Shown here: piece after piece, positions 1 through 64,000 of the stretch | Numbering within the stretch: position 1 is the stretch's first letter | Layout: every line of letters starts with the position of its first letter | Origin: Bdellovibrionales bacterium | GTDB taxonomy: Bacteria > Bdellovibrionota > Bdellovibrionia > Bdellovibrionales > JAUICD01 | Length of the DNA stretch: 64,000 nucleotides | NCBI GenBank assembly: GCA_965203275.1 | Contig: OZ241865.1 | Coordinates: 608,001-672,000, forward strand | Direction of reading: 5' to 3' | Translations under genes and position numbers: made by a program | Notes under the pieces: model-generated | Told to the model about the DNA's origin: nothing | The model's database searches: none | The model's input: only the letters and a program-made list of their open reading frames with translations

Positions 1-1198
1 GCCCTGTAATAGACATGGATGAAGACTTCATAGCTAAAGCAGCCCATGCATTTAACTTTCCAGAGGTAATAGTTTTAGATCGAAGTATTCTTTTCTCATC
101 AGCAGTAGATAAAATTTGATTTTTCACATCTAAGTAATTAAATTCTTTGTTTTGAGCATACAAAAGAGAACTCACTCCTGAAACAAAAGCTGTAGCTTGA
201 GATGTTCCTGTCATTTCTCCATATCGATTATTAGGCAGAGTAGAACGAATATTATCCCCTGGTGCTGCAATATGTACAGTCTGATCACCCCAATTACTAG
301 AAGATAAAACCTTTGTAGAACGATTGATAGCTGTCACAGAAATAATATTATCTAAATTATATTTTGCAGGATAATAATCAGATTTATTGGAGTTAGATTT
401 CTCATTTCCAGCAGCAGCTATAAATAAAATACCTTTGTCTCTGGCTTTTTTAATAGCATTAAACTCATGTTTAGAATATTGCACTCCACCACCTGAATAA
501 TTAATAATTTTAGCTCCCATTTTGACAGCATATTCAATAGCCATCACTGTATTTTTCAGGTTATCTGTATTGGGAAAACGAGGATCATAATACTTTAAGA
601 TCATAAGGCTCACCTTAGGTGAAACTCCACTAATACCTTTGCCATTACTACCTTCCGCACCAATAATCCCTGCGACATGTGTCCCATGGCCATGATGATC
701 TTTAATATCCTTGTTATTAGATACAAAGTTCCAACCATACACGTCATCTACAAATCCATTGCCATCATCATCTATTTTATTTGTAGCTTTAGATCTGCCT
801 CTGCTATCTAAACCAACTTCTCCTTGGTTTTTCCAGAGATTATTCTTTAAATCTTCATGCTGTACATCAATGCCTGTATCAATCACAGCTACCACAACAT
901 CTCGACTGCCTTTAGAGATTTCCCATGCCTTCATTGCTCGAATGTCAGCTTCACTTGTTCCCATTAATCCCCAATTACGGGCAATAGACGAATCATTGAT
1001 CAAAACAGAAGATTCTTTACCTGTTTTGTTCTTAATATTATGAGCTTTATTGAAATTTACAGATCTGCTCTGAAGAGCTTCATATACTTGCTGTGATAAT
1101 GGTGATGCATCCACATAAAAAGTGTAATATCCCTCAAACAAACAAGCCACTAATAATAAAATTGCAACATATATTTTTTCACTACGTGTCGTCCACAT
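1..1198 (-). CDS. S8 (subtilisin-like) serine peptidase, 3' end runs off the window
   Basis: Not in the ORF track. Manual translation from ATG at 1198 (AAGGGG RBS upstream) gives an N-terminal hydrophobic stretch, VVVAVIDTG (Asp), DDDGNGFVDDVYGWNF, HGHGTHVAGII (His), AAAGN and GTSQATAFVSG (Ser). Confidence 0.93.
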   Translation of the reverse strand, partial: MWTTRSEKIYVAILLLVACLFEGYYTFYVDASPLSQQVYEALQSRSVNFNKAHNIKNKTGKESSVLINDSSIARNWGLMGTSEADIRAMKAWEISKGSRDVVVAVIDTGIDVQHEDLKNNLWKNQGEVGLDSRGRSKATNKIDDDGNGFVDDVYGWNFVSNNKDIKDHHGHGTHVAGIIGAEGSNGKGISGVSPKVSLMILKYYDPRFPNTDNLKNTVMAIEYAVKMGAKIINYSGGGVQYSKHEFNAIKKARDKGILFIAAAGNEKSNSNKSDYYPAKYNLDNIISVTAINRSTKVLSSSNWGDQTVHIAAPGDNIRSTLPNNRYGEMTGTSQATAFVSGVSSLLYAQNKEFNYLDVKNQILSTADEKRILRSKTITSGKLNAWAALAMKSSSMSITG

Positions 1199-1479
1199 AT
1201 TATTTCCCCTTATTTTTCCTTATACTTTTTTATAAGCAAAATAAGGGCCAAAATGAAAGTGCATTATTTGCAAGCTCAGAGATAAAATAAACTATTTTGA
1301 TAACTAAAAGTTAAAGAGTTGTCAATTGTTTAGACAGTATTGATATTGAGATAAGGTTATGATGGGCTTGGAGGGGGGTGGGTTCAAATGCATTGAGGAT
1401 TTGACCTTCTTCATTGCATTTATTCCCACGATGATACCCTTTTACCCTTTAGCTTCCTTTATCCGATGAAAGGAAAGCA

Positions 1480-1890
1480 TTATTTCCCCCAGAAATGCGG
1501 TTTTCCAACAGGATGTTGACTGGGATGATTCAAATAATTTGATGGAGTGTTAGCATTCATAGAAGTAACTGTAGAACTTCCTCTAGGAATAGGGTTTTGA
1601 TGAGCAAGTAAGCCTTGTTCATTAGGACCCTGTACCACCTGTTGCTGCTGTGTTGTTCTCCTTGCTTCCTCCTCTAAAAAATGCTGATGAGGCATGCACC
1701 AAACAATCAACTGAGCCCTCGATTTTAAGTTCATCTTTTTATAAATATTAGTCAGATGAAACTTAATAGTTTTTTCAGTCACAAAAAGCTGGTTAGCTAC
1801 CTCCTTATTGGATAAGCCTTTAGTGACCATTTCAACAACCTCTGCTTCCCTTTTAGAAAGCCCTTTTTGAATGAGAATATTTCTGAGCAT
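1480..1890 (-). CDS. LuxR-family HTH transcriptional regulator with Q/N-rich tail
   Basis: LSKREAEVVEMVTKGLSNKEVANQLFVTEKTIKFHLTNIYKKM is a LuxR/GerE HTH; no receiver domain. Confidence 0.92.
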   Translation of the reverse strand: MLRNILIQKGLSKREAEVVEMVTKGLSNKEVANQLFVTEKTIKFHLTNIYKKMNLKSRAQLIVWCMPHQHFLEEEARRTTQQQQVVQGPNEQGLLAHQNPIPRGSSTVTSMNANTPSNYLNHPSQHPVGKPHFWGK

Positions 1891-2152
1891 TTTACGTCCC
1901 CCCTCTCTAAAAATTTATTTTTACATAGCTCATAAGAATAGTCTCACAACAAAGCTGATATTGTGCAACCTCTCTATTTATGACCTTTAAAAACTAGACT
2001 GAATTACTTGCCCTTTTGGTTAGAAAAAACTTGCTCTTTTATTTCATTTGTTTTTATGATGAGGTCAAAAAAGTGAACCTCTCTTAATATTTACATACTT
2101 TAAAGTGTATTTTAATTTATTTTTTAACCTCATTTTAACCTCACTAGAAGGC

Positions 2153-3166
2153 CTAAGACTTTGGGATGCTATTTTTTGCTTCCATTGCTACAGATTTAAA
2201 AAAATAAGGACCTTCAAAAACAAGGGCTGTATAAACCTGTACCAAATCTGCCCCATGAAATAAGCGTTTTTTGACATCTGAGGGACTTAATACACCCCCT
2301 ACAGAAATCAATAAATATTCCTTTCTTTTTTGTTCTCCTAATTTTTCTATTAAGTAATGATGGGCTAACTGAAGATGTTTTAAAGACTTTTCCTTTAAAA
2401 AAGCTCCTGAAAGTCCTCCATCCAGAGGATAGCTAGATGAGGAAGGCCTAGCTTCTGTCGTATTAGTTAAAATCCACCCTTTAAACCCTAAACTCAAACT
2501 CACATCTATCAAATGAAAAAAATCCTTAGCTGTCATATCAGGGCTTATTTTTAAAAAGGTATGACAAGGCTTAGAACCTCCACAGGCTACTTGTGCTATG
2601 GGTTCTAAAAAAGTTTTTATTTTAGAAGGGGAAGCCAAATCACGAAGTCCCTTTGTATTCGGACTAGAAATATTTATAACAAATCCATCCACAATTAGAC
2701 GAAAGTCCTGAATTAAAGAAATATAATCATCAGATGCATGCTCTTTAGGTGTCTGTCTATTTTGACCTATATTTAAAAAAATAGGCGTAGGATAAGGTTT
2801 TTTAAGTTTAAGAAGTCTTTTTTTAATAAACTCTGCACCTTTATTAGGAAAGCCCAACTTATTCCAGAGAATTTTATTTTGAGTATCTCTCAGCAAGACC
2901 GGTGAAGGGTTGGCTTTTTGAGGTTGAGGAGTGACTGTACCGATTTCTATAAAGCCTACACCTTGTGTCCACCAATCATCAACGTTAAAGGCATTTTTAT
3001 CTATGCCTCCAGCAATCCCTAAAGGGTTTAAAAATTGAAGATTATGCCATTGAAAAGGCGACCATTGATAGGTCACTCTTTTGCGAAAAAAACACACCAC
3101 CTTTAAAAAAAAAGGGGCAAGAAAATGTGCTAAGGATACAGGCAATAATAAAAAGAATTTCATCAT
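2153..3166 (-). CDS. pyrD: Quinone-dependent dihydroorotate dehydrogenase (class 2)
   Basis: NPLGIAGGIDK, EIGTVTPQPQ, INISSPNTKGLR, LKISPD, TNTT, GGLSG motifs. Confidence 0.95.
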   Translation of the reverse strand: MMKFFLLLPVSLAHFLAPFFLKVVCFFRKRVTYQWSPFQWHNLQFLNPLGIAGGIDKNAFNVDDWWTQGVGFIEIGTVTPQPQKANPSPVLLRDTQNKILWNKLGFPNKGAEFIKKRLLKLKKPYPTPIFLNIGQNRQTPKEHASDDYISLIQDFRLIVDGFVINISSPNTKGLRDLASPSKIKTFLEPIAQVACGGSKPCHTFLKISPDMTAKDFFHLIDVSLSLGFKGWILTNTTEARPSSSSYPLDGGLSGAFLKEKSLKHLQLAHHYLIEKLGEQKRKEYLLISVGGVLSPSDVKKRLFHGADLVQVYTALVFEGPYFFKSVAMEAKNSIPKS

Positions 3167-3288
3167 TATATTATATTTAACCTCGCTCTTTTCTTTGAAT
3201 CTTTGTGGTTTTTGTGATTTTTAAGATTTTTGAGATTTCTAAACAGAATTTTTTCATATTATTTTCTCTTATTTTTTAATACAGCTTT

Positions 3289-4203
3289 TTATTTTTGAGA
3301 TGCAGGTTGATTTTGACTTTGACAACTTTTAGAACAGATGCGAGAACAACCAGCTGCTAAACAAGCATCGCATATTTTTGTGGGTTTGCCACAAAACTTA
3401 CAATGAAGAATATTTCGAGCAGGCTGTCCACAATGTGGACAAAGAGAGTAAATCTTTGAAGGCTCCATAGCAGAATTGACAGCCACTCGATGATCAAAAA
3501 CAAAGCATTCTCCATGCCATTGATTATCTTTTTGATGAGCATATTCTTGCAGATAGCCTAAAATACCTCCCTGTAATTGATAAGTATATTTATAGCCCAT
3601 TTTTTGCATTTCCATACAGGCTTTTTCACATCGAATGCCTCCTGTACAGAAAGTATAAATAGGTTGATCTTTTTTTAGACCTAGTTTTTTAAATTGATCA
3701 CTAAACTCAGCAAATGTTTTGATATTTAAAATGTGAGAGGAGGGAAAGCTTCCTAGCTGTGTCTCATACCAATTGCGTACATCTAAAAGCACACTTTTAT
3801 TTTTCTGATGAGATGATTGCTTAAGTAGGTTATGCCATTTTTTTGGAGAAAGATATATTGATTTTTCTAGTATTTCTTTGGGATCAATTAGCTTCATTTT
3901 AATAATTTCTTTCTTAACTTTGACCTTCATCCTTTTGAAAGGTAAAAAACCACAAAGACTCTCTTTATAAGACAGCCTTGATGCCAACTTCTCATCTAAA
4001 AAAGACTTGATATGAGAAATAGCATCCCCTGAGCCAGCAATAGTTCCATTGATTCCTTCCTGGCCAATAAGGATTAATCCTTTGATATGAAGCTTGTTTG
4101 TGAGCATTTGCAATGATTGGTTCAAATCCAAAAGCTCCTTTTGTGAGAACGTCACAAATTGATAGAAGCTTATAATATGGTAGGGTTCTTTTTGAGTCAT
4201 CAT
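3289..4203 (-). CDS. trhO: Rhodanese-domain tRNA U34 hydroxylase TrhO/YceA family
   Basis: EGINGT, LDVRN..E, FCTGGIRCEK, QLQGGILGY, W.GECFVFDHR and Cys-rich C-terminus. Confidence 0.88.
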   Translation of the reverse strand: MMTQKEPYHIISFYQFVTFSQKELLDLNQSLQMLTNKLHIKGLILIGQEGINGTIAGSGDAISHIKSFLDEKLASRLSYKESLCGFLPFKRMKVKVKKEIIKMKLIDPKEILEKSIYLSPKKWHNLLKQSSHQKNKSVLLDVRNWYETQLGSFPSSHILNIKTFAEFSDQFKKLGLKKDQPIYTFCTGGIRCEKACMEMQKMGYKYTYQLQGGILGYLQEYAHQKDNQWHGECFVFDHRVAVNSAMEPSKIYSLCPHCGQPARNILHCKFCGKPTKICDACLAAGCSRICSKSCQSQNQPASQK

Positions 4204-4417
4204 TATAGCCTCATTATATCTATAGACGTTACTTATTTCAAATTTTTTATTCCTTCATTGTTGACAAAGCATTGACAAAGTGTTTTTTTATTGTAATTGT
4301 ATGATTTGATGATTTTGATTTGATGATTTTGATGATAACACAATGTTGAAATTATTGCCCGATTGAATGTATTGCTCAGCTGTAAGCTGTAAATAAAAAC
4401 ATCAATAAGCGATTATA

Positions 4418-4738
4418 ATGAAAAAACAAATTATTTTACTCATTATTTTATTAATTTGCATATCTTGTGCTTCATCCAGCATACAAAACAAAGCTGTATC
4501 ACGACCATCATCAATGGACCCTCAATGGACAGTATGCAAAACAAATAGAGATTGTATCAAAGTAAAAAGTTTTTGCCGGTTACCTGCTACAGTGAATAGA
4601 CAATATAAGGATATTTTTTTAGATTTTGTAAAACAAAATAAAGATTCTATAAACTGCAAAAGATATCAAAATGTAAAGTATGATCAAATCACAGAGGCTT
4701 TATGTCAAGACCGCCAATGTCGACTTGTCATACCATGA
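4418..4738 (+). CDS. Small Cys-rich putative lipoprotein
   Basis: MKKQIILLIILLICISC signal/lipobox-like start; six further Cys. Confidence 0.65.
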   Translation: MKKQIILLIILLICISCASSSIQNKAVSRPSSMDPQWTVCKTNRDCIKVKSFCRLPATVNRQYKDIFLDFVKQNKDSINCKRYQNVKYDQITEALCQDRQCRLVIP

Positions 4739-4775
4739 AATACCATAACTTTAAAAATAACATAAGGAGGAATCA

Positions 4776-6410
4776 GTGAATAAAATCAATGTCAAAGTCC
4801 TAACCCAAGAATCTTCTAAAGATTTTGTGATAAAAGGTTTAAAAACTCAAGATGTGGAGGTGATCTTTTGCCTTCGTAGCAAAGAAATATCTTATGACCA
4901 TAAGAGCTTTGCCCTGCCTTCTAAAAAAGATTTTTTTATCATAAAGCCTCACTCTTCTCCAGAGCTTTTAGATAAAATTCAAGAGGCAATCCATGAAGGA
5001 GCTTTTTTGGCAAAAGCTGATCAAAGCTTAATTTTGAGATCTTCTGGTACATATACCAAGCATGTTGTAGTGGTGGGTCTTGGTGAAGTGAAAGGCTTTC
5101 GCCAAAAAGAAACCCTTTGTCTTGAGGCTTTCCGTAGAGGTGGAGCTATTGCCTATAAGGCTTTAGCTACTCTTAAAGCTAAAACGGCTGTGCTAAATTT
5201 ACAACATTTTGATTATTTGTTTGCAGGACAAACAGAGAAAATCACACAAGCTTTTTTACTTGGTTTTAAACTGGCTAGTTATAAATTCGAAGATCATTTA
5301 AGTGAAAAATCAAAATATTCTTTTGAAACATTGCATCTTGTCATCACACAGCGTCCTTCACAGTCTGCACAACAAAGCAAAACAGTCGAAGATTCTTTAA
5401 ATCATATTGTCAAGCAGACTTTTTGTATTACGGAGGGGGTTGAGTTTGCTAGATGGCTTAGTGACCATCCTGGCAACATCATTAATCCTGAAACCTTAGC
5501 AAAGCAAGTACAGAAAAAGTTTAAAGGCACTTCTGTTAAGGTGACTGTATGGGATCAAGCTCGTATCAAAAGGGAACGCATGGGACTTCTTTATGGTGTG
5601 GGGCAGGGCAGTGCTGTAGAATCTCGCTTGATTATTATGGAATACAAAAGCAAAGACGTGAGAGGTCAAGCTCCTGTTTGTTTTGTGGGCAAGGGAATCA
5701 CATTTGATTCAGGTGGTATTAGTATTAAGCCTTCTCAGTCTATGGAGGAGATGAAATACGATATGTGTGGGAGTGCTGATGTGATTGGAACACTTGTAGC
5801 ACTTGAAAAGCTTCAAGCTCCTGTGCATATTATTGGTATTGTAGCAGCAGCAGAAAATATGCCAGGTCCTTCTGCTACAAAGCCAGGGGATATACATTAT
5901 GCTCGTAACGGCACATCTGTAGAGGTTTTTAATACTGATGCAGAAGGTCGGTTAGCTTTAGGCGATGCTTTATGTCTTGCTGTTGAAAAAAAGCCACAGT
6001 TTATTGTGGATGTAGCTACCCTTACAGGAGCTATTATTGTAGCTTTAGGGGCTTATCATACAGGTTATTTTGTTCGTGACAAACAGCTAGCTGAAGCGAT
6101 CAATAAGGCTCTTGATGCTACTGAAGAAAATGCTTGGAGACTTCCTTTGAATGAAGAACACCGCAAATTAATGAAAGGCACACATGCTGACTTACAAAAT
6201 ATTTGCGATGGAAAGAGGGGAGCAGGTAGCACGAAGGGGGCAGCCTTTTTGTCTTATTTTGTAGATGATATTCCTTGGGCTCATTTTGATATTGCAGGAA
6301 CAGCTTGGAATATAGGGCATCTCTATCCTTATTGTCCTAAAAAGGGAGCATCTGCTCTCATGGTACGTACCTTTTGCCAGCTAGCAATAAACACTTTCCG
6401 CCCACATTAG
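4776..6410 (+). CDS. pepA: Leucyl aminopeptidase (M17)
   Basis: VGKGITFDSGG, MKYDMCG, NTDAEGRL, WAHFDIAGT; AAGGAGG RBS before GTG. Confidence 0.97.
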   Translation: MNKINVKVLTQESSKDFVIKGLKTQDVEVIFCLRSKEISYDHKSFALPSKKDFFIIKPHSSPELLDKIQEAIHEGAFLAKADQSLILRSSGTYTKHVVVVGLGEVKGFRQKETLCLEAFRRGGAIAYKALATLKAKTAVLNLQHFDYLFAGQTEKITQAFLLGFKLASYKFEDHLSEKSKYSFETLHLVITQRPSQSAQQSKTVEDSLNHIVKQTFCITEGVEFARWLSDHPGNIINPETLAKQVQKKFKGTSVKVTVWDQARIKRERMGLLYGVGQGSAVESRLIIMEYKSKDVRGQAPVCFVGKGITFDSGGISIKPSQSMEEMKYDMCGSADVIGTLVALEKLQAPVHIIGIVAAAENMPGPSATKPGDIHYARNGTSVEVFNTDAEGRLALGDALCLAVEKKPQFIVDVATLTGAIIVALGAYHTGYFVRDKQLAEAINKALDATEENAWRLPLNEEHRKLMKGTHADLQNICDGKRGAGSTKGAAFLSYFVDDIPWAHFDIAGTAWNIGHLYPYCPKKGASALMVRTFCQLAINTFRPH

Positions 6411-6411
6411 T

Positions 6412-6612
6412 GTTTCACTCAAAATAAATCATGCCTCTGGCATGTTTTCTGGCAGTTAGCCCGACGGCTTATCGCCGTCGGGCTGATTGCCCAAAAACAG
6501 CCAGAGGCTGGTTTATTTTTAGTGAAACAAACGCGGTCATTGCCCAAAAACATGCCAGAGGCATGATGCATTTTGAGTGAAAAAGACGGTTGGTTTACTT
6601 TTAGTGAAAAAG
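6412..6612. repeat. Cluster of fused fragments of the structured dispersed repeat
   Basis: TTTCACTCAAAATAAATCATGCCTCTGGCATG, CGACGGC-ttatc-GCCGTCG-type hairpin and CCAGAGG modules start directly after the pepA stop. Confidence 0.85.
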
Positions 6613-7561
6613 ATAAAAGGTCCAAAATGATATGTACAAAGAAATTGAGGTAAATACAAATTTTAGTAGTGAGATTCTGACCGATCACCTCAAAATTGAC
6701 CTTTCAATTCTCTGAAAAAAGCTTGATTTGATAGATTTGCGAAATAAGACAATTATAGATTCAAGGAAGGGAAATTTTGAGGGAAACAACGCACGTATTT
6801 CTAAAAGAGGTTCGTACGGGTAGACGAAGATCAACGAAATTAGACAATAAAAGGTCCAAAATGATATGTACAAAGAAATTGAGGTAAATACAAATTTTAG
6901 TAGTGAGATTCTGACCGATCACCTCAAAATTGACCTTTCAATTCTCTGAAAAAAGCTTGATTTGATAGATTTGCGAAATAAGACAATTATAGATTCAAGG
7001 AAGGGAAATTTTGAGGGAAACAACGCACGTATTTCTAAAAGAGGTTCGTACGGGTAGACGAAGATCAACGAAATTAGACAATAAAAGGTCCAAAATGATA
7101 TGTACAAAAAAATTGAGGTAAATACAAATTTTAGTAGTGAGATTCTGACCGATCACCTCAAAATTGACCTTTCAATTCTCTGAAAAAAGCTTGATTTGAT
7201 AGATTTGCGAAATAAGACAATTATAGATTCAAGGAAGGGAAATTTTGAGGGAAACAACGCACGTATTTCTAAAAGAGGTTCGTACGGGTAGACGAAGATC
7301 AACGAAATTAGACAATAAAAGGTCCAAAATGATATGTACAAAAAAATTGAGGTAAATACAAGTTTTAGTAGTGAGATTCTGACCGATCACCTCAAAATTG
7401 ACCTTTCAATTCTCTGAAAAAAGCTTGATTTGATAGATTTGCGAAATAAGACAATTATAGATTCAAGGAAGGGAAATTTTGAGGGAAACAACGCACGTAT
7501 TTCTAAAAGAGGTTCGTACGGGTAGACGAAGATCAACGAAATTAGACAATAAAAGGTCCAA
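6613..7561. repeat. Tandem repeat, 4 x 234 bp, near-identical
   Basis: ATAAAAGGTCCAA recurs at 6613, 6847, 7081, 7315, 7549; identical 62-aa antisense ORFs are spaced 234 bp apart. Confidence 0.97.
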
Positions 7562-7585
7562 CTTAAGATTTTGTGTGTTTTTATC

Positions 7586-8662
7586 GATAAGTATAAGGAG
7601 GGAGTATTATTGTATGAATAATGAAGGAGAGTACCCTCCGGGATCGGGCAACCCGGCAGTCAGGCATCCGAAAGAACTCTTTTTCCTTAACATCCTGTTT
7701 ATCCGGGATCTGGGATCTGGCAAACCGGCATCACTTCCCGGTATGCCAGATTGCCGGATCCCAGATCCCGGATCATGGGAGTGAATATAAAGTCTTGTTT
7801 CCTTAACATGGTGTTAGAAAACGAAGGTTTCCTCTCTACTCAAAGTGAACAGGCTTTTGAGGTAGCCAGCCTTTGATCGACGACGAAAGTCGTCGGGCTG
7901 GCTACCCAAAAGTGACCAGAGGTCAGTTCACTTTGAGTGAAATAAATCGATAAGTATAAGGAGGGAGTATTATTATATGAATAATGAAGGAGAGTACCCT
8001 CCGGGATCTGGGATCCGGCAACCCGGCATCAAAAAGAACTCTTTCCTTAACATTGTGTTAAAAAACGAAGGGTTTCTTCTTACTCAAAGTGAACAGGCTT
8101 TCTAGACGATGACCATTTTATCGATGGCGAAAGCCATCGTGGTCATCGCCAGAAAGTGGCCAGAGGCCAGTTCACTTTGAGTGAAACAGCTCAGCCTTTG
8201 ATCGACGGCGAGAGCCGTCGTGGTCATCGCCCAGGGTGTAAGAAGGAACTTTTTCCTTAACATGTAGTTAAGAGATGAGGAGATCCTTCTTACTAAAAGT
8301 AAACGGACTTTTGAGGTTGCCAGCGGTGATGAAGGAATTTTTTCCTTAACATGGTGTTAAAAAACGAAGATATCCTCTTTACTAAAAATAAACGGATTTT
8401 TGAGGCATTGCTCTTTTTAGACAGCATAAGCTGTCAGAGCAATGCCCAAAAACAGCCAGAGGCTGGTTTATTTTTAGTGAAAAAGATAAGAAGGCGAATA
8501 GCCTTCGGCTGGCAACCCAAAAGTGACCAGAGGTCAGTTTACTTTTAGTGAAAAAGATAAGAAGTATAAGGAGGGAGTATTATTATATGAATAATGGAGG
8601 ATAGAATCCTCCGGGGATCTGGGATCCGGGATCTGGTAAGCAAGTGTAAGAAGGAACTTTTT
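7586..8662. repeat. Mosaic of dispersed repeats (structured element, GGGATC/CCGG heptamer-like runs, 3 copies of a GGAGGGAGTATTATT module)
   Basis: Full structured copies at about 7838-7942, 8082-8186, 8381-8482; AAGTATAAGGAGGGAGTATTATT.TATGAATAATG at about 7589, 7952, 8561; repeated TTCCTTAACAT motif. Confidence 0.9.
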
Positions 8663-8666
8663 ACCA

Positions 8667-9716
8667 ATGAAATTAATAAAAAAATCTATAAAATACATCT
8701 TTGATAGATCGGCTCTGCAACTATCTAAAGGGCAAGCTGTTACTGAATATCTCTTATTAATGGTAATTGTATTAACTGTGATAGGAGCTTTTTTGCAAGC
8801 TTTTCATAAAGGCACTCGAACTTTTTTAGAAGGAATTTATGGGGATAATAATGAACAACATTATCTAGGTTGCCTTTTAAGAAAGGGCGAACTACCTGGA
8901 GAGCAACAGGGGAAATGCAAAATGCCTACATTTTCTTTTACAACACCTGATATATCTGTTCCACCAGCTCCGGCTATTCCACCAGCCCCTGATATCCCTC
9001 CCGCCCCACTGATTCCTCCCGCTCCCAACATTCCACCGCCCCCCAGTATCCCTCCTGCTCCATTGATTCCACCGGCTCCAGCTATTCCCCCAGCTCCAAA
9101 CATTCCTTTAGCCCCTAATATTCCTCCCGCTCCAAATATTCCACCAGGAGAAGGTGCTTCCAATGCAATCGCTCAAAATAAAGCAGGAGGAGCAGGTAGA
9201 GGAATAGGAGGTGGCTTAAATAAAGGGCTTATTCCTACAAAAAGAAATTCTAATAATACAGGGATATTTGGTACAGGTAGACTTCGCACAGGAGCAGGAG
9301 CAGGAGCAGGAGGTTCTGGTCAAAATAATACAGTTGCCTTAAATAAAGAAGAAAGTGATAGCATGTCTGTTGCCAATAGTAACAGTGGTTCATTAAATAG
9401 GGTGAGAGGAAGAGATATTATAGGTTCTCGTTTTGTAAGTCTTTCTCAAAAGGCAAAAAAACAAAGAGATAATCAAACTCGCATTAGAAGATCACCTGCC
9501 TCAGAAGCAGGAGGCGGGGGGACTGGACTTGTCAAAAAAGCCATTCCATTAGAAAATCGTACAATAACAACTCAAACTGATGATGTAGAAATCGGCTGGG
9601 ACTTTGCCTTTTTATTAAAAGTTTTAGTGATTGCTGGTATTCTTATTGGAATTTTTCTGCTCTTAGGAGGGCAGTTTCTGCAAATTAAAAAGGGCCTCGA
9701 AGGGGGAGGAACTTAA
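8667..9716 (+). CDS. Flp/TadE-like pilin N-terminus protein with Pro-rich repeats and C-terminal TM helix
   Basis: [15 protein letters not shown] prepilin-like motif, about 11 IPPAPx repeats, Gly-rich region, hydrophobic C-terminal helix. Confidence 0.7.
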
Positions 9717-11329
9717 ACATGAGGGGATTTTGGGTTTTGTTGTTTACGAATGTAAGCTGGCACATCTAAAACACCTGGCTCAAATGGTGAACTTAAAAGC
9801 TTCTCTGCTAATTTCTCTGCTGAATGTGCAGGTGAGTCTTCCGTTTGCATATCCATTGAAAGTTGCTGAGAGGATTTATTTTTTGAGTCAGTAGCAGTTT
9901 GCTTATAAGTTTTAATTTTTGCTAACAAGGCTTGTCTTGTTTGAATATCCTCATTCTCAGTGTTTTTTTTAATATTTTCCTTTGTACCTCCAGCCTCCGC
10001 AGTACCTCCAGCCTCCGCAGTACCTCCAGTCTCCGCAGTACCTTCAGCTCCCGCAGTATCTTCTTTAAAATTTTTATTATTTTCTTTTTTGTTGTGATCC
10101 ATATCCATATTATGTGCATTGTGATCTATATTATGTGTAGGCTTTGCAACATTTTCTACAGGCATTTCTACAGGTACATTTACAGGCACAGCTACAGGTT
10201 TAGGTGGGAGGTTAGTAAGTGTTTGATGAGTTGGTGTTTGAAAAGAGGCATCTACATCTATAGAAGGTGTAAAAGAGTGAGAGGCAAGGCTTGTATTCAC
10301 TTCTGCAAATGGGCGATGGGCGACAGATGGTTTTCTATTTCTAAAATTTCTCTGATAGATTTTAGCACTGTTGTGTTCATCAAAGCCAGTCGCAATGACT
10401 GTCACTTTTAATTCATCTGTCAGGCTTTCATCAATGACAGCACCAAAAATAATTTCTGCGTCTTCATGGGCCATATCTGTGACCAAAATAGAAGCTTCAT
10501 TGACTTCATGCAAACTCAAATTAGGAGGCCCTGTGACATTGATAATAATACCTGTAGCTCCATCAATAGAGATATTCTCTAATAAAGGTGAAGAAATAGC
10601 ATTGGTAGCAGCTTCTGTTGCTCGGTGATCTCCTGAAGCATGTCCTGCTCCCATAATGGCCATCCCTTGATTGGACATGACTGTTTTTATATCTGCAAAG
10701 TCTAAATTAATTAAACCTTTCACATTAATTAAATTAGAAATACCTTGAACAGCATTGAGTAGAACCTCATCTGCCTTTTTAAAAGTATCCAGCAGAGGAG
10801 TTTTTTCTGCTGAAATACTTAAAAGTTTTTGGTTTGGAATCACAATCAATGTGTCTACATTTTCTTTTAATTCAGATAAACCAATATCTGCGTGACGTTG
10901 CCTCCTACGTCCCTCAAAGACAAAAGGACGTGTGACAACACCAATAGTTAAGGCTCCCATATCTTTAGCAATTTTAGCAACAATAGGAGCTCCTCCAGTA
11001 CCTGTTCCACCGCCCATTCCAGCAGTGACAAATACCATATCTATACCTTTAAGAGCATTCATAATATCATTTTGTGATTCCATGGCTGCTCGCCGGCCAA
11101 TTTCAGGGTTGGCTCCTGCACCTAACCCTTTTGTGAGTTCCTGACCCAGCTGTATACGAATATCTGCTGAGTTAGAATTCAAAGCTTGCTTATCAGTGTT
11201 GGCAATAATAAATTCAACACCTTTTAAACCACTATTGATCATAGTGGACACGGCATTGCCACCACCACCGCCCACACCAATCACCTTGATATTGGCTCCT
11301 AATTCTACATTTTCGTCTAATTCTAACAT
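9713..11329 (-). CDS. ftsZ: Cell division protein FtsZ with long linker
   Basis: [25 protein letters not shown]-terminal LDVPAYIRK. Confidence 0.99.
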
Positions 11330-11512
11330 AGTAACTCCTTTTTAGTTTGTAGAATCTATTATTATCTCACTTTGCAAATCCAAAATCCAACAGGTCAAGC
11401 TCTTTGAGAAAGATGTCTTCATTGCCCACCTGCCAGATTATCTAAACTCTTTCAAAAAATCTTATACACTTTATTTCACTTAAGATGCACTAAGATGCAC
11501 TTAAGATGAACC

Positions 11513-12736
11513 CTAGTGAAATAACTTAAAAGCTGACTTTATTTTTTCAAACCACTGAGTAGATTGTGACACTCGGCCTCTTTTTTGTATTTCTTTTAAA
11601 CCATACAACAGTAAACCTATCCCCATCATAAAAGAAGGGGAACTGACTGTTTTTGTAAGTCCTCCTACATTTTGAATTTGTCCCCTACGAACAGGCATAT
11701 CAAAAAGAAACTCTCCCATTTCTACAAGACCTTCTAATTGACTTCCGCCCCCTACGAGTACGATACCAGATGCCATTTGATTTGCAAAACCTGTTTTTTG
11801 AATATTATTTTGGATAAAGTGAAATATTTCTTCCACACGGCTTTCAATGATCTCACAGAGGTATTTTCTTTTTATATCTTCAGATTTATGATTGCCTACA
11901 CTTATAACATCTAACTTTTCATCTTCCATCACAAGGTGAGGCATAGCACATCCAAATTGACATTTAAGGTTTTCTGCTGCATGAGGTGATGTCCTCAACA
12001 CAATGGCAATATCATTTGTGATAGAAGAGGCCCCTATAGGCAAAACTGCTGTATAAACCAGTTCTCCTTTTGTATAAATAATGATGTTTGTTGTTTCACT
12101 GCCAATATCTACAAGACCTACACCTAGTTTCTGCTCATCTGCACTCAATAAAAAATGAGCTGATGCTAGTGTATTTAATACTAAAGATTCTACTTTTAAA
12201 CCTGTTTTTTGACAACATTTTAAAACATTTTGCAAGGCTGTACGATTTGCTGTCACGATATGTACAGAGGATTCTAACCTCACACCTGACATGCCTATAG
12301 GGTCACTAATGCCTTCCTGATCGTCTACTTTAAAACCTTTAGATACAATATGAATTACGTTACGATCTGATGGAACAGAAACCGCTTGACTTGCATCCAT
12401 AACCCTTTGAATATCAATAGGGCGGATTTCTTTCCCTTGAATGGCAATCATACCCTTTGAATCGAAGGAATTAATATGACACCCTGAAATACCCACATAA
12501 ACTGTAGAAATACTTACTCCTGCCATGGCCTCTGCAGCTTCAACAGCTTCATGGATAGCTTTTGTGGTGGCATCAATATTGACCACTATTCCTTTACGTA
12601 AGCCACTTGTGGCTGCTCGCCCTACACCAATAATATCTATGCTGGATTCATAAACTTGACCGATCACAACACGTACTTCTACGTTACCTACATCTAGACT
12701 GGCAATAATGGATTCTTTGCGTTTGAGTTGTTTCAA
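11513..12736 (-). CDS. ftsA: Cell division protein FtsA
   Basis: LDVG, GLRKGIVVNI, DPIGMSGVRLE, VDIG, IVLVGGGS; lies between ftsQ and ftsZ; TTG start. Confidence 0.98.
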   Translation of the reverse strand: MKQLKRKESIIASLDVGNVEVRVVIGQVYESSIDIIGVGRAATSGLRKGIVVNIDATTKAIHEAVEAAEAMAGVSISTVYVGISGCHINSFDSKGMIAIQGKEIRPIDIQRVMDASQAVSVPSDRNVIHIVSKGFKVDDQEGISDPIGMSGVRLESSVHIVTANRTALQNVLKCCQKTGLKVESLVLNTLASAHFLLSADEQKLGVGLVDIGSETTNIIIYTKGELVYTAVLPIGASSITNDIAIVLRTSPHAAENLKCQFGCAMPHLVMEDEKLDVISVGNHKSEDIKRKYLCEIIESRVEEIFHFIQNNIQKTGFANQMASGIVLVGGGSQLEGLVEMGEFLFDMPVRRGQIQNVGGLTKTVSSPSFMMGIGLLLYGLKEIQKRGRVSQSTQWFEKIKSAFKLFH

Positions 12737-12758
12737 TTTTACCCCCCCCCTAAATAAG

Positions 12759-13502
12759 TTATCGGTGTTTTAAAGGCCTCACAAGCACTTTCTGATAGAA
12801 GTCAGCATCAATAACGCGTCCTGTAATATCTTGACTTCTTAAGTATTTTAATATTTTAGAAACACGTGCTATTTTAACAGGGATATGTTTTTCACCCAAC
12901 TGTATTTTCATTTGTTCCTTGAGTAAGTGAAGATAAATTTGATTTTCCTCTATTGTGATTTCATCAACTTTTTGCAAACTAAGGTCCCCTTGATCTGGTA
13001 AGTGAGATAACATATAGGTGAGTTTTTTTCTTATTTTTGTATCTTTTAAGAAACTTTGTTTAGAATACCTTATAATAGGTGCGAGGGGAGCTATCATCAG
13101 AGGGCTAGCATCTAATGTACTTCCGTCACGAGCAAGAGGGAAAACCGTTGCCCTGTGGTTGACTTCAAGAGCTATTATTTTTTTAGGTTTTAATAAAATC
13201 TTTAATTGATCAGGCCATATACGTTGTAACCGGAAGGCTTGAATCCATTTTTTTTTAGAAAGCTCTCTTTTGATTTGATAAGGATTAATACTCCAAAGAT
13301 GTCGTCCTTTCATTTGATCGAATTGTTTACGTAGGACATTGATATGATTTGTCCAATAGATTTCTTTTGTTTGAAACGAAGGAATATATGAAATATGAAT
13401 ATTTTTGAGTTTAAAAAAGTCTGATGAATAGATGAAGTAAAATCCAACCACCAAAGCAGTCACAAAACTGAAACAAAAAACTATAAAAGTGCGACGTTTC
13501 AT
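12759..13502 (-). CDS. ftsQ: Cell division protein FtsQ/DivIB
   Basis: N-terminal TM, POTRA-like WI....QRIWPDQL, C-terminal VIDADF; upstream of ftsA. Confidence 0.88.
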   Translation of the reverse strand: MKRRTFIVFCFSFVTALVVGFYFIYSSDFFKLKNIHISYIPSFQTKEIYWTNHINVLRKQFDQMKGRHLWSINPYQIKRELSKKKWIQAFRLQRIWPDQLKILLKPKKIIALEVNHRATVFPLARDGSTLDASPLMIAPLAPIIRYSKQSFLKDTKIRKKLTYMLSHLPDQGDLSLQKVDEITIEENQIYLHLLKEQMKIQLGEKHIPVKIARVSKILKYLRSQDITGRVIDADFYQKVLVRPLKHR

Positions 13503-13638
13503 CTTTTTAGGATAGCAGAAACCTTTCCATAAAAAAACACAATATAGACTTGAGTATTGAAAGATTTATCTAACTATAAAAACTATGAAAACAAAACCTG
13601 AGTTTTTTGTAAAGGTTCATTTGAGCTAAAAATAAAGT

Positions 13639-13711
13639 TCCTGAGTTTGATAGCCTGCAAAAATAAAGTTGAGCAGTAGGTTATGAGTCGAAAGGGATTT
13701 TGTGCCACTAG
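13639..13711 (+). mobile_element. Left-end fragment of CCTGAGTTTGA-TIR MITE
   Basis: Matches 38682-38760 and the reverse complement of 14720-14797. Confidence 0.75.
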
Positions 13712-13867
13712 GTTTTTGTTTTTGTGCCAGAATTTTAGACAATCTATGTTGTTTCACTCAAAGTGGGCTGTTTCACTAAAAATAAATAGGGCTTGACTTT
13801 TTAGATATATGTTGTTATAAAATCAAAAATTAATTAATTCAAAGAAGAAAAAGAAGGAGAAGTACAA

Positions 13868-14374
13868 ATGAAAAAATATATTTTTATCTTATTTATTGCT
13901 TTGCTTGTTTCTAGTGATTCTCTATGGGCTTATTCTGAAAGCCTTATGCATGCCAAACAAAGTGAGAGGGAATTACTCAATAATGACTTATTAAATCGCG
14001 TTGTTTTCGGTAGCCATAGATCGGTAAGGGAATTGCTAGAAAAAGGTGTGGACGTCAATTATCAAAGAGAAAATGACGGCTGGACGGCTTTAATTAGAGC
14101 TAGTTATTTTAGTTATTCAAACAACTTCCGTATAGATATTATAAGGTTATTGATAGAATATGGTGCGAACGTCAATCTTCAAGACAAAGATGGCTATACG
14201 GCTTTAGTGTTTGCAAGCTATAACGGCCATACTGAGGCTGTAAAGCTATTGCTAGCGAACGGAGCCAAAGTCAATCTTCAAGACGACCGTGACTATACGG
14301 CTTTATATTATGCTAATCGAGAAGGTTATATTGAAATTCAAAAACTATTAAGAGAGGCCGGAGCTACAGAATAA
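13868..14374 (+). CDS. Secreted ankyrin-repeat protein
   Basis: Signal peptide; GWTALI, GYTALVFA..NGH, GANVNLQD repeats; AAGGAG RBS. Confidence 0.93.
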   Translation: MKKYIFILFIALLVSSDSLWAYSESLMHAKQSERELLNNDLLNRVVFGSHRSVRELLEKGVDVNYQRENDGWTALIRASYFSYSNNFRIDIIRLLIEYGANVNLQDKDGYTALVFASYNGHTEAVKLLLANGAKVNLQDDRDYTALYYANREGYIEIQKLLREAGATE

Positions 14375-14418
14375 TACCAATTCTATATTTGTTTCAAAGT
14401 GAGAATCTTTTTTTATTT

Positions 14419-14797
14419 TCTTGAGTTTGACAGTTGATTTGCAAATTTGGGCATTTTCTTTTTTGAGAATGCTTTATTTATAGGTATTAAAGGTTTGTAG
14501 ATTTTAATTTGTAAATTTTGGTGGAACTTCTAGTGAAGCATATTTTTGTAAATTTTTATCAATAAAACCTTGATATAGAAAGCTATGTATTATTGAGTAA
14601 AGATAATGATGAAAATATGAAAATCCTAAAAATAAGGGGAAAGATGAAGTGTCAGATGAATCAATTAATGATTTCCCCTAAATTAAAAAGCTTACAGTAA
14701 AAAGCTTACATTGTAGTTGTAGTGGCACAAAATCTCTCTCGGCTTATAACCTACTGAAATCTCACAACTTTATTTTTGCTGGCTATCAAACTCAGGA
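14419..14797 (-). mobile_element. MITE, longer variant of 38683-38874
   Basis: Ends TCTTGAGTTTGACAG and CTATCAAACTCAGGA are inverted repeats; both arms align to 38682-38875 in reverse. Confidence 0.75.
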
Positions 14798-14945
14798 TGA
14801 GGCAACCGCTTCTTTGAGAGAGCTTTTGCTAGATAGCTAGATGGCCAAAAGGCCAGATGGTCTGAAAAATATTTATTTTTGTATTCTTTTACAGAAACTA
14901 TGAGATTAGTTTTTTCTGGATGCTGGATGCTTTTTATCTCAGGGA

Positions 14946-17702
14946 TCATTCAGAGACCATCTCGTCAATAATTTTGTGTATTTGACCGCCTGTGGAATCT
15001 TCTAAAATACAAAAACACCAGTTTTGTTCTGAGTCTTGTGAAACGACTTTACACCACTGGTGCATAAAATCCCATTTTTGAATATCTCTTTTCTTTTTAT
15101 TCCCTTTAACTTCTAAAATTAAATAATTCTCATCAAAAAGCTTTACAATAAAATCAGGGATGTATTTTCTTCTCTTTCCTTCTTCATCCATGTAATTAAT
15201 TTCAAATCCTAAGTGATCATTTTTAACAAATGCAAGTACATTGCTATTTCTGTCAAGCTCTCTAGCACAAGCATATTCCCAATGACTGTCAATCACACAT
15301 TGATTTAAGTGTGTTTTCTTGAAAAGACCTACCTTCTTTTGAGTCCACCACTCTTCCATATCAGCCGTAGAACAGAAAAGCATTTCTTCATTATAAACAG
15401 CAGAGACTTGTTCAAAAGAATCTGCTTGTATCAATGTTAAGATTTTATTGACAATTTCATTCATTTTAATCATGACAATAAGCTCCTTTTTTTCTTTTTC
15501 ACAATCAGGTTTGACTTGAAACATTGGTGAATTAACAAATTTTTTGACAAGATAAAGAATCATTTGAAGGGCATCCAGTTTAGATACTTCATTTTTCCAA
15601 TGAAAATCAGCTTGATTGTAAACTTGATGTGTGACCTTCCAGGTCAGTGTCTTCAGACGATCATTGCGATCACATTGTTCTTGTTCTTCAAGAATTTTTT
15701 GAAGATTTAAAACAGTGACAGATCCTGCTTTTTTGCCGTCAAGAACAGAAGCCATCTCTTGAACTCTTGGAATTTGAGAAACATCTATTGTAAAAGGTTC
15801 TATAGCTTCAAAATTAATAGTGAGCTTTGATCTCAGGTAGACTTTAATTTTTTCTATATGAGGCCATAAGATTTCATACTTTGATTTTTCTTTTTCAGGA
15901 TAAATGCAATATCTTGTGATATCTTCTTTTTTTCCAGTGTCGTTCCCCTCTTGAGGGAGGTAAGCAAAAGGTACACCTAAGACATGCACATACTCTGGTC
16001 TAAATAGACCTTCATCATTAATTTCATAAGAGGTGCGTCTTAAGCCTCTGCCTATAACTTGCTCGCAAAGCAATTGACTACTAAAAGCTCTTAAACCCAT
16101 GATATGGGTGACTTGTGTACAGTTCCAACCTTCAGAGAGCATAGCTACAGAAATAACGTGATGGATATGTTGTTCTTGTGTTCCTATTTTACCTATATTA
16201 TTGAGTTGTTTTCTTATTTCTTCATCCTCATCATCTTTTAATCCAGAGTAGATTTTGAACGTTTTGTTCGAACCTTTAAATTTTTCAGGAATGCCAGGGA
16301 TGGCATCAGTTTTAAAGCTATATTCAAGTCGATCAGCAGTTTCTTTTCTGTTCACTACTGAAATCATTACAGGAGGGCGGAAATCCTTTAAATTTTGTCT
16401 ATAGGCATCCTTCCATGCTTCGTATTTTTTATTCCAACTACTGCAAAGATATGTATATCCTGTTTTGACAATATCTAGTAGATGTTCTTTTTCAGAAGCC
16501 TTTCTATTGAGATCATTTTTTACTTCGTCATTTTCATAAATATGATAGAGTCTTGGCTTGAGAGTTTTATTGATGGAGGCATCATCACCTACAGCAAATT
16601 GAGGGGTTTTGACAAGTCCGGACTCAATGGCATCAGCCAGTCCAAAATCGCTGACAATCCAACCAAATAAGCCTTGTGGATTAGCTGTTGAACCCATGGG
16701 GATATAAGGTGTAGCAGAAAAATCAAAGATCTTATGAATTCCTATCGTGCGATGAATGCGATCTAAGCTTTCTATCCATTTTGTAGCTTGATCTACATCT
16801 ATACCTTCTTTTTTTAAAGTTCTTTTTTTTCTTTTCATTTCTGGTGAAGATCGCCATGCATGATGAGCTTCATCATTGATCACAAGAATATTTTTAGATG
16901 TAGCTATATCTTCAAGCACTTCTCTGATGTAAGCTTTATCACTTTGAGGTCCTCTTTTATCGACAGTTTTTCTATTTTGAATTTGATCTTCTGTTTCCCA
17001 TTGCAATTGTTGCCAATTTTTAATTAAGATTTTACCTTGCCTAAATTTTTCTTGCCAATGGTTAGGTATGATCTTGTATTCTTTATAATAGTTGTGAGGA
17101 TGACTATATTTTAAAACGTTGAGTCTTTCTTTGACAGTTAAATTAGGGGTGACAATAAATATATTTTTTGAAAATCTTGTATCTTGTGGATGATTGATTT
17201 TGTTGAGTATTTGCCAAGCAATAGTCATAGCCATCACGACTGTTTTACCTGTACCGGTGGCCATTTTACAGCATAATCGATGGAGTTTCTCATCTTGAGG
17301 TATCACAAGACCTTGCTTAAAATCTTCTCTAGCTTCTAGTAAGAAAATCAAAGTTTTAATGGCTTCTAATTGAGCAAAAAAGAAATTATATTTCCGACCA
17401 GAATCTTCTGGGTTTGTATTCCAATATTCTAATAGTTGGTGAGTGGTGGTGGTGATCCCTTGATAATTTTCTTGCTTCCATTCTGTCATTCTTTTGCGTA
17501 TGTTATTGACAAGAGGAATTTCTTTTACGATGCCATATTCGTCGTAAGATTTGTTTTGGGGGTCATTAATAATATAGTTAGCAGGCCGACGGCTCTTTTT
17601 CAAGACATGTTCTTGATGAGTTTTATCCCAATACCAATGCTTTATCGGCTCTTGAAATGGAGAGTTAATAATCAGTTTTTTGATAGGTTTGATTGTTGAC
17701 AT
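14946..17702 (-). CDS. Type III restriction enzyme Res-like subunit (SF2 helicase + PD-(D/E)xK nuclease)
   Basis: MATGTGKT Walker A, DEAHH, FSATP, EQVIGRGLRR, C-terminal YIPDF...LEVKG. Confidence 0.9.
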   Translation of the reverse strand: MSTIKPIKKLIINSPFQEPIKHWYWDKTHQEHVLKKSRRPANYIINDPQNKSYDEYGIVKEIPLVNNIRKRMTEWKQENYQGITTTTHQLLEYWNTNPEDSGRKYNFFFAQLEAIKTLIFLLEAREDFKQGLVIPQDEKLHRLCCKMATGTGKTVVMAMTIAWQILNKINHPQDTRFSKNIFIVTPNLTVKERLNVLKYSHPHNYYKEYKIIPNHWQEKFRQGKILIKNWQQLQWETEDQIQNRKTVDKRGPQSDKAYIREVLEDIATSKNILVINDEAHHAWRSSPEMKRKKRTLKKEGIDVDQATKWIESLDRIHRTIGIHKIFDFSATPYIPMGSTANPQGLFGWIVSDFGLADAIESGLVKTPQFAVGDDASINKTLKPRLYHIYENDEVKNDLNRKASEKEHLLDIVKTGYTYLCSSWNKKYEAWKDAYRQNLKDFRPPVMISVVNRKETADRLEYSFKTDAIPGIPEKFKGSNKTFKIYSGLKDDEDEEIRKQLNNIGKIGTQEQHIHHVISVAMLSEGWNCTQVTHIMGLRAFSSQLLCEQVIGRGLRRTSYEINDEGLFRPEYVHVLGVPFAYLPQEGNDTGKKEDITRYCIYPEKEKSKYEILWPHIEKIKVYLRSKLTINFEAIEPFTIDVSQIPRVQEMASVLDGKKAGSVTVLNLQKILEEQEQCDRNDRLKTLTWKVTHQVYNQADFHWKNEVSKLDALQMILYLVKKFVNSPMFQVKPDCEKEKKELIVMIKMNEIVNKILTLIQADSFEQVSAVYNEEMLFCSTADMEEWWTQKKVGLFKKTHLNQCVIDSHWEYACARELDRNSNVLAFVKNDHLGFEINYMDEEGKRRKYIPDFIVKLFDENYLILEVKGNKKKRDIQKWDFMHQWCKVVSQDSEQNWCFCILEDSTGGQIHKIIDEMVSE

Positions 17703-17902
17703 GTTATGACTTATTTTGTTTAGGTTGTTTTCTATTATTTCTATCCACTAGGCAAAATATTTACAAGAGGCTCTCTTTATTTGTAAATGCTTTATATATT
17801 TTCTTCTTTGATGGATGCTCTTTTTTGATCAACTTAGAGTATATCTCTTGCCATGACAAGCTTTTTTAGTTAAAATGGCTAAAAAATAACTTAAGAATAG
17901 TT

Positions 17903-18430
17903 ATGGAACAAATAAGAAGTACACTGGAACGTCGCTTATCACTTCATACCTTTGAAAACTTAATTAAAGAAAATCCATTTGTTCCAAAAGAACGGAAACA
18001 AATTTTTCTTAAGGGGTTAAATGCAGGATTAAAAGGAGATCATTTAACCTGTATGCATTTGCTTATTCCACAAATTGAAAATTCTATTCGTATGATTTTA
18101 GAGCAACATGGAGTACTTACCACAAAATTAAAAGAACAAAGAAAAAAGCATAAGGCAGAAAAAGAACAAGACGAGGCACAGAGTCAACCTAACTTAACCC
18201 AGGAATATTTTGATCTCAATAAAATTCTCCGAGGGTCTGAAACTGAAAAAATATTTGGAGAAGATATGATATTTCATTTGCGATCTCTTCTGGTGAGTAA
18301 ATCAGGTAAAAATTACCGCAATAGGTTAGCACATGGTTTACTAAAAGATAATGATTTTTCCGCAGGATGGCCTAATTATTTGTGGGTTGTCACAATAAAA
18401 CTTTGCTTGCATTTTCTTCACTTAAAGTAA
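17903..18430 (+). CDS. DUF4209/HEPN-like protein, probably a C-terminal remnant
   Basis: HLLIPQIENSIR and NYRNRLAHG (RxxxxH HEPN motif); no clear RBS; short. Confidence 0.65.
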   Translation: MEQIRSTLERRLSLHTFENLIKENPFVPKERKQIFLKGLNAGLKGDHLTCMHLLIPQIENSIRMILEQHGVLTTKLKEQRKKHKAEKEQDEAQSQPNLTQEYFDLNKILRGSETEKIFGEDMIFHLRSLLVSKSGKNYRNRLAHGLLKDNDFSAGWPNYLWVVTIKLCLHFLHLK

Positions 18431-18472
18431 ACTAGCCTCTGTTTCACTCAAAATAAATCATGCCGTCTTTTG

Positions 18473-19872
18473 GAGCTTGTCCCTGATATCGGTGAAAATA
18501 GACGGCTCATAAATTAGTTTTTAATTGTTTTTTCTTTTTGTCAATAATAATTTTTTTTAAACTTTGTTCTAATTGTTCTAAATCTTTAAATCCTTTAATG
18601 CTTTTGAAATGTTTTTCTGCTTCCAATAGACTCACAGCAGACCATCTTAAAACTTGATCTGAAGAAGAACTCCAATTCTTTACCCTCCGAACTTTTTCCC
18701 TCACAACTGAAAAAACAGACTCAATAGGATTTGTCGATGATAATGACCTCCTTAAAAGTAATGAAACTCCAAGCTTGATCGTTGTCAGTGTCTCCATCTC
18801 TGCCTCTTTTAAAGATGTGAATGCTGAATGATTGACCCGCTTTAACCAGCTTAATAAAGACTCATGCTCTAACTTCGATGACAACTCATCTGGCATACCA
18901 TGTAACTTCTTCCAACGACTCTTAAACTCTATGTGACGACTTGGAGGTAAGCAACTCAGAATATTTCTCTCTTTATGCTGAATACAACGCTGAACTACTG
19001 AACGACCTGAAAATACTCTATCTATTCCCTTCCTTAATGCTTTGCTACCATCAATCACAAAAAGATAACCCTTCTCTTTATCAAGACCACGACCTATAAG
19101 TCCCTCCAGAAGATCACGGCAAACTTCCCAACTCTCTGTATTGCCTTCTTTAAGACCTAATATAACCTTCTTACCTTGATCTGTGATTCCTAAGGCCACT
19201 ATAACCAGCGTAGAACCAATACCCACTCCATCTATCATTATCGCTGGAAACCTGTACTTACTTAAATCACGATTGTTAATCGACTCAAGGGCTTGTTTAG
19301 ATGACTTATTAAAAACTCTACTCACACTACTCCTAGAAAGTTTAAGCCCTCCTGAAATATCATCTAAAAGATGATTGTAATTCCGTGATGAAACTCCACT
19401 CATGGCATGTTTTAAAACACGATCACTGAGTATGTCATAGTGTTGAAGGGCTGAATAGATCTTAAGCCTCACTTCACGACCTGACTGCTTAACACGAGGC
19501 TTCCTAACCTGCAACTTTTGACCACCTGCAAGTATGCTACCTTTATCACTACCAGCTCTATGATATGGTGTATCTCTATGACGACCATAACGCTCACCGC
19601 AAAGCTCTAATAGCTCTGCTTCAAAAAAACCATAGACCGAACAAAGAATAGATGACTTGATCTCATCCTCTACAATCTGACGAATTTCTGACAAAGTATT
19701 GGCTGAAACTTGAAATGAATGACTATTTTTGGTACACTTCATAATGGCTCCTTTCTTTTTATTTTTAAAAGTTAATTGTTAATAAAATTTGGTTGGCTGA
19801 AATATGCCAACCAGGAGCCTTCTATCTTAACATCTTCTCTAAGAAAAATTCACCGAATTATAGGACATGCTC
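18473..19872 (-). mobile_element. Complete IS256-family insertion sequence (1400 bp)
   Basis: TIRs GAGCTTGTCCCTGATATCGGTGAA and (reverse complement) GAGCATGTCCTATAATTCGGTGAA; 8-bp target duplication GTCTTTTG at 18465-18472 and 19873-19880. Confidence 0.95.
18507..19742 (-). CDS. IS256-family (Mutator-type) DDE transposase
   Basis: IMIDG, VALGI..G.K..LG, FVIDGSKAL, QRCIQHKERN, STNPIES. Confidence 0.95.
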   Translation of the reverse strand: MKCTKNSHSFQVSANTLSEIRQIVEDEIKSSILCSVYGFFEAELLELCGERYGRHRDTPYHRAGSDKGSILAGGQKLQVRKPRVKQSGREVRLKIYSALQHYDILSDRVLKHAMSGVSSRNYNHLLDDISGGLKLSRSSVSRVFNKSSKQALESINNRDLSKYRFPAIMIDGVGIGSTLVIVALGITDQGKKVILGLKEGNTESWEVCRDLLEGLIGRGLDKEKGYLFVIDGSKALRKGIDRVFSGRSVVQRCIQHKERNILSCLPPSRHIEFKSRWKKLHGMPDELSSKLEHESLLSWLKRVNHSAFTSLKEAEMETLTTIKLGVSLLLRRSLSSTNPIESVFSVVREKVRRVKNWSSSSDQVLRWSAVSLLEAEKHFKSIKGFKDLEQLEQSLKKIIIDKKKKQLKTNL

Positions 19873-19880
19873 GTCTTTTG

Positions 19881-20110
19881 CACTCAAAGTGAACTGGCCT
19901 CTGGCCACTTTTGGACGATGACCGCAAAGGCTTTCGTCTTTGACAAAATGGTCATCGTCTCAAAAGCCTGTTCACTTTGAGTAAGGAGGATCCCTTCATT
20001 TTTTTTACACCATGTTAAGGAAAAAGTTCTTTCTCATGCTAATTTGCCGGGGTGCCAGGTCCCGGGTTGCCAGATCCAGATCCCGGATAAATATCATGTT
20101 AGGGAAACAA
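19881..20110. repeat. Structured repeat copy plus CCGG/GATC-rich module
   Basis: ACTCAAAGTGAAC...GTTCACTTTGAGT stem, ACACCATGTTAAGGAAAAAG motif, CCAGATCCCGG runs. Confidence 0.85.
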
Positions 20111-20173
20111 GGTGTTCGTTTTTATGGATTTCTTTGAAAAGGTAAGGAATTTAGGTTTGAAAATTAGATTTTC

Positions 20174-20586
20174 AGTGATTTCAGCTACTTAATATTGTGA
20201 CTTTTGTATAAAAGTCACAGTATTAAGTGTTTGTAATTGTTAGACTTTTTTAGGTCGACTTTAGAAATTTCTAATTTTTCGTCTAACACAATTCTTATCG
20301 TTTATTATGACATAAAACTTTATATTTTTGTTAAAAAAAATCAAAAAAAGTTACATTTTGTATCAAAAAGAATCACTTTTTTAAATTTTTGTATCATCTT
20401 GAAACACTTTACCAATCTTAAAGATATAAGATCAGCAAAACAAACAATAATTTTTCATTTGTGTTTTATAACTTTTGCTTTGTTTGATTTTTCAAAACAG
20501 TTTTCTTGCAAAAATTTGTCTGTTTTTTGCCCTTTCAAATTGTGACTTTTATACAAAAGTTACAGTGCTAAGTCATTGAAATCACT
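20174..20586. repeat. 413-bp AT-rich element with ~46-bp terminal inverted repeats, copy 1
   Basis: Palindromic cores TGTGACTTTT-GTAT-AAAAGTCACA (20196-20219) and TGTGACTTTT-ATAC-AAAAGTTACA (20541-20564); highly similar inverted copy at 38059-38471. Confidence 0.92.
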
Positions 20587-20650
20587 AGAGTCATTTTTTT
20601 GTACTCTCTAAAGGTATAGAGACAAAATACAAAATAAATGCACTAAGGTA

Positions 20651-21010
20651 GTTTCATTGGGTTTCACTCAAAGTGACCAGGACTCAGGCCACTTTGAGTG
20701 AAAAAAAGAAGGAACTTTTTCCTTAACATGGTGTTAAGAGACAAGGAGATCCTTTCTACTAAAAGTAAACGGACTTTTGAGGTAGCCAGCCTTTGATCGA
20801 CGGCGAAAGCCGTCGGGCTGGCTATCCAAAAGTAGCCAGAGGCTAGTTTACTTTTAGTGAAACAAACTCCTTAACATGGTGTTAAGAGAGAAGGAGATCC
20901 TTCCTACTCAAAATGAGCGGGTTTTTGAGGCATTGCTCTTTTTGGACAGCGATAGCTGTCTGAGCAATGCCCAAAAACACACCAGAGGTGTGGCTCATTT
21001 TGAGTGAAAA
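20651..21010. repeat. Two full structured-repeat copies upstream of pilin
   Basis: About 20758-20862 and 20906-21009, each preceded by CCTTAACATGGTGTTAAGAGA. Confidence 0.9.
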
Positions 21011-21118
21011 AGGTTAGGTAAGCATCTGGGAGATACAAACAAGCCTAACTATAAAAGGTAAAAGAGGATGGTTTAAGATGCTATCCAAATTTTAATTAAT
21101 TAACGAAGGAGTTTTAAA

Positions 21119-21853
21119 ATGAAAAAGTTAAAATTTAATCAAAAGGGCTTTAGCTTAATCGAGCTAATGGTCGTCGTAGCAATTATTGGATTATTGGCCG
21201 CTGTGGCTATTCCAAACTATTCTAGGTTTCAAAAAAGGGCAATGCAAACTGAAGCAAAGGCTGCTTTAGGTGGCATTTATTTGGCCCAAATGACATTTAT
21301 CAATGAATGGGGTTTTGGTACTCCAAATCTTAATCAGTTAGGATATGTTCAAGAGGGAGAAGCTAGATACATAACAGGATGGAATAAAAACGATAATGTT
21401 GCCATGCCGTCCACAAGAAATGTAAATAGCACAAGTCGTGTGACGGGTTATAGAGGTCCTTTAGCTATCAATCCAGATGATGTAAATAATGAGCAAATAG
21501 GTGCATCTTTTGTCCCTGGTTATGACGATAAAATTGGTACTGTTAAACCCGAGCTACCAGTTCAAGGGAGTTGTGCTATAACAGCTCAGGCAGGGACGAA
21601 TTGTCCTACTAGTTGTCCATCCGTTGAAATTCATGCGACTACCAGGGTAGCCTCGTGTCCAGCGGCTACTGGTTTAAATGCTAACTGTACAACTTTCACA
21701 TGCGGTTTATCAAGAGGTGGAGTAGACAACACCAATTCTAAGAATATAGCCTTTACGATAAACTCAATTGCAAATCTTGGAGGTTCCAGATATGACGAAT
21801 GGACTATGACCGATGAGAAAACACTAACCAACACAGCAAGCGGAATTGACTAA
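21119..21853 (+). CDS. Type IVa pilin-like protein
   Basis: QKG|FSLIELMVVVAIIGLLAAVAIP cleavage/methylation motif; GAAGGAG RBS; Cys-rich insert. Confidence 0.92.
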   Translation: MKKLKFNQKGFSLIELMVVVAIIGLLAAVAIPNYSRFQKRAMQTEAKAALGGIYLAQMTFINEWGFGTPNLNQLGYVQEGEARYITGWNKNDNVAMPSTRNVNSTSRVTGYRGPLAINPDDVNNEQIGASFVPGYDDKIGTVKPELPVQGSCAITAQAGTNCPTSCPSVEIHATTRVASCPAATGLNANCTTFTCGLSRGGVDNTNSKNIAFTINSIANLGGSRYDEWTMTDEKTLTNTASGID

Positions 21854-21876
21854 AATGTTCTTTGAATAACCTTTAG

Positions 21877-21909
21877 GCTATGGGTTTACAAGCCCATAGC
21901 TTTTATTTT
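21877..21909 (+). terminator. Rho-independent terminator after pilin
   Basis: GCTATGGGTT/AGCCCATAGC stem followed by TTTTATTTT. Confidence 0.75.
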
Positions 21910-21913
21910 ATCT

Positions 21914-22429
21914 TTGGAGAGTATAATCATGTTTAAAATAAGAAAAGCAATCAAATATTTAGCAAAGCCGAGACAATTTATGTATTTATTGGCTTTATTG
22001 GTCGTGGTTTGGATACATGCCTTTTATTTAATTTATAAATATAACTATCTAGCAGCCGAGGCCAAGACTGAAAGAAACCTTGAAAAGTATGAATTATCTC
22101 TTAACAAAACAATGCAAATAGATATTAACACTGGCCGGATGGCTTACGATGGTGTATTTGATCCGGATGAGGCTATCAGGGATAAGACAGTAGGTACTTT
22201 TGAGAGGTTTATCAATATATGTGATCGTGCTACATGTCGAGTGATCAGTGGGTTAAACCCGACAATTGATGTTTGCAATAAAGAGCTGTCAACATCCAGG
22301 ACTTTTCATAAGTATAGAGTGTATTCATGTAGTTTAAAAATCACAGTAGAAAATAATGAGCCTATGAATTGTACGAGGGTCAATTGGAGTGATGTAAAGG
22401 GCTTTTGTAAAAAATTAAATGATACATAA
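21914..22429 (+). CDS. Hypothetical protein with N-terminal TM and Cys-rich domain
   Basis: 171-aa ORF; real start probably the MFK codon after GGAGAG. Confidence 0.65.
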   Translation: MESIIMFKIRKAIKYLAKPRQFMYLLALLVVVWIHAFYLIYKYNYLAAEAKTERNLEKYELSLNKTMQIDINTGRMAYDGVFDPDEAIRDKTVGTFERFINICDRATCRVISGLNPTIDVCNKELSTSRTFHKYRVYSCSLKITVENNEPMNCTRVNWSDVKGFCKKLNDT

Positions 22430-22508
22430 ACCTTTTTGAGAACTTAATTATGAGTTTTCATTTTACAGAAGGGCCAAATGGCCCTTCTGTTTTTAATAGG
22501 GGGGATAT

Positions 22509-22829
22509 ATGGACAAAGTTTTAGAACGATTAGTATTTGCTCTTATGATTATATGTTTACTGCCTCTTATCTTAATGTCTGTATTTATAGGTTTCTTTTC
22601 AATACCTTATATGATATTTTTTGAGACTTTTTTAGGCCCGATTTTAGGAAGGATAGCCGGCCTCTTGATGGGACTTTATTTTATTTATCTTTTTTGGGGA
22701 TCTGAAAATAAAATATTTATGATATGTTTTTTGGTGTTTTTTTATTTCTTTGCAGTTTTTAGTAGGATGCGGTTACTTCAATCGCTTGTTAATATGGAAA
22801 AAAGAAAGGATGCATCTCTACGGAATTAA
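22509..22829 (+). CDS. Small multi-TM membrane protein
   Basis: AGGGGGG RBS; about 3 hydrophobic helices. Confidence 0.6.
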   Translation: MDKVLERLVFALMIICLLPLILMSVFIGFFSIPYMIFFETFLGPILGRIAGLLMGLYFIYLFWGSENKIFMICFLVFFYFFAVFSRMRLLQSLVNMEKRKDASLRN

Positions 22830-23019
22830 AAAATACCGACGTTAAATAGACATAACCTTTAATTTTAAAGTTTAAGCATGATCGAATATACGGGCCGTTT
22901 GCTACGGCCCTTATATTCTTATTTACACAATTTCTTTTTTAATTTTTAAGCTTTTCATTTTTATACAATCCTTCTTAATTCATTCTTAAAAGTTATACAC
23001 ACTTTAAAAAAATGACTTA

Positions 23020-23144
23020 TTTTGTTTTGTTGAGGATTTGATTGAGTTGATCAGTAAAGTCTTTTTCTGCTTTGTTAAGGCGATCTTCACAGGGTTTTCT
23101 GATACGGTTTTTGATGTTCCCTCCTTCTGTTTGTTAAGTGACCG
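23020..23144 (-). pseudogene. Duplicated, frameshifted 3' fragment of gene 27047-27541
   Basis: Near-identical direct repeat of 27065-27193 with small deletions. Confidence 0.85.
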
Positions 23145-23305
23145 ATGTGAGACATTCAAAAAAGGTCAACAATGATATAATTATTATAAAAAACATCCAA
23201 GAAATACCTTGGAGTTTGACTTAAGTTTTTAAGATACGACTCTCAGAGGTTTAAGGCAGTAAGACTCTCTCATAAAAGCCAGTCCTTAAAAATTCTTTGA
23301 TATCA

Positions 23306-26300
23306 TTAAGGATTGATTTTAACAGGTGGTCTTTCTTCTTCAAAGTAGATAGACCCTTTAGGTACTTCATCAACAAGTTTAAATAAACCCTTATATGTTA
23401 CTATTCCATAAAATCCATCCTTAAAAGAGAATGAAAATAATTCTTTTTCACCACTCACTAACCAAAATAACTCTAAATCTTTTTGGGCTAACCATTCTTT
23501 TAATTTATGACTTTCCATTAGGGCATAACTTGGGCCATATTCCTTAATACTTGGATCGCAAAAAACCACGTTATCTTTATCTTGCCATGATCCAAAATCA
23601 CTGGTTCTGTTGAGATTCAAATCCTTTATGAATTCTCTTGGAGGAGTATAAAATGATATTGTATCATCAATAGAATAGTCTTGGTTTCCTTGTTCCCAAT
23701 GGTATTTTAAGTAAGGTACAAAGCATCTAATAGATCCTAATGATTCATACTTAGACCTTATAGAATTTATATCAAGATGCCCCCATCCTGATATAAGTTG
23801 ACAATTAAAGTGCCAAGGATGTTCTCCAAAAAATTTTTGATCATCTATAGATGGAAACTCAAGCATTTCAGAAGATGCAATATATTTGTTTTCTAAATTT
23901 TTCTCTATTAAATGACAATCTTTTTTAGGAACACAAATAGATTCAATGCTAAACCATCCATTTAATCTTGGAGCATCTTTATCTTCAATAGATTCTTTTT
24001 GTTGCTCGTGCCAATAACCAGATAATACTGACCAGCTATTTTTATTATTAGGATTTTCTATTTGTAATAACTTAGAAAAATCAGGAATTTGTTTTTTATT
24101 CCATAAATATTTCTTTTGATCTTCAATATTTTCTATTTTATGAAATGAAAATTGATAGGGTTGCCACCATGTATTGCTCTTATTGTGAGATGATTTGTAT
24201 TCACCATTTTTTCTTATCCATATTGTGGGATCAATATCTCTTACCCATATTTGCCATGGGCCTTTATATTTTTGTTCATTAGAATCATCAAATCTTTCTC
24301 CAATAAAATGTACATTGTCGGATAAGTACGCCAACAGCTCGTGGAAAGCAATCCACTGGTATTTTTTTCCTATTCTCTCTATTCTTTCTGGCAGAGGAGT
24401 CTTTCTATCTGTATATTGAAAATTTCTAATTTTTCGTTCGAAGTTTAAAAATAATTTTTCTGACCAACCAAGTTGATAGGCACGTTGACAGACCCATCTT
24501 TGGGCCCATTTGCGACTGAATTCAGCAGGATCATTACGTAAACTAGACAGCCATCTATCATATTCCTCTCTATCTTCTTTATCTAACTTTTCTTTAGCAA
24601 ATTTCTCTCTTAAATCTTCTGGTGTTTCTGGAAAAGGTTGATTCAAAGATGTTGGTGAGAAATCATGAACACACCTCATAATGTACTTTCCAAAATCACC
24701 ATTTATTACAGAATGTTTTATAATTGATATGCTACCAGCTATTTCCTCAATTTGCTTGTTGCTAGGGTTTTCTATTGGCCATCGACTTTTATATGGTGGA
24801 CGAAACTGCTGAACTTTTATATGTTGAGGAAGCAAACCTTTACACAAAGTAAATTCTAAAATACCACGTGCATAATCTCTTAGAAGTATATGAGGCTTTG
24901 CATCTTCAAATACAAATTTAAAAGTAGCCTCTGCTATTTTTGAAATTAATTGATGATCAGAGGAAACATTACAAATGACTCCATATACAACAGCATATAG
25001 CCTTTCAACCAAATAGAGATCATTCACTGAATGAAATTTACACAGTAAGTTTAGTAAAAGAGAAGGATACTGTGAGAGCATTCGTACCAATGATTTTGTG
25101 GCTCTATCCCTCAACCTTCTATTAGATGTAGTGAGAAACCAAAACAAAACAATGGCACATAGTCTTATTCTCTCTTCTTCTACCTTTTCTATATTTCCGG
25201 AATGAGACCACTCAATAATATCTTGTATAATAGACTCTGAAGTGTAATTTAAAGCTAGATAGGTTGACCAATATGAATCACGTTCAGGCATAGTTTTATT
25301 TACTAAACTCTTATGTAGAAAATCTGCATTCCAAGGATGTGAAGGTTCTGTTGATAACTTTAATAAAATATCAAGATGATGACCTTCAAAATTTTTCATT
25401 CTATCAAATTTTAAAAATAAAGGATTGGTAAACTCTGGATATAATACAGGCATACTAGGCTTTGAAATACCTTGTTTAGACAAATATATCTCTGTAGCAC
25501 GACGTTCACATCCTTGAAATCCTGGATGTTTAATTGGCACAAGACTCTCTTCATTGGTACTGTTTAATGATTGATCCCCAGACATTTCCTTATGAATATT
25601 ATCTGGTAATAGATATTTTAAATAAGTGCTTCGACAGCTTAAAAGAATTGCGATATTTTTAAATTGAGATATTTGCGACAAAAAGCCACTGAGATGGTTT
25701 TGCCAATCTTCCTTGTGTAGACCCTCATTGATAGCATCAATCATAATCAAAGTCCTTGAACCTGATCTTTCTCCAAGAGCATCTATTGCTCCAAGGACCT
25801 GTGAATTAGTGTAATGCTCAAGATCAAGAGAGTTTTTTATAAGAGAAATAGGATCACTACCACCATATTGAGACCCTAAAAGAAAAATAATAGGCAATTT
25901 ATTTTTTACTCTGTACAGAGCTATATCACACATTAAGTGTGATTTGCCAATCCCTGCATCACCATATAGGAGAGCCACTCCGACCTTTGCTGCTCTGAGA
26001 AATTTACTATCTAAAAATTCAGAAAGCTGGTATAATGCGTTAGAAAAACGACGAAAAAGTCGCCTATTATTTAACTCATCATTTATAAAAAAATTTAAAA
26101 CATCGGGATTCTTTTCTATACTATCTATTTGCTTTTTTATCTCATTTATACAGGACAAAATATTCTTGTGTTTTAATCCATTCAATAGATTATCTCTCAA
26201 TTGAGAATATTGAATTTGTAGCTTTTTAATATTGTCTTTATCAGAGCTATCTATAAATCCTCTAAAAAAGTCTTCACTTCTCTCATTTAGTTCTTGTACT

Positions 26301-26977
26301 TTTTTTCTAAAATCTTCCCACCATTGAGGGTGAAGACAGAAGGCTTCAAGGTTTTTAGAAATTGGTAGATTGACATGAAATTCAGGTGTGTATCTATCTC
26401 CTAATGTTTTTCTTGATCTATTTGCTAAGTCTTCAAGCTTTTTAGAAGATAATACAGTTTCATCGAACCAAAATAAAGCCTTACCAGAATATTCTGGATC
26501 ATCAATGGTTAAGAAATTTGTTATTTCATGTTTCCCCCAATATTCAATTTCAATATTACGATTTTTCTCATTAGCAAGATTTTTCCATTTTTTGACATGT
26601 TCATTCCATTTGTCCTCAAAAGATTCGGATTGCTTATTTTTATTTTGCTTTCTACTATCAGGTTTATCAAAAGGCAGACAAATGATATATTTTATTAATT
26701 TAGGATGTTTATTTAAAGCTGTTTCAAATGAGTTACACAGCTGGGTCCATTGGGATGATTTCATTCCATCTATAAAATACTTTGCTTGCCAGCATATCTC
26801 AGATTCATCAGTTAATACCCAATAACATTCAACGCCCGCATCACCTCCTAGGCCTTTCCTTATAAAATGTGATGCATTCTGAGGTTTTTGTAGACGGGCC
26901 AATTGACAAATGAGTTCTTCAAATCCAAAATTTTGACTTCCGTTATATGGTCTGATTTTAGAGAAATCAATATTCAT
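23306..26977 (-). CDS. STAND/NACHT NTPase with N-terminal restriction-like nuclease domain, AVAST (Avs2-like) anti-phage protein
   Basis: FEELICQLA...GDAGVE...WQAKYF (PD-QxK-type nuclease), GDAGIGKS Walker A, IMIDAINE Walker B, LLSCR, NPLFL, ERIGKKYQWIA, RDIDP. Confidence 0.72.
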   Translation of the reverse strand: MNIDFSKIRPYNGSQNFGFEELICQLARLQKPQNASHFIRKGLGGDAGVECYWVLTDESEICWQAKYFIDGMKSSQWTQLCNSFETALNKHPKLIKYIICLPFDKPDSRKQNKNKQSESFEDKWNEHVKKWKNLANEKNRNIEIEYWGKHEITNFLTIDDPEYSGKALFWFDETVLSSKKLEDLANRSRKTLGDRYTPEFHVNLPISKNLEAFCLHPQWWEDFRKKVQELNERSEDFFRGFIDSSDKDNIKKLQIQYSQLRDNLLNGLKHKNILSCINEIKKQIDSIEKNPDVLNFFINDELNNRRLFRRFSNALYQLSEFLDSKFLRAAKVGVALLYGDAGIGKSHLMCDIALYRVKNKLPIIFLLGSQYGGSDPISLIKNSLDLEHYTNSQVLGAIDALGERSGSRTLIMIDAINEGLHKEDWQNHLSGFLSQISQFKNIAILLSCRSTYLKYLLPDNIHKEMSGDQSLNSTNEESLVPIKHPGFQGCERRATEIYLSKQGISKPSMPVLYPEFTNPLFLKFDRMKNFEGHHLDILLKLSTEPSHPWNADFLHKSLVNKTMPERDSYWSTYLALNYTSESIIQDIIEWSHSGNIEKVEEERIRLCAIVLFWFLTTSNRRLRDRATKSLVRMLSQYPSLLLNLLCKFHSVNDLYLVERLYAVVYGVICNVSSDHQLISKIAEATFKFVFEDAKPHILLRDYARGILEFTLCKGLLPQHIKVQQFRPPYKSRWPIENPSNKQIEEIAGSISIIKHSVINGDFGKYIMRCVHDFSPTSLNQPFPETPEDLREKFAKEKLDKEDREEYDRWLSSLRNDPAEFSRKWAQRWVCQRAYQLGWSEKLFLNFERKIRNFQYTDRKTPLPERIERIGKKYQWIAFHELLAYLSDNVHFIGERFDDSNEQKYKGPWQIWVRDIDPTIWIRKNGEYKSSHNKSNTWWQPYQFSFHKIENIEDQKKYLWNKKQIPDFSKLLQIENPNNKNSWSVLSGYWHEQQKESIEDKDAPRLNGWFSIESICVPKKDCHLIEKNLENKYIASSEMLEFPSIDDQKFFGEHPWHFNCQLISGWGHLDINSIRSKYESLGSIRCFVPYLKYHWEQGNQDYSIDDTISFYTPPREFIKDLNLNRTSDFGSWQDKDNVVFCDPSIKEYGPSYALMESHKLKEWLAQKDLELFWLVSGEKELFSFSFKDGFYGIVTYKGLFKLVDEVPKGSIYFEEERPPVKINP

Positions 26978-27046
26978 TTTTAGTCCTTTTTAGGTATCTA
27001 AGGTATTTTAATATCAAGAAAACTTTTATAATATAAAAAATCATTA

Positions 27047-27541
27047 TTATTGGCTTGTTTTGTCTTTTGTTTTGTTGAGGATTTGATTGAGTTGATCAGT
27101 AAAGTCTTTTTCTGCTTTGTTAAGGCGATCTTCACAGGGGTTTTCTGATACGGTTTTTGATGTTCCCTCCTTTTGTTGTTTGTTAAGTGACCGGTTCGTA
27201 CAACCAATGTAATCAAGAACCCCCTTGTTTCTGGTATCACAAAGGTTGTTGATTCTTTTACAGGCATCATCTGATCGTTGGAATTGTTCAAATGTTCTCA
27301 TATTAGCCGATGTGCTGACACTGTTATTGCTATTGACAATAAAGACCAAGTAATTACACTTACAAAAGCTCTTGATCTCTTGTGCGTAAGTGGACTGTGT
27401 ATGTAAAAACATAAACAATAAAGCTATAAAAATAAATTTACAAATCACTATCTTTAAAGGACGAATATTAAAATGTTGCTCTTGAGCAAAGCACCTGATA
27501 TTTTTTATTATAAATTGAAAGTTTCTATCTTGATCATTCAT
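27047..27541 (-). CDS. Hypothetical, probably chimeric (ATPase-like first ~29 aa fused to secreted Cys-containing protein)
   Basis: IIKNIRCFAQEQHFNIRPL followed by signal-peptide-like FIFIALLFMFLHTQSTYA. Confidence 0.5.
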   Translation of the reverse strand: MNDQDRNFQFIIKNIRCFAQEQHFNIRPLKIVICKFIFIALLFMFLHTQSTYAQEIKSFCKCNYLVFIVNSNNSVSTSANMRTFEQFQRSDDACKRINNLCDTRNKGVLDYIGCTNRSLNKQQKEGTSKTVSENPCEDRLNKAEKDFTDQLNQILNKTKDKTSQ

Positions 27542-27598
27542 TCTATGTCCTTCTAAACTATATGAAACTAAACTGTATTAAAAAAACAAACTATTCCA

Positions 27599-30163
27599 TC
27601 AAAGGGATTCTACAGCAAAGCTCTCAATCCCTCGATCATCTACGATTTTGACAGCAATTCTTTTATGTTCTTCTGCCTCAAAAGGGATAGACTCTGTCCC
27701 TTGAAATTTATCTATAAGATCTTCATTGATCTCTGATTTTAATGTTTTCTTAAGCTTAGACCATCCATCCTTATTGCCAGAAGGAGGGAAGAATACCTGA
27801 CGTGGATATAAACAGCGATCATCATAATTGGTATCTAACATCCAAAGTGCAATCTTGTTTTTACCTCCAGAGATGATTTCATCTGTTCTAGTATCAAAAT
27901 AATCAAACCCTTCCACACGGGCAATGTATTTGCCTTTATGCTCACCCTTTTTGATTTTTTCTATCTGCACATCTGGTTCACCTATTAACCAAAAGCTTTT
28001 CTCTTTTTCATTTTTTATTTTCTGTTTAAGATCAAAGGTAAATAAGTCATTGTTCATTTGCACTTTCAATATTTTTGTTTTGCCTATGTTTATTTCTTGT
28101 ATATCTTTAGAACAGTCAGCATCAAATTGAAAGGCACAAAAGATCACCAAGTCAGTTCGATAAACCTTAGCTTCTGTAAGAGCTTCTTCCACTTGACGCT
28201 TTTCTAAAAGAGAGTAAGGGGAAGTAAAACACACAATAACTTTTTGCCCATCTTGAGTTTCACCCTCTGCATGGATGTACTGAGCATCATGGATGAGTTC
28301 AAGCCTTGTAAATGCAATATCCTTAGAAAGCCCCTTTTTCCCTCTAATGCCATTTTGTTTAAGATTGTCAAACCATTCTGCTTCAAATTTGATTTGCTCT
28401 CCATAAGGTTTGTCTTTGGTGGTACTTTCTACCCTTGTGGCAGGCACAGCTTCCACAGTAAAAGGCCCAGACACACGCAATTTTGTTTTATCTATAAGAG
28501 GTTGATCGTATAGTATTTCTTGCGGGGCATGGCGTGCGATCGCCTCCTCTATGGCTTTTTGACTCATGCCTTCTTTGATGTCTGGATTGTTAGCAATAGA
28601 TTTTAAGGTGATGTGAGGGACTGTCTTGTAGTTAAAGCCACTACTGACACCTTGGGCAGGTTCTTTGATTTGGTAATAGTCAAATGTGGCTGTCATTAAT
28701 CTTTGTTTAGCCAGAGCAAGGGCTACACGAGAGGTGTCACAGGTAATCCAACGACGCCCCCACTTTTCTGCCACGTAAGCCGTTGTGCCACTACCACAAG
28801 TGGGGTCAAGGACAAGGTCGCCTGGATCTGTGGTCATTAAGATACAACGCTGGATGACTTTTTCATTCGTTTGTACAATATATTTTAAATCTGTTGCTCC
28901 CATTAGGTCAGACCATATATTAGTCAAAGAAGTCACCGGGAAGTCTCTAAACATCATTTTATATCTTATACTATTTTTTGAAATTAATAATCTTCTAGCC
29001 TTGTGTAATTTTTTAATTCCTTCTAATGTTGTTTTCCAATGAGCATTATTGCGAGGCTTAAAGGTTTGTCCATTGATTTCTATTTCTCTTGATCCCATTT
29101 CAGATGAACCAGATGATTCCATAGAAACAGATTGAAAAATAAAATCTTTGTTTTTATTAAAATAAGAAATATTCTTGTCTTCTTGAGTAATAGATGTGAT
29201 TTCTTTTTTATTTTTATTTTCAATAAAATTGTAACTTTTTAGTAAGTGCAAAGAAGATGAACGATCCATGTATAATTTTCTCCATTTAGTCATTTTTTTG
29301 TTTTTTCCATAACAAATAATATAATCACATGTATTTGACATATAATTTGATGGAAGACTACCAGTCTTTTGAAATGTGATATTAGTGACAAAATTTTCTT
29401 TGCCAAAAATTTCATCCATTAAATTACGCACAAGATGGACATTTTCGTCAGAGATTTGCACAAAGCAAGAGCCACTTTCTGTCAATAGCTCCTTTGCTAG
29501 TAACAACCGATCACGAAGATAAGTCAAATAAGAGTGAATGCCAAGCTCCCATGTATCTCGAAAAGCTTTGATCATCTCAGGCTCTGCCGTAAGGTCTTCG
29601 TCTTTACGATCTTGCACATTTCTTTTGCCAATAAAAGGTTGAAAATTAGAGCCGTACTCAATGCCGTAAGGTGGGTCAATATAGATGCACTGCACTTTAC
29701 CAGCCATTGCCTCTTTTTGCAGAAGGGAGTTCATCACCAAAAGAGAATCACCAGCAATCAAACGATTGCTCCAAAGCTTTTCATGTTGATAAAATTCAAT
29801 TTCTTTTTTGATAGGCCTTTGTTCTGTCGGATTATGGAAAAAGCACAATTGCCGAGTGTCAATGGTGTTTCTCTTGCGAACAATCTCAATAATGCTTCGA
29901 GGGTCTATTTTTTCATGAATATGAAGGGGAACAAGAGGCACTTCAAAAGAAAGCCTCTCAGCTTTACCTGCCCAATCAAGTTGTGGGTCAAAATGTGGGT
30001 CATATTTGTACTGATCGGATTTTAACCCGTGTGAGTATTTTTGAGTTTTCACAAGAGGCTTATCTGTTGTAGAAGTCACAAGCCCTACCTGCGGGTTGTT
30101 AGCCCTTCTTTGCCCCTTATGTTTATAAATCTCAATTGTCTTTTGTGTGATCTGCTTTGCCAT
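27599..30163 (-). CDS. Type III-like Mod subunit, N6-adenine DNA methyltransferase
   Basis: NRLIAGDSL, IYIDPPYG catalytic motif, LDPTCGSGTT SAM motif, C-terminal AVKIVDDRGIE. Confidence 0.93.
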   Translation of the reverse strand: MAKQITQKTIEIYKHKGQRRANNPQVGLVTSTTDKPLVKTQKYSHGLKSDQYKYDPHFDPQLDWAGKAERLSFEVPLVPLHIHEKIDPRSIIEIVRKRNTIDTRQLCFFHNPTEQRPIKKEIEFYQHEKLWSNRLIAGDSLLVMNSLLQKEAMAGKVQCIYIDPPYGIEYGSNFQPFIGKRNVQDRKDEDLTAEPEMIKAFRDTWELGIHSYLTYLRDRLLLAKELLTESGSCFVQISDENVHLVRNLMDEIFGKENFVTNITFQKTGSLPSNYMSNTCDYIICYGKNKKMTKWRKLYMDRSSSLHLLKSYNFIENKNKKEITSITQEDKNISYFNKNKDFIFQSVSMESSGSSEMGSREIEINGQTFKPRNNAHWKTTLEGIKKLHKARRLLISKNSIRYKMMFRDFPVTSLTNIWSDLMGATDLKYIVQTNEKVIQRCILMTTDPGDLVLDPTCGSGTTAYVAEKWGRRWITCDTSRVALALAKQRLMTATFDYYQIKEPAQGVSSGFNYKTVPHITLKSIANNPDIKEGMSQKAIEEAIARHAPQEILYDQPLIDKTKLRVSGPFTVEAVPATRVESTTKDKPYGEQIKFEAEWFDNLKQNGIRGKKGLSKDIAFTRLELIHDAQYIHAEGETQDGQKVIVCFTSPYSLLEKRQVEEALTEAKVYRTDLVIFCAFQFDADCSKDIQEINIGKTKILKVQMNNDLFTFDLKQKIKNEKEKSFWLIGEPDVQIEKIKKGEHKGKYIARVEGFDYFDTRTDEIISGGKNKIALWMLDTNYDDRCLYPRQVFFPPSGNKDGWSKLKKTLKSEINEDLIDKFQGTESIPFEAEEHKRIAVKIVDDRGIESFAVESL

Positions 30164-30392
30164 TCTATTTTCTCTTTGTTTTTATATTTATGTTATTGCT
30201 GATTTGATATTTTTTGAGAAAAAGTTAAAATTATTTGTAAAAAGTTTTAAAATAGCATTATTATAATATATCAAAATGTTGTATAAGTCTTATGTTGTTA
30301 TAATTGTTTTGTCAAATAACACTTATAAAATAAAGGCTTATAAAATAAAATTTATAATAAAATTTATTAAAATAAAGCTTATTAAAATAAAA

Positions 30393-30482
30393 GCCCGAGT
30401 GGCGAAATTGGTAGACGCACAGGACTTAAAATCCTGCGACTTTAATAAAGTCGTGCCAGTTCAAATCTGGCCTTGGGCACCA
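30393..30482 (+). tRNA. tRNA-Leu(TAA)
   Basis: GCCCGAG/CTTGGGC acceptor, CAGGA-CTTAAAA-TCCTG anticodon arm, long variable arm, GTTCAAATC T-loop, encoded CCA. Confidence 0.97.
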
Positions 30483-30523
30483 TTATCTACTCATAACTTA
30501 TGAATAATATGAAATTTACAGGA

Positions 30524-31240
30524 TTAATCTCCTGATACAATTGTTCCTATCTTTTCACCACAGACAGCTCGTAGAATATTCTCTGATGTATTGAGGTTAA
30601 ACATCAAGATAGGTATTTTATTATCTCTGCAAAGGCTAATAGCTGCTGCGTCCATAGCATTAAGCTTATTTTTAAGAACATCTGTATAAGAAATATCTTC
30701 ATATTTAGAAGCATTTGTATTTTTAAAAGGGTCTTTGTCATAGATGCCATCGACTTTTGTAGCTTTAAAGATAATGTCTGCACTGATCTCCATAGCTCTA
30801 AGAGCTGCTGCTGTATCTGTTGTGAAATAAGGATTCCCTGTTCCTGCAGCAAAAATAACTATACGCCCTTTCTCTAAATGCCGAATAGCACGTCGCCTGA
30901 TATAAGGTTCAGCAATAGCTGCCATAGCGATTGCTGATTGCACACGAGTGGGGATTTTTCTTTTTTCAAAAGCATCTTGTAAGGCCAAGGCATTGATACA
31001 AGTAGCTAGCATGCCCATATAATCAGAGTTGACTCGATCCATCCCTTTAGTAGAGGCTGCAATCCCTCGAAAAATATTGCCTCCACCAATGACAATACCA
31101 ATTTGTACATTGGTTTTATAAACCTTGATAATATCATCAGTAATTCTCTCAAGTATAGAATGTGAAACAGCTACTTTACTTTGACCTGCAAGGGCTTCTC
31201 CACTGAGCTTTAATAAAATACGCTTGTATTTTGGAATCAA
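30524..31240 (-). CDS. pyrH: UMP kinase
   Basis: [29 protein letters not shown]. Confidence 0.99.
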
Positions 31241-31263
31241 TTTTTAAAATCCTTATTTATATT

Positions 31264-31863
31264 TTAAGTATCAGATAATCCAAGCTCATATCTTACAAAA
31301 CGGCGAATCACAATGTTTTCCCCTATTCTTGCAATAGTAGCAGTTAAAATATCTTGTATTGTTTTGTCAGGGTCTTTGACAAAAGGTTGTTCTAATAAGA
31401 TTTTGTTTTTTTTCCACTTGTTGATCTGCCCTTCAATCATTCGATCTAAGAAGTCTTTATTTTTACCTTCTTCAATTGCCTTTGCTTCTAAAATACGTCT
31501 TTCAGCTTCTACTTCTTTTGATGGTAAATCCTCTAAAGAGACACATAGAGGAGAAGATGCAGCAATATGCATAGCAATATCTTTGACAAAATCTTGAAAC
31601 TCTTGGTTCCTAGCTACAAAATCCGTTTCACAACCTACTTCTAACAGAACGCCTATTTTCCCACTGTGAATATAACTACTGATTAACCCCTCTGTAGCAG
31701 ACCTTCCTGCCTTTTTAGCAGCTTTACTTAATCCCTTCTTTCTAAGCCATTCAATTCCCTGATCTATATCACCAGAGGTTTCTACTAAAGCCTTTTTACA
31801 ATCCATCATGCCTGCACCTGTACGCTCTCTTAACAGTTTGATTTGATCTGTTGATATAGCCAC
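31264..31863 (-). CDS. tsf: Elongation factor Ts (short form)
   Basis: LRERTGAGMMDCKKAL, ETDFVA, GENIVIRRFVR. Confidence 0.99.
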   Translation of the reverse strand: MAISTDQIKLLRERTGAGMMDCKKALVETSGDIDQGIEWLRKKGLSKAAKKAGRSATEGLISSYIHSGKIGVLLEVGCETDFVARNQEFQDFVKDIAMHIAASSPLCVSLEDLPSKEVEAERRILEAKAIEEGKNKDFLDRMIEGQINKWKKNKILLEQPFVKDPDKTIQDILTATIARIGENIVIRRFVRYELGLSDT

Positions 31864-31902
31864 ATTGACCTCCTATGTTCGATTCGTAAATTTAGTGAGT
31901 AT

Positions 31903-33174
31903 TTATTTTTTATCCTTTGAAGGGGTTGCTTTTTTTAAGTTCGTTTTGGTTTTTTTATTGGATTCTTTATTTGTCTTTTTTTGAGTGGTGCTTTTTACCT
32001 TCTTTTGATGAAGATTTTTACTTTTTTTATCAGTGACTTTATCCTTGGCTTTGTCTTTAGCTTTATCTTTAATATGATCTTTAGTTTTAGTATGAGCTTT
32101 ATCTTTAGTATGATCCTTAGCTTTAGTATGAGCTTTATCTTTAGTGTGATCTTTAGCTTTAGTATGAGCTTTATCTTTAGTATGATCTTTAGTTTTAGTA
32201 TGAGCTTTATCTTTAGTATGATCTTTAGTTTTAGTATGAGCTTTAGACTGAGCTAGTTTAGTTCCTTTCCCAGGAGTGCTACCTTTTTGCTTTTTTGTTG
32301 TCTGAGCAAGCTCTAGATCAATCTCCATTTCATCAGCTGTGCCTGCTGCTACAAGCTTTCTTTTGTTGTTTCTGATGACAATGGGACCATCAGCTTTGGA
32401 CTTTTCTTTTGATTTATCAGGTTTGTCATCTGAAGTTTTTTTGATCTGAGGGGTTGTTTCTATCAGTTGTTGTTTTGCTTTGAATTGTTTTTGCCCCTCT
32501 AAGTAAGCCTCTGTGATCAGTTCTGTAAAGAGTGTAATAGATCGAATAGAATCATCATTGCCAGGAATAGGAAAATCAACAAGATAGGGATCTATATTGG
32601 TATCAGCAATGCCAACAACAGGTATTTTGAGTTTACGGGCTTCAGCCACTGCGATATGTTCTTTTTTAATGTCTACAACAAAAATAGCTGATGGGGTGTC
32701 TTTCATCTCTCTTATGCCAGAGAGGTATTCATTGAGTTTTAAAAGTTCTTTTTCTACACGAGTTATTTCTTTTTTACTAAAATGATCAAACTCGCCTTTT
32801 TCTTTCATAATTTCAAGTTTTCTGAGCCTGTCAATACTAGCTTTGATGGTTTTAAAGTTAGTCATTGTGCCACCTAGCCATCTTTTTGTAACATAAAACT
32901 GCTCACATTTTTTAGCTGCTGTTTGTATGGGCTTAATGGCTTGATTTTTAGTACCTACAAAAAGGATACTTTGACCATTGCTAGCCAGTTGTTTAATAAA
33001 TTCACAAGACTTACGAGTGATCGCCAGTGTTTGTTGAAGATCAATAATATGAATGCCATTTCTAGATCCAAAAACATAAGGTTTCATCTTAGGATTCCAT
33101 TTTTGGATTTGATGTCCAAAATGTACTCCAGCATCTAAAAGTGTTCTTAATGTCAAATGTTTGACTGTATTCAT
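31903..33174 (-). CDS. rpsB: 30S ribosomal protein S2 with long Lys-rich repetitive tail
   Basis: AGVHFGH, WNPKM, RWLGGTMTN, PGNDD; C-terminal extension of roughly 190 aa. Confidence 0.98.
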   Translation of the reverse strand: MNTVKHLTLRTLLDAGVHFGHQIQKWNPKMKPYVFGSRNGIHIIDLQQTLAITRKSCEFIKQLASNGQSILFVGTKNQAIKPIQTAAKKCEQFYVTKRWLGGTMTNFKTIKASIDRLRKLEIMKEKGEFDHFSKKEITRVEKELLKLNEYLSGIREMKDTPSAIFVVDIKKEHIAVAEARKLKIPVVGIADTNIDPYLVDFPIPGNDDSIRSITLFTELITEAYLEGQKQFKAKQQLIETTPQIKKTSDDKPDKSKEKSKADGPIVIRNNKRKLVAAGTADEMEIDLELAQTTKKQKGSTPGKGTKLAQSKAHTKTKDHTKDKAHTKTKDHTKDKAHTKAKDHTKDKAHTKAKDHTKDKAHTKTKDHIKDKAKDKAKDKVTDKKSKNLHQKKVKSTTQKKTNKESNKKTKTNLKKATPSKDKK

Positions 33175-33312
33175 TATGTCAACTCCTCTATCAAAAACTC
33201 CTACTAAAACTCATACCATGATGCCATACTTTTATATGCTAACGATCATCAGAAATCAACTTTAAAAATATAACATGAGAACCTTGTTTTACTAAATACT
33301 TTTTGTGTTCTT

Positions 33313-33807
33313 TTATCTGTCAGGGTCAGGACAGTTTATTTGCCGATGTCCTAACGCGATTCTATTGATGGTATTACGAATTGAATTGGTTTTAGATAAT
33401 GTTTGTCGTATTTGATTATGTTCCCGTTGAGTGATCTCTTGAGAATCAAGTAATTTTGATACTTCTACAACACTTTGCGTTGCAAAATGATGTCTTTCTT
33501 CTATAATATTTACAGGAGTCTCTCCACTCTTGTTAGGAACAGAGATATTAGCACAATTATTTAAAAGGGCGTAAACAATACCAGGATTCAATTCATAAAT
33601 CAAAGCTAAGTGCAGAGGTCTGTCTTCAAACTCATTGCAAGTTTGATTGACATCGGCCCCTTGTCTTATTTGTTGTGCAACCTGTCCTGGCCGGGCCTTA
33701 CTTAACCAAAGAATATCACAGATATCTGCATGAACAACAGATCCTACTGATAACAAAAGCATCATTATAATAAAATATTTCATAGCCATAAAGATAAGAC
33801 ACATCAT
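33313..33807 (-). CDS. Secreted ankyrin-repeat-like protein
   Basis: Signal peptide ending VHA; GADVN, RPLHLA, GETP. Confidence 0.75.
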   Translation of the reverse strand: MMCLIFMAMKYFIIMMLLLSVGSVVHADICDILWLSKARPGQVAQQIRQGADVNQTCNEFEDRPLHLALIYELNPGIVYALLNNCANISVPNKSGETPVNIIEERHHFATQSVVEVSKLLDSQEITQREHNQIRQTLSKTNSIRNTINRIALGHRQINCPDPDR

Positions 33808-33999
33808 ATAAGTTTGTCAATAGTTAAAAGACAAAAATTTTCAAGCATTGTTTTTGCATTTCTCAGGATTTAAATTCTCAGGATTTAAATTATTATTTGA
33901 CAGGTTTTATAGCAAAGGGTATGACTTACAGGTGCAATGAATAGAATTTTGTCTGCTTTCAAGCAAATAGGGGATGTTTTGAGTTGAAATATCAATTGT

Positions 34000-34614
34000 T
34001 TGGAATATCTTGTGGATACTGCAAAAATGATGAAATCATCAAAGTTTATCTTTGTTAAAAGTGCTACAAAGCCTATTGATTATCCACAATCTATACTTCC
34101 TGAAATAGCTTTTATAGGTCGATCCAATTCTGGCAAATCTTCCCTTTTCAATGCTCTCTCTGGTCAAAAAATAGCTAGAGTTTCTGCAACTCCCGGTAAA
34201 ACACAACTCTTAAACTTTTTTGAGTGCAAAACCAAATATTCTCTAGTTGATATGCCAGGTTATGGATATGCTCGACGCCCCCAGGTTCAGATCCGTAATT
34301 GGAAAAAGATAGTAGAAACTTATTTTAAAACAAGGTTATCTTTGGAAGGATTGATTTTGGTCATGGATATTCGAAGGGATTGGACTGATGATGAATCTCA
34401 GCTATTACATTGGTTAGAAGACTTACCTTTAAAGCAAAAGCATATCATTGTTGTTTTAAACAAATGTGATAAATTAAATAACCACCAAAAAAAAACACGC
34501 TATCAAAAAATACAAAAAGACAGTCAAATCCAAGATGTATTTGTCGTCTCTTGCATAAAAAAAACAGGCATTGTGGATCTTCAAAAGTATATCTATAAAA
34601 AATTCTTATTTTAA
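34000..34614 (+). CDS. engB: Ribosome biogenesis GTPase YsxC/EngB
   Basis: GRSNSGKS, PGKT, DMPGYG, NKCD; true start may be the MMK ATG. Confidence 0.95.
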   Translation: MEYLVDTAKMMKSSKFIFVKSATKPIDYPQSILPEIAFIGRSNSGKSSLFNALSGQKIARVSATPGKTQLLNFFECKTKYSLVDMPGYGYARRPQVQIRNWKKIVETYFKTRLSLEGLILVMDIRRDWTDDESQLLHWLEDLPLKQKHIIVVLNKCDKLNNHQKKTRYQKIQKDSQIQDVFVVSCIKKTGIVDLQKYIYKKFLF

Positions 34615-34882
34615 ATGAGAAATAGCTTTTAAATAAGTCATATCAAGGTAAAGGGTCAAGGTAAAAGGGGTAAATAAGGGGTAAAGGTAAAGAGGTAAAT
34701 AAATAAGGGGTAAAGGTAAGTAGTAAATTGTAAAATAAAAAGATTTATGCTGAAAAACTTATTTATTGTATAATCCTCCTGTACAAACAAGATAAATGAT
34801 CTTATAAAAGAATATCTCGGGGCTTTAAATAAGTGTTGTTTGATTCTGATGTACAACAAATAATAAAAAGTGAATAAAATTT

Positions 34883-35890
34883 ATGGTTAAGTATCTTTTA
34901 AATCGATTTTGTGCTTTGCTTTTTACACTTTTCGGGGTGTCTATTTTGGCATTTGGGCTTATTCGCATGGTCCCCGGAGACCCTGTACTAGTGATGTTAG
35001 GAGAGCGAGGAGCAGATCCTAAGGTTTATGCTCAAATGAAACAAACTATGGGTTTAGACCAACCTATCCACATACAATATTTAAAGTTTATTAAAGGAGC
35101 CTTGCGAGGTGACTTAGGTGCCTCTATGCGTTCGAATGTTCCTGTCACCGAAGAGTTTTTTGATCGCTTCCCTGCTACATTAGAGTTAGGCCTAGCAGGT
35201 CTTCTTTGGGCTGTCTTATTAGGCATTCCCTTAGGTGTATTTGTAGCTGTCAAAAGAAATTCCTTTTGGGATTATACTGTGATGACAGGAGCTTTGTTGG
35301 GTTATTCTATGCCTATTTTTTGGTGGGGCTTGATGCTGATTCTATGGTTTTCTATAGGTTTTGGTCTAACACCTGTTTCTGGCCGTATAGATGTTATGTA
35401 TGAATTTCCAAAAATGACAGGTTTCTTTTTAATTGATACCCTTTTTGCTCCACGTGATGGAGCTTTCTTAAGTGCTTTACGACATTTGATTTTACCTGCT
35501 GTTGCTCTTGGTACTATTCCTCTTGCAGTGATCACTCGTATGACAAGGTCTAGTATGCTAGAGGTCTTAGGCGAAGATTATATTCGGACAGCTAAATCTA
35601 AGGGATTGACACATCTTCAAATTATTGCTGTCCATGGTTTAAGGAATGCCTTAATCCCTATTGTGACAGTGATTGGTTTGATGTTAGGAACTATCGTCAC
35701 AGGAGCTATTTTGACAGAGACAATTTTCGCTTGGCCAGGTATTGGCAGATGGTTAGTCCAAAGTGTAGAAGCAAGAGATTATCCAGTGATCCAAGGTGGT
35801 ATTTTATTAATTGCCACAATGATTATGTTAATTAATATGATGGTTGATATTGTGTATATCTTTATTAACCCTAAAATTAGAGATATTTAA
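34883..35890 (+). CDS. dppB: Dipeptide/oligopeptide ABC transporter permease
   Basis: PGDP, GLDQP, RFPATLEL, RMTRSSMLEVL.EDYIRTA, RDYPVIQG. Confidence 0.93.
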   Translation: MVKYLLNRFCALLFTLFGVSILAFGLIRMVPGDPVLVMLGERGADPKVYAQMKQTMGLDQPIHIQYLKFIKGALRGDLGASMRSNVPVTEEFFDRFPATLELGLAGLLWAVLLGIPLGVFVAVKRNSFWDYTVMTGALLGYSMPIFWWGLMLILWFSIGFGLTPVSGRIDVMYEFPKMTGFFLIDTLFAPRDGAFLSALRHLILPAVALGTIPLAVITRMTRSSMLEVLGEDYIRTAKSKGLTHLQIIAVHGLRNALIPIVTVIGLMLGTIVTGAILTETIFAWPGIGRWLVQSVEARDYPVIQGGILLIATMIMLINMMVDIVYIFINPKIRDI

Positions 35891-35941
35891 GTTAGAGGTA
35901 TTTAAAATTAGAGACATTTAAAACTAGAGACATTTAAAACT

Positions 35942-36127
35942 CTAAAAGTCTGCATCTAGAGTAAAGATTTGATTGGCTTGATTGACCATAACACCAGCTT
36001 TCTGATAATCACCGACCTTTTTTTCAAAAAAATTGGTTTTGCCCTGCAAAGAAATCAGCTCCATCCAATCAAATGGGTTTGTGACCTTATAAAACTTATT
36101 TAAACCTAAAGACAACAAAAGACGATC
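35942..36127 (-). pseudogene. nrdB: C-terminal remnant of class Ia ribonucleotide reductase small subunit
   Basis: Manual translation: [61 protein letters not shown]; in-frame TAA a few codons upstream. Confidence 0.9.
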
Positions 36128-36185
36128 TAAACATCCATTTTTTTAAAAAAAGATTTGATTTTATAACAGCATATATCTAAAAAGT

Positions 36186-37190
36186 CCAGCCGTTATTTTC
36201 ACTCAAAATGCATCATGCCGTCTTTTGCACTTGAAATGAACCACACATCTGTTTCCCTAAAATTGAACTAGCCTCTGGCTACTTTTGGGCAGTTAGCCCG
36301 ACGACTGTCGTCGTCGATCAAAGGCTAACTCCCTCAAAAGCTTGTTCAATTTTAGGAAGAAGGATGTCCTCATTTTTTTACTTCATATTAAGGAAAAAGA
36401 TTTCCTTCTGATGTTTGCTCTGACAGCTATCGCTGTCCAAAAAGAGCAATGTCGTTGGTTCACTAAAAGTAAACTAGCCTTTGTTTCACTCAAAGTGAAC
36501 TGGCCTCTGGCCACTTTTGGACAATGACCGCAAAGGCTTTCGCCTTTGACAAAATGGTCATTGCCTCAAAAGCCTGTTCACTTTGAGTAAGAAGGATATC
36601 ATCGTCTCTTAACTACATGTTAAGGGTTTGTTTCACTAAAAGTAAACTGACCTCTGGTCACTTTTGGGCAATCAGCCCGACGGCTCTCGCCGTCGATCAA
36701 AGGCTGATTGCCTCAAAAGTCCGTTTACTTTTAGTAGGGAGGATCTCCTCGTCTCTTAACTACATGTTAAGGAAAAAGTTCCTTTATTGCATTGAGCTTG
36801 CTCTTAAGGTAATAAAAGCACTTTTTCCCTAACATGGTGTAGAGGAGTAAAAGGATCCTCCTCTACTCAAAATAAATGGATTTTCTAGGCAGTTAGCCTT
36901 TGATGACGGCGGTAGCCGTCGGGCTAACTGCCAGAAAACATGCCAGAGGCATGATGCATTTTGAGTGAAAAAAAATGAGGACTTCGGAAGGCTCCCACTG
37001 CCCTATCCTCAAATAAAAACAAAATAGAAAAAGCAGAATCGAAGGGTGGCGGGTGGGGTTAGGGATAAGGGAGGTTATCCTTGTCTCTTTACACGATGTT
37101 AAGGAAAAAGTGCTTTCTTACACCTTTTGACTGCAATGACTACCGTCGTCGATCAAAGGCTGGCAACCTCAAAAATCCGTTTACTTTAAG
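36186..37190. repeat. Mosaic cluster of structured repeats plus G-rich module
   Basis: Copies at about 36253-36355, 36483-36590, 36631-36735 (reverse) and 36864-36970; module 36977-37110 also present at 45908-46055. Confidence 0.9.
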
Positions 37191-37355
37191 GTGCAACACA
37201 GCTTTAAGAAAGTCAAAAAAATACATGGATTTATAAAAAAGAAACAATCTTGTATCATCCAGTGGGTTTAATAGAATGGTTTGTAAAGTTTCGATGTTTG
37301 AGACTTCAAAGAAGGCATGGCAATCAATACAAGACTAAAGGATGATATTAAAGCC

Positions 37356-37994
37356 TCATCGCCAAAATTGTTTTGAAGGTGTAATAATCATCAGTTTCTT
37401 TTTCTCTGTTATAATCCAAGCATCATGATGCGTGTTGCTTTGTGCTCCAATTAAAAACTTTACATTCCTATAACCTATATTCTCTATCTTTGTCCATCTA
37501 TTTCCCAATATAGGGATGATATTAGGTGGAGCTACACGTCTGACAAGTGCAGAATTATATACTAAAAGACAATCAAAATCTTCTCTTCTTTCAGGTGCCC
37601 GGTCTTGATTCATGCATGAATTACCTATATTTGTTGAAGTTCCGGTTCGCAGAGGACCTGTGTAAGGTGTTGCTGTTATGGCCACCTTTGTTGCCTCGTT
37701 GACGTTAAAAGGATGTCCATACTTTTGACCACTTCTCCATCCTGTATTATAATAATAAACACCCTTTGGTTTATATCCTAACTGTGAAAAGTTGGCCGTA
37801 CCCCATCCATATTTGATGATAAATACCTTTTCCATTGTGTAAAGTGTCGATAAAGAAAGTTTAGCCTCTCCCTGTCTGGCCTTCATTTTGTATTTTTGAT
37901 ATTGTGGGATTGCCACAACACTTAAAAGACCAATAATAGCCACGACGACCATTAATTCAATTAAACTAAAACCTTTTTGATTTGATCTGTCCAT
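37356..37994 (-). CDS. Type IVa pilin-like protein
   Basis: QKG|FSLIELMVVVAIIGLLSVVAIP; paralogous to 21119 (EAK..L..Y, G.GT.N..QLGY, Y.TGW). Confidence 0.9.
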   Translation of the reverse strand: MDRSNQKGFSLIELMVVVAIIGLLSVVAIPQYQKYKMKARQGEAKLSLSTLYTMEKVFIIKYGWGTANFSQLGYKPKGVYYYNTGWRSGQKYGHPFNVNEATKVAITATPYTGPLRTGTSTNIGNSCMNQDRAPERREDFDCLLVYNSALVRRVAPPNIIPILGNRWTKIENIGYRNVKFLIGAQSNTHHDAWIITEKKKLMIITPSKQFWR

Positions 37995-38058
37995 AACACC
38001 ATTATGTCCATATACCTACGTCATTTATGACGTAGGTGGAGTTCATTTCCAGTGACCT

Positions 38059-38471
38059 AGTGATTTCAATAAGTTAGTACTGTGACTTTTGTATAAAAGT
38101 TACAATTTGAAAGAGTAAAAAACAGGCAAATTTTTGCAAGAAAATTGTCTTGAAAAATCAAACAAAGCAAAAGTTATAAAACACAAATGAAAATTTATTG
38201 TTTGTTTTGCTGATCTTATGTTTTTAAGATTAGTAAAGTCTTTCAAGATGATACAAAAATTTAAAAAAGTGATTCTTTTTGATACAAAATGTCATTTTTT
38301 TTGATTTTTTTTAACAAAAATATAAAGTTTTATGTCATAATAAACGATAAGAATTGTGTTAGACGAAAAATTAGAAATTTCTAAAGTCGACCTAAAAAAG
38401 TCTAACAATTACAAACACTTAATACTGTAACTTTTATACAAAAGTTACAGTATTAAGTGACCGAAATTACT
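38059..38471. repeat. 413-bp inverted-repeat-bounded element, copy 2
   Basis: Reverse-complement homolog of 20174-20586; cores at 38081-38104 and 38426-38449. Confidence 0.92.
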
Positions 38472-38682
38472 TGATTTCTAATTTTCAAATACCTTTTAAA
38501 TACCCTTTTCCTAACCTTTTAGAAAAAAAATCTAAAAAGACGAACATCTTATTTTCTTAACATGGTGTTCATCCGGGATCTGGGATCTGGGATCCCGGGA
38601 TCGGACAAACCGGCATCAGGTCCCAGATCCCGGGATGCCAGATTGCTTGATCCCGGATCCCGGGAGTGAAATAAATATAAGT

Positions 38683-38874
38683 CCTGAGTTTGATAGCCTG
38701 CAAAAATAAAGTTGAGTAAAATCGGTGGGTTATGAGTCGAAAGGGATTTTGTGCCACTAGGATTTTTTACAAAATCCCAAAAATTCAAACTTGCAAATCC
38801 CTCTAACACCTATAAATAAAGCATTCTCAAAAAAAAAGATATCCACATATCGCAAATCAACTGTCAAACTCAGG
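38683..38874 (+). mobile_element. MITE (192 bp) with CCTGAGTTTGAYAG terminal inverted repeats
   Basis: Starts CCTGAGTTTGATAG, ends CTGTCAAACTCAGG; flanks ATAAGT/ACAAGT (5 of 6 match, possible TSD). Confidence 0.8.
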
Positions 38875-38944
38875 ACAAGTGTCTATTATAAATAATCATT
38901 TTACCAATGCCATTGGCAAAATAGTCATTGCCTCAAAAATCTAT

Positions 38945-39872
38945 GCATTTTGAGTAGAGAAGGATCCCTTTATTCTTTTACACCATGTTAAGGAAAATTT
39001 CTTTTATTACCTCAAGAGCAAGCGGATTACGAATGAAACTCTTTTTCCTTAACATTTCACTCAAAATGAACTGGCCTCTGGCCACTTTTGGGTAGCCAGC
39101 CCGACGGCTCACGCCGTCGATCAAAGGCTGGCTACCTCAAAAGCTTGTTCATTTTGAGTAGAGAAGGATCCCTTTATTCTTTTACACCATGTTAAGGAAA
39201 ATTTCTTTTATTACCTCAAGAGCAAGCGGATTACGAATGAAACTCTTTTTCCTTAACATTTCACTCAAAATGAACTGGCCTCTGGCCACTTTTGGGTAGC
39301 CAGCCCGACGGCTCACGCCGTCGATCAAAGGCTGGCTACCTCAAAAGCTTGTTCATTTTGAGTAGAGAAGGAGCCTTTTATTCCTTTACACCATGTTAAG
39401 GAAATTTTTCTTTTATTGTCTTAAGAGCAAGCGGGTCTGCGAATGAAACTCTTTTTCCTTAACATTTCACTCAAAATGAACTGGCCTCTGGCCACTTTTG
39501 GGTAGCCAGCCCGACGGCTCACGCCGTCGATCAAAGGCTGGCTACCTCAAAAGCTTGTTCATTTTGAGTAGAGAAGGATCCCTTTATTCTTTTACACCAT
39601 GTTAAGGAAAATTTCTTTTATTACCTCAAGAGCAAGCGGATTACGAATGAAACTCTTTTTCCTTAACATTTCACTCAAAATGAACTGGCCTCTGGCCACT
39701 TTTGGGTAGCCAGCCCGACGGCTCACGCCGTCGATCAAAGGCTGGCTACCTCAAAAGCTTGTTCATTTTGAGTAGAGAAGGATCCCTTTATTCTTTTACA
39801 CCATGTTAAGGAAAAATTCTTTTATTGCCTCAAGAGCAAGCAGTTTGCGAATAAAACTCTGTTTCCCTAACA
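38945..39872. repeat. Tandem array of ~204-bp units, each holding one structured-repeat copy
   Basis: TTTCACTCAAAATGAACTGG starts at 39055, 39259, 39465, 39669, with a partial unit before. Confidence 0.96.
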
Positions 39873-40207
39873 TGGTGTTAAGAGACGAAAAGATCCTCCT
39901 TACTCAAAGTGAACAGGCTTTCTAGGCGATGACCATTTTATCGACGGCGAGAGCCGTCATGGTCATCGCCAGAAAGTGGCCAGAGGCCAGTTCACTTTGA
40001 GTGAAACAGAGGCTGGTTTATTTTTAGTGAAAGAGATAAGAAGGCGAATAGCCTTCGGCTGGCAACCCAAAAGTGACCAGAGGTCAGTTTACTTTTAGTG
40101 AAACAGTTGACTTTTCTTGACATATCCCACAAAATAATCTAATATAATATATAAAGAAGAACTTTTTATTCTGATATATAGTTCAACAATTAGCACACGG
40201 GGGAAAA

Positions 40208-40513
40208 ATGAGTTACTTGGTTTTGTGGGAGAGAATAGATAAATATTTTAAACAGCATGGCATGATCACTTTTATTGTTCTATGTATGTTTATTTTACTT
40301 TTGTATTTAACTTATCAAGTAAGTAATCATATCCCTACAGAGATTAAAGAGCTTAGGGTAGAGCTTAAAGAAGACATTAAAGGGCTTAGGATAGAGCTTA
40401 AAGAAGACATTAAAGAACTTAGGATAGAGCTTAAAGAAGACATTAAAGAAATTAAAAATGGGCAAGATATGATCATTAATCATTTACTTAATAATAATAA
40501 AAAAGGTCAATAA
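40208..40513 (+). CDS. Small membrane-anchored coiled-coil protein (11-aa repeats), copy 1
   Basis: GGGGG RBS, TM helix, NHIPTEI, (IELKEDIKELR)n. Confidence 0.85.
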   Translation: MSYLVLWERIDKYFKQHGMITFIVLCMFILLLYLTYQVSNHIPTEIKELRVELKEDIKGLRIELKEDIKELRIELKEDIKEIKNGQDMIINHLLNNNKKGQ

Positions 40514-40877
40514 AAAAACACTTTCCTCACTGATTCTGCCGATAAAAATAATGCCGTTCGACTCATAACCTACTGATTTTAATCAACTTTATTTTTGCTG
40601 GCTATCAAACTCAGGATTTATTTTGAGTGAACCAAAGGAACTTTTTCCTTAACATCGTGTAAAGAGAAAAAAGGATCCTCCCTACTCAAAATAAATGGAT
40701 TTTCTAGGCAGTTAGCCTTTGATCGACGACGATAGTCGTCGGGCTAACTGCCAGAAAACATGCCAGAGGCATGATGCATTTTGAGTGAAAATGACGGCTG
40801 GTTTACTTTTAGTGAAAAATATGAAGAAGAACTTTTTATTCTGTATAGTTCAGGGGCAATTAGCACACGGGGGAAAA

Positions 40878-41204
40878 ATGAGTTACTTGGTTTTGTGGGA
40901 GAAAATAGATAAATATTTTAAACAGCATGGCATGATCACTTTTATTGTCCTATGTATGTTTATTTTACTTTTTTACTTAACTTATCAAGTAAGTAATCAT
41001 ATCCCTACAGAGATTAGAGAGGTTAAAGAAGACATTAAAGAAGTTAAGATAGAGCTTAAAGAAGACATTAAAGAGCTTAGGATAGAGGTTAAAGAAGACA
41101 TTAAAGAGCTTAGGATAGAGCTTAAAGAAGACATTAAAGAAATTAAAAATGGGCAAGATATGATCATTAATCATTTACTTAACAATAATAAAAAAGGTCA
41201 ATAA
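40878..41204 (+). CDS. Small membrane-anchored coiled-coil protein, copy 2 (108 aa)
   Basis: Start set at MSY by homology to 40208; one extra 7-aa unit. Confidence 0.85.
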   Translation: MSYLVLWEKIDKYFKQHGMITFIVLCMFILLFYLTYQVSNHIPTEIREVKEDIKEVKIELKEDIKELRIEVKEDIKELRIELKEDIKEIKNGQDMIINHLLNNNKKGQ

Positions 41205-41322
41205 AAAAACAATCTCCCCACTGATTCCGCCGATAAAAATAATGCCGTTCGACTCATAACTCACTGTTCAACTTTATTTTTGCTGGCTATCAAACTCAGG
41301 AGCTTGAAGAGGCTTGCAGAGA

Positions 41323-43569
41323 CTAAATCCCCCGACAGGCTCTTGGCATAGGACAGCTTCCATAAGGGGGATCAGCAGACTGTCTGCAACGAGGATTAAA
41401 CTGTGTACATTTTAACTGGACATGTATGTGATTGTGATGACCTGAAATAGGACACAGCTGTGTTAAAACAGGGCATTGCTCTTTAAGCTTGCCATCTCTT
41501 TCTGCTAGATGCACCAAATAATCTTTGACCTTTTGATCAACATGGTATTTATTGACAATATTGGTTGAAGACATCACTTGCAATAAATACATGGTCAACT
41601 GAGCGTCTCTTTCCGTCATAATAAATTCTCGTCCATTATAAACACTCCAAAACCTTTGTGTCTGGGGATTGGCATGAGGGTAAGCTATATCTAAATCTAA
41701 ACCATTTTGATGTGTTTTATGACCTCTCATTTTGCCTCCATGTCTGAGTGAAGACCTATTAACTACAATAAAGTGATTTGGAAATGCCCTTTTAAAATAA
41801 GGCCCAATAGTTCTAAAAAAGTAATTTGTAATAGAAGCTACAAAACGTTTTTCTATGTTAGCTTGACTATAATCTATCCATTTGATCCCATGTACAGCAT
41901 CAATAAGAGGTACTCCTTGATTAAGTCTGCCACCACTTCGCATACCACGTGCTTGATCTTGTCCTACTGCACCATTGGCCAGTTCATCACGATAACCATC
42001 TATCAAAGGACCATGTAGCATACCCATCGCTATTTGTACCTCTACAGCTTCTGAAGCAACATCAAACTTTTCTTCTGTGGTGATGACAGGTTGAGGAATT
42101 CGGCTTTGAACATTAGGATTAGAGGTTGCACTTTCAACATCTGGATTAGAGCTTACAGGATGGGATGCATCTCTAGTATCAGAAACTACATCTACTCCTT
42201 GAGCAGTAACAGGTGGATCTTGTGGTGATACATCTTCAGGAGTAGGAGGAGGATATTCTTGTTTATTAGCATCTTCTCTCATTTGATTTAAAAGTGTTTT
42301 CATTCTAGCATTTCTTTGTTGCATAAAGTCAGTATATTTTTTCATATCTTGCGAGTTAGGGGCTAGGATCACAAGAGGCTGTGATGGAAGTGGAGCTAGA
42401 ACCTCAGGTTGATCTGTACCTATATTTTGGCGTATTTCTTCTTGAATAGCTTCAACAGATACTCCTTCGTGTATTCTTTCTCTTGCTTGCCTTGTTTGTT
42501 GATTTTGTTCTTTGACTTCATCTGCTGTTGGAATCGGAAGCCTCTGAATAGCTTGTATGTTTGTAGGAGGTCTATTGGCATATTCCGCAGGGAGTTCATC
42601 ACCACCTTCTTCAGCATGTTCCTCTAAAACGCTTGCATGCACAGGCTGTGGCACATCATCATTATCATTATTATCATCATCATCATCATCATGATCATGC
42701 CCATGATCATGCCCATCATCTCTTGAGCCTTCTTGTGAAGTATGAGGAGAAGACGCCACCTCTTGTGAAACTTCCACTTGCTCTACTGTTGGACTTTCTG
42801 GTGTATGACTAGCAGGTACCTCATGTACGTCTGGTTGAGATGGAGTTTGAGTACCTTCATCTCTGTCTGTTGCAGGACTAGGGCTGTCATCTACATCTTC
42901 TGTAGGGGTGCTATCTATGTTTGCAGAGCTATCTTCTGTAGGCGTGATAGATTCCACTTGATACCTGACAATCTGGCCACTTAAGTCTCTATAATAAATA
43001 TCTAAGACAACATGTAAACAATCTTCTGTATCAAGACAAAGGGCGACTCCTACAACTAAGGGATTGGGTGTTATTTGAAACATATCAGCTGTACCATCTT
43101 GCAACAATACACCCATGAGATCAATTTCTGCTTCTTGTCCATTAGAGTGTATTTTCAAAGTAGCAATTAAGTTTTGTCCTTCAAGTCTGTGTTCTTGTAT
43201 AGAGACATCTTCTATATAAACACCTGTTCTGTCTGAAGCTCTGTCTGAAGATGACAGATCATCATCATACATTGAACTGGAAGAACCTAGTGGTAAATCA
43301 GCAGGTTGGGTAGTAGATAAATCAGTATGATCAGCATAAGGACGAGCTTCTCTTTCGATATAACGTCGAGTACTAACAGCTATACGTTGTCCTTGTCTGC
43401 GGTGATGAGGTTGACTGAGCTGTTGAGTTTCTTTGATAATGGGATTTGTCGGCATAAGAGGATTGTCTTTTTGTCCACAGGAAGGCAAAACTATTAAAGC
43501 AAATAAACCCAATAAAATAGTCAGACCTAGAAATAAATATTTATATAAACTTTTTAATTTATTCTTCAT
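41323..43569 (-). CDS. Lipoprotein with C-terminal MepA-like (penicillin-insensitive murein endopeptidase) domain
   Basis: MKNK...LIVLPSC lipobox (start moved to 43569); GG...GHKTHQNGLDLDI and HHNHIHV motifs; long acidic disordered middle. Confidence 0.8.
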   Translation of the reverse strand: MKNKLKSLYKYLFLGLTILLGLFALIVLPSCGQKDNPLMPTNPIIKETQQLSQPHHRRQGQRIAVSTRRYIEREARPYADHTDLSTTQPADLPLGSSSSMYDDDLSSSDRASDRTGVYIEDVSIQEHRLEGQNLIATLKIHSNGQEAEIDLMGVLLQDGTADMFQITPNPLVVGVALCLDTEDCLHVVLDIYYRDLSGQIVRYQVESITPTEDSSANIDSTPTEDVDDSPSPATDRDEGTQTPSQPDVHEVPASHTPESPTVEQVEVSQEVASSPHTSQEGSRDDGHDHGHDHDDDDDDNNDNDDVPQPVHASVLEEHAEEGGDELPAEYANRPPTNIQAIQRLPIPTADEVKEQNQQTRQARERIHEGVSVEAIQEEIRQNIGTDQPEVLAPLPSQPLVILAPNSQDMKKYTDFMQQRNARMKTLLNQMREDANKQEYPPPTPEDVSPQDPPVTAQGVDVVSDTRDASHPVSSNPDVESATSNPNVQSRIPQPVITTEEKFDVASEAVEVQIAMGMLHGPLIDGYRDELANGAVGQDQARGMRSGGRLNQGVPLIDAVHGIKWIDYSQANIEKRFVASITNYFFRTIGPYFKRAFPNHFIVVNRSSLRHGGKMRGHKTHQNGLDLDIAYPHANPQTQRFWSVYNGREFIMTERDAQLTMYLLQVMSSTNIVNKYHVDQKVKDYLVHLAERDGKLKEQCPVLTQLCPISGHHNHIHVQLKCTQFNPRCRQSADPPYGSCPMPRACRGI

Positions 43570-43865
43570 AATAATATAAATAGCAAGAATAATACCATGT
43601 TTTTGTGCTATTGGGCTTAAAAATAGTGGGTTTGAGAGCTTATTGAATGGAATATAAGAGTACGAACTTCTAATGGACAAAAAACGTCAGACACTGTTTA
43701 TTTTATAATCATATAAAATTTTATAAAAATATATAAGTCATTATGAAAATATTATGCTAAAATAAAAGTATTGAGTATTTGATAAAAGACAAAAAAGATT
43801 AAGGATAGTGCTATCTCATAGAAATATATGTATCAAAATGAGATAAGAAAAATATAAGAGGGTGT

Positions 43866-44774
43866 ATGGTATTCATTAAAAAAACCACATATAAATTATT
43901 AAGGAAACTTGATTGTGATAATGAAGCTGGCTTTGTCGGCATGTTATTGGTGATGATGATCTCTGTGGCTATATTTTCTATGCTCAGTTCAGTGCATATT
44001 TACACCATCAATCATGCCAGATATCAGACAAAGATTAAAGAAGCTTACATTATGCAGACAGAGATGGAAAACTTTGCTGTGATCCTTAAGGCTGCTTATG
44101 AAGAAGGTAAAACAAGTTGCACTCCTCCTAATTGTTGTAATTTCAACGTTGACTTTGCACTTGAACTTGGATGTAGGATCCCTATCCGTACTCCATCTCC
44201 TTATCCTGCTTCTCGTTGTTTAAAATCATCTTCTGGTCGGGAATATTGCTTAGTTCATTTAGAAGGAGCAGGTGGATCAGCAGCACCAACAAATGCTGAA
44301 AATGCACCAGTAACCACAAGTACAATACCAGCTCCTTCACCCCTTTTAACTGATGTTAAGGATAAATGCACTGCTACACCTGCACCCTCTCCTCCTAACT
44401 GTGAGGAAACACAATACACTGCTGACTGTCACAATAAGTGTAAAGAACTTGCAACAAAGACTATGGATTCACCACAACAAACAATTTACAATAAATGTTG
44501 TGGGGCTGGTGTGCAGGTCTTAAATTGTGAAGGTAATAAGTCAAATTGTGATAATTATGAAGCTTCTTCAACACTATCATCACAACACAAAATGTTTTGT
44601 GAAATTTGTGAAATGTCTCATAATAGTATTAATGAAAGTGTCTTTACTTATTATGTTTGTCCCAAAGATAAAATAACTAGTTGTGTGGGAGGGATAAGGA
44701 CTGTGGCTTCACCTTCACTTATTCCCAGAAGTGATGAACTCTACATGCAGAGTTTTCGCCTTGTTCCAGATTAA
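43866..44774 (+). CDS. Prepilin-like (PilX-type N-terminus) Cys-rich surface protein
   Basis: NEAG|FVGMLLVMMISVAIF hydrophobic segment; many Cys; AGAGG RBS. Confidence 0.6.
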   Translation: MVFIKKTTYKLLRKLDCDNEAGFVGMLLVMMISVAIFSMLSSVHIYTINHARYQTKIKEAYIMQTEMENFAVILKAAYEEGKTSCTPPNCCNFNVDFALELGCRIPIRTPSPYPASRCLKSSSGREYCLVHLEGAGGSAAPTNAENAPVTTSTIPAPSPLLTDVKDKCTATPAPSPPNCEETQYTADCHNKCKELATKTMDSPQQTIYNKCCGAGVQVLNCEGNKSNCDNYEASSTLSSQHKMFCEICEMSHNSINESVFTYYVCPKDKITSCVGGIRTVASPSLIPRSDELYMQSFRLVPD

Positions 44775-45182
44775 TTTGACTTGCTGTTAACGAGCTTGTA
44801 GGATAACTTATTGTTGTCTTGTATTTTTTAGCATTTTGAAAGCAATAAGATATTATATAGTTGATGGCATGAATGATGTGCAAAACAAAGAATAAATATA
44901 AAGTATTTGAGTCGTACATTTTTAATCCATATCTTCATTTGCATCCATTCTGTTATTTGCAAGCACAAAATATTAAACAAAAAAATAACTTAAACCTATT
45001 ACATTTATGAAATAAAATCATTATAGATTCCATTTCAATAAAGAAAAAATTTTAAAGAAAACAATAAAATTATCTTTTAGAGATGTTTATAATAGTAGAT
45101 GAGGAATTTATCTTTCATACCACAAGGTCAAATATGATCAGAGGTTTCAATATTTTATGATAAGAAGCCTGCAATATCTGTG

Positions 45183-45259
<77 letters not shown>

Positions 45260-45261
45260 TT

Positions 45262-46115
45262 TGTCTCACTAAAAATAAACCAGCCGTTTGTTTCACTCAA
45301 AATAAATCATGCCTCTGGCATGTTTTCTGGCAGTTAGCCCGACGGCTACCGCCGTCGATTAAAGGCTAACTGCCTAGAAAATTCATTTATTTTGAGTAGA
45401 GAGGATCCTTTTATTCCTTTACACCATGTTAAGGAAAAAGTTCCTTCATCTGCTGCTGGCAACCTCAAAAGTCCGTTTACTTTTAGTAGGAAGTTAGTTG
45501 TTTCACTAAAAGTAAACTAGCCTCTGGCTACTTTTGGATAGCCAGCCCGACGGCTACCGCCGTCGATCAAAGGCTGGCTATCTCAAAAGTCCGTTTACTT
45601 TTAGTAGGAAGTTAGTTGTTTCACTCAAAATGAGCCACACCTCTGGTGTGTTTTTTGATGTTGCCTGCAAAGGCTTTCGCCTTTGACAAAATGGTCATCG
45701 TCTCAAAAGCCTGTTCACTTTGAGTAAGGAGGATCCCTTCGTTTTTTTACACCATGTTAAGGAAACAAGACGTTCATTTTTTTGTTTTTTTTATTTTCTT
45801 TTAGATTCTGCATAATTTTCAAAAAAGCATAAATATTATGAGGGGAGGCGGGAGCAGGCTGAAGATCTTCCGCAGACCCGCTTGCTCTCCAAAAGCAAGC
45901 GAAGGTTGAGGACTTCGGAAGCCTGCACCCGCATTCCACTCATAAAAAACATACAAATAGAAAAGCAGAATCAAAGGGTGGCGGGTGGGGTTAGGGATAA
46001 TCCTTTGGATGCCCCGGATCCCAGAAAAAATCAACACGATGTTAAGGAAACAAGATGTTTGTTTCCCGTCGACAAAATGGTCATTGCCTCAAAAGCCTGA
46101 CCACTTTTAGTGAAA
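45262..46115. repeat. Repeat mosaic between tRNA-Asp and the gene array
   Basis: Structured copies at about 45291-45397, 45500-45605, 45619-45725; G-rich module 45908-46055. Confidence 0.9.
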
Positions 46116-46133
46116 CGAATAAGAGTTCATGGG

Positions 46134-46643
46134 TTACTCTGGTGGTTTTTGTTTAGTTAATTCATTAGATAAATGTTGATTCAATAAATTTAATATATCC
46201 CTATAGTTTTGATTATTTTCTTTTACCATGTCGTCAACTTTTTTCTCAAGCTTACTGATCTGTGTAGGTATATGATTGTATACTTGTTCTTGGATAGGCT
46301 TAATTGTAGCAACCAGTAGATCTCTTAAGTTATTTTCTGATTGGTTTACCAATTCCCTTAAGTTATTCTCTGATTGGTTTACCTGTTCCTTTAAGCTATT
46401 TACCAGTTCTTTTAAGTTATTTTCTGATTGGTTTACCAATTCCCTTAAGTTATTTTCTGATTTGTCTATCCGTTCATTTAATTTATTTTCTGATTTGTCT
46501 ATCCGTTCATTTAATCTATTTTCTGATTGAGTTGTCCTTTTCACCGCTCTATCATAAAGAAAAAAGCCCATAAAAGATATAGCCATGATTGTCGGTAGGT
46601 CTAAATATTCAACTATCTTTAAAATAAATTCATAGAAACCCAT
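46134..46643 (-). CDS. Array paralog 9: TM-anchored SEN-repeat coiled-coil protein (169 aa, N-term type A)
   Basis: GAAGGAGG RBS; conserved termini; variable 11/18-aa modules. Confidence 0.9.
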   Translation of the reverse strand: MGFYEFILKIVEYLDLPTIMAISFMGFFLYDRAVKRTTQSENRLNERIDKSENKLNERIDKSENNLRELVNQSENNLKELVNSLKEQVNQSENNLRELVNQSENNLRDLLVATIKPIQEQVYNHIPTQISKLEKKVDDMVKENNQNYRDILNLLNQHLSNELTKQKPPE

Positions 46644-46771
46644 AATGTCCTCCTTCGTTATACCATCACCTTATCAATATAAAAAAGCATCCCACTAGCT
46701 ATATTGGTAAGCCTTTTTAGGTTTTCTGTATTTTCTTTAGCCATTTCTTCTCTTATAAAAGAGTTCATGGT

Positions 46772-47227
46772 TTACTCTGGTGGTTTTTGTTTAGTTAATT
46801 CATTAGATAAATGTTGATTCAATAAATTTAATATATCCCTATAGTTTTGATTATTTTCTTTTATCATGTTGTCAACTTTTTTCTCAAGCGTACTGATCTG
46901 TGTAGGTATATGATTGTATACTTGTTCTTGGATAGGCTTAATTGTAGCAGTCAGTAAATCCCTTAAGTTATTTTCTGATTGCTTTACTAATTCCCTTAAG
47001 TTATTTTCCAGTCGGTCTATCCGTTCATTTAAGTTATTCTCTGATTTGTTTACTAATTCCCTTAAGTTATTTTCTGATTTGTCTATCCGTTCATTTAATC
47101 TATTTTCTGATTGAGTTGTCCTTTTCACCGCTCTATCATAAAGAAAAAAGCCCATAAAAGATATAGCCATGATTGTTGGTAGGTCTAAATATTCAACTAT
47201 CTTTAAAATAAATTCATAGAAACCCAT
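46772..47227 (-). CDS. Array paralog 8 (151 aa, type A)
   Basis: Same architecture and RBS. Confidence 0.9.
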   Translation of the reverse strand: MGFYEFILKIVEYLDLPTIMAISFMGFFLYDRAVKRTTQSENRLNERIDKSENNLRELVNKSENNLNERIDRLENNLRELVKQSENNLRDLLTATIKPIQEQVYNHIPTQISTLEKKVDNMIKENNQNYRDILNLLNQHLSNELTKQKPPE

Positions 47228-47355
47228 AATGTCCTCCTTCGTTATACCATCACCTTATCAATATAAAAAAGCATCCCACTAGCTATATTGGTAAGCCTTT
47301 TTAGGTTTTCTGTATTTTCTTTAGCCATTTCTTCTCTTATAAAAGAGTCCATGGT

Positions 47356-47778
47356 TTACTCCGGTGGTTTCTGTTTAGTTAGTTCATTAGATAAATGTTG
47401 ATTCAATAAATTTAATATATTCTTATAGTTTTGATTATTTTCTTTTATCATGTCGTCAACTTTTTTCTCAAGCTTATTGATCTGTGTAGGTATATGATTG
47501 TATACTTGTTCTTGGATAGGCTTAATTGTAGCAGTCAGTAAATCTCTTAAGTTATTTTCTGATTGGCTTATCCGTTCATTTAAGTTATTCTCTGATTTGT
47601 TTACTAATTCCCTTAAGTTATTTTCTGATTTGTCTATCCGTTCATTTAATCTATTTTCTGATTGAGTTGTCCTTTTCACCGCTCTATCATAAAGAAAAAA
47701 TCCCATAAAAGATATAGCCATGATTGTCGGTAGGTCTAAATATTCAACTATCTTTAAAATAAATTCATAGAAACCCAT
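47356..47778 (-). CDS. Array paralog 7 (140 aa, type A)
   Basis: Same architecture and RBS. Confidence 0.9.
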   Translation of the reverse strand: MGFYEFILKIVEYLDLPTIMAISFMGFFLYDRAVKRTTQSENRLNERIDKSENNLRELVNKSENNLNERISQSENNLRDLLTATIKPIQEQVYNHIPTQINKLEKKVDDMIKENNQNYKNILNLLNQHLSNELTKQKPPE

Positions 47779-47907
47779 AATGTCCTCCTTCGTTATACCA
47801 TCACCTTATCAATATAAAAAAAGCATCCCACTAGCTATATTGGTAAGCCTTTTTAGGTTTTCTGTATTTTCTTTAGCCATTTCTTCTCTTATAAAAGAGT
47901 TCATGGT

Positions 47908-48351
47908 TTACTCCGGTGGTTTTTGTTTAGTTAGTTCATTAGATAAATGTTGATTCAATAAATTTAATATATCCCTATAGTTTTGATTATTTTCTTTTAC
48001 CATGTCGTCAACTTTTTTCTCAAGCTTACTGATCTGTGTAGGTATATGATTGTATACTTGTTCTTGGATAGGCTTAATTGTAGCAACCAGTAGATCTCTT
48101 AAGTTATTTTCTGATTGGTTTACTAATTCCCTTAAGTTATTTTCTGATTGGTTTACTAATTCCCTTAAGTTATTCTCTGATTGGTTTACCTGTTCCTTTA
48201 AGCTATTTACCAGTTCTTTTAAGTTATTTTCTGATTTGTCTATCCGTGTCATCGCTCTATCATAAAAAAACAAGCCAACACCAACTATACCTATAATTGT
48301 CCATACGTCTAAAGTTTCAAATGCCTTTAAAACAAATTCATAGAAACCCAT
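47908..48351 (-). CDS. Array paralog 6 (147 aa, N-term type B)
   Basis: Alternative TM segment VLKAFETLDVWTIIGIVGVGLFF. Confidence 0.9.
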   Translation of the reverse strand: MGFYEFVLKAFETLDVWTIIGIVGVGLFFYDRAMTRIDKSENNLKELVNSLKEQVNQSENNLRELVNQSENNLRELVNQSENNLRDLLVATIKPIQEQVYNHIPTQISKLEKKVDDMVKENNQNYRDILNLLNQHLSNELTKQKPPE

Positions 48352-48480
48352 AATGTCCTCCTTTGTTATACCATCACCTTATCAATATAAAAAAAGCATC
48401 CAACTAGCTATATTGGCAAGCCTTTTTAGGTTTTCTGTATTTTCTTTAGCCATTTCTTCTCTTATAAAAGAGTTCATGGT

Positions 48481-48891
48481 TTACTCCGGTGGTTTCTGTT
48501 TAGTTAATTCATTAGATAAATGTTGATTCAATAAATTTAATATATCCTTATAGTTTTGATTATTTTCTTTTACCATGTCGTCAACTTTTTTCTCAAGCTT
48601 ACTGATCTGTGTAGGTATATGATTGTATACTTGTTCTTGGATAGGCTTAATTGTAGCAGTCAGTAGATCTCTTAATTTATTTTCTGATTGGTTTACTAAT
48701 TCCCTTAAGTTATTCTCTGATTGGTTTACCTGTTCCTTTAAGCTATTTACCAGTTCTTTTAAGTTATTCTCTGATTTGTCTATCCGTGTCATCGCTCTAT
48801 CATAAAAAAACAAGCCAACACCAACTATACCTATAATTGTCCATACGTCTAAAGTTTCAAATGCCTTTAAAACAAATTCATAGAAACCCAT
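48481..48891 (-). CDS. Array paralog 5 (136 aa, type B)
   Basis: Alternative TM segment as in 47908. Confidence 0.9.
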   Translation of the reverse strand: MGFYEFVLKAFETLDVWTIIGIVGVGLFFYDRAMTRIDKSENNLKELVNSLKEQVNQSENNLRELVNQSENKLRDLLTATIKPIQEQVYNHIPTQISKLEKKVDDMVKENNQNYKDILNLLNQHLSNELTKQKPPE

Positions 48892-49020
48892 AATGTCCTC
48901 CTTTGTTATACCATCACCTTATCAATATAAAAAAAGCATCCAACTAGCTATATTGGCAAGCCTTTTTAGGTTTTCTGTATTTTCTTTAGCCATTTCTTCT
49001 CTTATAAAAGAGTCCATAGC

Positions 49021-49509
49021 TTACTCCGGTGGTTTCTGTTTAGTTAGTTCATTAGATAAATGTTGATTCAATAAATTTAATATATCCTTATAGTTTTGAT
49101 TATTTTCTTTTATCATGTTGTCAACTTTTTTCTCAAGCTTACTGATCTGTGTAGGTATATGATTGTATACTTGTTCTTGGATAGGCTTAATTGTAGCAAC
49201 CAGTAGATCTCTTAAGTTATTTTCCAGTCGGTCTATCCGTTCATTTAATCTATTTTCTGATTGGTTTACCAATTCCCTTAAGTTATTTTCTGATTTGTCT
49301 ATCCGTTCATTTAATTTATTTTCTGATTGGTTTATTCGTTCATTTAATTTATTTTCTGATTTGTCTATCCGTTCATTTAATCTATTTTCTGATTGAGTTG
49401 TCCTTTTCACCGCTCTATCATAAAGAAAAAAGCCCATAAAAGATATAGCCATGATTGTCGGTAGGTCTAAATATTCAACTATTTTTAAAATAAATTCATA
49501 GAAACCCAT
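49021..49509 (-). CDS. Array paralog 4 (162 aa, type A)
   Basis: Same architecture and RBS. Confidence 0.9.
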   Translation of the reverse strand: MGFYEFILKIVEYLDLPTIMAISFMGFFLYDRAVKRTTQSENRLNERIDKSENKLNERINQSENKLNERIDKSENNLRELVNQSENRLNERIDRLENNLRDLLVATIKPIQEQVYNHIPTQISKLEKKVDNMIKENNQNYKDILNLLNQHLSNELTKQKPPE

Positions 49510-49637
49510 AATGTCCTCCTTCGTTATACCATCACCTTATCAATATAAAAAAGCATCCCACTAGCTATATTGGTAAGCCTTTTTAGGTTTTCTGTATTTT
49601 CTTTAGCTATTTCTTCTCTTATAAAAGAGTCCATGGT

Positions 49638-50114
49638 TTACTCCGGTGGTTTTTGTTTAGTTAGTTCATTAGATAAATGTTGATTCAATAAATTTACTAT
49701 ATCCTTATAGTTTTGATTATTTTCTTTTATCATGTTGTCAACTTTTTTCTCAAGCGTACTGATCTGTGTAGGTATATGATTATATACTTGTTCTTGGATA
49801 GGCTTAATTGTAGCAGTCAGTAATTCCCTTAAGTTATTCTCTGATTTGTTTACTAATTCCCTTAAGTTATTCTCTGATTGGTTTACCTGTTCCTTTAAGC
49901 TATTTACCAGTTCTCTTAAGTTATTTTCTGATTGGTCTATCCGTTCATTTAATCTATTTTCTGATTTGTCTATCCGTTCATTTAATCTATTTTCTGATTG
50001 AGTTGTCCTTTTCACCGCTCTATCATAAAGAAAAAATCCCATAAAAGATATAGCCATGATTGTCGGTAGGTCTAAATATTCAACTATCTTTAAAATAAAT
50101 TCATAGAAACCCAT
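49638..50114 (-). CDS. Array paralog 3 (158 aa, type A)
   Basis: Same architecture and RBS. Confidence 0.9.
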   Translation of the reverse strand: MGFYEFILKIVEYLDLPTIMAISFMGFFLYDRAVKRTTQSENRLNERIDKSENRLNERIDQSENNLRELVNSLKEQVNQSENNLRELVNKSENNLRELLTATIKPIQEQVYNHIPTQISTLEKKVDNMIKENNQNYKDIVNLLNQHLSNELTKQKPPE

Positions 50115-50243
50115 AATGTCCTCCTTCGTTATACCATCACCTTATCAATATAAAAAAAGCATCCCACTAGCTATATTGGTAAGCCTTTTTAGGTTTTCTG
50201 TATTTTCTTTAGCCATTTCTTCTCTTATAAAAGAGTTCATGGT

Positions 50244-50819
50244 TTACTCCGGTGGTTTTTGTTTAGTTAGTTCATTAGATAAATGTTGATTCAATAAATT
50301 TAATATATCCCTATAGTTTTGATTATTTTCTTTTACCATGTCGTCAACTTTTTTCTCAAGCTTACTGATCTGTGTAGGTATATGATTGTATACTTGTTCT
50401 TGGATAGGCTTAATTGTAGCAACCAGTAGATCTCTTAAGTTATTTTCTGATTGGTTTACCTGTTCCTTTAAGCTATTTACCAGTTCTTTTAAGTTATTTT
50501 CTGATTGGTCTATCCGTTCATTTAATCTATTTTCTGATTGGTTTACCAATTCCCTTAAGTTATTCTCTGATTTGTCTATCCGTTCATTTAACTTATTTTC
50601 TGATTTGTCTATTCGTTCATTTAATCTATTTTCTGATTTGTCTATCCGTTCATTTAAGTTATTTTCTGATTTGTCTATCCGTTCATTTAATCTATTTTCT
50701 GATTGAGTTGTCCTTTTCACCGCTCTATCATAAAGAAAAAATCCCATAAAAGATATAGCCATGATTGTTGGTAGATCTAAATATTCAACTATTTTTAAAA
50801 TAAATTCATAGAAACCCAT
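50244..50819 (-). CDS. Array paralog 2 (191 aa, type A)
   Basis: Same architecture and RBS. Confidence 0.9.
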   Translation of the reverse strand: MGFYEFILKIVEYLDLPTIMAISFMGFFLYDRAVKRTTQSENRLNERIDKSENNLNERIDKSENRLNERIDKSENKLNERIDKSENNLRELVNQSENRLNERIDQSENNLKELVNSLKEQVNQSENNLRDLLVATIKPIQEQVYNHIPTQISKLEKKVDDMVKENNQNYRDILNLLNQHLSNELTKQKPPE

Positions 50820-50948
50820 AATGTCCTCCTTCGTTATACCATCACCTTATCAATATAAAAAAAGCATCCCACTAGCTATATTGGTAAGCCTTTTTAGGTT
50901 TTCTGTATTTTCTTTAGCCATTTCTTCTCTTATAAAAGAGTTCATGGT

Positions 50949-51491
50949 TTACTCCGGTGGTTTTTGTTTAGTTAGTTCATTAGATAAATGTTGATTCAAT
51001 AAATTTAATATATCCCTATAGTTTTGATTATTTTCTTTTACCATGTCGTCAACTTTTTTCTCAAGCTTACTGATCTGTGTAGGTATATGATTGTATACTT
51101 GTTCTTGGATAGGCTTAATTGTAGCAACCAGTAGATCTCTTAAGTTATTTTCTGATTGGTTTACCTGTTCCTTTAAGCTATTTACCAGTTCTTTTAAGTT
51201 ATTTTCTGATTGGTCTATCCGTTCATTTAATCTATTTTCTGATTGGTTTACCAATTCCCTTAAGTTATTCTCTGATTTGTCTATCCGTTCATTTAACTTA
51301 TTTTCTGATTTGTCTATTCGTTCATTTAATCTATTTTCTGATTTGTCTATCCGTTCATTTAATCTATTTTCTGATTGAGTTGTCCTTTTCACCGCTCTAT
51401 CATAAAGAAAAAATCCCATAAAAGATATAGCCATGATTGTTGGTAGGTCTAAATATTCAACTATCTTTAAAATAAATTCATAGAAACCCAT
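50949..51491 (-). CDS. Array paralog 1 (180 aa, type A), first in transcription order
   Basis: Same architecture; unique sequence upstream of about 51540. Confidence 0.9.
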   Translation of the reverse strand: MGFYEFILKIVEYLDLPTIMAISFMGFFLYDRAVKRTTQSENRLNERIDKSENRLNERIDKSENKLNERIDKSENNLRELVNQSENRLNERIDQSENNLKELVNSLKEQVNQSENNLRDLLVATIKPIQEQVYNHIPTQISKLEKKVDDMVKENNQNYRDILNLLNQHLSNELTKQKPPE

Positions 51492-51829
51492 AATGTCCTC
51501 CTTCGTTATACCATCACCTTATCAATATAAAAAAAGCATTAAAAAGTGCATAATCATAAAATATTATCTAAAGCCCGTCTAGCAAAAAACACCAGGAACA
51601 TACTATTTATGTATCGTCAGAGTTTAGTCTGACTTTAATCAAAATTGTATAGAGTTGGTTTTATTTTGTAGCTTTGGCATTTAACAATAGCTTTAAAATC
51701 TCTGTATGTCCTTTTTCACTAACTCACATCTTTTTAAAGTATAAAAAGCCGTCTTAAGCATCAATATCAATAAAGTCGGCTACGTAATTATCTTACTATG
51801 AAACAACATTAAAGTCAAGTCTTTTTTAT

Positions 51830-52450
51830 CTGCCAGATCCCGTATCCCGGGAGTGAAACAGAGGCTAGTTCAATTTTAGTGAGACAAACGCGGTCATTGC
51901 CCAAAAACATGGGTGTAAGAATGAACTTTTTCCTTAACATGTGGTCAAGAGACAAAGAGATCCTTCCTACTCAAAGTGAACAGACTTTTGAGACAATGAC
52001 CATTTTGCCAACGGCGAAAGCCGTTGCGGTCATTGTCCAAAAGTGGCCAGAGGCCAGTTCACTTTGAGTGAACCAATGGCATTGCTCTTTTTGGACAGCG
52101 ATAGCTGTCAGAGCAATGTCCAAAAGTAGCCAGAGGCTAGTTTACTTTTAGTGAAAATCAAATGAGGCAATGACCATTTTGTCAACGGCGTAAGCCGTTG
52201 CGGTCGAAAGGTGTAAGAAAGAACTTTTTCCTTAACATGGTGTCAATTCGGGATCCGGAATCCGAGATCCGGGATCAGGTAACCCGGCAACCCGGCAAAA
52301 AAAAACTTTTTCCTTAACATGGTGTCAAAAAGCAAGAGGATCCTTTCTACTAAAAGTAAACGGACTTTTGAGACATTGCTCTTTTTGGACAGCGATAGCT
52401 GTCAGAGCAATGTCCAAAAGTAGCCAGAGGCTAGTTTACTTTTAGTGAAA
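51830..52450. repeat. Repeat mosaic (structured copies and CCGG/GATC runs)
   Basis: Full copies at about 51969-52072 and 52348-52450, plus fragments. Confidence 0.9.
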
Positions 52451-53558
52451 AAAAATGTAGAGCTTTTTGGGTTGACTCAATGGCTTGTTTATATTGCTGA
52501 TATACAAAATCATCATAGATTTCCATATCTACAAGGATTGTCCGGGTGCCTTCATTTTCAGGTGTGGTAGGGTCATCATTGTACAAATAAAACAAATTCG
52601 AACCAAAAGTATTACCATAAACACCATATTGACTAAAACCATTGGCATCTCGATGTGTTGTATCATACCACTTTTCCCAAGTGACAGACCTACGCTCAAA
52701 AATATTGGGATTAGTTATAACAGAAATAGGCACTTCTTGACTTAAAGAACGCAAAGTTTTTTTAGCACCTTCATCTAGTATTTCAAAAAGTGTTTGAGGA
52801 GTTGCATTTTTAAAATGACATATTGTATCTAAGGAACTCGCGTTTGATTCCTCAACAATCCTTTCTAATATCTTTATCCGATTTGTATAGCTCTCAAAAC
52901 CATCTTGAAAAGGGACTATATTCCAATCAGAGATAGAAAAATGCATAATAGGTACAACATGTGTCGGAGAAGACATATCTTGCAAATGATGAATAGCTTG
53001 CCCTAATAAATAAAAATATTGTTTGTCATCTGACTGCTGATTGTTCCCCCAGGATGGATAAAGGTCACCTTGATTTATAGTGTCAATCAAGTCCTCTTGA
53101 CTGTAATAAAGAGAGGGTGATGGTGGGTTTAAAGGACCCATCATCCGTTGCATAATGTTGTGTTGACATCTATGATCCCAAAATAAATCAAATGCACTGA
53201 TTGTTTGTCTTTTCAGGTATCCTTGTAAAATTTGCTCAATATGTAAAATACGATAGCTAGAAGGACATCTATCAATTATATTAAACCATTTGGCATTTAC
53301 ATAAACATAAGGGTTATAAAAGTGGGAGTATTGTAGCATTTTGTTAAAGTAATAAGTGTCTTCTTGTAAATTAGCTTCAATAATTATATTAGATAGTTCT
53401 TCAAAGTCCTGCCCTCTTTGGATACTCGGTGATTCATATTGAAAACAAGTCGTAAATTCTTTAATGGCTATCTTGGTAAGCTCCGCATGGTCATTCAATG
53501 CAAGGCTGTATAAGTATGTAGGACTAGAAAAAATAAATAATATAATAAGTATTTGCAT
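52431..53558 (-). CDS. Secreted zinc-dependent phospholipase C/P1-nuclease-like protein
   Basis: Signal peptide, early His (NDH), HFYNP, LGQAIHHLQDMSSPTH, FE. Confidence 0.7.
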   Translation of the reverse strand: MQILIILFIFSSPTYLYSLALNDHAELTKIAIKEFTTCFQYESPSIQRGQDFEELSNIIIEANLQEDTYYFNKMLQYSHFYNPYVYVNAKWFNIIDRCPSSYRILHIEQILQGYLKRQTISAFDLFWDHRCQHNIMQRMMGPLNPPSPSLYYSQEDLIDTINQGDLYPSWGNNQQSDDKQYFYLLGQAIHHLQDMSSPTHVVPIMHFSISDWNIVPFQDGFESYTNRIKILERIVEESNASSLDTICHFKNATPQTLFEILDEGAKKTLRSLSQEVPISVITNPNIFERRSVTWEKWYDTTHRDANGFSQYGVYGNTFGSNLFYLYNDDPTTPENEGTRTILVDMEIYDDFVYQQYKQAIESTQKALHFFSLKVN

Positions 53559-53727
53559 GATATTCCTTATTTAAATTATTATAATAAAAGGGGGTTTAAA
53601 CAATATTTGTTATCTCAAAATTTATACCAAAGTTTTAAACCTAAAACAAAAAAGCAAAACTTTTTTAAAGTAAAAAAGTAAAGAAGAAACATAATTCTTT
53701 AATCTCATTTTTTATGGTGCATCTTTT

Positions 53728-55584
53728 ATGGAACAACTCTTGCAAAAAGTCAATATAATGTTTCAAAACATTTTAAGGCAGACTTTTATATTTTTTTCAG
53801 TAACTATTGTTTTGTACTTTATTAAATTATTGCCTTGCCTTGCTTTTGAGCTTTCAGATTTCAAAATGTCTTTCCCTCATTCGCCAACTGATCTCACAAG
53901 CATTCGTAAATTTACTCAATTTCATTTATCTTTATCCATTCAGGACTTATCCGATCAATGGTCTGTCAACTTTTTAAACTCACAAGAATATATAAATATC
54001 GTCAAAGCTTTTGAGGTGTCAAATGCTATTTTATTGTACCAAACTCCTATTGCCACAAGTACATTGTTTGAGTTTATTGAAAACAAACATCAAATTTTTG
54101 AAAAATGGCCAGATCTTTTATTTGATTCTTCTCACTCTCATTTTCATAAGGTTCATAAGGATAGACACTTTATGATGTTATACTATCCGTCACAATCCTT
54201 AGAAGAACCTCATAGTGTAGAAGTTTGTCTTTTGGAAAAAGATTCTAAAATAGAAGATTCTTGCTTACATTTATCTCTAGTATCTTCCTTTGATCCCTCA
54301 AGGCTATTTATGATTCAAAGAGCATATAGAGATACCTTTCATTTAGCTGAAACTTTAAGAGCATTTTTAGAAGAAAAAAATATACCCCAAGGGGAATCTG
54401 TTTCACTCTATCTTGAAGATATCAATGTAAAAGAAAATTATTTTAAAATCGGCATTTTAACAACTCAAAAAAAATATGATCTTAAATTTGAAAGCCCATT
54501 GACTATTGAAACTTTAAGTCAAAATGATCATCAGTTGCATGCTCATTCTTTTGTTGCACTTCTTATAAGAGAGCAAGTCCCATTAGCTTTTCACGAAGCA
54601 TCCCATGAAGTACTTCGAAGGGTTTTACTAGCAAATATCACTGGATTTGACTCTATTACATTATTTCCTCAACTGAAGTTTGTTGATGATCAATGGCTAA
54701 CCATTGAAGGATCTGCCACTTATTTAGAGGATGTATTTGTACCATTTTTGACGAGAGAACATATTATATCCTATATGGCCCATGCTCTTGTAGGTCAAGT
54801 GATAGTAGATGTATTTGGAAGAAATCAACTCAAGGCCAATGGAGATTATGAACAAGCAAGAAGATTAGCCTATTATGCTATTGTGTGCTTAGGTCATTCA
54901 AATGCTATAAAATTAACTTGTCCAGATCATGATAATTATAATTCTATTTTTAATATTCTAGACACTTTAAATCTAAACCATGATATGAGACAGGCTATTG
55001 ATTTAGAAGTAGAAAAGTGGATAGCTGATGTGACAGCTTTAACACAGGGTATTATTTTAAGTAACTTTGAATATCTCGCACAGCTCACTCGTTATCTTTT
55101 GAGAGATGGATCGCTAAATAATGAGCAATTGAGAAGTTTTTATACACAATATCCTATTGAAACATGGAATTTTGGAGAGCTTTTAAGTAAGGACCCTTCG
55201 GTCAGTCCCTGTAATTTTGAGAGAACTTTTCATAGGTTGTTAAGCAATGTGATTGAAGAAATGGCTAATATAATCATTCAAGAAAACAATAGAGAACGCC
55301 AAGTTATGCATATAGCTTATGAAGTACCTCTTTCTGAGTATAACCAATGGCTTCAAAGGCGACATAGGGTAAATGTCGAAAAAAATGTTGAAGATCTTTT
55401 ATTTAAAACTTGGACAGAAAATATACAGATATTTACAAGTTATCCTTTTGAAACAGACACAAAGCTTCTTGAGATTCTTTATTTTCAAAATAGTCAAAGA
55501 GAAAAGAAATGGTTTCATTTTATTCCACCTTTTAGACACTTAATAAGGGATGATGAGGTGGTACGTCTTTTTCATATTCATTAA
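53728..55584 (+). CDS. Hypothetical exported protein with peptidase M41 (FtsH protease)-like domain
   Basis: AFHEASH (HExxH) and ANGDYEQARRLA resemble FtsH AYHEAGH and ASNDxxxAT; no Walker A seen. Confidence 0.6.
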   Translation: MEQLLQKVNIMFQNILRQTFIFFSVTIVLYFIKLLPCLAFELSDFKMSFPHSPTDLTSIRKFTQFHLSLSIQDLSDQWSVNFLNSQEYINIVKAFEVSNAILLYQTPIATSTLFEFIENKHQIFEKWPDLLFDSSHSHFHKVHKDRHFMMLYYPSQSLEEPHSVEVCLLEKDSKIEDSCLHLSLVSSFDPSRLFMIQRAYRDTFHLAETLRAFLEEKNIPQGESVSLYLEDINVKENYFKIGILTTQKKYDLKFESPLTIETLSQNDHQLHAHSFVALLIREQVPLAFHEASHEVLRRVLLANITGFDSITLFPQLKFVDDQWLTIEGSATYLEDVFVPFLTREHIISYMAHALVGQVIVDVFGRNQLKANGDYEQARRLAYYAIVCLGHSNAIKLTCPDHDNYNSIFNILDTLNLNHDMRQAIDLEVEKWIADVTALTQGIILSNFEYLAQLTRYLLRDGSLNNEQLRSFYTQYPIETWNFGELLSKDPSVSPCNFERTFHRLLSNVIEEMANIIIQENNRERQVMHIAYEVPLSEYNQWLQRRHRVNVEKNVEDLLFKTWTENIQIFTSYPFETDTKLLEILYFQNSQREKKWFHFIPPFRHLIRDDEVVRLFHIH

Positions 55585-55619
55585 AAATGCCTTGTTATAT
55601 AAATAACTTCTGCAAATTT

Positions 55620-56777
55620 CTATTTTATAGGTAAATTCTTTAAGGCTGTTTTGAGTGCTTTTTCAGGATGAACAACAAAGCCAAAGTGTTGCATGGTTTC
55701 TGCTAAAGCTTGAATAACTGCTAAAATATCTTCATTTTGTATATGCCCTATATGTCCTATACGTAAAACTTTATTATTTAATTCTCCTTGCCCGCTGGCA
55801 ATTGTCATACGGTATTGATTGTAAAGATGATCTTTAATTGCATTCGCTCCAACATATTGACCTGATGAATTATGCCAATTTTTTAAAGTAAAAACTGTAA
55901 GGGTTAAACTGGGATTTTGAGGAAAGATTTGAAAACCTAAATGTGGAGCTACTGCTTTAAAAGTCTGTGCTATTTTAATATAGTGTTGCTTTGGATAAAG
56001 TTTATGATTGTGAAGTATCCAATGCAGTGCTTGGATATGAGGGATAGCAGAAGTAAACCGCGTCTGTCCTTTTTGATTAGCTTGATGTTCTGCTTTTAAA
56101 TCCCAGTAAAAGCGGGATAGAAAGTTTTTTTGATTTTGATGCCATGCTCTTTGTGAAAGGGCAACAAAACCAATACCAGGAGGCAACATAAAGGCCTTGT
56201 GTCCTGCTCCAATCAAGACATCTAATCCCCATAAATCCATAGGTAGCTTTTCTACAGCAAGGGCTGCTATGCCATCTACGATCAAAAGTGTTTCTGTGCC
56301 TTCAATAAGTTGAGCTATTTGTTGGATAGGATGCAAAGCACCTGTGCTAGTTTCTGTCCCTTGTATTAAAATAGCTTTGGTCTTCTTACAGAGATATTTT
56401 TGTACAATGGCAGGGCAAATAGATTGACCTAGCGGTACTTTGATTTCAATAGGTTGAAGATTCAAAGCTCTTGATAAATTGACCCAACGTTGCCCAAACT
56501 TACCTGCATTTACAACAAGCACTTTATCTCCAGGTGAAAGAGTGTTGACAAGAGCTACTTCCATAAGTCCTGTTCCTGTAGCTGTTTGGATCAAAACAGG
56601 TTGACGAGTTTGAAAAACATCTTGGAGTTTTTTAAGTACTTCTTTGAGGGTGCTTGCAAAATGATTTGTTCTGTGATGTATAAGGGGCTTTGAGAATATT
56701 TGAAGAACCTCTGGTGGCACAGGAACAGGACCAGGCGTTAAAAGTCTGTATTTGTTATATAGTATATGAGGTGTCAT
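55620..56777 (-). CDS. Class V PLP aminotransferase (serine-pyruvate/alanine-glyoxylate family)
   Basis: LLTPGP, HHR, GKFGQRW, ETSTG, IVDGI, AGHKAFMLPPG, LRIGHIG. Confidence 0.93.
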   Translation of the reverse strand: MTPHILYNKYRLLTPGPVPVPPEVLQIFSKPLIHHRTNHFASTLKEVLKKLQDVFQTRQPVLIQTATGTGLMEVALVNTLSPGDKVLVVNAGKFGQRWVNLSRALNLQPIEIKVPLGQSICPAIVQKYLCKKTKAILIQGTETSTGALHPIQQIAQLIEGTETLLIVDGIAALAVEKLPMDLWGLDVLIGAGHKAFMLPPGIGFVALSQRAWHQNQKNFLSRFYWDLKAEHQANQKGQTRFTSAIPHIQALHWILHNHKLYPKQHYIKIAQTFKAVAPHLGFQIFPQNPSLTLTVFTLKNWHNSSGQYVGANAIKDHLYNQYRMTIASGQGELNNKVLRIGHIGHIQNEDILAVIQALAETMQHFGFVVHPEKALKTALKNLPIK

Positions 56778-56888
56778 AATGATTAGTTATTTCCCTTGTC
56801 CTTATGATAAAATAAAAGTATATATTTTGTAAGTATAAAAATAAAAATGCCACAAATAATTCTTTAAACTAAAGCAAAGGGTCTATTA

Positions 56889-58004
56889 ATGTTTTTAGAG
56901 AAAAAGCTTAAAGCTTGGGTTGCAAAGCAGATCATCACTGCAAAGCAAGCTGATCAGATAAAGGCTTACGAAATGAGTCAACCTAATAAACCATACATCT
57001 TTTATGGTTTTATTACTCTGGGTGCAGTTATTATTGGTACTGGTATTGTGACTTTAGTTTCTGCTCATTGGGAAAATATTTCAGATGGAGTTAAGCTTTC
57101 TGTAGATTTTGCTCTTTTAACTGCTTTAGCTACCAGTTGCTTTTGGGCTTGGAAGCAAAAGCATAAAGTGCTTCTACATATTCTTTTAGTTGTTTTTCTG
57201 CTGAGTTGTTTTGCCTCCATTGGTCTGATCTCTGAAATTTACCACACAGGAGGAGATATTTACAATGCTTTGCTTTTCTGTTCTTTGATCACTGTGGGTG
57301 TATCTATGATATCTAATAGTTTTTTTATTGCCTTTGTATGGACTGTGAGTCTTTTAGTTGGATGGAATGGCTCTATAGAAAGCACTTTTTTATGGGATTC
57401 TATATTTTATGATAACACTTCTTTTTATATGACAACTGCCTTGATATGGACACTCTTAACCCTTGTATTTAAAGCATTAACAGGAGAAAGTGTACATACA
57501 AGAAGTTTTAAATGGTGTAGTCTTTTTATGGTATGTGCTTCACTTTTTTCTGCTGAAGCTTTTAGTTCTATTAAGGCTGATAGCCTTATGATTTTTGTTC
57601 CAAGTTACATTGTAGCTGTTTTAAATATTCTAGTCGGTTCATTATTCTTAAATTACAGTAAAACTCAAAGAATGCTTTTTTTAGCATGCTTATTTGTGTA
57701 CCTTATATTCTTTCACTTAATATTTTTTGATGTGGACTCTGACCTGATTTATGGTATGACTTCAGTCTGTATTTTATTGAGTATGTCTTTGTTGGCAGCA
57801 AGCTTTCAGTGGCGTAAGTTATTTCAGTTTTTCTTAATTATAACAGGTATTCGATTGGTAGTGATATATTTTCAAGTTTTAGAAGGACTTGCTACTACAG
57901 GAATAGGTTTAATTGTATCAGGCATTTTACTAATTACTTTAGTAGCTCTTTTACATAAATATTATCAATCTATAATTAAATGGACTTACCAGCTAGTAAA
58001 ATAA
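56889..58004 (+). CDS. DUF2157-like multi-pass membrane protein
   Basis: W...QII...QAD.I, LGA..IG.GI...V.A.W, LISEIYH; many TM helices. Confidence 0.8.
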   Translation: MFLEKKLKAWVAKQIITAKQADQIKAYEMSQPNKPYIFYGFITLGAVIIGTGIVTLVSAHWENISDGVKLSVDFALLTALATSCFWAWKQKHKVLLHILLVVFLLSCFASIGLISEIYHTGGDIYNALLFCSLITVGVSMISNSFFIAFVWTVSLLVGWNGSIESTFLWDSIFYDNTSFYMTTALIWTLLTLVFKALTGESVHTRSFKWCSLFMVCASLFSAEAFSSIKADSLMIFVPSYIVAVLNILVGSLFLNYSKTQRMLFLACLFVYLIFFHLIFFDVDSDLIYGMTSVCILLSMSLLAASFQWRKLFQFFLIITGIRLVVIYFQVLEGLATTGIGLIVSGILLITLVALLHKYYQSIIKWTYQLVK

Positions 58005-58092
58005 AAGAAAGAGCCAATTTGGTAATGACTTTGATAAAAAATTGCTTTATAAAATACTTAATGTTATGAACAGAGCATACTAAGGAAAAGCT

Positions 58093-58680
58093 ATGACCAG
58101 AAAAACTATTATACAAGAACATTCTCAAACTCATCCTCAAAATAAAAACAATGGACTCATTAAACAAAAAGTAAATGGGCAAATAATCCTTTCACAAAAA
58201 ACTGTATTGATTGCTTTATTTATACCTATCTTAGCTTTGATAGCTTTAACATTTTATAAAAGGCAAAAAGTTTTGGATGCAACCACTGTCATTTTACCGA
58301 TTGAACTCAATTTACATCAAGATGATCAGGGTAGTTATTTATTAGGTTATTCATTGGATTATAAAGTCCAATACGGCGTGGACTCAATATGTCAACCTCC
58401 CTTACCACTCACACAAATAGGAAAACAAGATGCCTATGTTTGTTTAAAGCCTAAAGCTTTTTCTTATCAAAAACCAAATGGGTGTGATCTGATGATTAAG
58501 GGATTTTGCGTCCAAGATATATTTTTTGCAGGGATAGAATCTTATAATTTACAAGAAGAACTTAATATTCAACAATTGAAAGAACGAATCAAATCAAACA
58601 AGTTAGAGGTTGTGTTGTCTATTTCTGAAAATGGAAAGGCCCTTGTAAGAGATATTCTTATAAACGGTCACTCTTTATGA
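58093..58680 (+). CDS. GDYXXLXY-family-like membrane-anchored protein (degenerate motif)
   Basis: Follows DUF2157-like gene; LLGYSLDY, AGIESY, GKALVRDILING. Confidence 0.65.
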   Translation: MTRKTIIQEHSQTHPQNKNNGLIKQKVNGQIILSQKTVLIALFIPILALIALTFYKRQKVLDATTVILPIELNLHQDDQGSYLLGYSLDYKVQYGVDSICQPPLPLTQIGKQDAYVCLKPKAFSYQKPNGCDLMIKGFCVQDIFFAGIESYNLQEELNIQQLKERIKSNKLEVVLSISENGKALVRDILINGHSL

Positions 58681-58717
58681 TCTCTTTATAAGAAGTATTA
58701 AAAAGAAGGATTTAGCT

Positions 58718-59719
58718 ATGGCTCAGACTCAATGGACCTGGACTCGATTTAATACAGAAATTCAAAAAAAAAATATCTTACCTGTTTATTTTTTTTATGG
58801 AGAGGAAGCTTTCCTTCTCAATGAAGCTCTTGTACGTCTTTCAAATCTTATTATAGATAAAAAGCTCAGGGACTTTAATTTACAAACCTTTTATGCTGAT
58901 AATACTTCGGCATCTCAAATTATAGAATCTGTTAAAACCTTACCTCTTATTGCTGACAAAAAAATGGTCATTCTTAAAGGTCTTAATAATTTTAAAGAAA
59001 TAGACACCATTCAATCATTAATTGATCAGCCTGTGACCTCTTGTGTTTTAGTTTTTACAGATCATAAAATAGGACTTCGTCGCAAGTTTTTAAGTGCTAT
59101 ATCTAAAGTAGGAGCCATCGTGAAATGTGCAAAGCTAAAAGACTCTCAAATTGTTGCTTGGATGAGATTGATTGCATCCCGCCAACAAAAATTAATAGAT
59201 GAAAAAACATGTTACTTCTTACTGCAAAGAGTAGGTCCTTCTATGCTAGACCTTCATAATGAGGTGACAAAACTAATACAACATGTAAAATCTAAACCAT
59301 CTATTACTATTCAAGACATTCAAAAGATTGTTTCTAAAACTGATATGGAATCTATATTTGATTTGGTCAATGCACTTGGTTCTTCACAAGCTCTTTTATG
59401 TCTAAAATCTTTATTTCAACAAGGTCAAAATGAGATTGCTATTTTAGCTATGCTCTCAAGACAAATTCGTATTTTAATGCTTATTAAAGAGGCTCAAACC
59501 ATGAAGTTATCTTCTTCAGCAATAAGCAAAAGAGTAAGTGTATCACCTTATTTTCTGCATCAATATGTAAAGCAAAGCCAAACTTGGAGTTTTCAACAGC
59601 TTAAGGCATTTCATACTTTGCTTTTAGAAACAGACTATCGGCTCAAAGGCACTTCCATCCCTAAAGCTCTTTTAATAGAAAATTGCATTCTCAAAGCCTC
59701 TCATATAAAACAAATATAG
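58718..59719 (+). CDS. holA: DNA polymerase III delta subunit
   Basis: PVYFFYGEE.FL, DFN, TLPL, NEVTKL, SIFDLV, ETDYRLKG. Confidence 0.92.
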   Translation: MAQTQWTWTRFNTEIQKKNILPVYFFYGEEAFLLNEALVRLSNLIIDKKLRDFNLQTFYADNTSASQIIESVKTLPLIADKKMVILKGLNNFKEIDTIQSLIDQPVTSCVLVFTDHKIGLRRKFLSAISKVGAIVKCAKLKDSQIVAWMRLIASRQQKLIDEKTCYFLLQRVGPSMLDLHNEVTKLIQHVKSKPSITIQDIQKIVSKTDMESIFDLVNALGSSQALLCLKSLFQQGQNEIAILAMLSRQIRILMLIKEAQTMKLSSSAISKRVSVSPYFLHQYVKQSQTWSFQQLKAFHTLLLETDYRLKGTSIPKALLIENCILKASHIKQI

Positions 59720-59827
59720 TCTTTGGTCATTAACCCTTATATCTTTCGTAGAGTAGCTAAGTATCTTGTTTGAAATAAATCTTAGAAACCCTTATCTTAA
59801 AAATAAGTAAGAAAGAAGGAGCATCTA

Positions 59828-61051
59828 TTGGAAACCATATCAAAACCTCCTTTTATTATGAAGTTTACCTTGTGTTGTTTGGTATTTTTTCTTGTTGGTT
59901 GTTCACAAGATCCATTAAGTGGCTTAGATACATCTATTAAAGATCAATTTGATAGGCTTGCTGATATGGAACCTCAAAAGTCTGAAGAAGCTGAAGAAGA
60001 AGATAATAAAAAAATTGTAGAATACTTTGGCCGTATCATAGCTGACGATCTTTGGCAAGTTTCTACTACAGAAGAACTGCAAGCTGTGATCACAGCAAAG
60101 ATTTTTTTAGAAGAAGATCAATTTGATGATTTTGAAGTGCAACTTAAAGATGATGCCTTTGCAGAAGAAGATTATACTTTTGAAAAAATGAAAGATATTA
60201 GCAAAGTAGAAAGGCAGTATCTTTTTAAATGGACACCCAGTGAAGACTTTCTTGAAGGGGGTCAAGAAAAATACACTCAGGTGCAGTTTCAACTCAAAAC
60301 AACAGGAAAGTTAATTTTAGAAAGTACAGATCAATTTAAACTGATTGTAACAAAGCGTTTTCAAGCATTGACTTTACAGATTGTTGATATGCCTAGCACA
60401 TTGCGAGAGGGTGATCATGGAATAATGGTTGTGCATGTATTTGATCCACAAGAAAAAAATAAAAGTCCTGTTTTGACATTAAACCATGTAGCTAGTGGTG
60501 GGGAAGAAATAAGAGACCTTAATCGATTGCTGACCTTTGTTGAAAAAAATAAAATAGATGAGAATATATGGGAATTTCGATATCGTATAAAAACAGACAT
60601 TTTAGAAGCAGGTTTGAGTAGAGCAAATTATGCACTTAATATGTTTGCGAATTCTATAAATGGAGTTTCTTCGAAGACACATCAAGTGACATTGACTGTT
60701 TTTAATCGAGTATTGATTCCAAAAGTCACAGGACCCAATATTGTAGCCCTTTATTCTGGGGAAACAACAAGCCTCTTAATCCAAGTATTAGATCCATTAG
60801 CTAGCGGGGAGCTTTCAGCTAAAATTTTAACAGAGGAAAGTGATAACATTTCAGGTGATATTGGTTTTTATTATGAAACGACACCTCAAGGGATATTGGT
60901 TTATATTCATTGGTTTATACCAGAAGATACCAAAGTACCTCAGGATAGTCGTTTATTGATTGAAATTTCTAATCAGGGCATGGAAAATAATCAAAGTCGT
61001 TTAGAAAGTGTCGTTCATACCATCTCTGCAAAAATTTTATCTAAGAGATAA
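59828..61051 (+). CDS. Hypothetical lipoprotein, beta-rich
   Basis: MKFTLCCLVFFLVGC lipobox; acidic composition. Confidence 0.7.
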   Translation: METISKPPFIMKFTLCCLVFFLVGCSQDPLSGLDTSIKDQFDRLADMEPQKSEEAEEEDNKKIVEYFGRIIADDLWQVSTTEELQAVITAKIFLEEDQFDDFEVQLKDDAFAEEDYTFEKMKDISKVERQYLFKWTPSEDFLEGGQEKYTQVQFQLKTTGKLILESTDQFKLIVTKRFQALTLQIVDMPSTLREGDHGIMVVHVFDPQEKNKSPVLTLNHVASGGEEIRDLNRLLTFVEKNKIDENIWEFRYRIKTDILEAGLSRANYALNMFANSINGVSSKTHQVTLTVFNRVLIPKVTGPNIVALYSGETTSLLIQVLDPLASGELSAKILTEESDNISGDIGFYYETTPQGILVYIHWFIPEDTKVPQDSRLLIEISNQGMENNQSRLESVVHTISAKILSKR

Positions 61052-61054
61052 ATT

Positions 61055-61873
61055 TCAAGGATTTATTCTATTACTTATATCTTTGTGTTTATGTGTTAAG
61101 AATGACAATTTAGGAAAGGCTCTTTGAGCATTTTTTTGTAATTGTTTTTGAAAGCTTGCAATGGGTATTTGTTTTAAATGAGCTAAAAACTTTGCTGTAT
61201 GAATTAAAAAAGAAGGAGCATTCTTTTTACCACGATGAGGTGTAGGGGTGAGAAAAGGTGAGTCTGTTTCAATATGGATGCGATCTATAGGTAAATTTTT
61301 TGCTACTTGTTGTAAGTTTTGAGCATTTTTGAAGGTGACAATTCCGCTAAAGGAAATATCTAAACCCATCTCTAAAGCCTTGTCTGCTAAATGTTGTGTC
61401 CCTGTGAAGCAATGAATAGTACCTTTGAGTGTTTTAGAGCGAGAGAAATTTTTAAGAATAGCTATAGTGTCTTCTTCCGCATCACGCGTATGGATTTGTA
61501 CAGGAAGGTTTAAAGATAAGGCTATTGCTAATTGCTTTTCAAAAGCTTCCTTTTGTGTTGGGATAGGAGACTTTTTATAATAATAATCTAAACCGATTTC
61601 TCCTAATGCAACCACGTGGTGTTCCTTTGCTTTTTGTTGGAGGAAGCTCTGTACTTCAGGTGTATATTCAAGTGCATCATGGGGATGGATACCTAAAGCA
61701 CAAGCTACATTTGGAAAGTATTTTTTTGCAATATCAAAGGTTTCTTGATGATCTTGTGGGTTTGTCCCTATGGTGATCATATAATGTACATTATTTTGAT
61801 AAGCTTCTTGAATCACCTTATCAGGTGTTTGCTCTAGCATCGGAAAGTGACAGTGCATATCAATCCAAAACAT
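61055..61873 (-). CDS. tatD: TatD-family DNase
   Basis: IDMHCH, GIHPH, GEIGLDY, IHTR, IHCF, ETDSPFL. Confidence 0.96.
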   Translation of the reverse strand: MFWIDMHCHFPMLEQTPDKVIQEAYQNNVHYMITIGTNPQDHQETFDIAKKYFPNVACALGIHPHDALEYTPEVQSFLQQKAKEHHVVALGEIGLDYYYKKSPIPTQKEAFEKQLAIALSLNLPVQIHTRDAEEDTIAILKNFSRSKTLKGTIHCFTGTQHLADKALEMGLDISFSGIVTFKNAQNLQQVAKNLPIDRIHIETDSPFLTPTPHRGKKNAPSFLIHTAKFLAHLKQIPIASFQKQLQKNAQRAFPKLSFLTHKHKDISNRINP

Positions 61874-61891
61874 CCTAAATGTACTCCTTTT

Positions 61892-62383
61892 TTAGCTGAT
61901 CATTTCAATCAATTGCTTTAATGTGGATACTGTATCTTTTTTTTTGCTTAATTTTTCTTTAGGGAACAACTGTCTAAATTGAAGTTTTCTACCTTTGTAA
62001 TGTTCATTAAAATACTTTTTACATTCTTGTGAGTTGTTCATTTTAGGGTAGCCATTGAGTATTTGAAGCCATAGATTTTCTAAACATATTGGCGACCATA
62101 TTAAAATGATGTCTTGTTTTTTAGCTTCCTTTTCTTTTTGTTTTTTGTCATCTTCACTAAGACAATCAGAATCTAAGAAAATATATTTTTCTTTATATTC
62201 GACAGCATGATTATATTTCACAGCATTTTGAATTATTATCGAAGGTCCACCACCCTGTCCTGGTTGTACCTTAATTGTTTTATTCTTACAGAATATGGAT
62301 TTTAAATGTTTGACAAAATCACAATCCCTTTGACCTTCACAGTAAATAAGTATAGTATGCCTTAATTTATTTCTTCTTGTCAT
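61892..62383 (-). CDS. RloB-like (TOPRIM-type) protein
   Basis: LIYCEG..D..F, FLDSD, SPICLENLW; directly downstream of an AAA_21 ATPase. Confidence 0.75.
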   Translation of the reverse strand: MTRRNKLRHTILIYCEGQRDCDFVKHLKSIFCKNKTIKVQPGQGGGPSIIIQNAVKYNHAVEYKEKYIFLDSDCLSEDDKKQKEKEAKKQDIILIWSPICLENLWLQILNGYPKMNNSQECKKYFNEHYKGRKLQFRQLFPKEKLSKKKDTVSTLKQLIEMIS

Positions 62384-62415
62384 GATTTATATTTTCCATA
62401 TATATCTTCCAAAAT

Positions 62416-63597
62416 TTAAATATCAGGGACTCCACCGTAAGTACCGGCTAAATATTTTTTAGCTAAATCATCATCTGATCGGACACCTTCTATTTCATCA
62501 AGTCTATAAATTTCGCTTTCACAGTCTTTGTTTTTCTCAGTTAAAAATACCTGATATTTTGAGAGTAGCCTCAGTATAATAGGTGCATGGATGGTACACA
62601 ATAGCTGAGAGCCGTGAGGGTTGGTTTCTGGTTGTATAAATAAATTACAAATAAACAGTAGCATATCCGGATGTAAAGAAGATTCAAATTCATCTATCAC
62701 ACAAGGTGTACCCTTTTTTAGAGAAGGTAAAATAAGCCTAAGTAGAGTATAGATCTGTTGTGTTCCATGAGATTCTTCCATGAAAGGAAGCATAAAGTGT
62801 TTGTTTTTATGTTGATGTTGTCCAAAAGCAAGATATAATATCTCTTCTTTTTGACTTGATTTTCTAACGCCTTTTCCTTTTTTTATTTGAACATCACTTA
62901 ACCCCAGATCCATTTTTCTGATGTAATCCTTAGCTTCATTAAAATAATCTTTATTTTTAAAGTAAAAATAAGAAGTTTTGAATATTTCTTCAATTGAAGC
63001 ATGATTACGATGAAGTGAGAAAGCCATGTTGCTCCAATATTCCTTGATTTGAAAGAGCTTTTCATTATTGAGCTGTACTGCTGTGGATACAACAGAGGCA
63101 TTGGGCCTGACCATATTAATAAAGTCTTTTTTAAGTTTTAACTCATCGGTAGCTTTAAAAGTATAGGAATTTGTAGTAGGATTATACTCTCTTGAATACA
63201 AATTACGCATTTTCTGTTCAGGCCGATAGTCTAAGCTTTCTAACAAGACTCTTTCTTTATTGATCTTTAAGCGAAACCTATAAAGCTTCTGCTCTATATA
63301 AAACTCTACTTCAAAAGAGGATGGTTGGTCTTCTTGGAGTCTATAAGCATTATATAATACATGCCTCGGTTTTAAAAAAAATGAATCAACAATAAACTTT
63401 TTCAAGTAAAATAGAGATCCCAGTGCATTGCTTTTCCCTGAACCATTAGCTCCTAGGATGGTTGATATTTTTGATAGACGATCAGAACCACATTTTTTAA
63501 AGGCATAAGTTTTCGGAGCATGTTCATTGACTAAAAAGTCAATTGTTCCTTCACCAGAAAAAGATGCAAAATTACTAAACTTAATGGATTTGATCAT
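62416..63597 (-). CDS. AAA_21/ABC-type ATPase, RloA/AbiLi-like
   Basis: GANGSGKSN, EESHGT, IDEFESSLHP, QLLCTIH, KKYLAGTYGGVP. Confidence 0.88.
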   Translation of the reverse strand: MIKSIKFSNFASFSGEGTIDFLVNEHAPKTYAFKKCGSDRLSKISTILGANGSGKSNALGSLFYLKKFIVDSFFLKPRHVLYNAYRLQEDQPSSFEVEFYIEQKLYRFRLKINKERVLLESLDYRPEQKMRNLYSREYNPTTNSYTFKATDELKLKKDFINMVRPNASVVSTAVQLNNEKLFQIKEYWSNMAFSLHRNHASIEEIFKTSYFYFKNKDYFNEAKDYIRKMDLGLSDVQIKKGKGVRKSSQKEEILYLAFGQHQHKNKHFMLPFMEESHGTQQIYTLLRLILPSLKKGTPCVIDEFESSLHPDMLLFICNLFIQPETNPHGSQLLCTIHAPIILRLLSKYQVFLTEKNKDCESEIYRLDEIEGVRSDDDLAKKYLAGTYGGVPDI

Positions 63598-64000
63598 AAT
63601 AAAACCTTTTTTTAAATATTTTAAATATTGTAAATATTTTAAATATTGTAAGTATTGTACTGATAATTCTTATTATGACCAATTTATATCAAATTTCAAC
63701 AAAAATTTGTGATTTTTAAGAGAAAATTAGACAAAAATCACATTTAAACACTTTAAATGCTAGTTTCTTAGGCTTTTATCTATCACGCGCTTGCGTTATT
63801 GTCTCATTATGAAACAGTTGACTTGAAAAACCTTGACTATTTTATCTTTCAAAATCATCATAGCTACGCTGAAAGATTAAAACTAGGGCATGCTATTTTA
63901 GATTAAAGCTCAGAATGCTATTTTAATTGTCTACCATCTTAAATAAAAATATAAAATACTAAAGATATTGAGCTTTGAAGCTGAACACCATACTGCAAAC

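Follow-up and report, generated by a model that had tools for sequence, protein, structure and literature searches.

A dispersed Y-shaped repeat of a Bdellovibrio-like bacterium behaves like a selfish single-stranded DNA mobile element

The genome of an uncultured Bdellovibrio-like bacterium carries hundreds of copies of a non-coding unit of ~145 nt, a Y-shaped hairpin, that behaves like a selfish single-stranded DNA (ssDNA) mobile element. On balance the unit probably represents a new family of non-autonomous mobile DNA elements that act as folded ssDNA. It works like the REPIN and bcr1 repeats, yet departs from each of them in features that define membership. An HMM search of the 2.57 Mb source genome (G000, one contig, 90% complete by markers) returned 779 near-full copies and 1296 non-overlapping matches, against 0 in the shuffled genome, and the near-full copies occupy 5% of the sequence. 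Within the window, i.e. the whole 64-kb stretch of DNA analysed, a covariance model located 21 full copies, scoring 112-164 bits and spread over 7799-52450 (10 on the + and 11 on the - strand), and an HMM scan added 11 fragments and one inverted chimera (6413-6527). A sequence-only reading had described about 20 copies of a ~105-nt element here. The count was close, and the P1, P2 and P3 arm pairs that it quoted were found where it had placed them; however, the family is not local, and the unit is longer than proposed, its 5′ motif having been overlooked.

As determined with the covariance model, the family is confined to one genus, with matches in 3 of the 151 genomes of the order; in the third of these (G004) the copies lie on contigs of another organism, similar to the second copy-bearing genome (G001), and represent contamination. 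No Rfam family was found at the gathering cut-off, where only tRNAs passed and weak miRNA-like matches lay far below, in keeping with the earlier failure to recognise a known family. Likewise, the main texts of the literature searched, mostly outside subscription journals, contain no description of the repeat. None of 62 loci obtained from pattern scans (55 metagenomic, 7 viral) fits the element profile, and these are thus chance matches. Full copies inside ORFs of at least 200 aa are rare (4/779), tRNA adjacency (10/37) is not above background, and copies show no preferred orientation relative to host transcription (37 sense, 32 antisense). Stem alleles are reshuffled among copies.

The copy starting at 7799 serves as the anatomical model (Table 1). 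The three-way junction is preceded, ~40 nt upstream, by a conserved 5′ motif, TTTCCYTAACAT; the hairpin of this motif, preceded by TTCC, has an almost invariant left arm and a variable right arm. The bases preceding P1 are pyrimidines, the last one T. A weak hairpin joining the purine and pyrimidine tracts was considered and rejected, as the real sequences gave -1.30 vs -1.39 kcal/mol for permuted ones and no covariation was seen. The element has a fixed 3′ end as well as its fixed 5′ motif, and these two ends differ from each other, P1 being internal and not terminal. The bulged A noted earlier is indeed conserved (596 of 624 intact copies); the P3 loop, previously called invariant, reads C(AGA)G in 684 of 771 cores.

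Table 1. Anatomy of the model copy and distribution of copies in the 64-kb window.
Feature	Position	Strand	Basis or remarks
Full copy, anatomical model (144 nt)	7799..7942	+	covariance model, 159.6 bits; fold
5′ motif TTCCTTAACAT with imperfect hairpin of the motif	7799..7817	+	
Purine tract, then pyrimidine tract	7818..7837	+	changes chiefly transitions; hairpin pairing without covariation
P1 5′ arm, 13 bp	7838..7850	+	partner 7926-7938
Junction, three unpaired bases	7851..7853	+	purine-rich
P2 arm	7854..7912	+	6 bp, bulged A (7860), 11 bp, T-rich asymmetric loop (7872-7877), apical stem
GNNA loop at P2 apex	7885-7888	+	
P3 arm, 5 bp enclosing AGA triloop (7918-7920)	7913..7925	+	chief hot spot for self-insertion
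P1 3′ arm and 3′ tail	7926..7946	+	tail consensus GAAACA(A/G), last bases variable
Inverted chimera, two 3′ halves fused at apical hairpin, plus 3′ fragment	6413..6582	.	HMM scan
Full copy, then internal fragment (8191-8233)	8043..8186	+	covariance model, HMM
Nested insertion	8253..8553	+	older copy 5′ half 8253-8325, ~16-nt head, full copy 8342-8482; older copy 3′ half (8490-8553) has P1 arm matching 5′ half
Full copy	19878..20022	-	covariance model
Two full copies, head to tail (20719-20862, 20867-21009)	20719..21009	+	covariance model
Divergent cluster	36252..36970	.	- copies 36252-36395, 36484-36627, 36631-36774; + copy 36825-36970; heads face each other over remnant of a different hairpin repeat
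5′ fragment	37128..37191	-	HMM scan
Cluster	38909..40103	.	four - copies as ~204-bp tandem units (39055-39813), each 3′ end joined into opposite-strand 5′-motif loop; then + copy (39863-40006) and 3′ fragments
Full copy	40645..40790	+	covariance model
Cluster adjoining tRNA-Asp	45291..46115	-	copies 45291-45436, 45501-45611 (without 5′ motif), 45619-45764 (mosaic); fragments 45454-45492, 46066-46115
Two full copies (51930-52073, 52310-52450)	51930..52450	+	covariance model; between them stacked 3′ fragments (52078-52206) and orphan 5′ motif with heptamer run

The three-way junction fold is far more stable than that of shuffled sequences (z -8 to -12), on both strands and with DNA as well as RNA parameters. 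Among 48 distinct copies drawn from three assemblies, pairing holds in 96.5% of cells, and both sides change in 30 of the 41 pairs; slid controls reached 35-48%. A tree-based test counted 120 branch events in which both partners were replaced, Watson-Crick to Watson-Crick, where 2000 re-pairings averaged 4.3 and never exceeded 31. The proposal of one fold maintained by compensatory changes thus survives phylogenetic correction, and the covariation, together with the strand asymmetry described below, upholds that of selection on single-strand structure. Block changes in both arms could also come from hairpin-templated repair.

Single mismatches are predominantly G.T and not A.C (132:23 in G000, 38:6 in the congeneric set), indicating that one strand folds. 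A single functional strand had previously been deduced from 'GNRA-rich' loops; the conclusion is supported, but that basis fails in G000, where 231 of 753 apical loops are GNYA and pentaloops also occur, and two of the loops listed, GATA and GGTA, are not GNRA. The description is a better match for the congeneric set, whose apex is mainly GNRA (29 vs 5 GNYA) and often T-A closed, so that the mini-hairpin signature of G000 is not family-wide. This signature, GCGNNAGC, caps 511 of the 624 intact copies (0 on the opposite strand), and GCGNNNAGC caps a further 54. According to PMC13037366, the GCGNNAGC mini-hairpin has far greater stability in DNA than in RNA, and it is present at ssDNA origins; its prevalence as an ultrastable DNA structure therefore favours ssDNA over RNA. 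In combination, the apex motif, the GNYA loops and pentaloops, and the even orientation make the ssDNA reading better supported than the ncRNA reading, two options that had been put forward side by side.

Older copies and other hairpins carry further copies in their loops and bulges, in same-strand orientation. In 73 triples of the form 5′ half-[copy]-3′ half, the outer P1 arms match in 30 (expected 9.3, maximum 20 in 2000 shuffles), leaving 43 without an outer match; the arm belonging to the inserted copy gives a match in 2. Joints within element bodies are same-strand (468 sense; the 29 antisense-scored joints listed are self-complementary P1 arms), and antisense joints occur only into the 5′-motif loop (115). 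At the joints 0-16 nt of target are lost, with variable filler, no target-site duplication and no fixed target word. The best 8-mer flank match was 5.97 vs 5.87 permuted in the congeneric set and 6.04 vs 5.92 in G000, and the left flank in the former is only loosely RAAANRR. Fold-back of the 5′ filler and target flank gave z -4 to -6 in 250 non-independent G000 flanks and z -2 to -3 in 76 congeneric flanks, with none in 18 unique flanks. Element ends are balanced after chance correction (~1224 5′, ~1353 3′). Rolling-hairpin (flip/flop) inversion was discarded, being seen in 1 of 615 cases. Contigs of four sequencing runs compared with a 19.5-kb stretch yielded no clean empty site, and the GC skew is scrambled, without clean origin or terminus.

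The favoured reading, a mobile element active as ssDNA, could operate as follows. The strand would become exposed at the replication fork or during repair, and a trans-supplied protein would recognise the 5′ motif together with features of the fold, namely its bulged A, the T-rich loop and the AGA and GNNA loops, then cut both ends and pass the strand into another folded single strand, possibly by a cutting and transfer logic like that of the IS200/IS605 and REP/RAYT HUH enzymes; joints would then be tidied by host repair. Each end can probably react alone too, deleting adjacent DNA up to the boundary of an essential gene. Among 3′ ends facing a stop codon, 70 of 174 lie within 20 nt of it (5′ motifs, 12/109), which speaks for this reading. 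IS608 and TnpA-REP likewise act strand-specifically on ssDNA, with subterminal hairpins and required bulges (PMC6006769, PMC8266576). The imprecise joints without a fixed target word, unlike IS608, count against the reading, as do the 43 unmatched triples and the failure to recover an HUH enzyme.

The search for a moving enzyme covered named families and motif scans. PF01797 was not found in G000, nor NF047646 in G000 or G001, and six-frame searches with RAYT and IS200 proteins were blank. RAYT is absent from G000 and G001 and was seen only in G002, itself without a copy; in G001 the sole Y1 gene is that of an ordinary IS200 and lacks a neighbouring copy. The suggested RAYT/IS200-type HUH enzyme encoded elsewhere in the genome was accordingly not recovered, with neither Y1 nor RAYT found in G000. 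No Rep gene was found there either, and no match to PF02486, PF01446 or PF03432 exceeded the cut-off, with the PF01446 control silent, as was that for PF04986; a weak relaxase match was dismissed, located in a dehydrogenase-like ORF. IS110 is absent from G000 and G001 with controls working, IS91 gave no match with a control that was silent too, and no reverse transcriptase (RT), the linked feature of retrons, group II introns and DGRs, was found in G000. The moving enzyme may have been lost, may be a visitor, or may lie outside the families searched. It is also conceivable, though less likely, that an unrecognised ssDNA mobility system is at work which dispenses with HUH, DDE, IS110 and RT enzymes. 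The folded three-way junction, with its mini-hairpin of primase or polymerase type, would then recruit host or unannotated proteins and self-copy into any folded single strand, and the same machinery would move the other structured repeats and the four-helix-bundle cassettes of this genome.

A dedicated transposase may not be needed at all: the stable fold would stall replication, 3′ ends would come from non-specific nucleases (e.g. Rpn/YhgA) or from repair enzymes, a polymerase switching templates at microhomologies would carry the unit into other hairpins, and recombination would then spread composite alleles. Filler and microhomology at imprecise joints, inverted chimeras fused at the apical hairpin, and PMC5350276, where RpnA creates priming sites permitting template switching, are consistent with this. 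Of 30 Rpn genes in G000 (from family searches; a 110-member single-linkage cluster was an artefact), 29 lie within 1.5 kb of a copy vs 34% of single-copy genes; in G001 copies are present in 6 of the 16 Rpn windows, compared with a single copy across 80 kb of control sequence. However, pilin genes (23/23) and other paralogues (68%) are also near copies, so that lying close to a copy is a mark of dispensable DNA; no copy occurs in G003, which has 16 Rpn genes, and RpnA shows no cruciform preference in PMC5350276. Template switching would moreover wipe out the bulge and internal loop and leaves the fixed 5′ motif and strand unexplained, and we regard it as unlikely. A structured RNA, moving via an RNA intermediate (SINE-like) or functional as ncRNA, would account for the stability of the fold as RNA, the common G.U-type stem pairs and the mainly GNRA congeneric loops, and three RTs are encoded in G001, two of group II type and a different one that lies ~450 nt from a copy. 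Against this stand the lack of an RT in G000, no excess of 5′-truncated copies, the 231 GNYA loops, pentaloops and AGA triloop, no transcribed-strand bias, no sigma-70 site in the copies scanned and no Rfam family, which together render it quite improbable.

The element might instead be a passenger or partner of a heptamer-flanked four-helix-bundle (23S rRNA IVP, Avd-like) cassette whose protein recruits host polymerase or nuclease to move both. Nearly all 14 such genes in G000 have a copy ~100 nt downstream, an identical site within the gene is struck in both genomes, and divergent head-to-head pairs are formed by both kinds of unit. Yet PF05635 occurs in 52 of 151 genomes and the element in 3, all four loci on large G004 contigs lack a copy, and the copies disrupt the gene, which argues that it is a target; we consider the partnership very unlikely. 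An apparent association of the element with IVP and Rpn genes across G000, G001 and G004 was dropped because the G004 copies lie on contigs of the G001-like organism. Integron attC sites have a fixed AAC/GTT core, a cassette array and IntI, none of which is found for the element, contrary to the integron-like substrate once proposed. The long stem with extrahelical base and asymmetric loop, and a 187-aa tyrosine recombinase (catalytic domain only) in G000 and G001, would suit folded ssDNA recombined in an attC-like manner. That reading is scarcely credible, however, given an inner P1 triplet that is not AAC/GTT throughout, P1 arms that travel together (perfect in 558 of 691), imprecise joints and the same recombinase in copy-free G002. 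Least probable is a domesticated terminator, mRNA stabiliser or nucleoid site benefiting the cell. The 3′ ends that abut stop codons leave no space for a native terminator, and a relative's ribosomal-protein operon holds copies; but nesting breaks up older copies, other repeats contain 91-95% of the 5′ flanks, strand bias is lacking and the range is one genus. The element may still have a secondary host role.

REP/BIME/REPIN repeats with RAYT are likewise intergenic, reach hundreds of copies and have a hairpin with a conserved bulge (PMC3116915, PMC8266576, PMC6006769), and they form clusters or tandem units with flanks, insert in or beside older copies and presumably act as ssDNA. They differ in the GTAG/GGAG foot 5′ of the hairpin, absent from the element, and in being a 21-65 nt hairpin or inverted doublet instead of one branched 145-nt unit; in addition, RAYT is missing from G000 and G001, and the element has imprecise joints and its 5% genome share. 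The bcr1 repeat of the Bacillus cereus group, compared by description and not by sequence, is similar in size (~155 bp), non-autonomous, with no linked enzyme shown, and branched with compensatory changes, but it is flanked by 5-bp direct repeats and its transcription has been described (PMC3184786), whereas the element has no duplication and shows a three-way junction, a DNA mini-hairpin and strong self-nesting. IS200/IS605 ends and non-autonomous derivatives share asymmetric ends, subterminal structures, strand specificity and lack of target duplication (PMC6006769); the element, by contrast, has no fixed target tetra- or pentanucleotide, guide covariation or cognate TnpA, and loses target bases. 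Prokaryotic MITEs (Correia, RUP, ERIC/RU) are also below 200 bp, non-coding and folded (PMC3184786), but the element lacks terminal inverted repeats and target duplications, with P1 internal. Single-strand initiation hairpins, such as those of the phage G4 origin, RSF1010 ssiA and the N4 promoter, carry the same GCGNNAGC mini-hairpin that caps the long arm (PMC13037366), yet are single functional sites and not dispersed repeats, with the motif alone in common.

The element offers deep covariation, a DNA-specific loop signature, strand-specific self-targeting and hundreds of joints as clues. To our knowledge, no mover has been proven for bcr1, RPE, ERIC or the rRNA intervening sequences. Given the one-genus range and close relatives without the element, gene-content comparison with sisters could name the enzyme, and an enzyme able to recognise three-way junctions in DNA and to target the loops of hairpins for insertion would, if real, be new biology and a possible tool. 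Should the system be free of HUH, DDE, IS110 and RT, the fixed fold and some 1300 mapped joints would make the movement of transposase-less repeats directly testable. The repeats sit next to expanded accessory gene families of a small genome.

The stem arms quoted in an earlier sequence-only reading are present at window positions 7838, 8381, 20758 and 20906, and a profile built from these arms returned 22 near-full matches and 11 fragments in the window. Across the whole genome (G000, 2.57 Mb) the same profile gave 1296 non-overlapping matches, 779 of them near-full, equivalent to 5% of the genome length, and 0 matches in the block-shuffled genome. Within the window, a covariance model recovered 21 full copies, of which 10 are on the forward and 11 on the reverse strand. 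Flank profiles place the 5' start ~40 nt before stem P1, at the motif TTTCCYTAACAT, and the 3' end at GTGAAA followed by a short variable tail; the whole unit thus measures ~145 nt, and not the ~105 nt originally proposed. A three-way junction is predicted (z -8 to -12), which leaves three bases unpaired and also has a T-rich loop and a bulged base; no Rfam family passes for it. Variants with an extra arm occur in relatives and in nine G000 copies of 129-132 nt.

Covariation was analysed on a set of 48 distinct copies, of which the window supplied 13 and relatives 35. In this set 96.5% of 1966 cells were paired, with both sides changing in 30 of the 41 pairs, and pairing in a slid-partner control reached only 35-48%. 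When mapped on a tree, both partners changed in 127 branch events, 120 of which led from one Watson-Crick pair to another, as compared to a mean of 4.3 and a maximum of 31 such events in 2000 trials with re-paired columns; the compensatory changes read from the sequence alone are borne out. The tree is blurred by recombination between copies, and matched arm changes can also come from hairpin-templated repair. Consequently, more weight is placed on the bulge and the mismatch bias, which such repair cannot make. Of 624 intact copies, 596 have A as the bulged base, again as had been claimed, and single G.T mismatches outnumber A.C by 132:23 in 771 G000 cores and by 38:6 in 65 congeneric cores. 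Each stem has 3-10 common alleles, and these have been reshuffled in part: of 630 P1-P2-P3 combinations that could exist, 71 were seen. The two P1 arms are perfectly matched in 558 of 691 cores.

Folding energy gave no decision between DNA and RNA, a question settled in part by the loops. The GNRA richness noted previously holds for 398 of 753 apical loops and for most copies in the congeneric set, but 231 loops are GNYA and ~60 are pentaloops of the form G...A. The apex of the intact copies reads GCGNNAGC in 511 of 624, GCGNNNAGC in 54 and RCGNNAGY in 41, and the opposite strand has none. In PMC13037366 the GCGNNAGC mini-hairpin is described as having exceptional stability in DNA and far lower stability in RNA, and as occurring at ssDNA origins. 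The P3 triloop is AGA in 684 of 771 cores. Counting against a DNA-type reading, apices in the congeneric set are mostly GNRA (29, against 5 GNYA) with T-A closing pairs, as would suit an RNA intermediate. However, element ends are about equally frequent (1360 5' ends, less 136 by chance; 1395 3' ends, less 42), so that retro-type 5' truncation does not fit, and we regard the RNA route as distinctly unlikely. Copies between co-directional genes are sense in 37 cases and antisense in 32.

In 642 of 1395 cases the 3' end runs directly into part of another copy. Such joints are most frequent in the AGA loop, with further peaks at the bulge, in the T-rich loop and, within the 5' hairpin, at its foot and loop. 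Joints in the element body are same-strand: 468 were sense, 32 ambiguous and 29 scored as antisense, the latter, among those listed, being self-complementary P1 arms. Joints into the 5' hairpin include 115 in antisense. In 73 cases a 5' fragment and a 3' fragment flank a full copy; the P1 arms of the outer fragments match each other in 30 of these (9.3 expected, maximum 20 in 2000 shuffles), and the arm of the inserted copy matches in 2, revealing that true nested insertion accounts for at least some of the pattern. The remaining 43 cases would have to involve subsequent recombination or deletion from one end. In most cases that could be read, the target has lost 0-16 bases and acquired a head of 13-26 nt, of about ten types, which pairs with the element's own TTCC; no target duplication was found at the insertions.

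Across G000, only 4 full copies lie inside long ORFs, and 1091 of 1224 5' flanks fall within other repeats. Of the 406 clusters, most are one-directional (282) or divergent with 3' ends outward (98), against 6 that are convergent. Among 3' ends facing a stop codon, 70 of 174 lie within 20 nt of it, and 12 of 109 5' motifs do so; from this adjacency we infer that the 3' end has deleted flanking DNA as far as an essential boundary.

Coordinates of features named in the text
Feature	Location	Strand	Remarks
Nested insertion example	window 8253-8553		
IS256-family (Mutator) transposase	window 18507-19742	-	nine copies in genome; 136 nt from element copy
Nine paralogous small genes, tandem array	window 46134-51491	-	136-191 aa
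Tyrosine recombinase, catalytic domain alone	G000:C1:2047789-2048352 (L010)		187 aa; 72% identical in G001, 61% in G002
Four tandem full copies	G000:C1:280787-281349		within one open frame of at least 200 aa
GGGATCC-type heptamer arrays	window 7620-7790, 38560-38680, 52240-52300		416 arrays genome-wide
~240-bp tandem unit	window 6613-7560		~four copies, directly after element 3' end
Second structured repeat	window 45770-46010, 36975-37070		
Divergent four-helix-bundle genes	L139 1100-2500 (G035)		two different genes, head to head

With modest confidence, we favour a non-autonomous element acting as folded single-stranded DNA. The observations themselves establish the fold, its strand, both ends, the nesting and where the joints fall. 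The element strand would become exposed and fold, an enzyme supplied in trans would cut it, and the cut strand would be transferred into other folded single strands, a process that may still be active. The logic is by analogy that of IS200/IS605 and REP/RAYT, as set out in PMC6006769, PMC8266576 and PMC3116915. The element works in the way REPINs do, and is similar to bcr1 both in its size and in having a fold kept by compensatory changes (PMC3184786). Still, it lacks the GTAG foot and RAYT of REP/REPIN-RAYT systems, the terminal inverted repeats and target duplications of MITEs, the 5-bp flanking direct repeats of bcr1, and the precise joints of IS200/IS605, and is therefore a member of none of these families; no description of it was found in the literature searched. 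The HUH (RAYT/IS200-type) enzyme once envisaged as encoded elsewhere did not materialise: searches of G000, one contig rated 90% complete, for named families found no Y1/RAYT, reverse transcriptase, IS110, Rep_trans or relaxase, and likewise no Rep_1 or IS91, but positive controls for these last two were silent. The genome does carry IS256 DDE genes (PF00872) and two tyrosine recombinases, and presumably IS1634-like DDE genes and serine recombinases.

Nuclease action plus template switching (PMC5350276) is an unlikely source of the copies. G000 has 30 genes of the Rpn nuclease family and 14 four-helix-bundle genes (23S rRNA IVP/Avd-like, PF05635), both close to copies; however, pilin genes are equally close (23/23), and another genome of the order, G003, has 16 Rpn genes and no element. 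That the element is the partner of a four-helix cassette (PMC4990558) is very improbable despite this proximity: 52 of the 151 genomes in the order carry the four-helix family, and copies interrupt the gene at the same position in G000 and in its congener G001, making the gene a target. An attC-like site is less probable again, and a domesticated site has the slimmest chance of all.

By BLAST and covariance model, the element was found in 3 of the 151 genomes, namely G000, G001 and G004. The G004 copies sit on contigs C1, C4 and C11 (13 copies over ~80 kb, whereas ~116 kb of other contigs have none), which are nearer to G000 than the other contigs are; the rplN of C11 is 98% identical to that of G001, and another rplN, on C14, 79%. 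On these sequence affinities the three contigs are judged to be contamination from a G001-like organism. The family thus appears confined to one genus, and the support that G004 lent to a tie with the four-helix-bundle gene is removed. A pattern scan of species genomes gave at least 23 loci, all, among the matches listed, from one Bdellovibrionales MAG record; metagenome and viral matches were due to chance (0 of 62 real). C11 and G001 also have extra partial rplN copies adjoining element arrays, and G001 encodes a 590-aa reverse transcriptase with a long N-terminal extension (L112), with an element copy ~450 nt past its stop.

In G000, G001 and G004 the ribosome-binding site of the four-helix-bundle gene lies inside a conserved hairpin (L105, L100-L109), and in G004 some copies of this gene contain extra in-frame segments of ~60 nt. 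A perfect inverted repeat spans the 5' UTR and first ~12 codons of each gene in the head-to-head pair, and similar divergent pairs occur in several genomes of the order. The proteins of the nine-gene array have an N-terminal membrane helix followed by 11-aa coiled-coil repeats in varying number; they match no clear Pfam or NCBIfam family, and related families elsewhere in the genome number 30-35 members. The cumulative GC skew of G000 has no single origin-terminus pattern, which suggests many rearrangements, possibly between repeats. The 5' motif of the element follows within 70 nt in 252 of the 416 heptamer arrays, which also flank four-helix-bundle genes, and the marker of the ~240-bp unit occurs 14 times in the genome. 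The second structured repeat consists of GATCTTCCGCA, a GCTTGCTC hairpin, GAGGACTTCG and a G-rich end; it has ~64 marker copies and is present in relatives' loci too, and its hairpin is a frequent target, yielding divergent element pairs.

Follow-up and report, generated by a model that had tools for sequence, protein, structure and literature searches.

A tandem array of nine length-graded coiled-coil genes belongs to a dispersed 82-gene family whose motif recurs in phage lysis regions

Nine intact, co-oriented paralogous genes, encoding proteins of 136–191 aa, occupy the minus strand in the 64,000-nucleotide stretch of Bdellovibrionales DNA analysed here (the window; Table 1), in the place and order, and with the lengths, given in an earlier note on this DNA. 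As that note also stated, AAGGAGG lies just upstream of the ATG in 9/9 genes, the spacers are near-identical (129 bp in 5/8, 128 bp in 3/8), no two genes are alike (9/9 proteins differ) and changes of length keep the frame, every protein being 107 + 11a + 18b residues long. The 48 bases that end each spacer recur ahead of gene 1 and carry the RBS together with an extended −10-like site; spacer bases 1–81 matched nothing outside the array. There are 39 modules in all, six of 18 aa and 33 of 11 aa, the latter in 17 DNA and 11 protein variants. Conservation of both termini had been noted; the N-terminus, more precisely, exists as two alleles, type A in 7/9 genes and type B in genes 5 and 6, which differ at approximately 24 non-synonymous sites across 39 codons. 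C-terminal DNA is identical between genes 1, 2 and 6. The signature Q-V-Y-N-H-I-P-T-Q-I and its flanks were found in 9/9 array genes.

Table 1. Positions, in window coordinates, of the array genes and of features around them.
Feature	Position	Strand	Description
Gene 1	50949..51491	-	180 aa; N-terminus type A; modules 5 x 11-aa + 1 x 18-aa; NHIP motif, C-terminal coil
Gene 2	50244..50819	-	191 aa; type A; 6 x 11 + 1 x 18
Gene 3	49638..50114	-	158 aa; type A; 3 x 11 + 1 x 18
Gene 4	49021..49509	-	162 aa; type A; 5 x 11
Gene 5	48481..48891	-	136 aa; N-terminus type B; 1 x 11 + 1 x 18
Gene 6	47908..48351	-	147 aa; type B; 2 x 11 + 1 x 18
Gene 7	47356..47778	-	140 aa; type A; 3 x 11; monomer and trimer models
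Gene 8	46772..47227	-	151 aa; type A; 4 x 11
Gene 9	46134..46643	-	169 aa; type A; 4 x 11 + 1 x 18
Signature region of gene 7	47419..47544	-	Q-V-Y-N-H-I-P-T-Q-I and flanks
Spacer on the gene 1 side	50820..50948	-	example of eight (128-129 bp)
Further spacers	50115-50243, 49510-49637, 48892-49020, 48352-48480		
Further spacers, continued	47779-47907, 47228-47355, 46644-46771		
48 bases upstream of gene 1	51492..51539	-	extended -10-like site and RBS; left edge of repeat unit
tRNA-Asp	45183..45259	+	neighbour only
Repeat mosaic	45261..46122		genome-wide abundant repeat, not array-specific
Second repeat mosaic	51859..52454		same abundant repeat
Family member	40208..40513	+	101 aa; motif directly after hydrophobic helix
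Tandem partner of this member	40878..41204	+	108 aa from ATG; one heptad longer

The tRNA-Asp and the repeat mosaics to which attention had been drawn are present, the tRNA 875 bp away, but both are incidental: the 3′ end of the tRNA is duplicated nowhere in the genome, and the repeat is found genome-wide, making up 5.8% of the chromosome, with no enrichment at loci of the family described below (it flanks 15/42, against 779/2051 other genes).

An assembler might have expanded one or two genes into nine, given that the units are near-identical and that no read or contig examined spans the whole array, the exact count of nine being that of this assembly alone. We nevertheless consider such an artefact extremely improbable. 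The nine sequences are distinct and carry mosaic substitutions; moreover, contig depth over three shared stretches relative to the single-copy flank was, in X1 and X2 respectively (two runs that possibly represent the source sample), 6.4 and 6.9 for the first stretch, 1.9 and 2.1 for the second and 1.4 and 1.4 for the third, in agreement with the 6.1–6.2, 1.8 and 1.1 predicted from the assembly, with the tool's warning that a contig depth ratio is not a copy number. An outside contig, of 450 bases from a sponge metagenome (X10), bridges gene, spacer and gene with four differences.

The reading of the array as a special locus or dedicated system is not supported. No recombinase gene adjoins it, and its genes belong to a family of 82 ORFs that is spread over 42 loci, of which the array is one, and takes up 1.3% of the 2.57 Mb genome and 3.8% of its genes. 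Members are recognised by a hydrophobic helix at the N-terminus and, within the coiled coil, the motif Q-V-x-N-H-I-P-T-Q-I; the motif pattern matched 75 real ORFs and none in each of five shuffles. Six-frame matches number 89 against the 82 ORFs, and include split, stop-containing and anchor-less copies. An upstream −10-like site was present in 34/82 family genes versus 130/1306 other long ORFs, and no gene neighbours are conserved across the 42 loci. Array proteins matched no curated family, in line with the earlier note, and the motif is covered by none. The N-H-I-P motif itself had been overlooked there; it supplies the link to phage lysis-region proteins.

The claim that these are membrane-anchored coiled coils of graded length was borne out as a prediction. 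A hydrophobic helix lies at residues 13–30 in 9/9 array proteins, and the model of gene 7 is all helix. Its trimer model scored 0.74 (best of three controls 0.00), with contact agreement of at least 94% and pLDDT of at least 83 between runs; the score mark was reached by 20/30 solved homo-pairs and 1/23 single chains, although this job differed from the calibration in having three copies and its own alignment, coiled coils may pass through likeness to solved ones, and the trimer is the one oligomer modelled. Array proteins are predicted to have a single membrane helix, an internal C-terminus and a parallel, in-register oligomeric coil, a rod of 15–23 nm with the motif 9–17 nm from the membrane. 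Lys and Arg are more numerous after the helix in 63/80 family proteins, and before it in 43/43 of the C-anchored proteins discussed below, which would place the coil on the cytoplasmic side in either layout; this bias is weaker outside this genome (after the helix in 51/90, before it in 24/90). No lipobox was found in any of 80 family proteins.

Elsewhere, a profile of the motif recovered 194 protein clusters at E ≤ 0.001, N-H-[IL]-[PS] being retained in 148 of the best 150. The hydrophobic helix precedes the motif in 90/145 scored relatives and follows it in 43/145. The N-anchored layout is that of this array and of a Leptospiria genome; the C-anchored layout is that of phage tail and lysis regions, where it adjoins holin or endolysin-like genes. 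All 24 metagenome loci found were C-anchored, many being only about 1 kb long, one ending at a contig edge and several being near-duplicates, and lytic-enzyme-type neighbours were seen at five (L054, L062, L065, L066 and L067). On two IMG/VR contigs the motif gene follows a large gene, which from its glycine-rich or LamG domain sequence may be tail-associated, and precedes a holin (E 2e-15) or a peptidase. A holin neighbours relative L107, and a prophage-like locus of genome G852 has tail, spanin-like and holin-like genes ahead of the motif gene. For one C-anchored member, the nearest atlas clusters were viral ‘putative hemolysin XhlA’ (0.94). Shared ancestry of the family with motif-bearing phage proteins is probable, on a homology of about 25 residues with four near-invariant positions. 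Alignment of the two layouts reached 98.9%, as expected of sets both gathered by the motif. The motif block nonetheless segregates them (the nearest neighbour has the same layout in 106/121), which argues that host copies are not close mimics of the phage proteins sampled.

The distribution of the family is patchy. The NHIP profile matched at seven places in the Leptospiria genome, and in 0/40 near relatives and 0/400 genomes of the phylum; in congeneric genome G001 there is a single degenerate copy, and three family-level relatives lack the gene altogether. Length-graded arrays of a similar kind accompany the expansion of a sister motif in another small-genome genus and recur in G720 and G729, and match numbers span 0 to 27 within one genus. 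Expansions occur in small genomes (1.5–2.6 Mb), and pieces of the array and its single-copy flanks are present at 95–99% identity in sponge metagenomes.

Among known proteins, XhlA (PF10779; PBSX XhlA) has a C-terminal membrane helix and is needed with holin for lysis. Like the array proteins it is a small coiled coil with one membrane helix, and like the C-anchored motif carriers it is encoded between tail genes and those for holin or endolysin; the array, however, is N-anchored, outside any prophage and adjoins neither holin nor endolysin. PF10779 was absent from the best 25 Pfam matches of four array proteins, and weakly matched 5/39 C-anchored (E ≤ 0.05, best 2.7e-4) and 4/70 N-anchored relatives. 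Two PHROG hemolysin families were each matched by 6/39 C-anchored proteins, although when scanned singly 1/12 matched a hemolysin family. Rz-like inner-membrane spanins combine an N-terminal helix with a coiled coil, which is periplasmic, and have a partner gene for an outer-membrane lipoprotein; weak PHROG matches were seen in 13/70 outside N-anchored proteins. The array genes differ from spanins, the stalk being predicted to be cytoplasmic (63/80 by charge) with no lipoprotein partner ORF in the array, and three window proteins scanned matched no spanin family. Against the PADLOC models of anti-phage proteins there was no full-length match; the matches seen were partial, in coiled coil, and to long proteins including ZorA.

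Borrelia Bdr proteins vary in repeat number, have a C-terminal anchor and are dispersed on cp32 episomes. Variable repeat number and multiple copies are common to both, a like pattern and not membership: the array helix is N-terminal, and there was no match to a Bdr-named NCBIfam (three proteins, E ≤ 0.001) or Pfam family, in libraries that may hold no Bdr model. The likeness extends to Bdr being multi-copy, inner-membrane-associated and prophage-linked, as described in PMC10016077. DUF1640/CCDC90-like proteins (PF07798) are also membrane-anchored coiled-coil stalks, defined by a β-layer motif, [aliphatic]-A-T-K-[polar]-[DE] (PMC4786415), where the stalk begins; this is absent from the nine sequences, the model is all-helical and PF07798 lies outside the best 25 matches.

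Recombination among the copies, inferred in the earlier note, is supported by 33/55 informative site pairs failing the four-gamete test, and further module combinations occur in other records (P0004, P0006). The suggestion of a diversifying locus is not upheld, selection being purifying: pN/pS in the array was 0.33 at the C-terminus, 0 at the type A N-terminus and 0.18–0.59 in the modules, and the codons of the motif N, H, P and Q vary while the residues stay. Purifying selection on the ends together with recombination between copies fits unequal crossing-over and not programmed shuffling. Growth of the array would have involved tandem duplication, unequal crossing-over and slippage by whole 33- and 21-base steps, and we are highly confident in the array anatomy and in an unprogrammed origin of its length variants. 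A programmed diversifying locus or set of molecular rulers, with modules actively shuffled and each length having its own job, could account for nine different strings and lengths, a motif-to-membrane distance of 61–116 residues and the length-graded arrays of G720 and G729. It is nevertheless highly improbable, because ordinary unequal crossing-over explains the pattern, positions 44774–52431 contain no recombinase, reverse transcriptase or partner gene, and RBS and start are present in each copy, unlike in a silent-cassette layout. A shufflon or DGR likewise finds no support, there being no such enzyme gene in that interval.

What the family does is a matter of graded probabilities. Of the roles proposed in the earlier note, the phage-related one gains some support from the motif shared with phage lysis-region proteins, and tentatively we suggest a captured phage lysis-accessory module serving as cytoplasm-facing decoys against phage lysis, a possible but still doubtful reading. 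A phage gene would have been captured and its membrane anchor shifted from the C- to the N-terminus; array proteins might then co-assemble with the infecting phage's own motif-bearing protein and so disturb lysis. Separation of the layouts by the motif block counts against this, as does the lack of the diversifying selection that an arms race often leaves; N- and C-anchored chains in parallel would also have their anchors at opposite ends, so that the complex must lie along the membrane. No phage is known to infect this host, and the motif-bearing phage sequences examined include none tied to it. Purifying selection, intact frames, strong RBSs, the excess of −10-like sites (34/82 versus 130/1306) and the 15–23 nm rod model would suit an abundant cytoplasmic coat of anchored rods giving the inner membrane its shape or spacing, with differences in length tolerated as noise; an analogous role is proposed for Bdr, which is inner-membrane-associated, prophage-borne and of unknown function (PMC10016077). 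One degenerate copy in G001 and none in three family-level relatives is odd for a structural need, and 42 loci share no conserved gene neighbours, making such a scaffold unlikely. Those scattered loci without common context, the split, stop-containing or anchor-less copies among 89 six-frame matches to 82 ORFs, the range of 0 to 27 matches within one genus and a single repeat filling 5.8% of the genome would be expected of near-neutral birth and death, in which a genome rich in repeats and associated with a host accumulates copies of small self-contained genes, selection does no more than purge harmful changes and a handful of copies suffices. We find this quite unlikely given nine intact genes with pN/pS < 1, retention of N, H, P and Q despite codon variation, and expansion repeated in separate lineages.

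It is distinctly unlikely that the proteins are domesticated lysis-type toxins, membrane-damaging and deployed in abortive infection, addiction or vesicle release, restrained by CRISPR-like RNAs as CrePA is. A strict family gene is the nearest within 150 bp of 6/19 solitary Cas12a-type handles, in a family that is 3.8% of genes, and a Cas12a-like gene accompanied by cas1 and cas2 is present in the genome. An antisense match of 11 bases to one CRISPR-like RNA lies at the start codon in 9/9 array genes, starts that rank third of 1754 by duplex energy (equalled by 1/40 shuffles). There is, however, no handle near the array, sister RNAs match non-family starts by 11–12 bases, so that such a match is not unusual, and the antisense site lacks both a TTTV PAM (10.1101/2023.03.10.532045) and a purine-rich 3′ flank (PFS; PMC12851939). 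Terminase, amidase_2 and phage lysozyme were not found in the genome, and 82 toxins with strong RBSs would be a heavy load. A phage-derived toxin repressed by CreA provides the precedent, and CrePA is Type I-F, within the cas locus, with a PAM-flanked promoter target (10.1101/2024.01.05.574328). The family resembles it as a phage-derived small gene adjoining a CRISPR-like RNA (6/42 loci); the array shows no Type I-F association or cas-locus position, and the PAM-flanked promoter match of CreTA and CrePA seems to be lacking. Another proposed role, interaction with a sponge host by way of surface antigens or effectors of Inc/SNARE-like type that vary to fit it, loses some support and is very unlikely: the stalk is predicted to be cytoplasmic, a lipobox is absent in 80/80, diversifying selection was not seen, and the markers FHIPEP, VirB4-type and VipB were not found in this 90%-complete genome, including the one type III and one type IV family looked for with chlamydial Inc or Legionella SNARE-like delivery in mind. 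It would be consistent with the 95–99% identical array and flank pieces in sponge metagenomes and with the occurrence of the expansions in small genomes of 1.5–2.6 Mb. PDB 4mu6, presumably a Legionella effector, has the same seven residues (E 0.013), a borderline match without the Q-V part.

On the decoy reading, the broadest form, in which small-genome, probably sponge-dwelling bacteria of two phyla repeatedly captured the gene, flipped its anchor and built dozens of length-graded decoys trapping the phage lysis protein, partly tied to stand-alone CRISPR-like RNAs, seems unlikely. Whatever its role, an unnamed family fills 3.8% of the genes of this organism, with related genes expanded in other small-genome lineages, and through its signature it is connected with phage lysis regions, whose XhlA-type accessory proteins are themselves poorly understood. 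The invariant N-H within a coiled coil is a well-defined two-residue target for mutation in phage and host forms alike. Were the decoy reading false, the family would still be a clean natural coiled-coil series with 11-, 15- and 18-residue periods; were it true, a component taken from phage would serve as a defence directed at lysis.

The minus-strand array at window 46134–51539 held up: all nine open reading frames, with the lengths, ribosome-binding sites, spacers and modules claimed for them in the earlier note, were borne out in the array sequence. Each protein consists of a 39-residue N-terminus (in two alleles), 2–7 modules and a 68-residue C-terminus, its length following 107 + 11a + 18b. 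A single contig of 2.57 Mb contains the window, and a 450-base sponge-metagenome contig joins two array genes over a spacer. As a check on the assembly, contig depths in two public runs agreed with the copy numbers predicted by the assembly, depth being a weak measure of copy number and the two runs possibly the source sample. Several tandem copies are well supported; given these limits, and as no piece reaches across the whole array, the exact count of nine comes from the present assembly. Each spacer (for example window 50820–50948, minus strand) carries a frame of 23–28 codons beginning at ATG, possibly a small peptide or what is left of another gene, and spacer bases 1–81 had no match outside the array. 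A sigma-70 scan returned 37 sites against 30 expected, with zero at gene starts, and an Rfam search gave the tRNA near the array as its sole match.

In all nine array proteins (9/9) the constant C-terminal part contains Q-V-Y-N-H-I-P-T-Q-I. The motif pattern matched 75 of 6144 open reading frames in the genome and gave no match in any of five shuffles; use of a profile brought the family (NHIP hereafter) to 82 open reading frames at 42 loci: 27 singles, 9 pairs, and six arrays with 3, 4, 5, 7, 9 and 9 genes. A hydrophobic helix precedes the motif in 80 members, and the variable coils sit ahead of the motif in the nine-gene array and behind it in other arrays. A six-frame search gave 89 family matches, part of them in split or stop-containing frames. 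Gene neighbours varied between the 42 loci. Repeat-driven placement was rejected for want of enrichment (abundant repeat beside 15/42 loci versus 779/2051 other genes), as was tRNA integration of the array, the tRNA end being unduplicated and no att-like duplication found. Two further tandem members, which differ in length by one heptad, occupy window 40208–41204 and converge on the gene for a protein of 785 aa, whose C-terminal domain is a murein endopeptidase of the MepA type. Of the larger arrays, those with 7 and 5 genes are close kin, and each adjoins a similar gene of 1155–1159 aa.

Family loci on the contig containing the window (C1 of genome G000)
Feature	Location
9-gene family array	G000 C1:209338-212474
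7-gene family array	G000 C1:2207636-2211731
5-gene family array	G000 C1:585874-589044
4-gene family array	G000 C1:1938547-1940500
389-aa family member, very long repeated coil after motif	G000 C1:1059332-1060501

The idea of a recombination-driven diversifying locus fared unevenly. Recombination among copies found support: a simple tree could not accommodate 33 of the 55 informative site pairs (nine sequences, a rough measure). Diversifying selection was not seen in pN/pS over the nine sequences, the values, likewise rough, being 0.33 in the C-terminus, 0 among N-termini of the first allele (type A), and 0.18 and 0.59 in the two module classes. Further module strings occur in records from other assemblies (P0004, P0006, P0018, and versions of the second nine-gene array); part of these records are short contigs and could be chimeras made in assembly. 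No gene for a shuffling enzyme was found near the array; we infer that unequal crossing-over and tandem duplication, with slippage by steps of 33 and 21 bases, would suffice for the variation.

In the monomer model of the 140-aa copy (gene 7), with a mean pLDDT of 84, a short helix at the N-terminus accompanies a single long one. Three copies gave a parallel, in-register bundle (contact agreement at least 94%, pLDDT at least 83), scoring 0.74 against 0.00 for the best control, by a measure whose mark was reached by 20/30 solved homo-pairs and 1/23 single chains. The model, built for three copies, supports self-association of the array protein and not the number three in particular; comparing oligomeric states side by side is the usual approach (PMC11651203). 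Core spacing in the modules is 4-4-3, a hendecad, and in the motif region the hydrophobic columns, compared over 198 distinct blocks, are spaced 3-4-4-4 (a 15-residue period in the terms of PMC4786415), with N and H invariant and P near-invariant. N94 and H95 are absent from the listed interface residues of the trimer model, a hint that they may point outward. Lys/Arg is in excess after the helix in 63/80 family proteins, and a cytoplasmic stalk is therefore predicted; the motif would stand 9–17 nm away from the membrane.

A search of 1.84 billion proteins with the motif profile returned 194 clusters, the motif being kept in 148 of the best 150. The 145 relatives scored divided into 90 with the helix before the motif (N-anchored), 43 with it after (C-anchored) and 12 without a clear helix; 78 of the 90 N-anchored relatives had <65% identity to family members of this genome. 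All 24 metagenome loci (24/24) were C-anchored and phage-like, with lytic-enzyme-type neighbours at 5/24 and portal or tail genes at a few more, among a subset of neighbours scanned (55 against PHROGs, 40 against Pfam). On two IMG/VR contigs the C-anchored gene follows a large gene, read as tail-associated, and precedes a holin or peptidase, and at a prophage-like locus of genome G852 a member without a clear helix follows tail, spanin-like and holin-like genes. The nearest atlas clusters of a C-anchored member bear the name ‘putative hemolysin XhlA’; profile matches to XhlA were weak.

The Leptospiria MAG OZ253494.1 has N-anchored NHIP genes at 7 places; they were found in 0/60 of that MAG's relatives and, around the window's organism, in none of 40 near relatives and none of 400 genomes of its phylum. 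A sister motif, L-x-N-H-I-T-D-T (no proline), occurs once in a congeneric genome and in 9/11 genomes of another genus of the same order (up to 27 matches); N-H is kept in both motifs and is thus their common core. Genome G720 has four tandem sister-motif copies (173, 151, 122 and 112 aa), and there the length-graded tandem layout arose again. In sponge metagenomes close pieces of the array and of its single-copy flanks were found alike, so the species is probably sponge-associated. In the Leptospiria genome (L043:1012-1356 and 3359-3703; L044:3329-3703), NHIP genes are paired back to back with a further repeated coiled-coil gene, whose helix is internal and whose C-terminal tail is similar. 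In three outside relatives (P0020, P0022, P0048) the motif occurs 2 or 3 times per chain.

For the array proteins, Pfam, NCBIfam, PHROGs and PADLOC yielded only generic coiled-coil matches; a few short Pfam stretches above cut-off (MbeB_N, Sec20, Mt_ATP-synt_B, DUF4456) were dismissed because they were partial and disagreed with one another. The atlas placed an array protein with unnamed viral clusters at 0.91, a weak recognition below the tool's mark. The monomer model had no match to viral structures at E <= 0.001, and PDB searches gave only an apolipoprotein and 4mu6 (E 0.013), in which chain A residues 106–112 are the exact seven-residue motif core, probably by chance. A first viral-contig scan matched 47 stretches, none confirmed; an exact DNA pattern search gave 0 matches, and a phage-type member no credible match among 50,697 phage records. 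No description of the family was found in the literature searched, including full text for motif spellings. A 2023 survey of hendecad protein families, reportedly by Martinez-Goikoetxea and Lupas, may cover NHIP. The array failed membership tests for Bdr, DUF1640, XhlA (role as given in PMC10630273 and PMC5589764) and spanins; Bdr is likewise a multi-copy anchored coiled-coil family of unknown function (PMC10016077).

Outside the CRISPR array the genome has 19 stand-alone Cas12a-type handles, a few of them probably chance; a strict family gene is the nearest gene within 150 bp for 6/19, and none lies near the nine-gene array. One CRISPR-like RNA has an 11-base match to the start codon region of the nine genes; this 11-mer occurs 16 times in the genome, 12 times at a family start. 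The match counts as a weak lead, because sister RNAs match unrelated starts just as well. PAM and PFS rules followed 10.1101/2023.03.10.532045 and PMC12851939, and the CrePA comparison followed 10.1101/2024.01.05.574328. Another paralogous family, of proteins beginning M-N-F-I-N-V, is found at several loci (for example beside C1:1974820), its start codons having 10–11 base matches to several stand-alone CRISPR-like RNAs. Near a Cas12a-like locus, a 200-aa coiled-coil repeat protein (L108:925-1527; G000 C1:232924-233526) looks like DUF1640/CCDC90.

Window 14946–30163 holds genes read as Type III restriction-modification-like res and mod, split by a transposase, a pilin gene and a protein of 1223 aa that bears a P-loop-like motif; at 61892–63597 an ATPase and small-protein pair was read as RloA/RloB-like. 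No FHIPEP-family gene was found in the genome (90% complete), which therefore apparently lacks a flagellar export apparatus, unusual in what its genes suggest is a Bdellovibrio relative.

The best reading of the array, a tentative one, is that a phage lysis-accessory coiled coil would have been captured by the host, re-anchored at the N-terminus and then expanded, the host copies acting as decoys for phage proteins bearing the same motif. The phage context of the motif, the cytoplasmic side predicted in N- and C-anchored layouts alike, and patchy spread with repeated expansion speak for it. On the other side stand the lack of any known phage of the host, the divergence between host and phage motif blocks, the absence of diversifying selection and the position of the anchors at opposite ends. 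A membrane scaffold is unlikely, and near-neutral expansion slightly more so; a repressed toxin is less probable again. Host interaction we consider improbable, and a programmed set of rulers very improbable. With the joined genes and agreeing depths, an assembly artefact is scarcely credible. The array is real, and belongs to an apparently unnamed family with a phage link.
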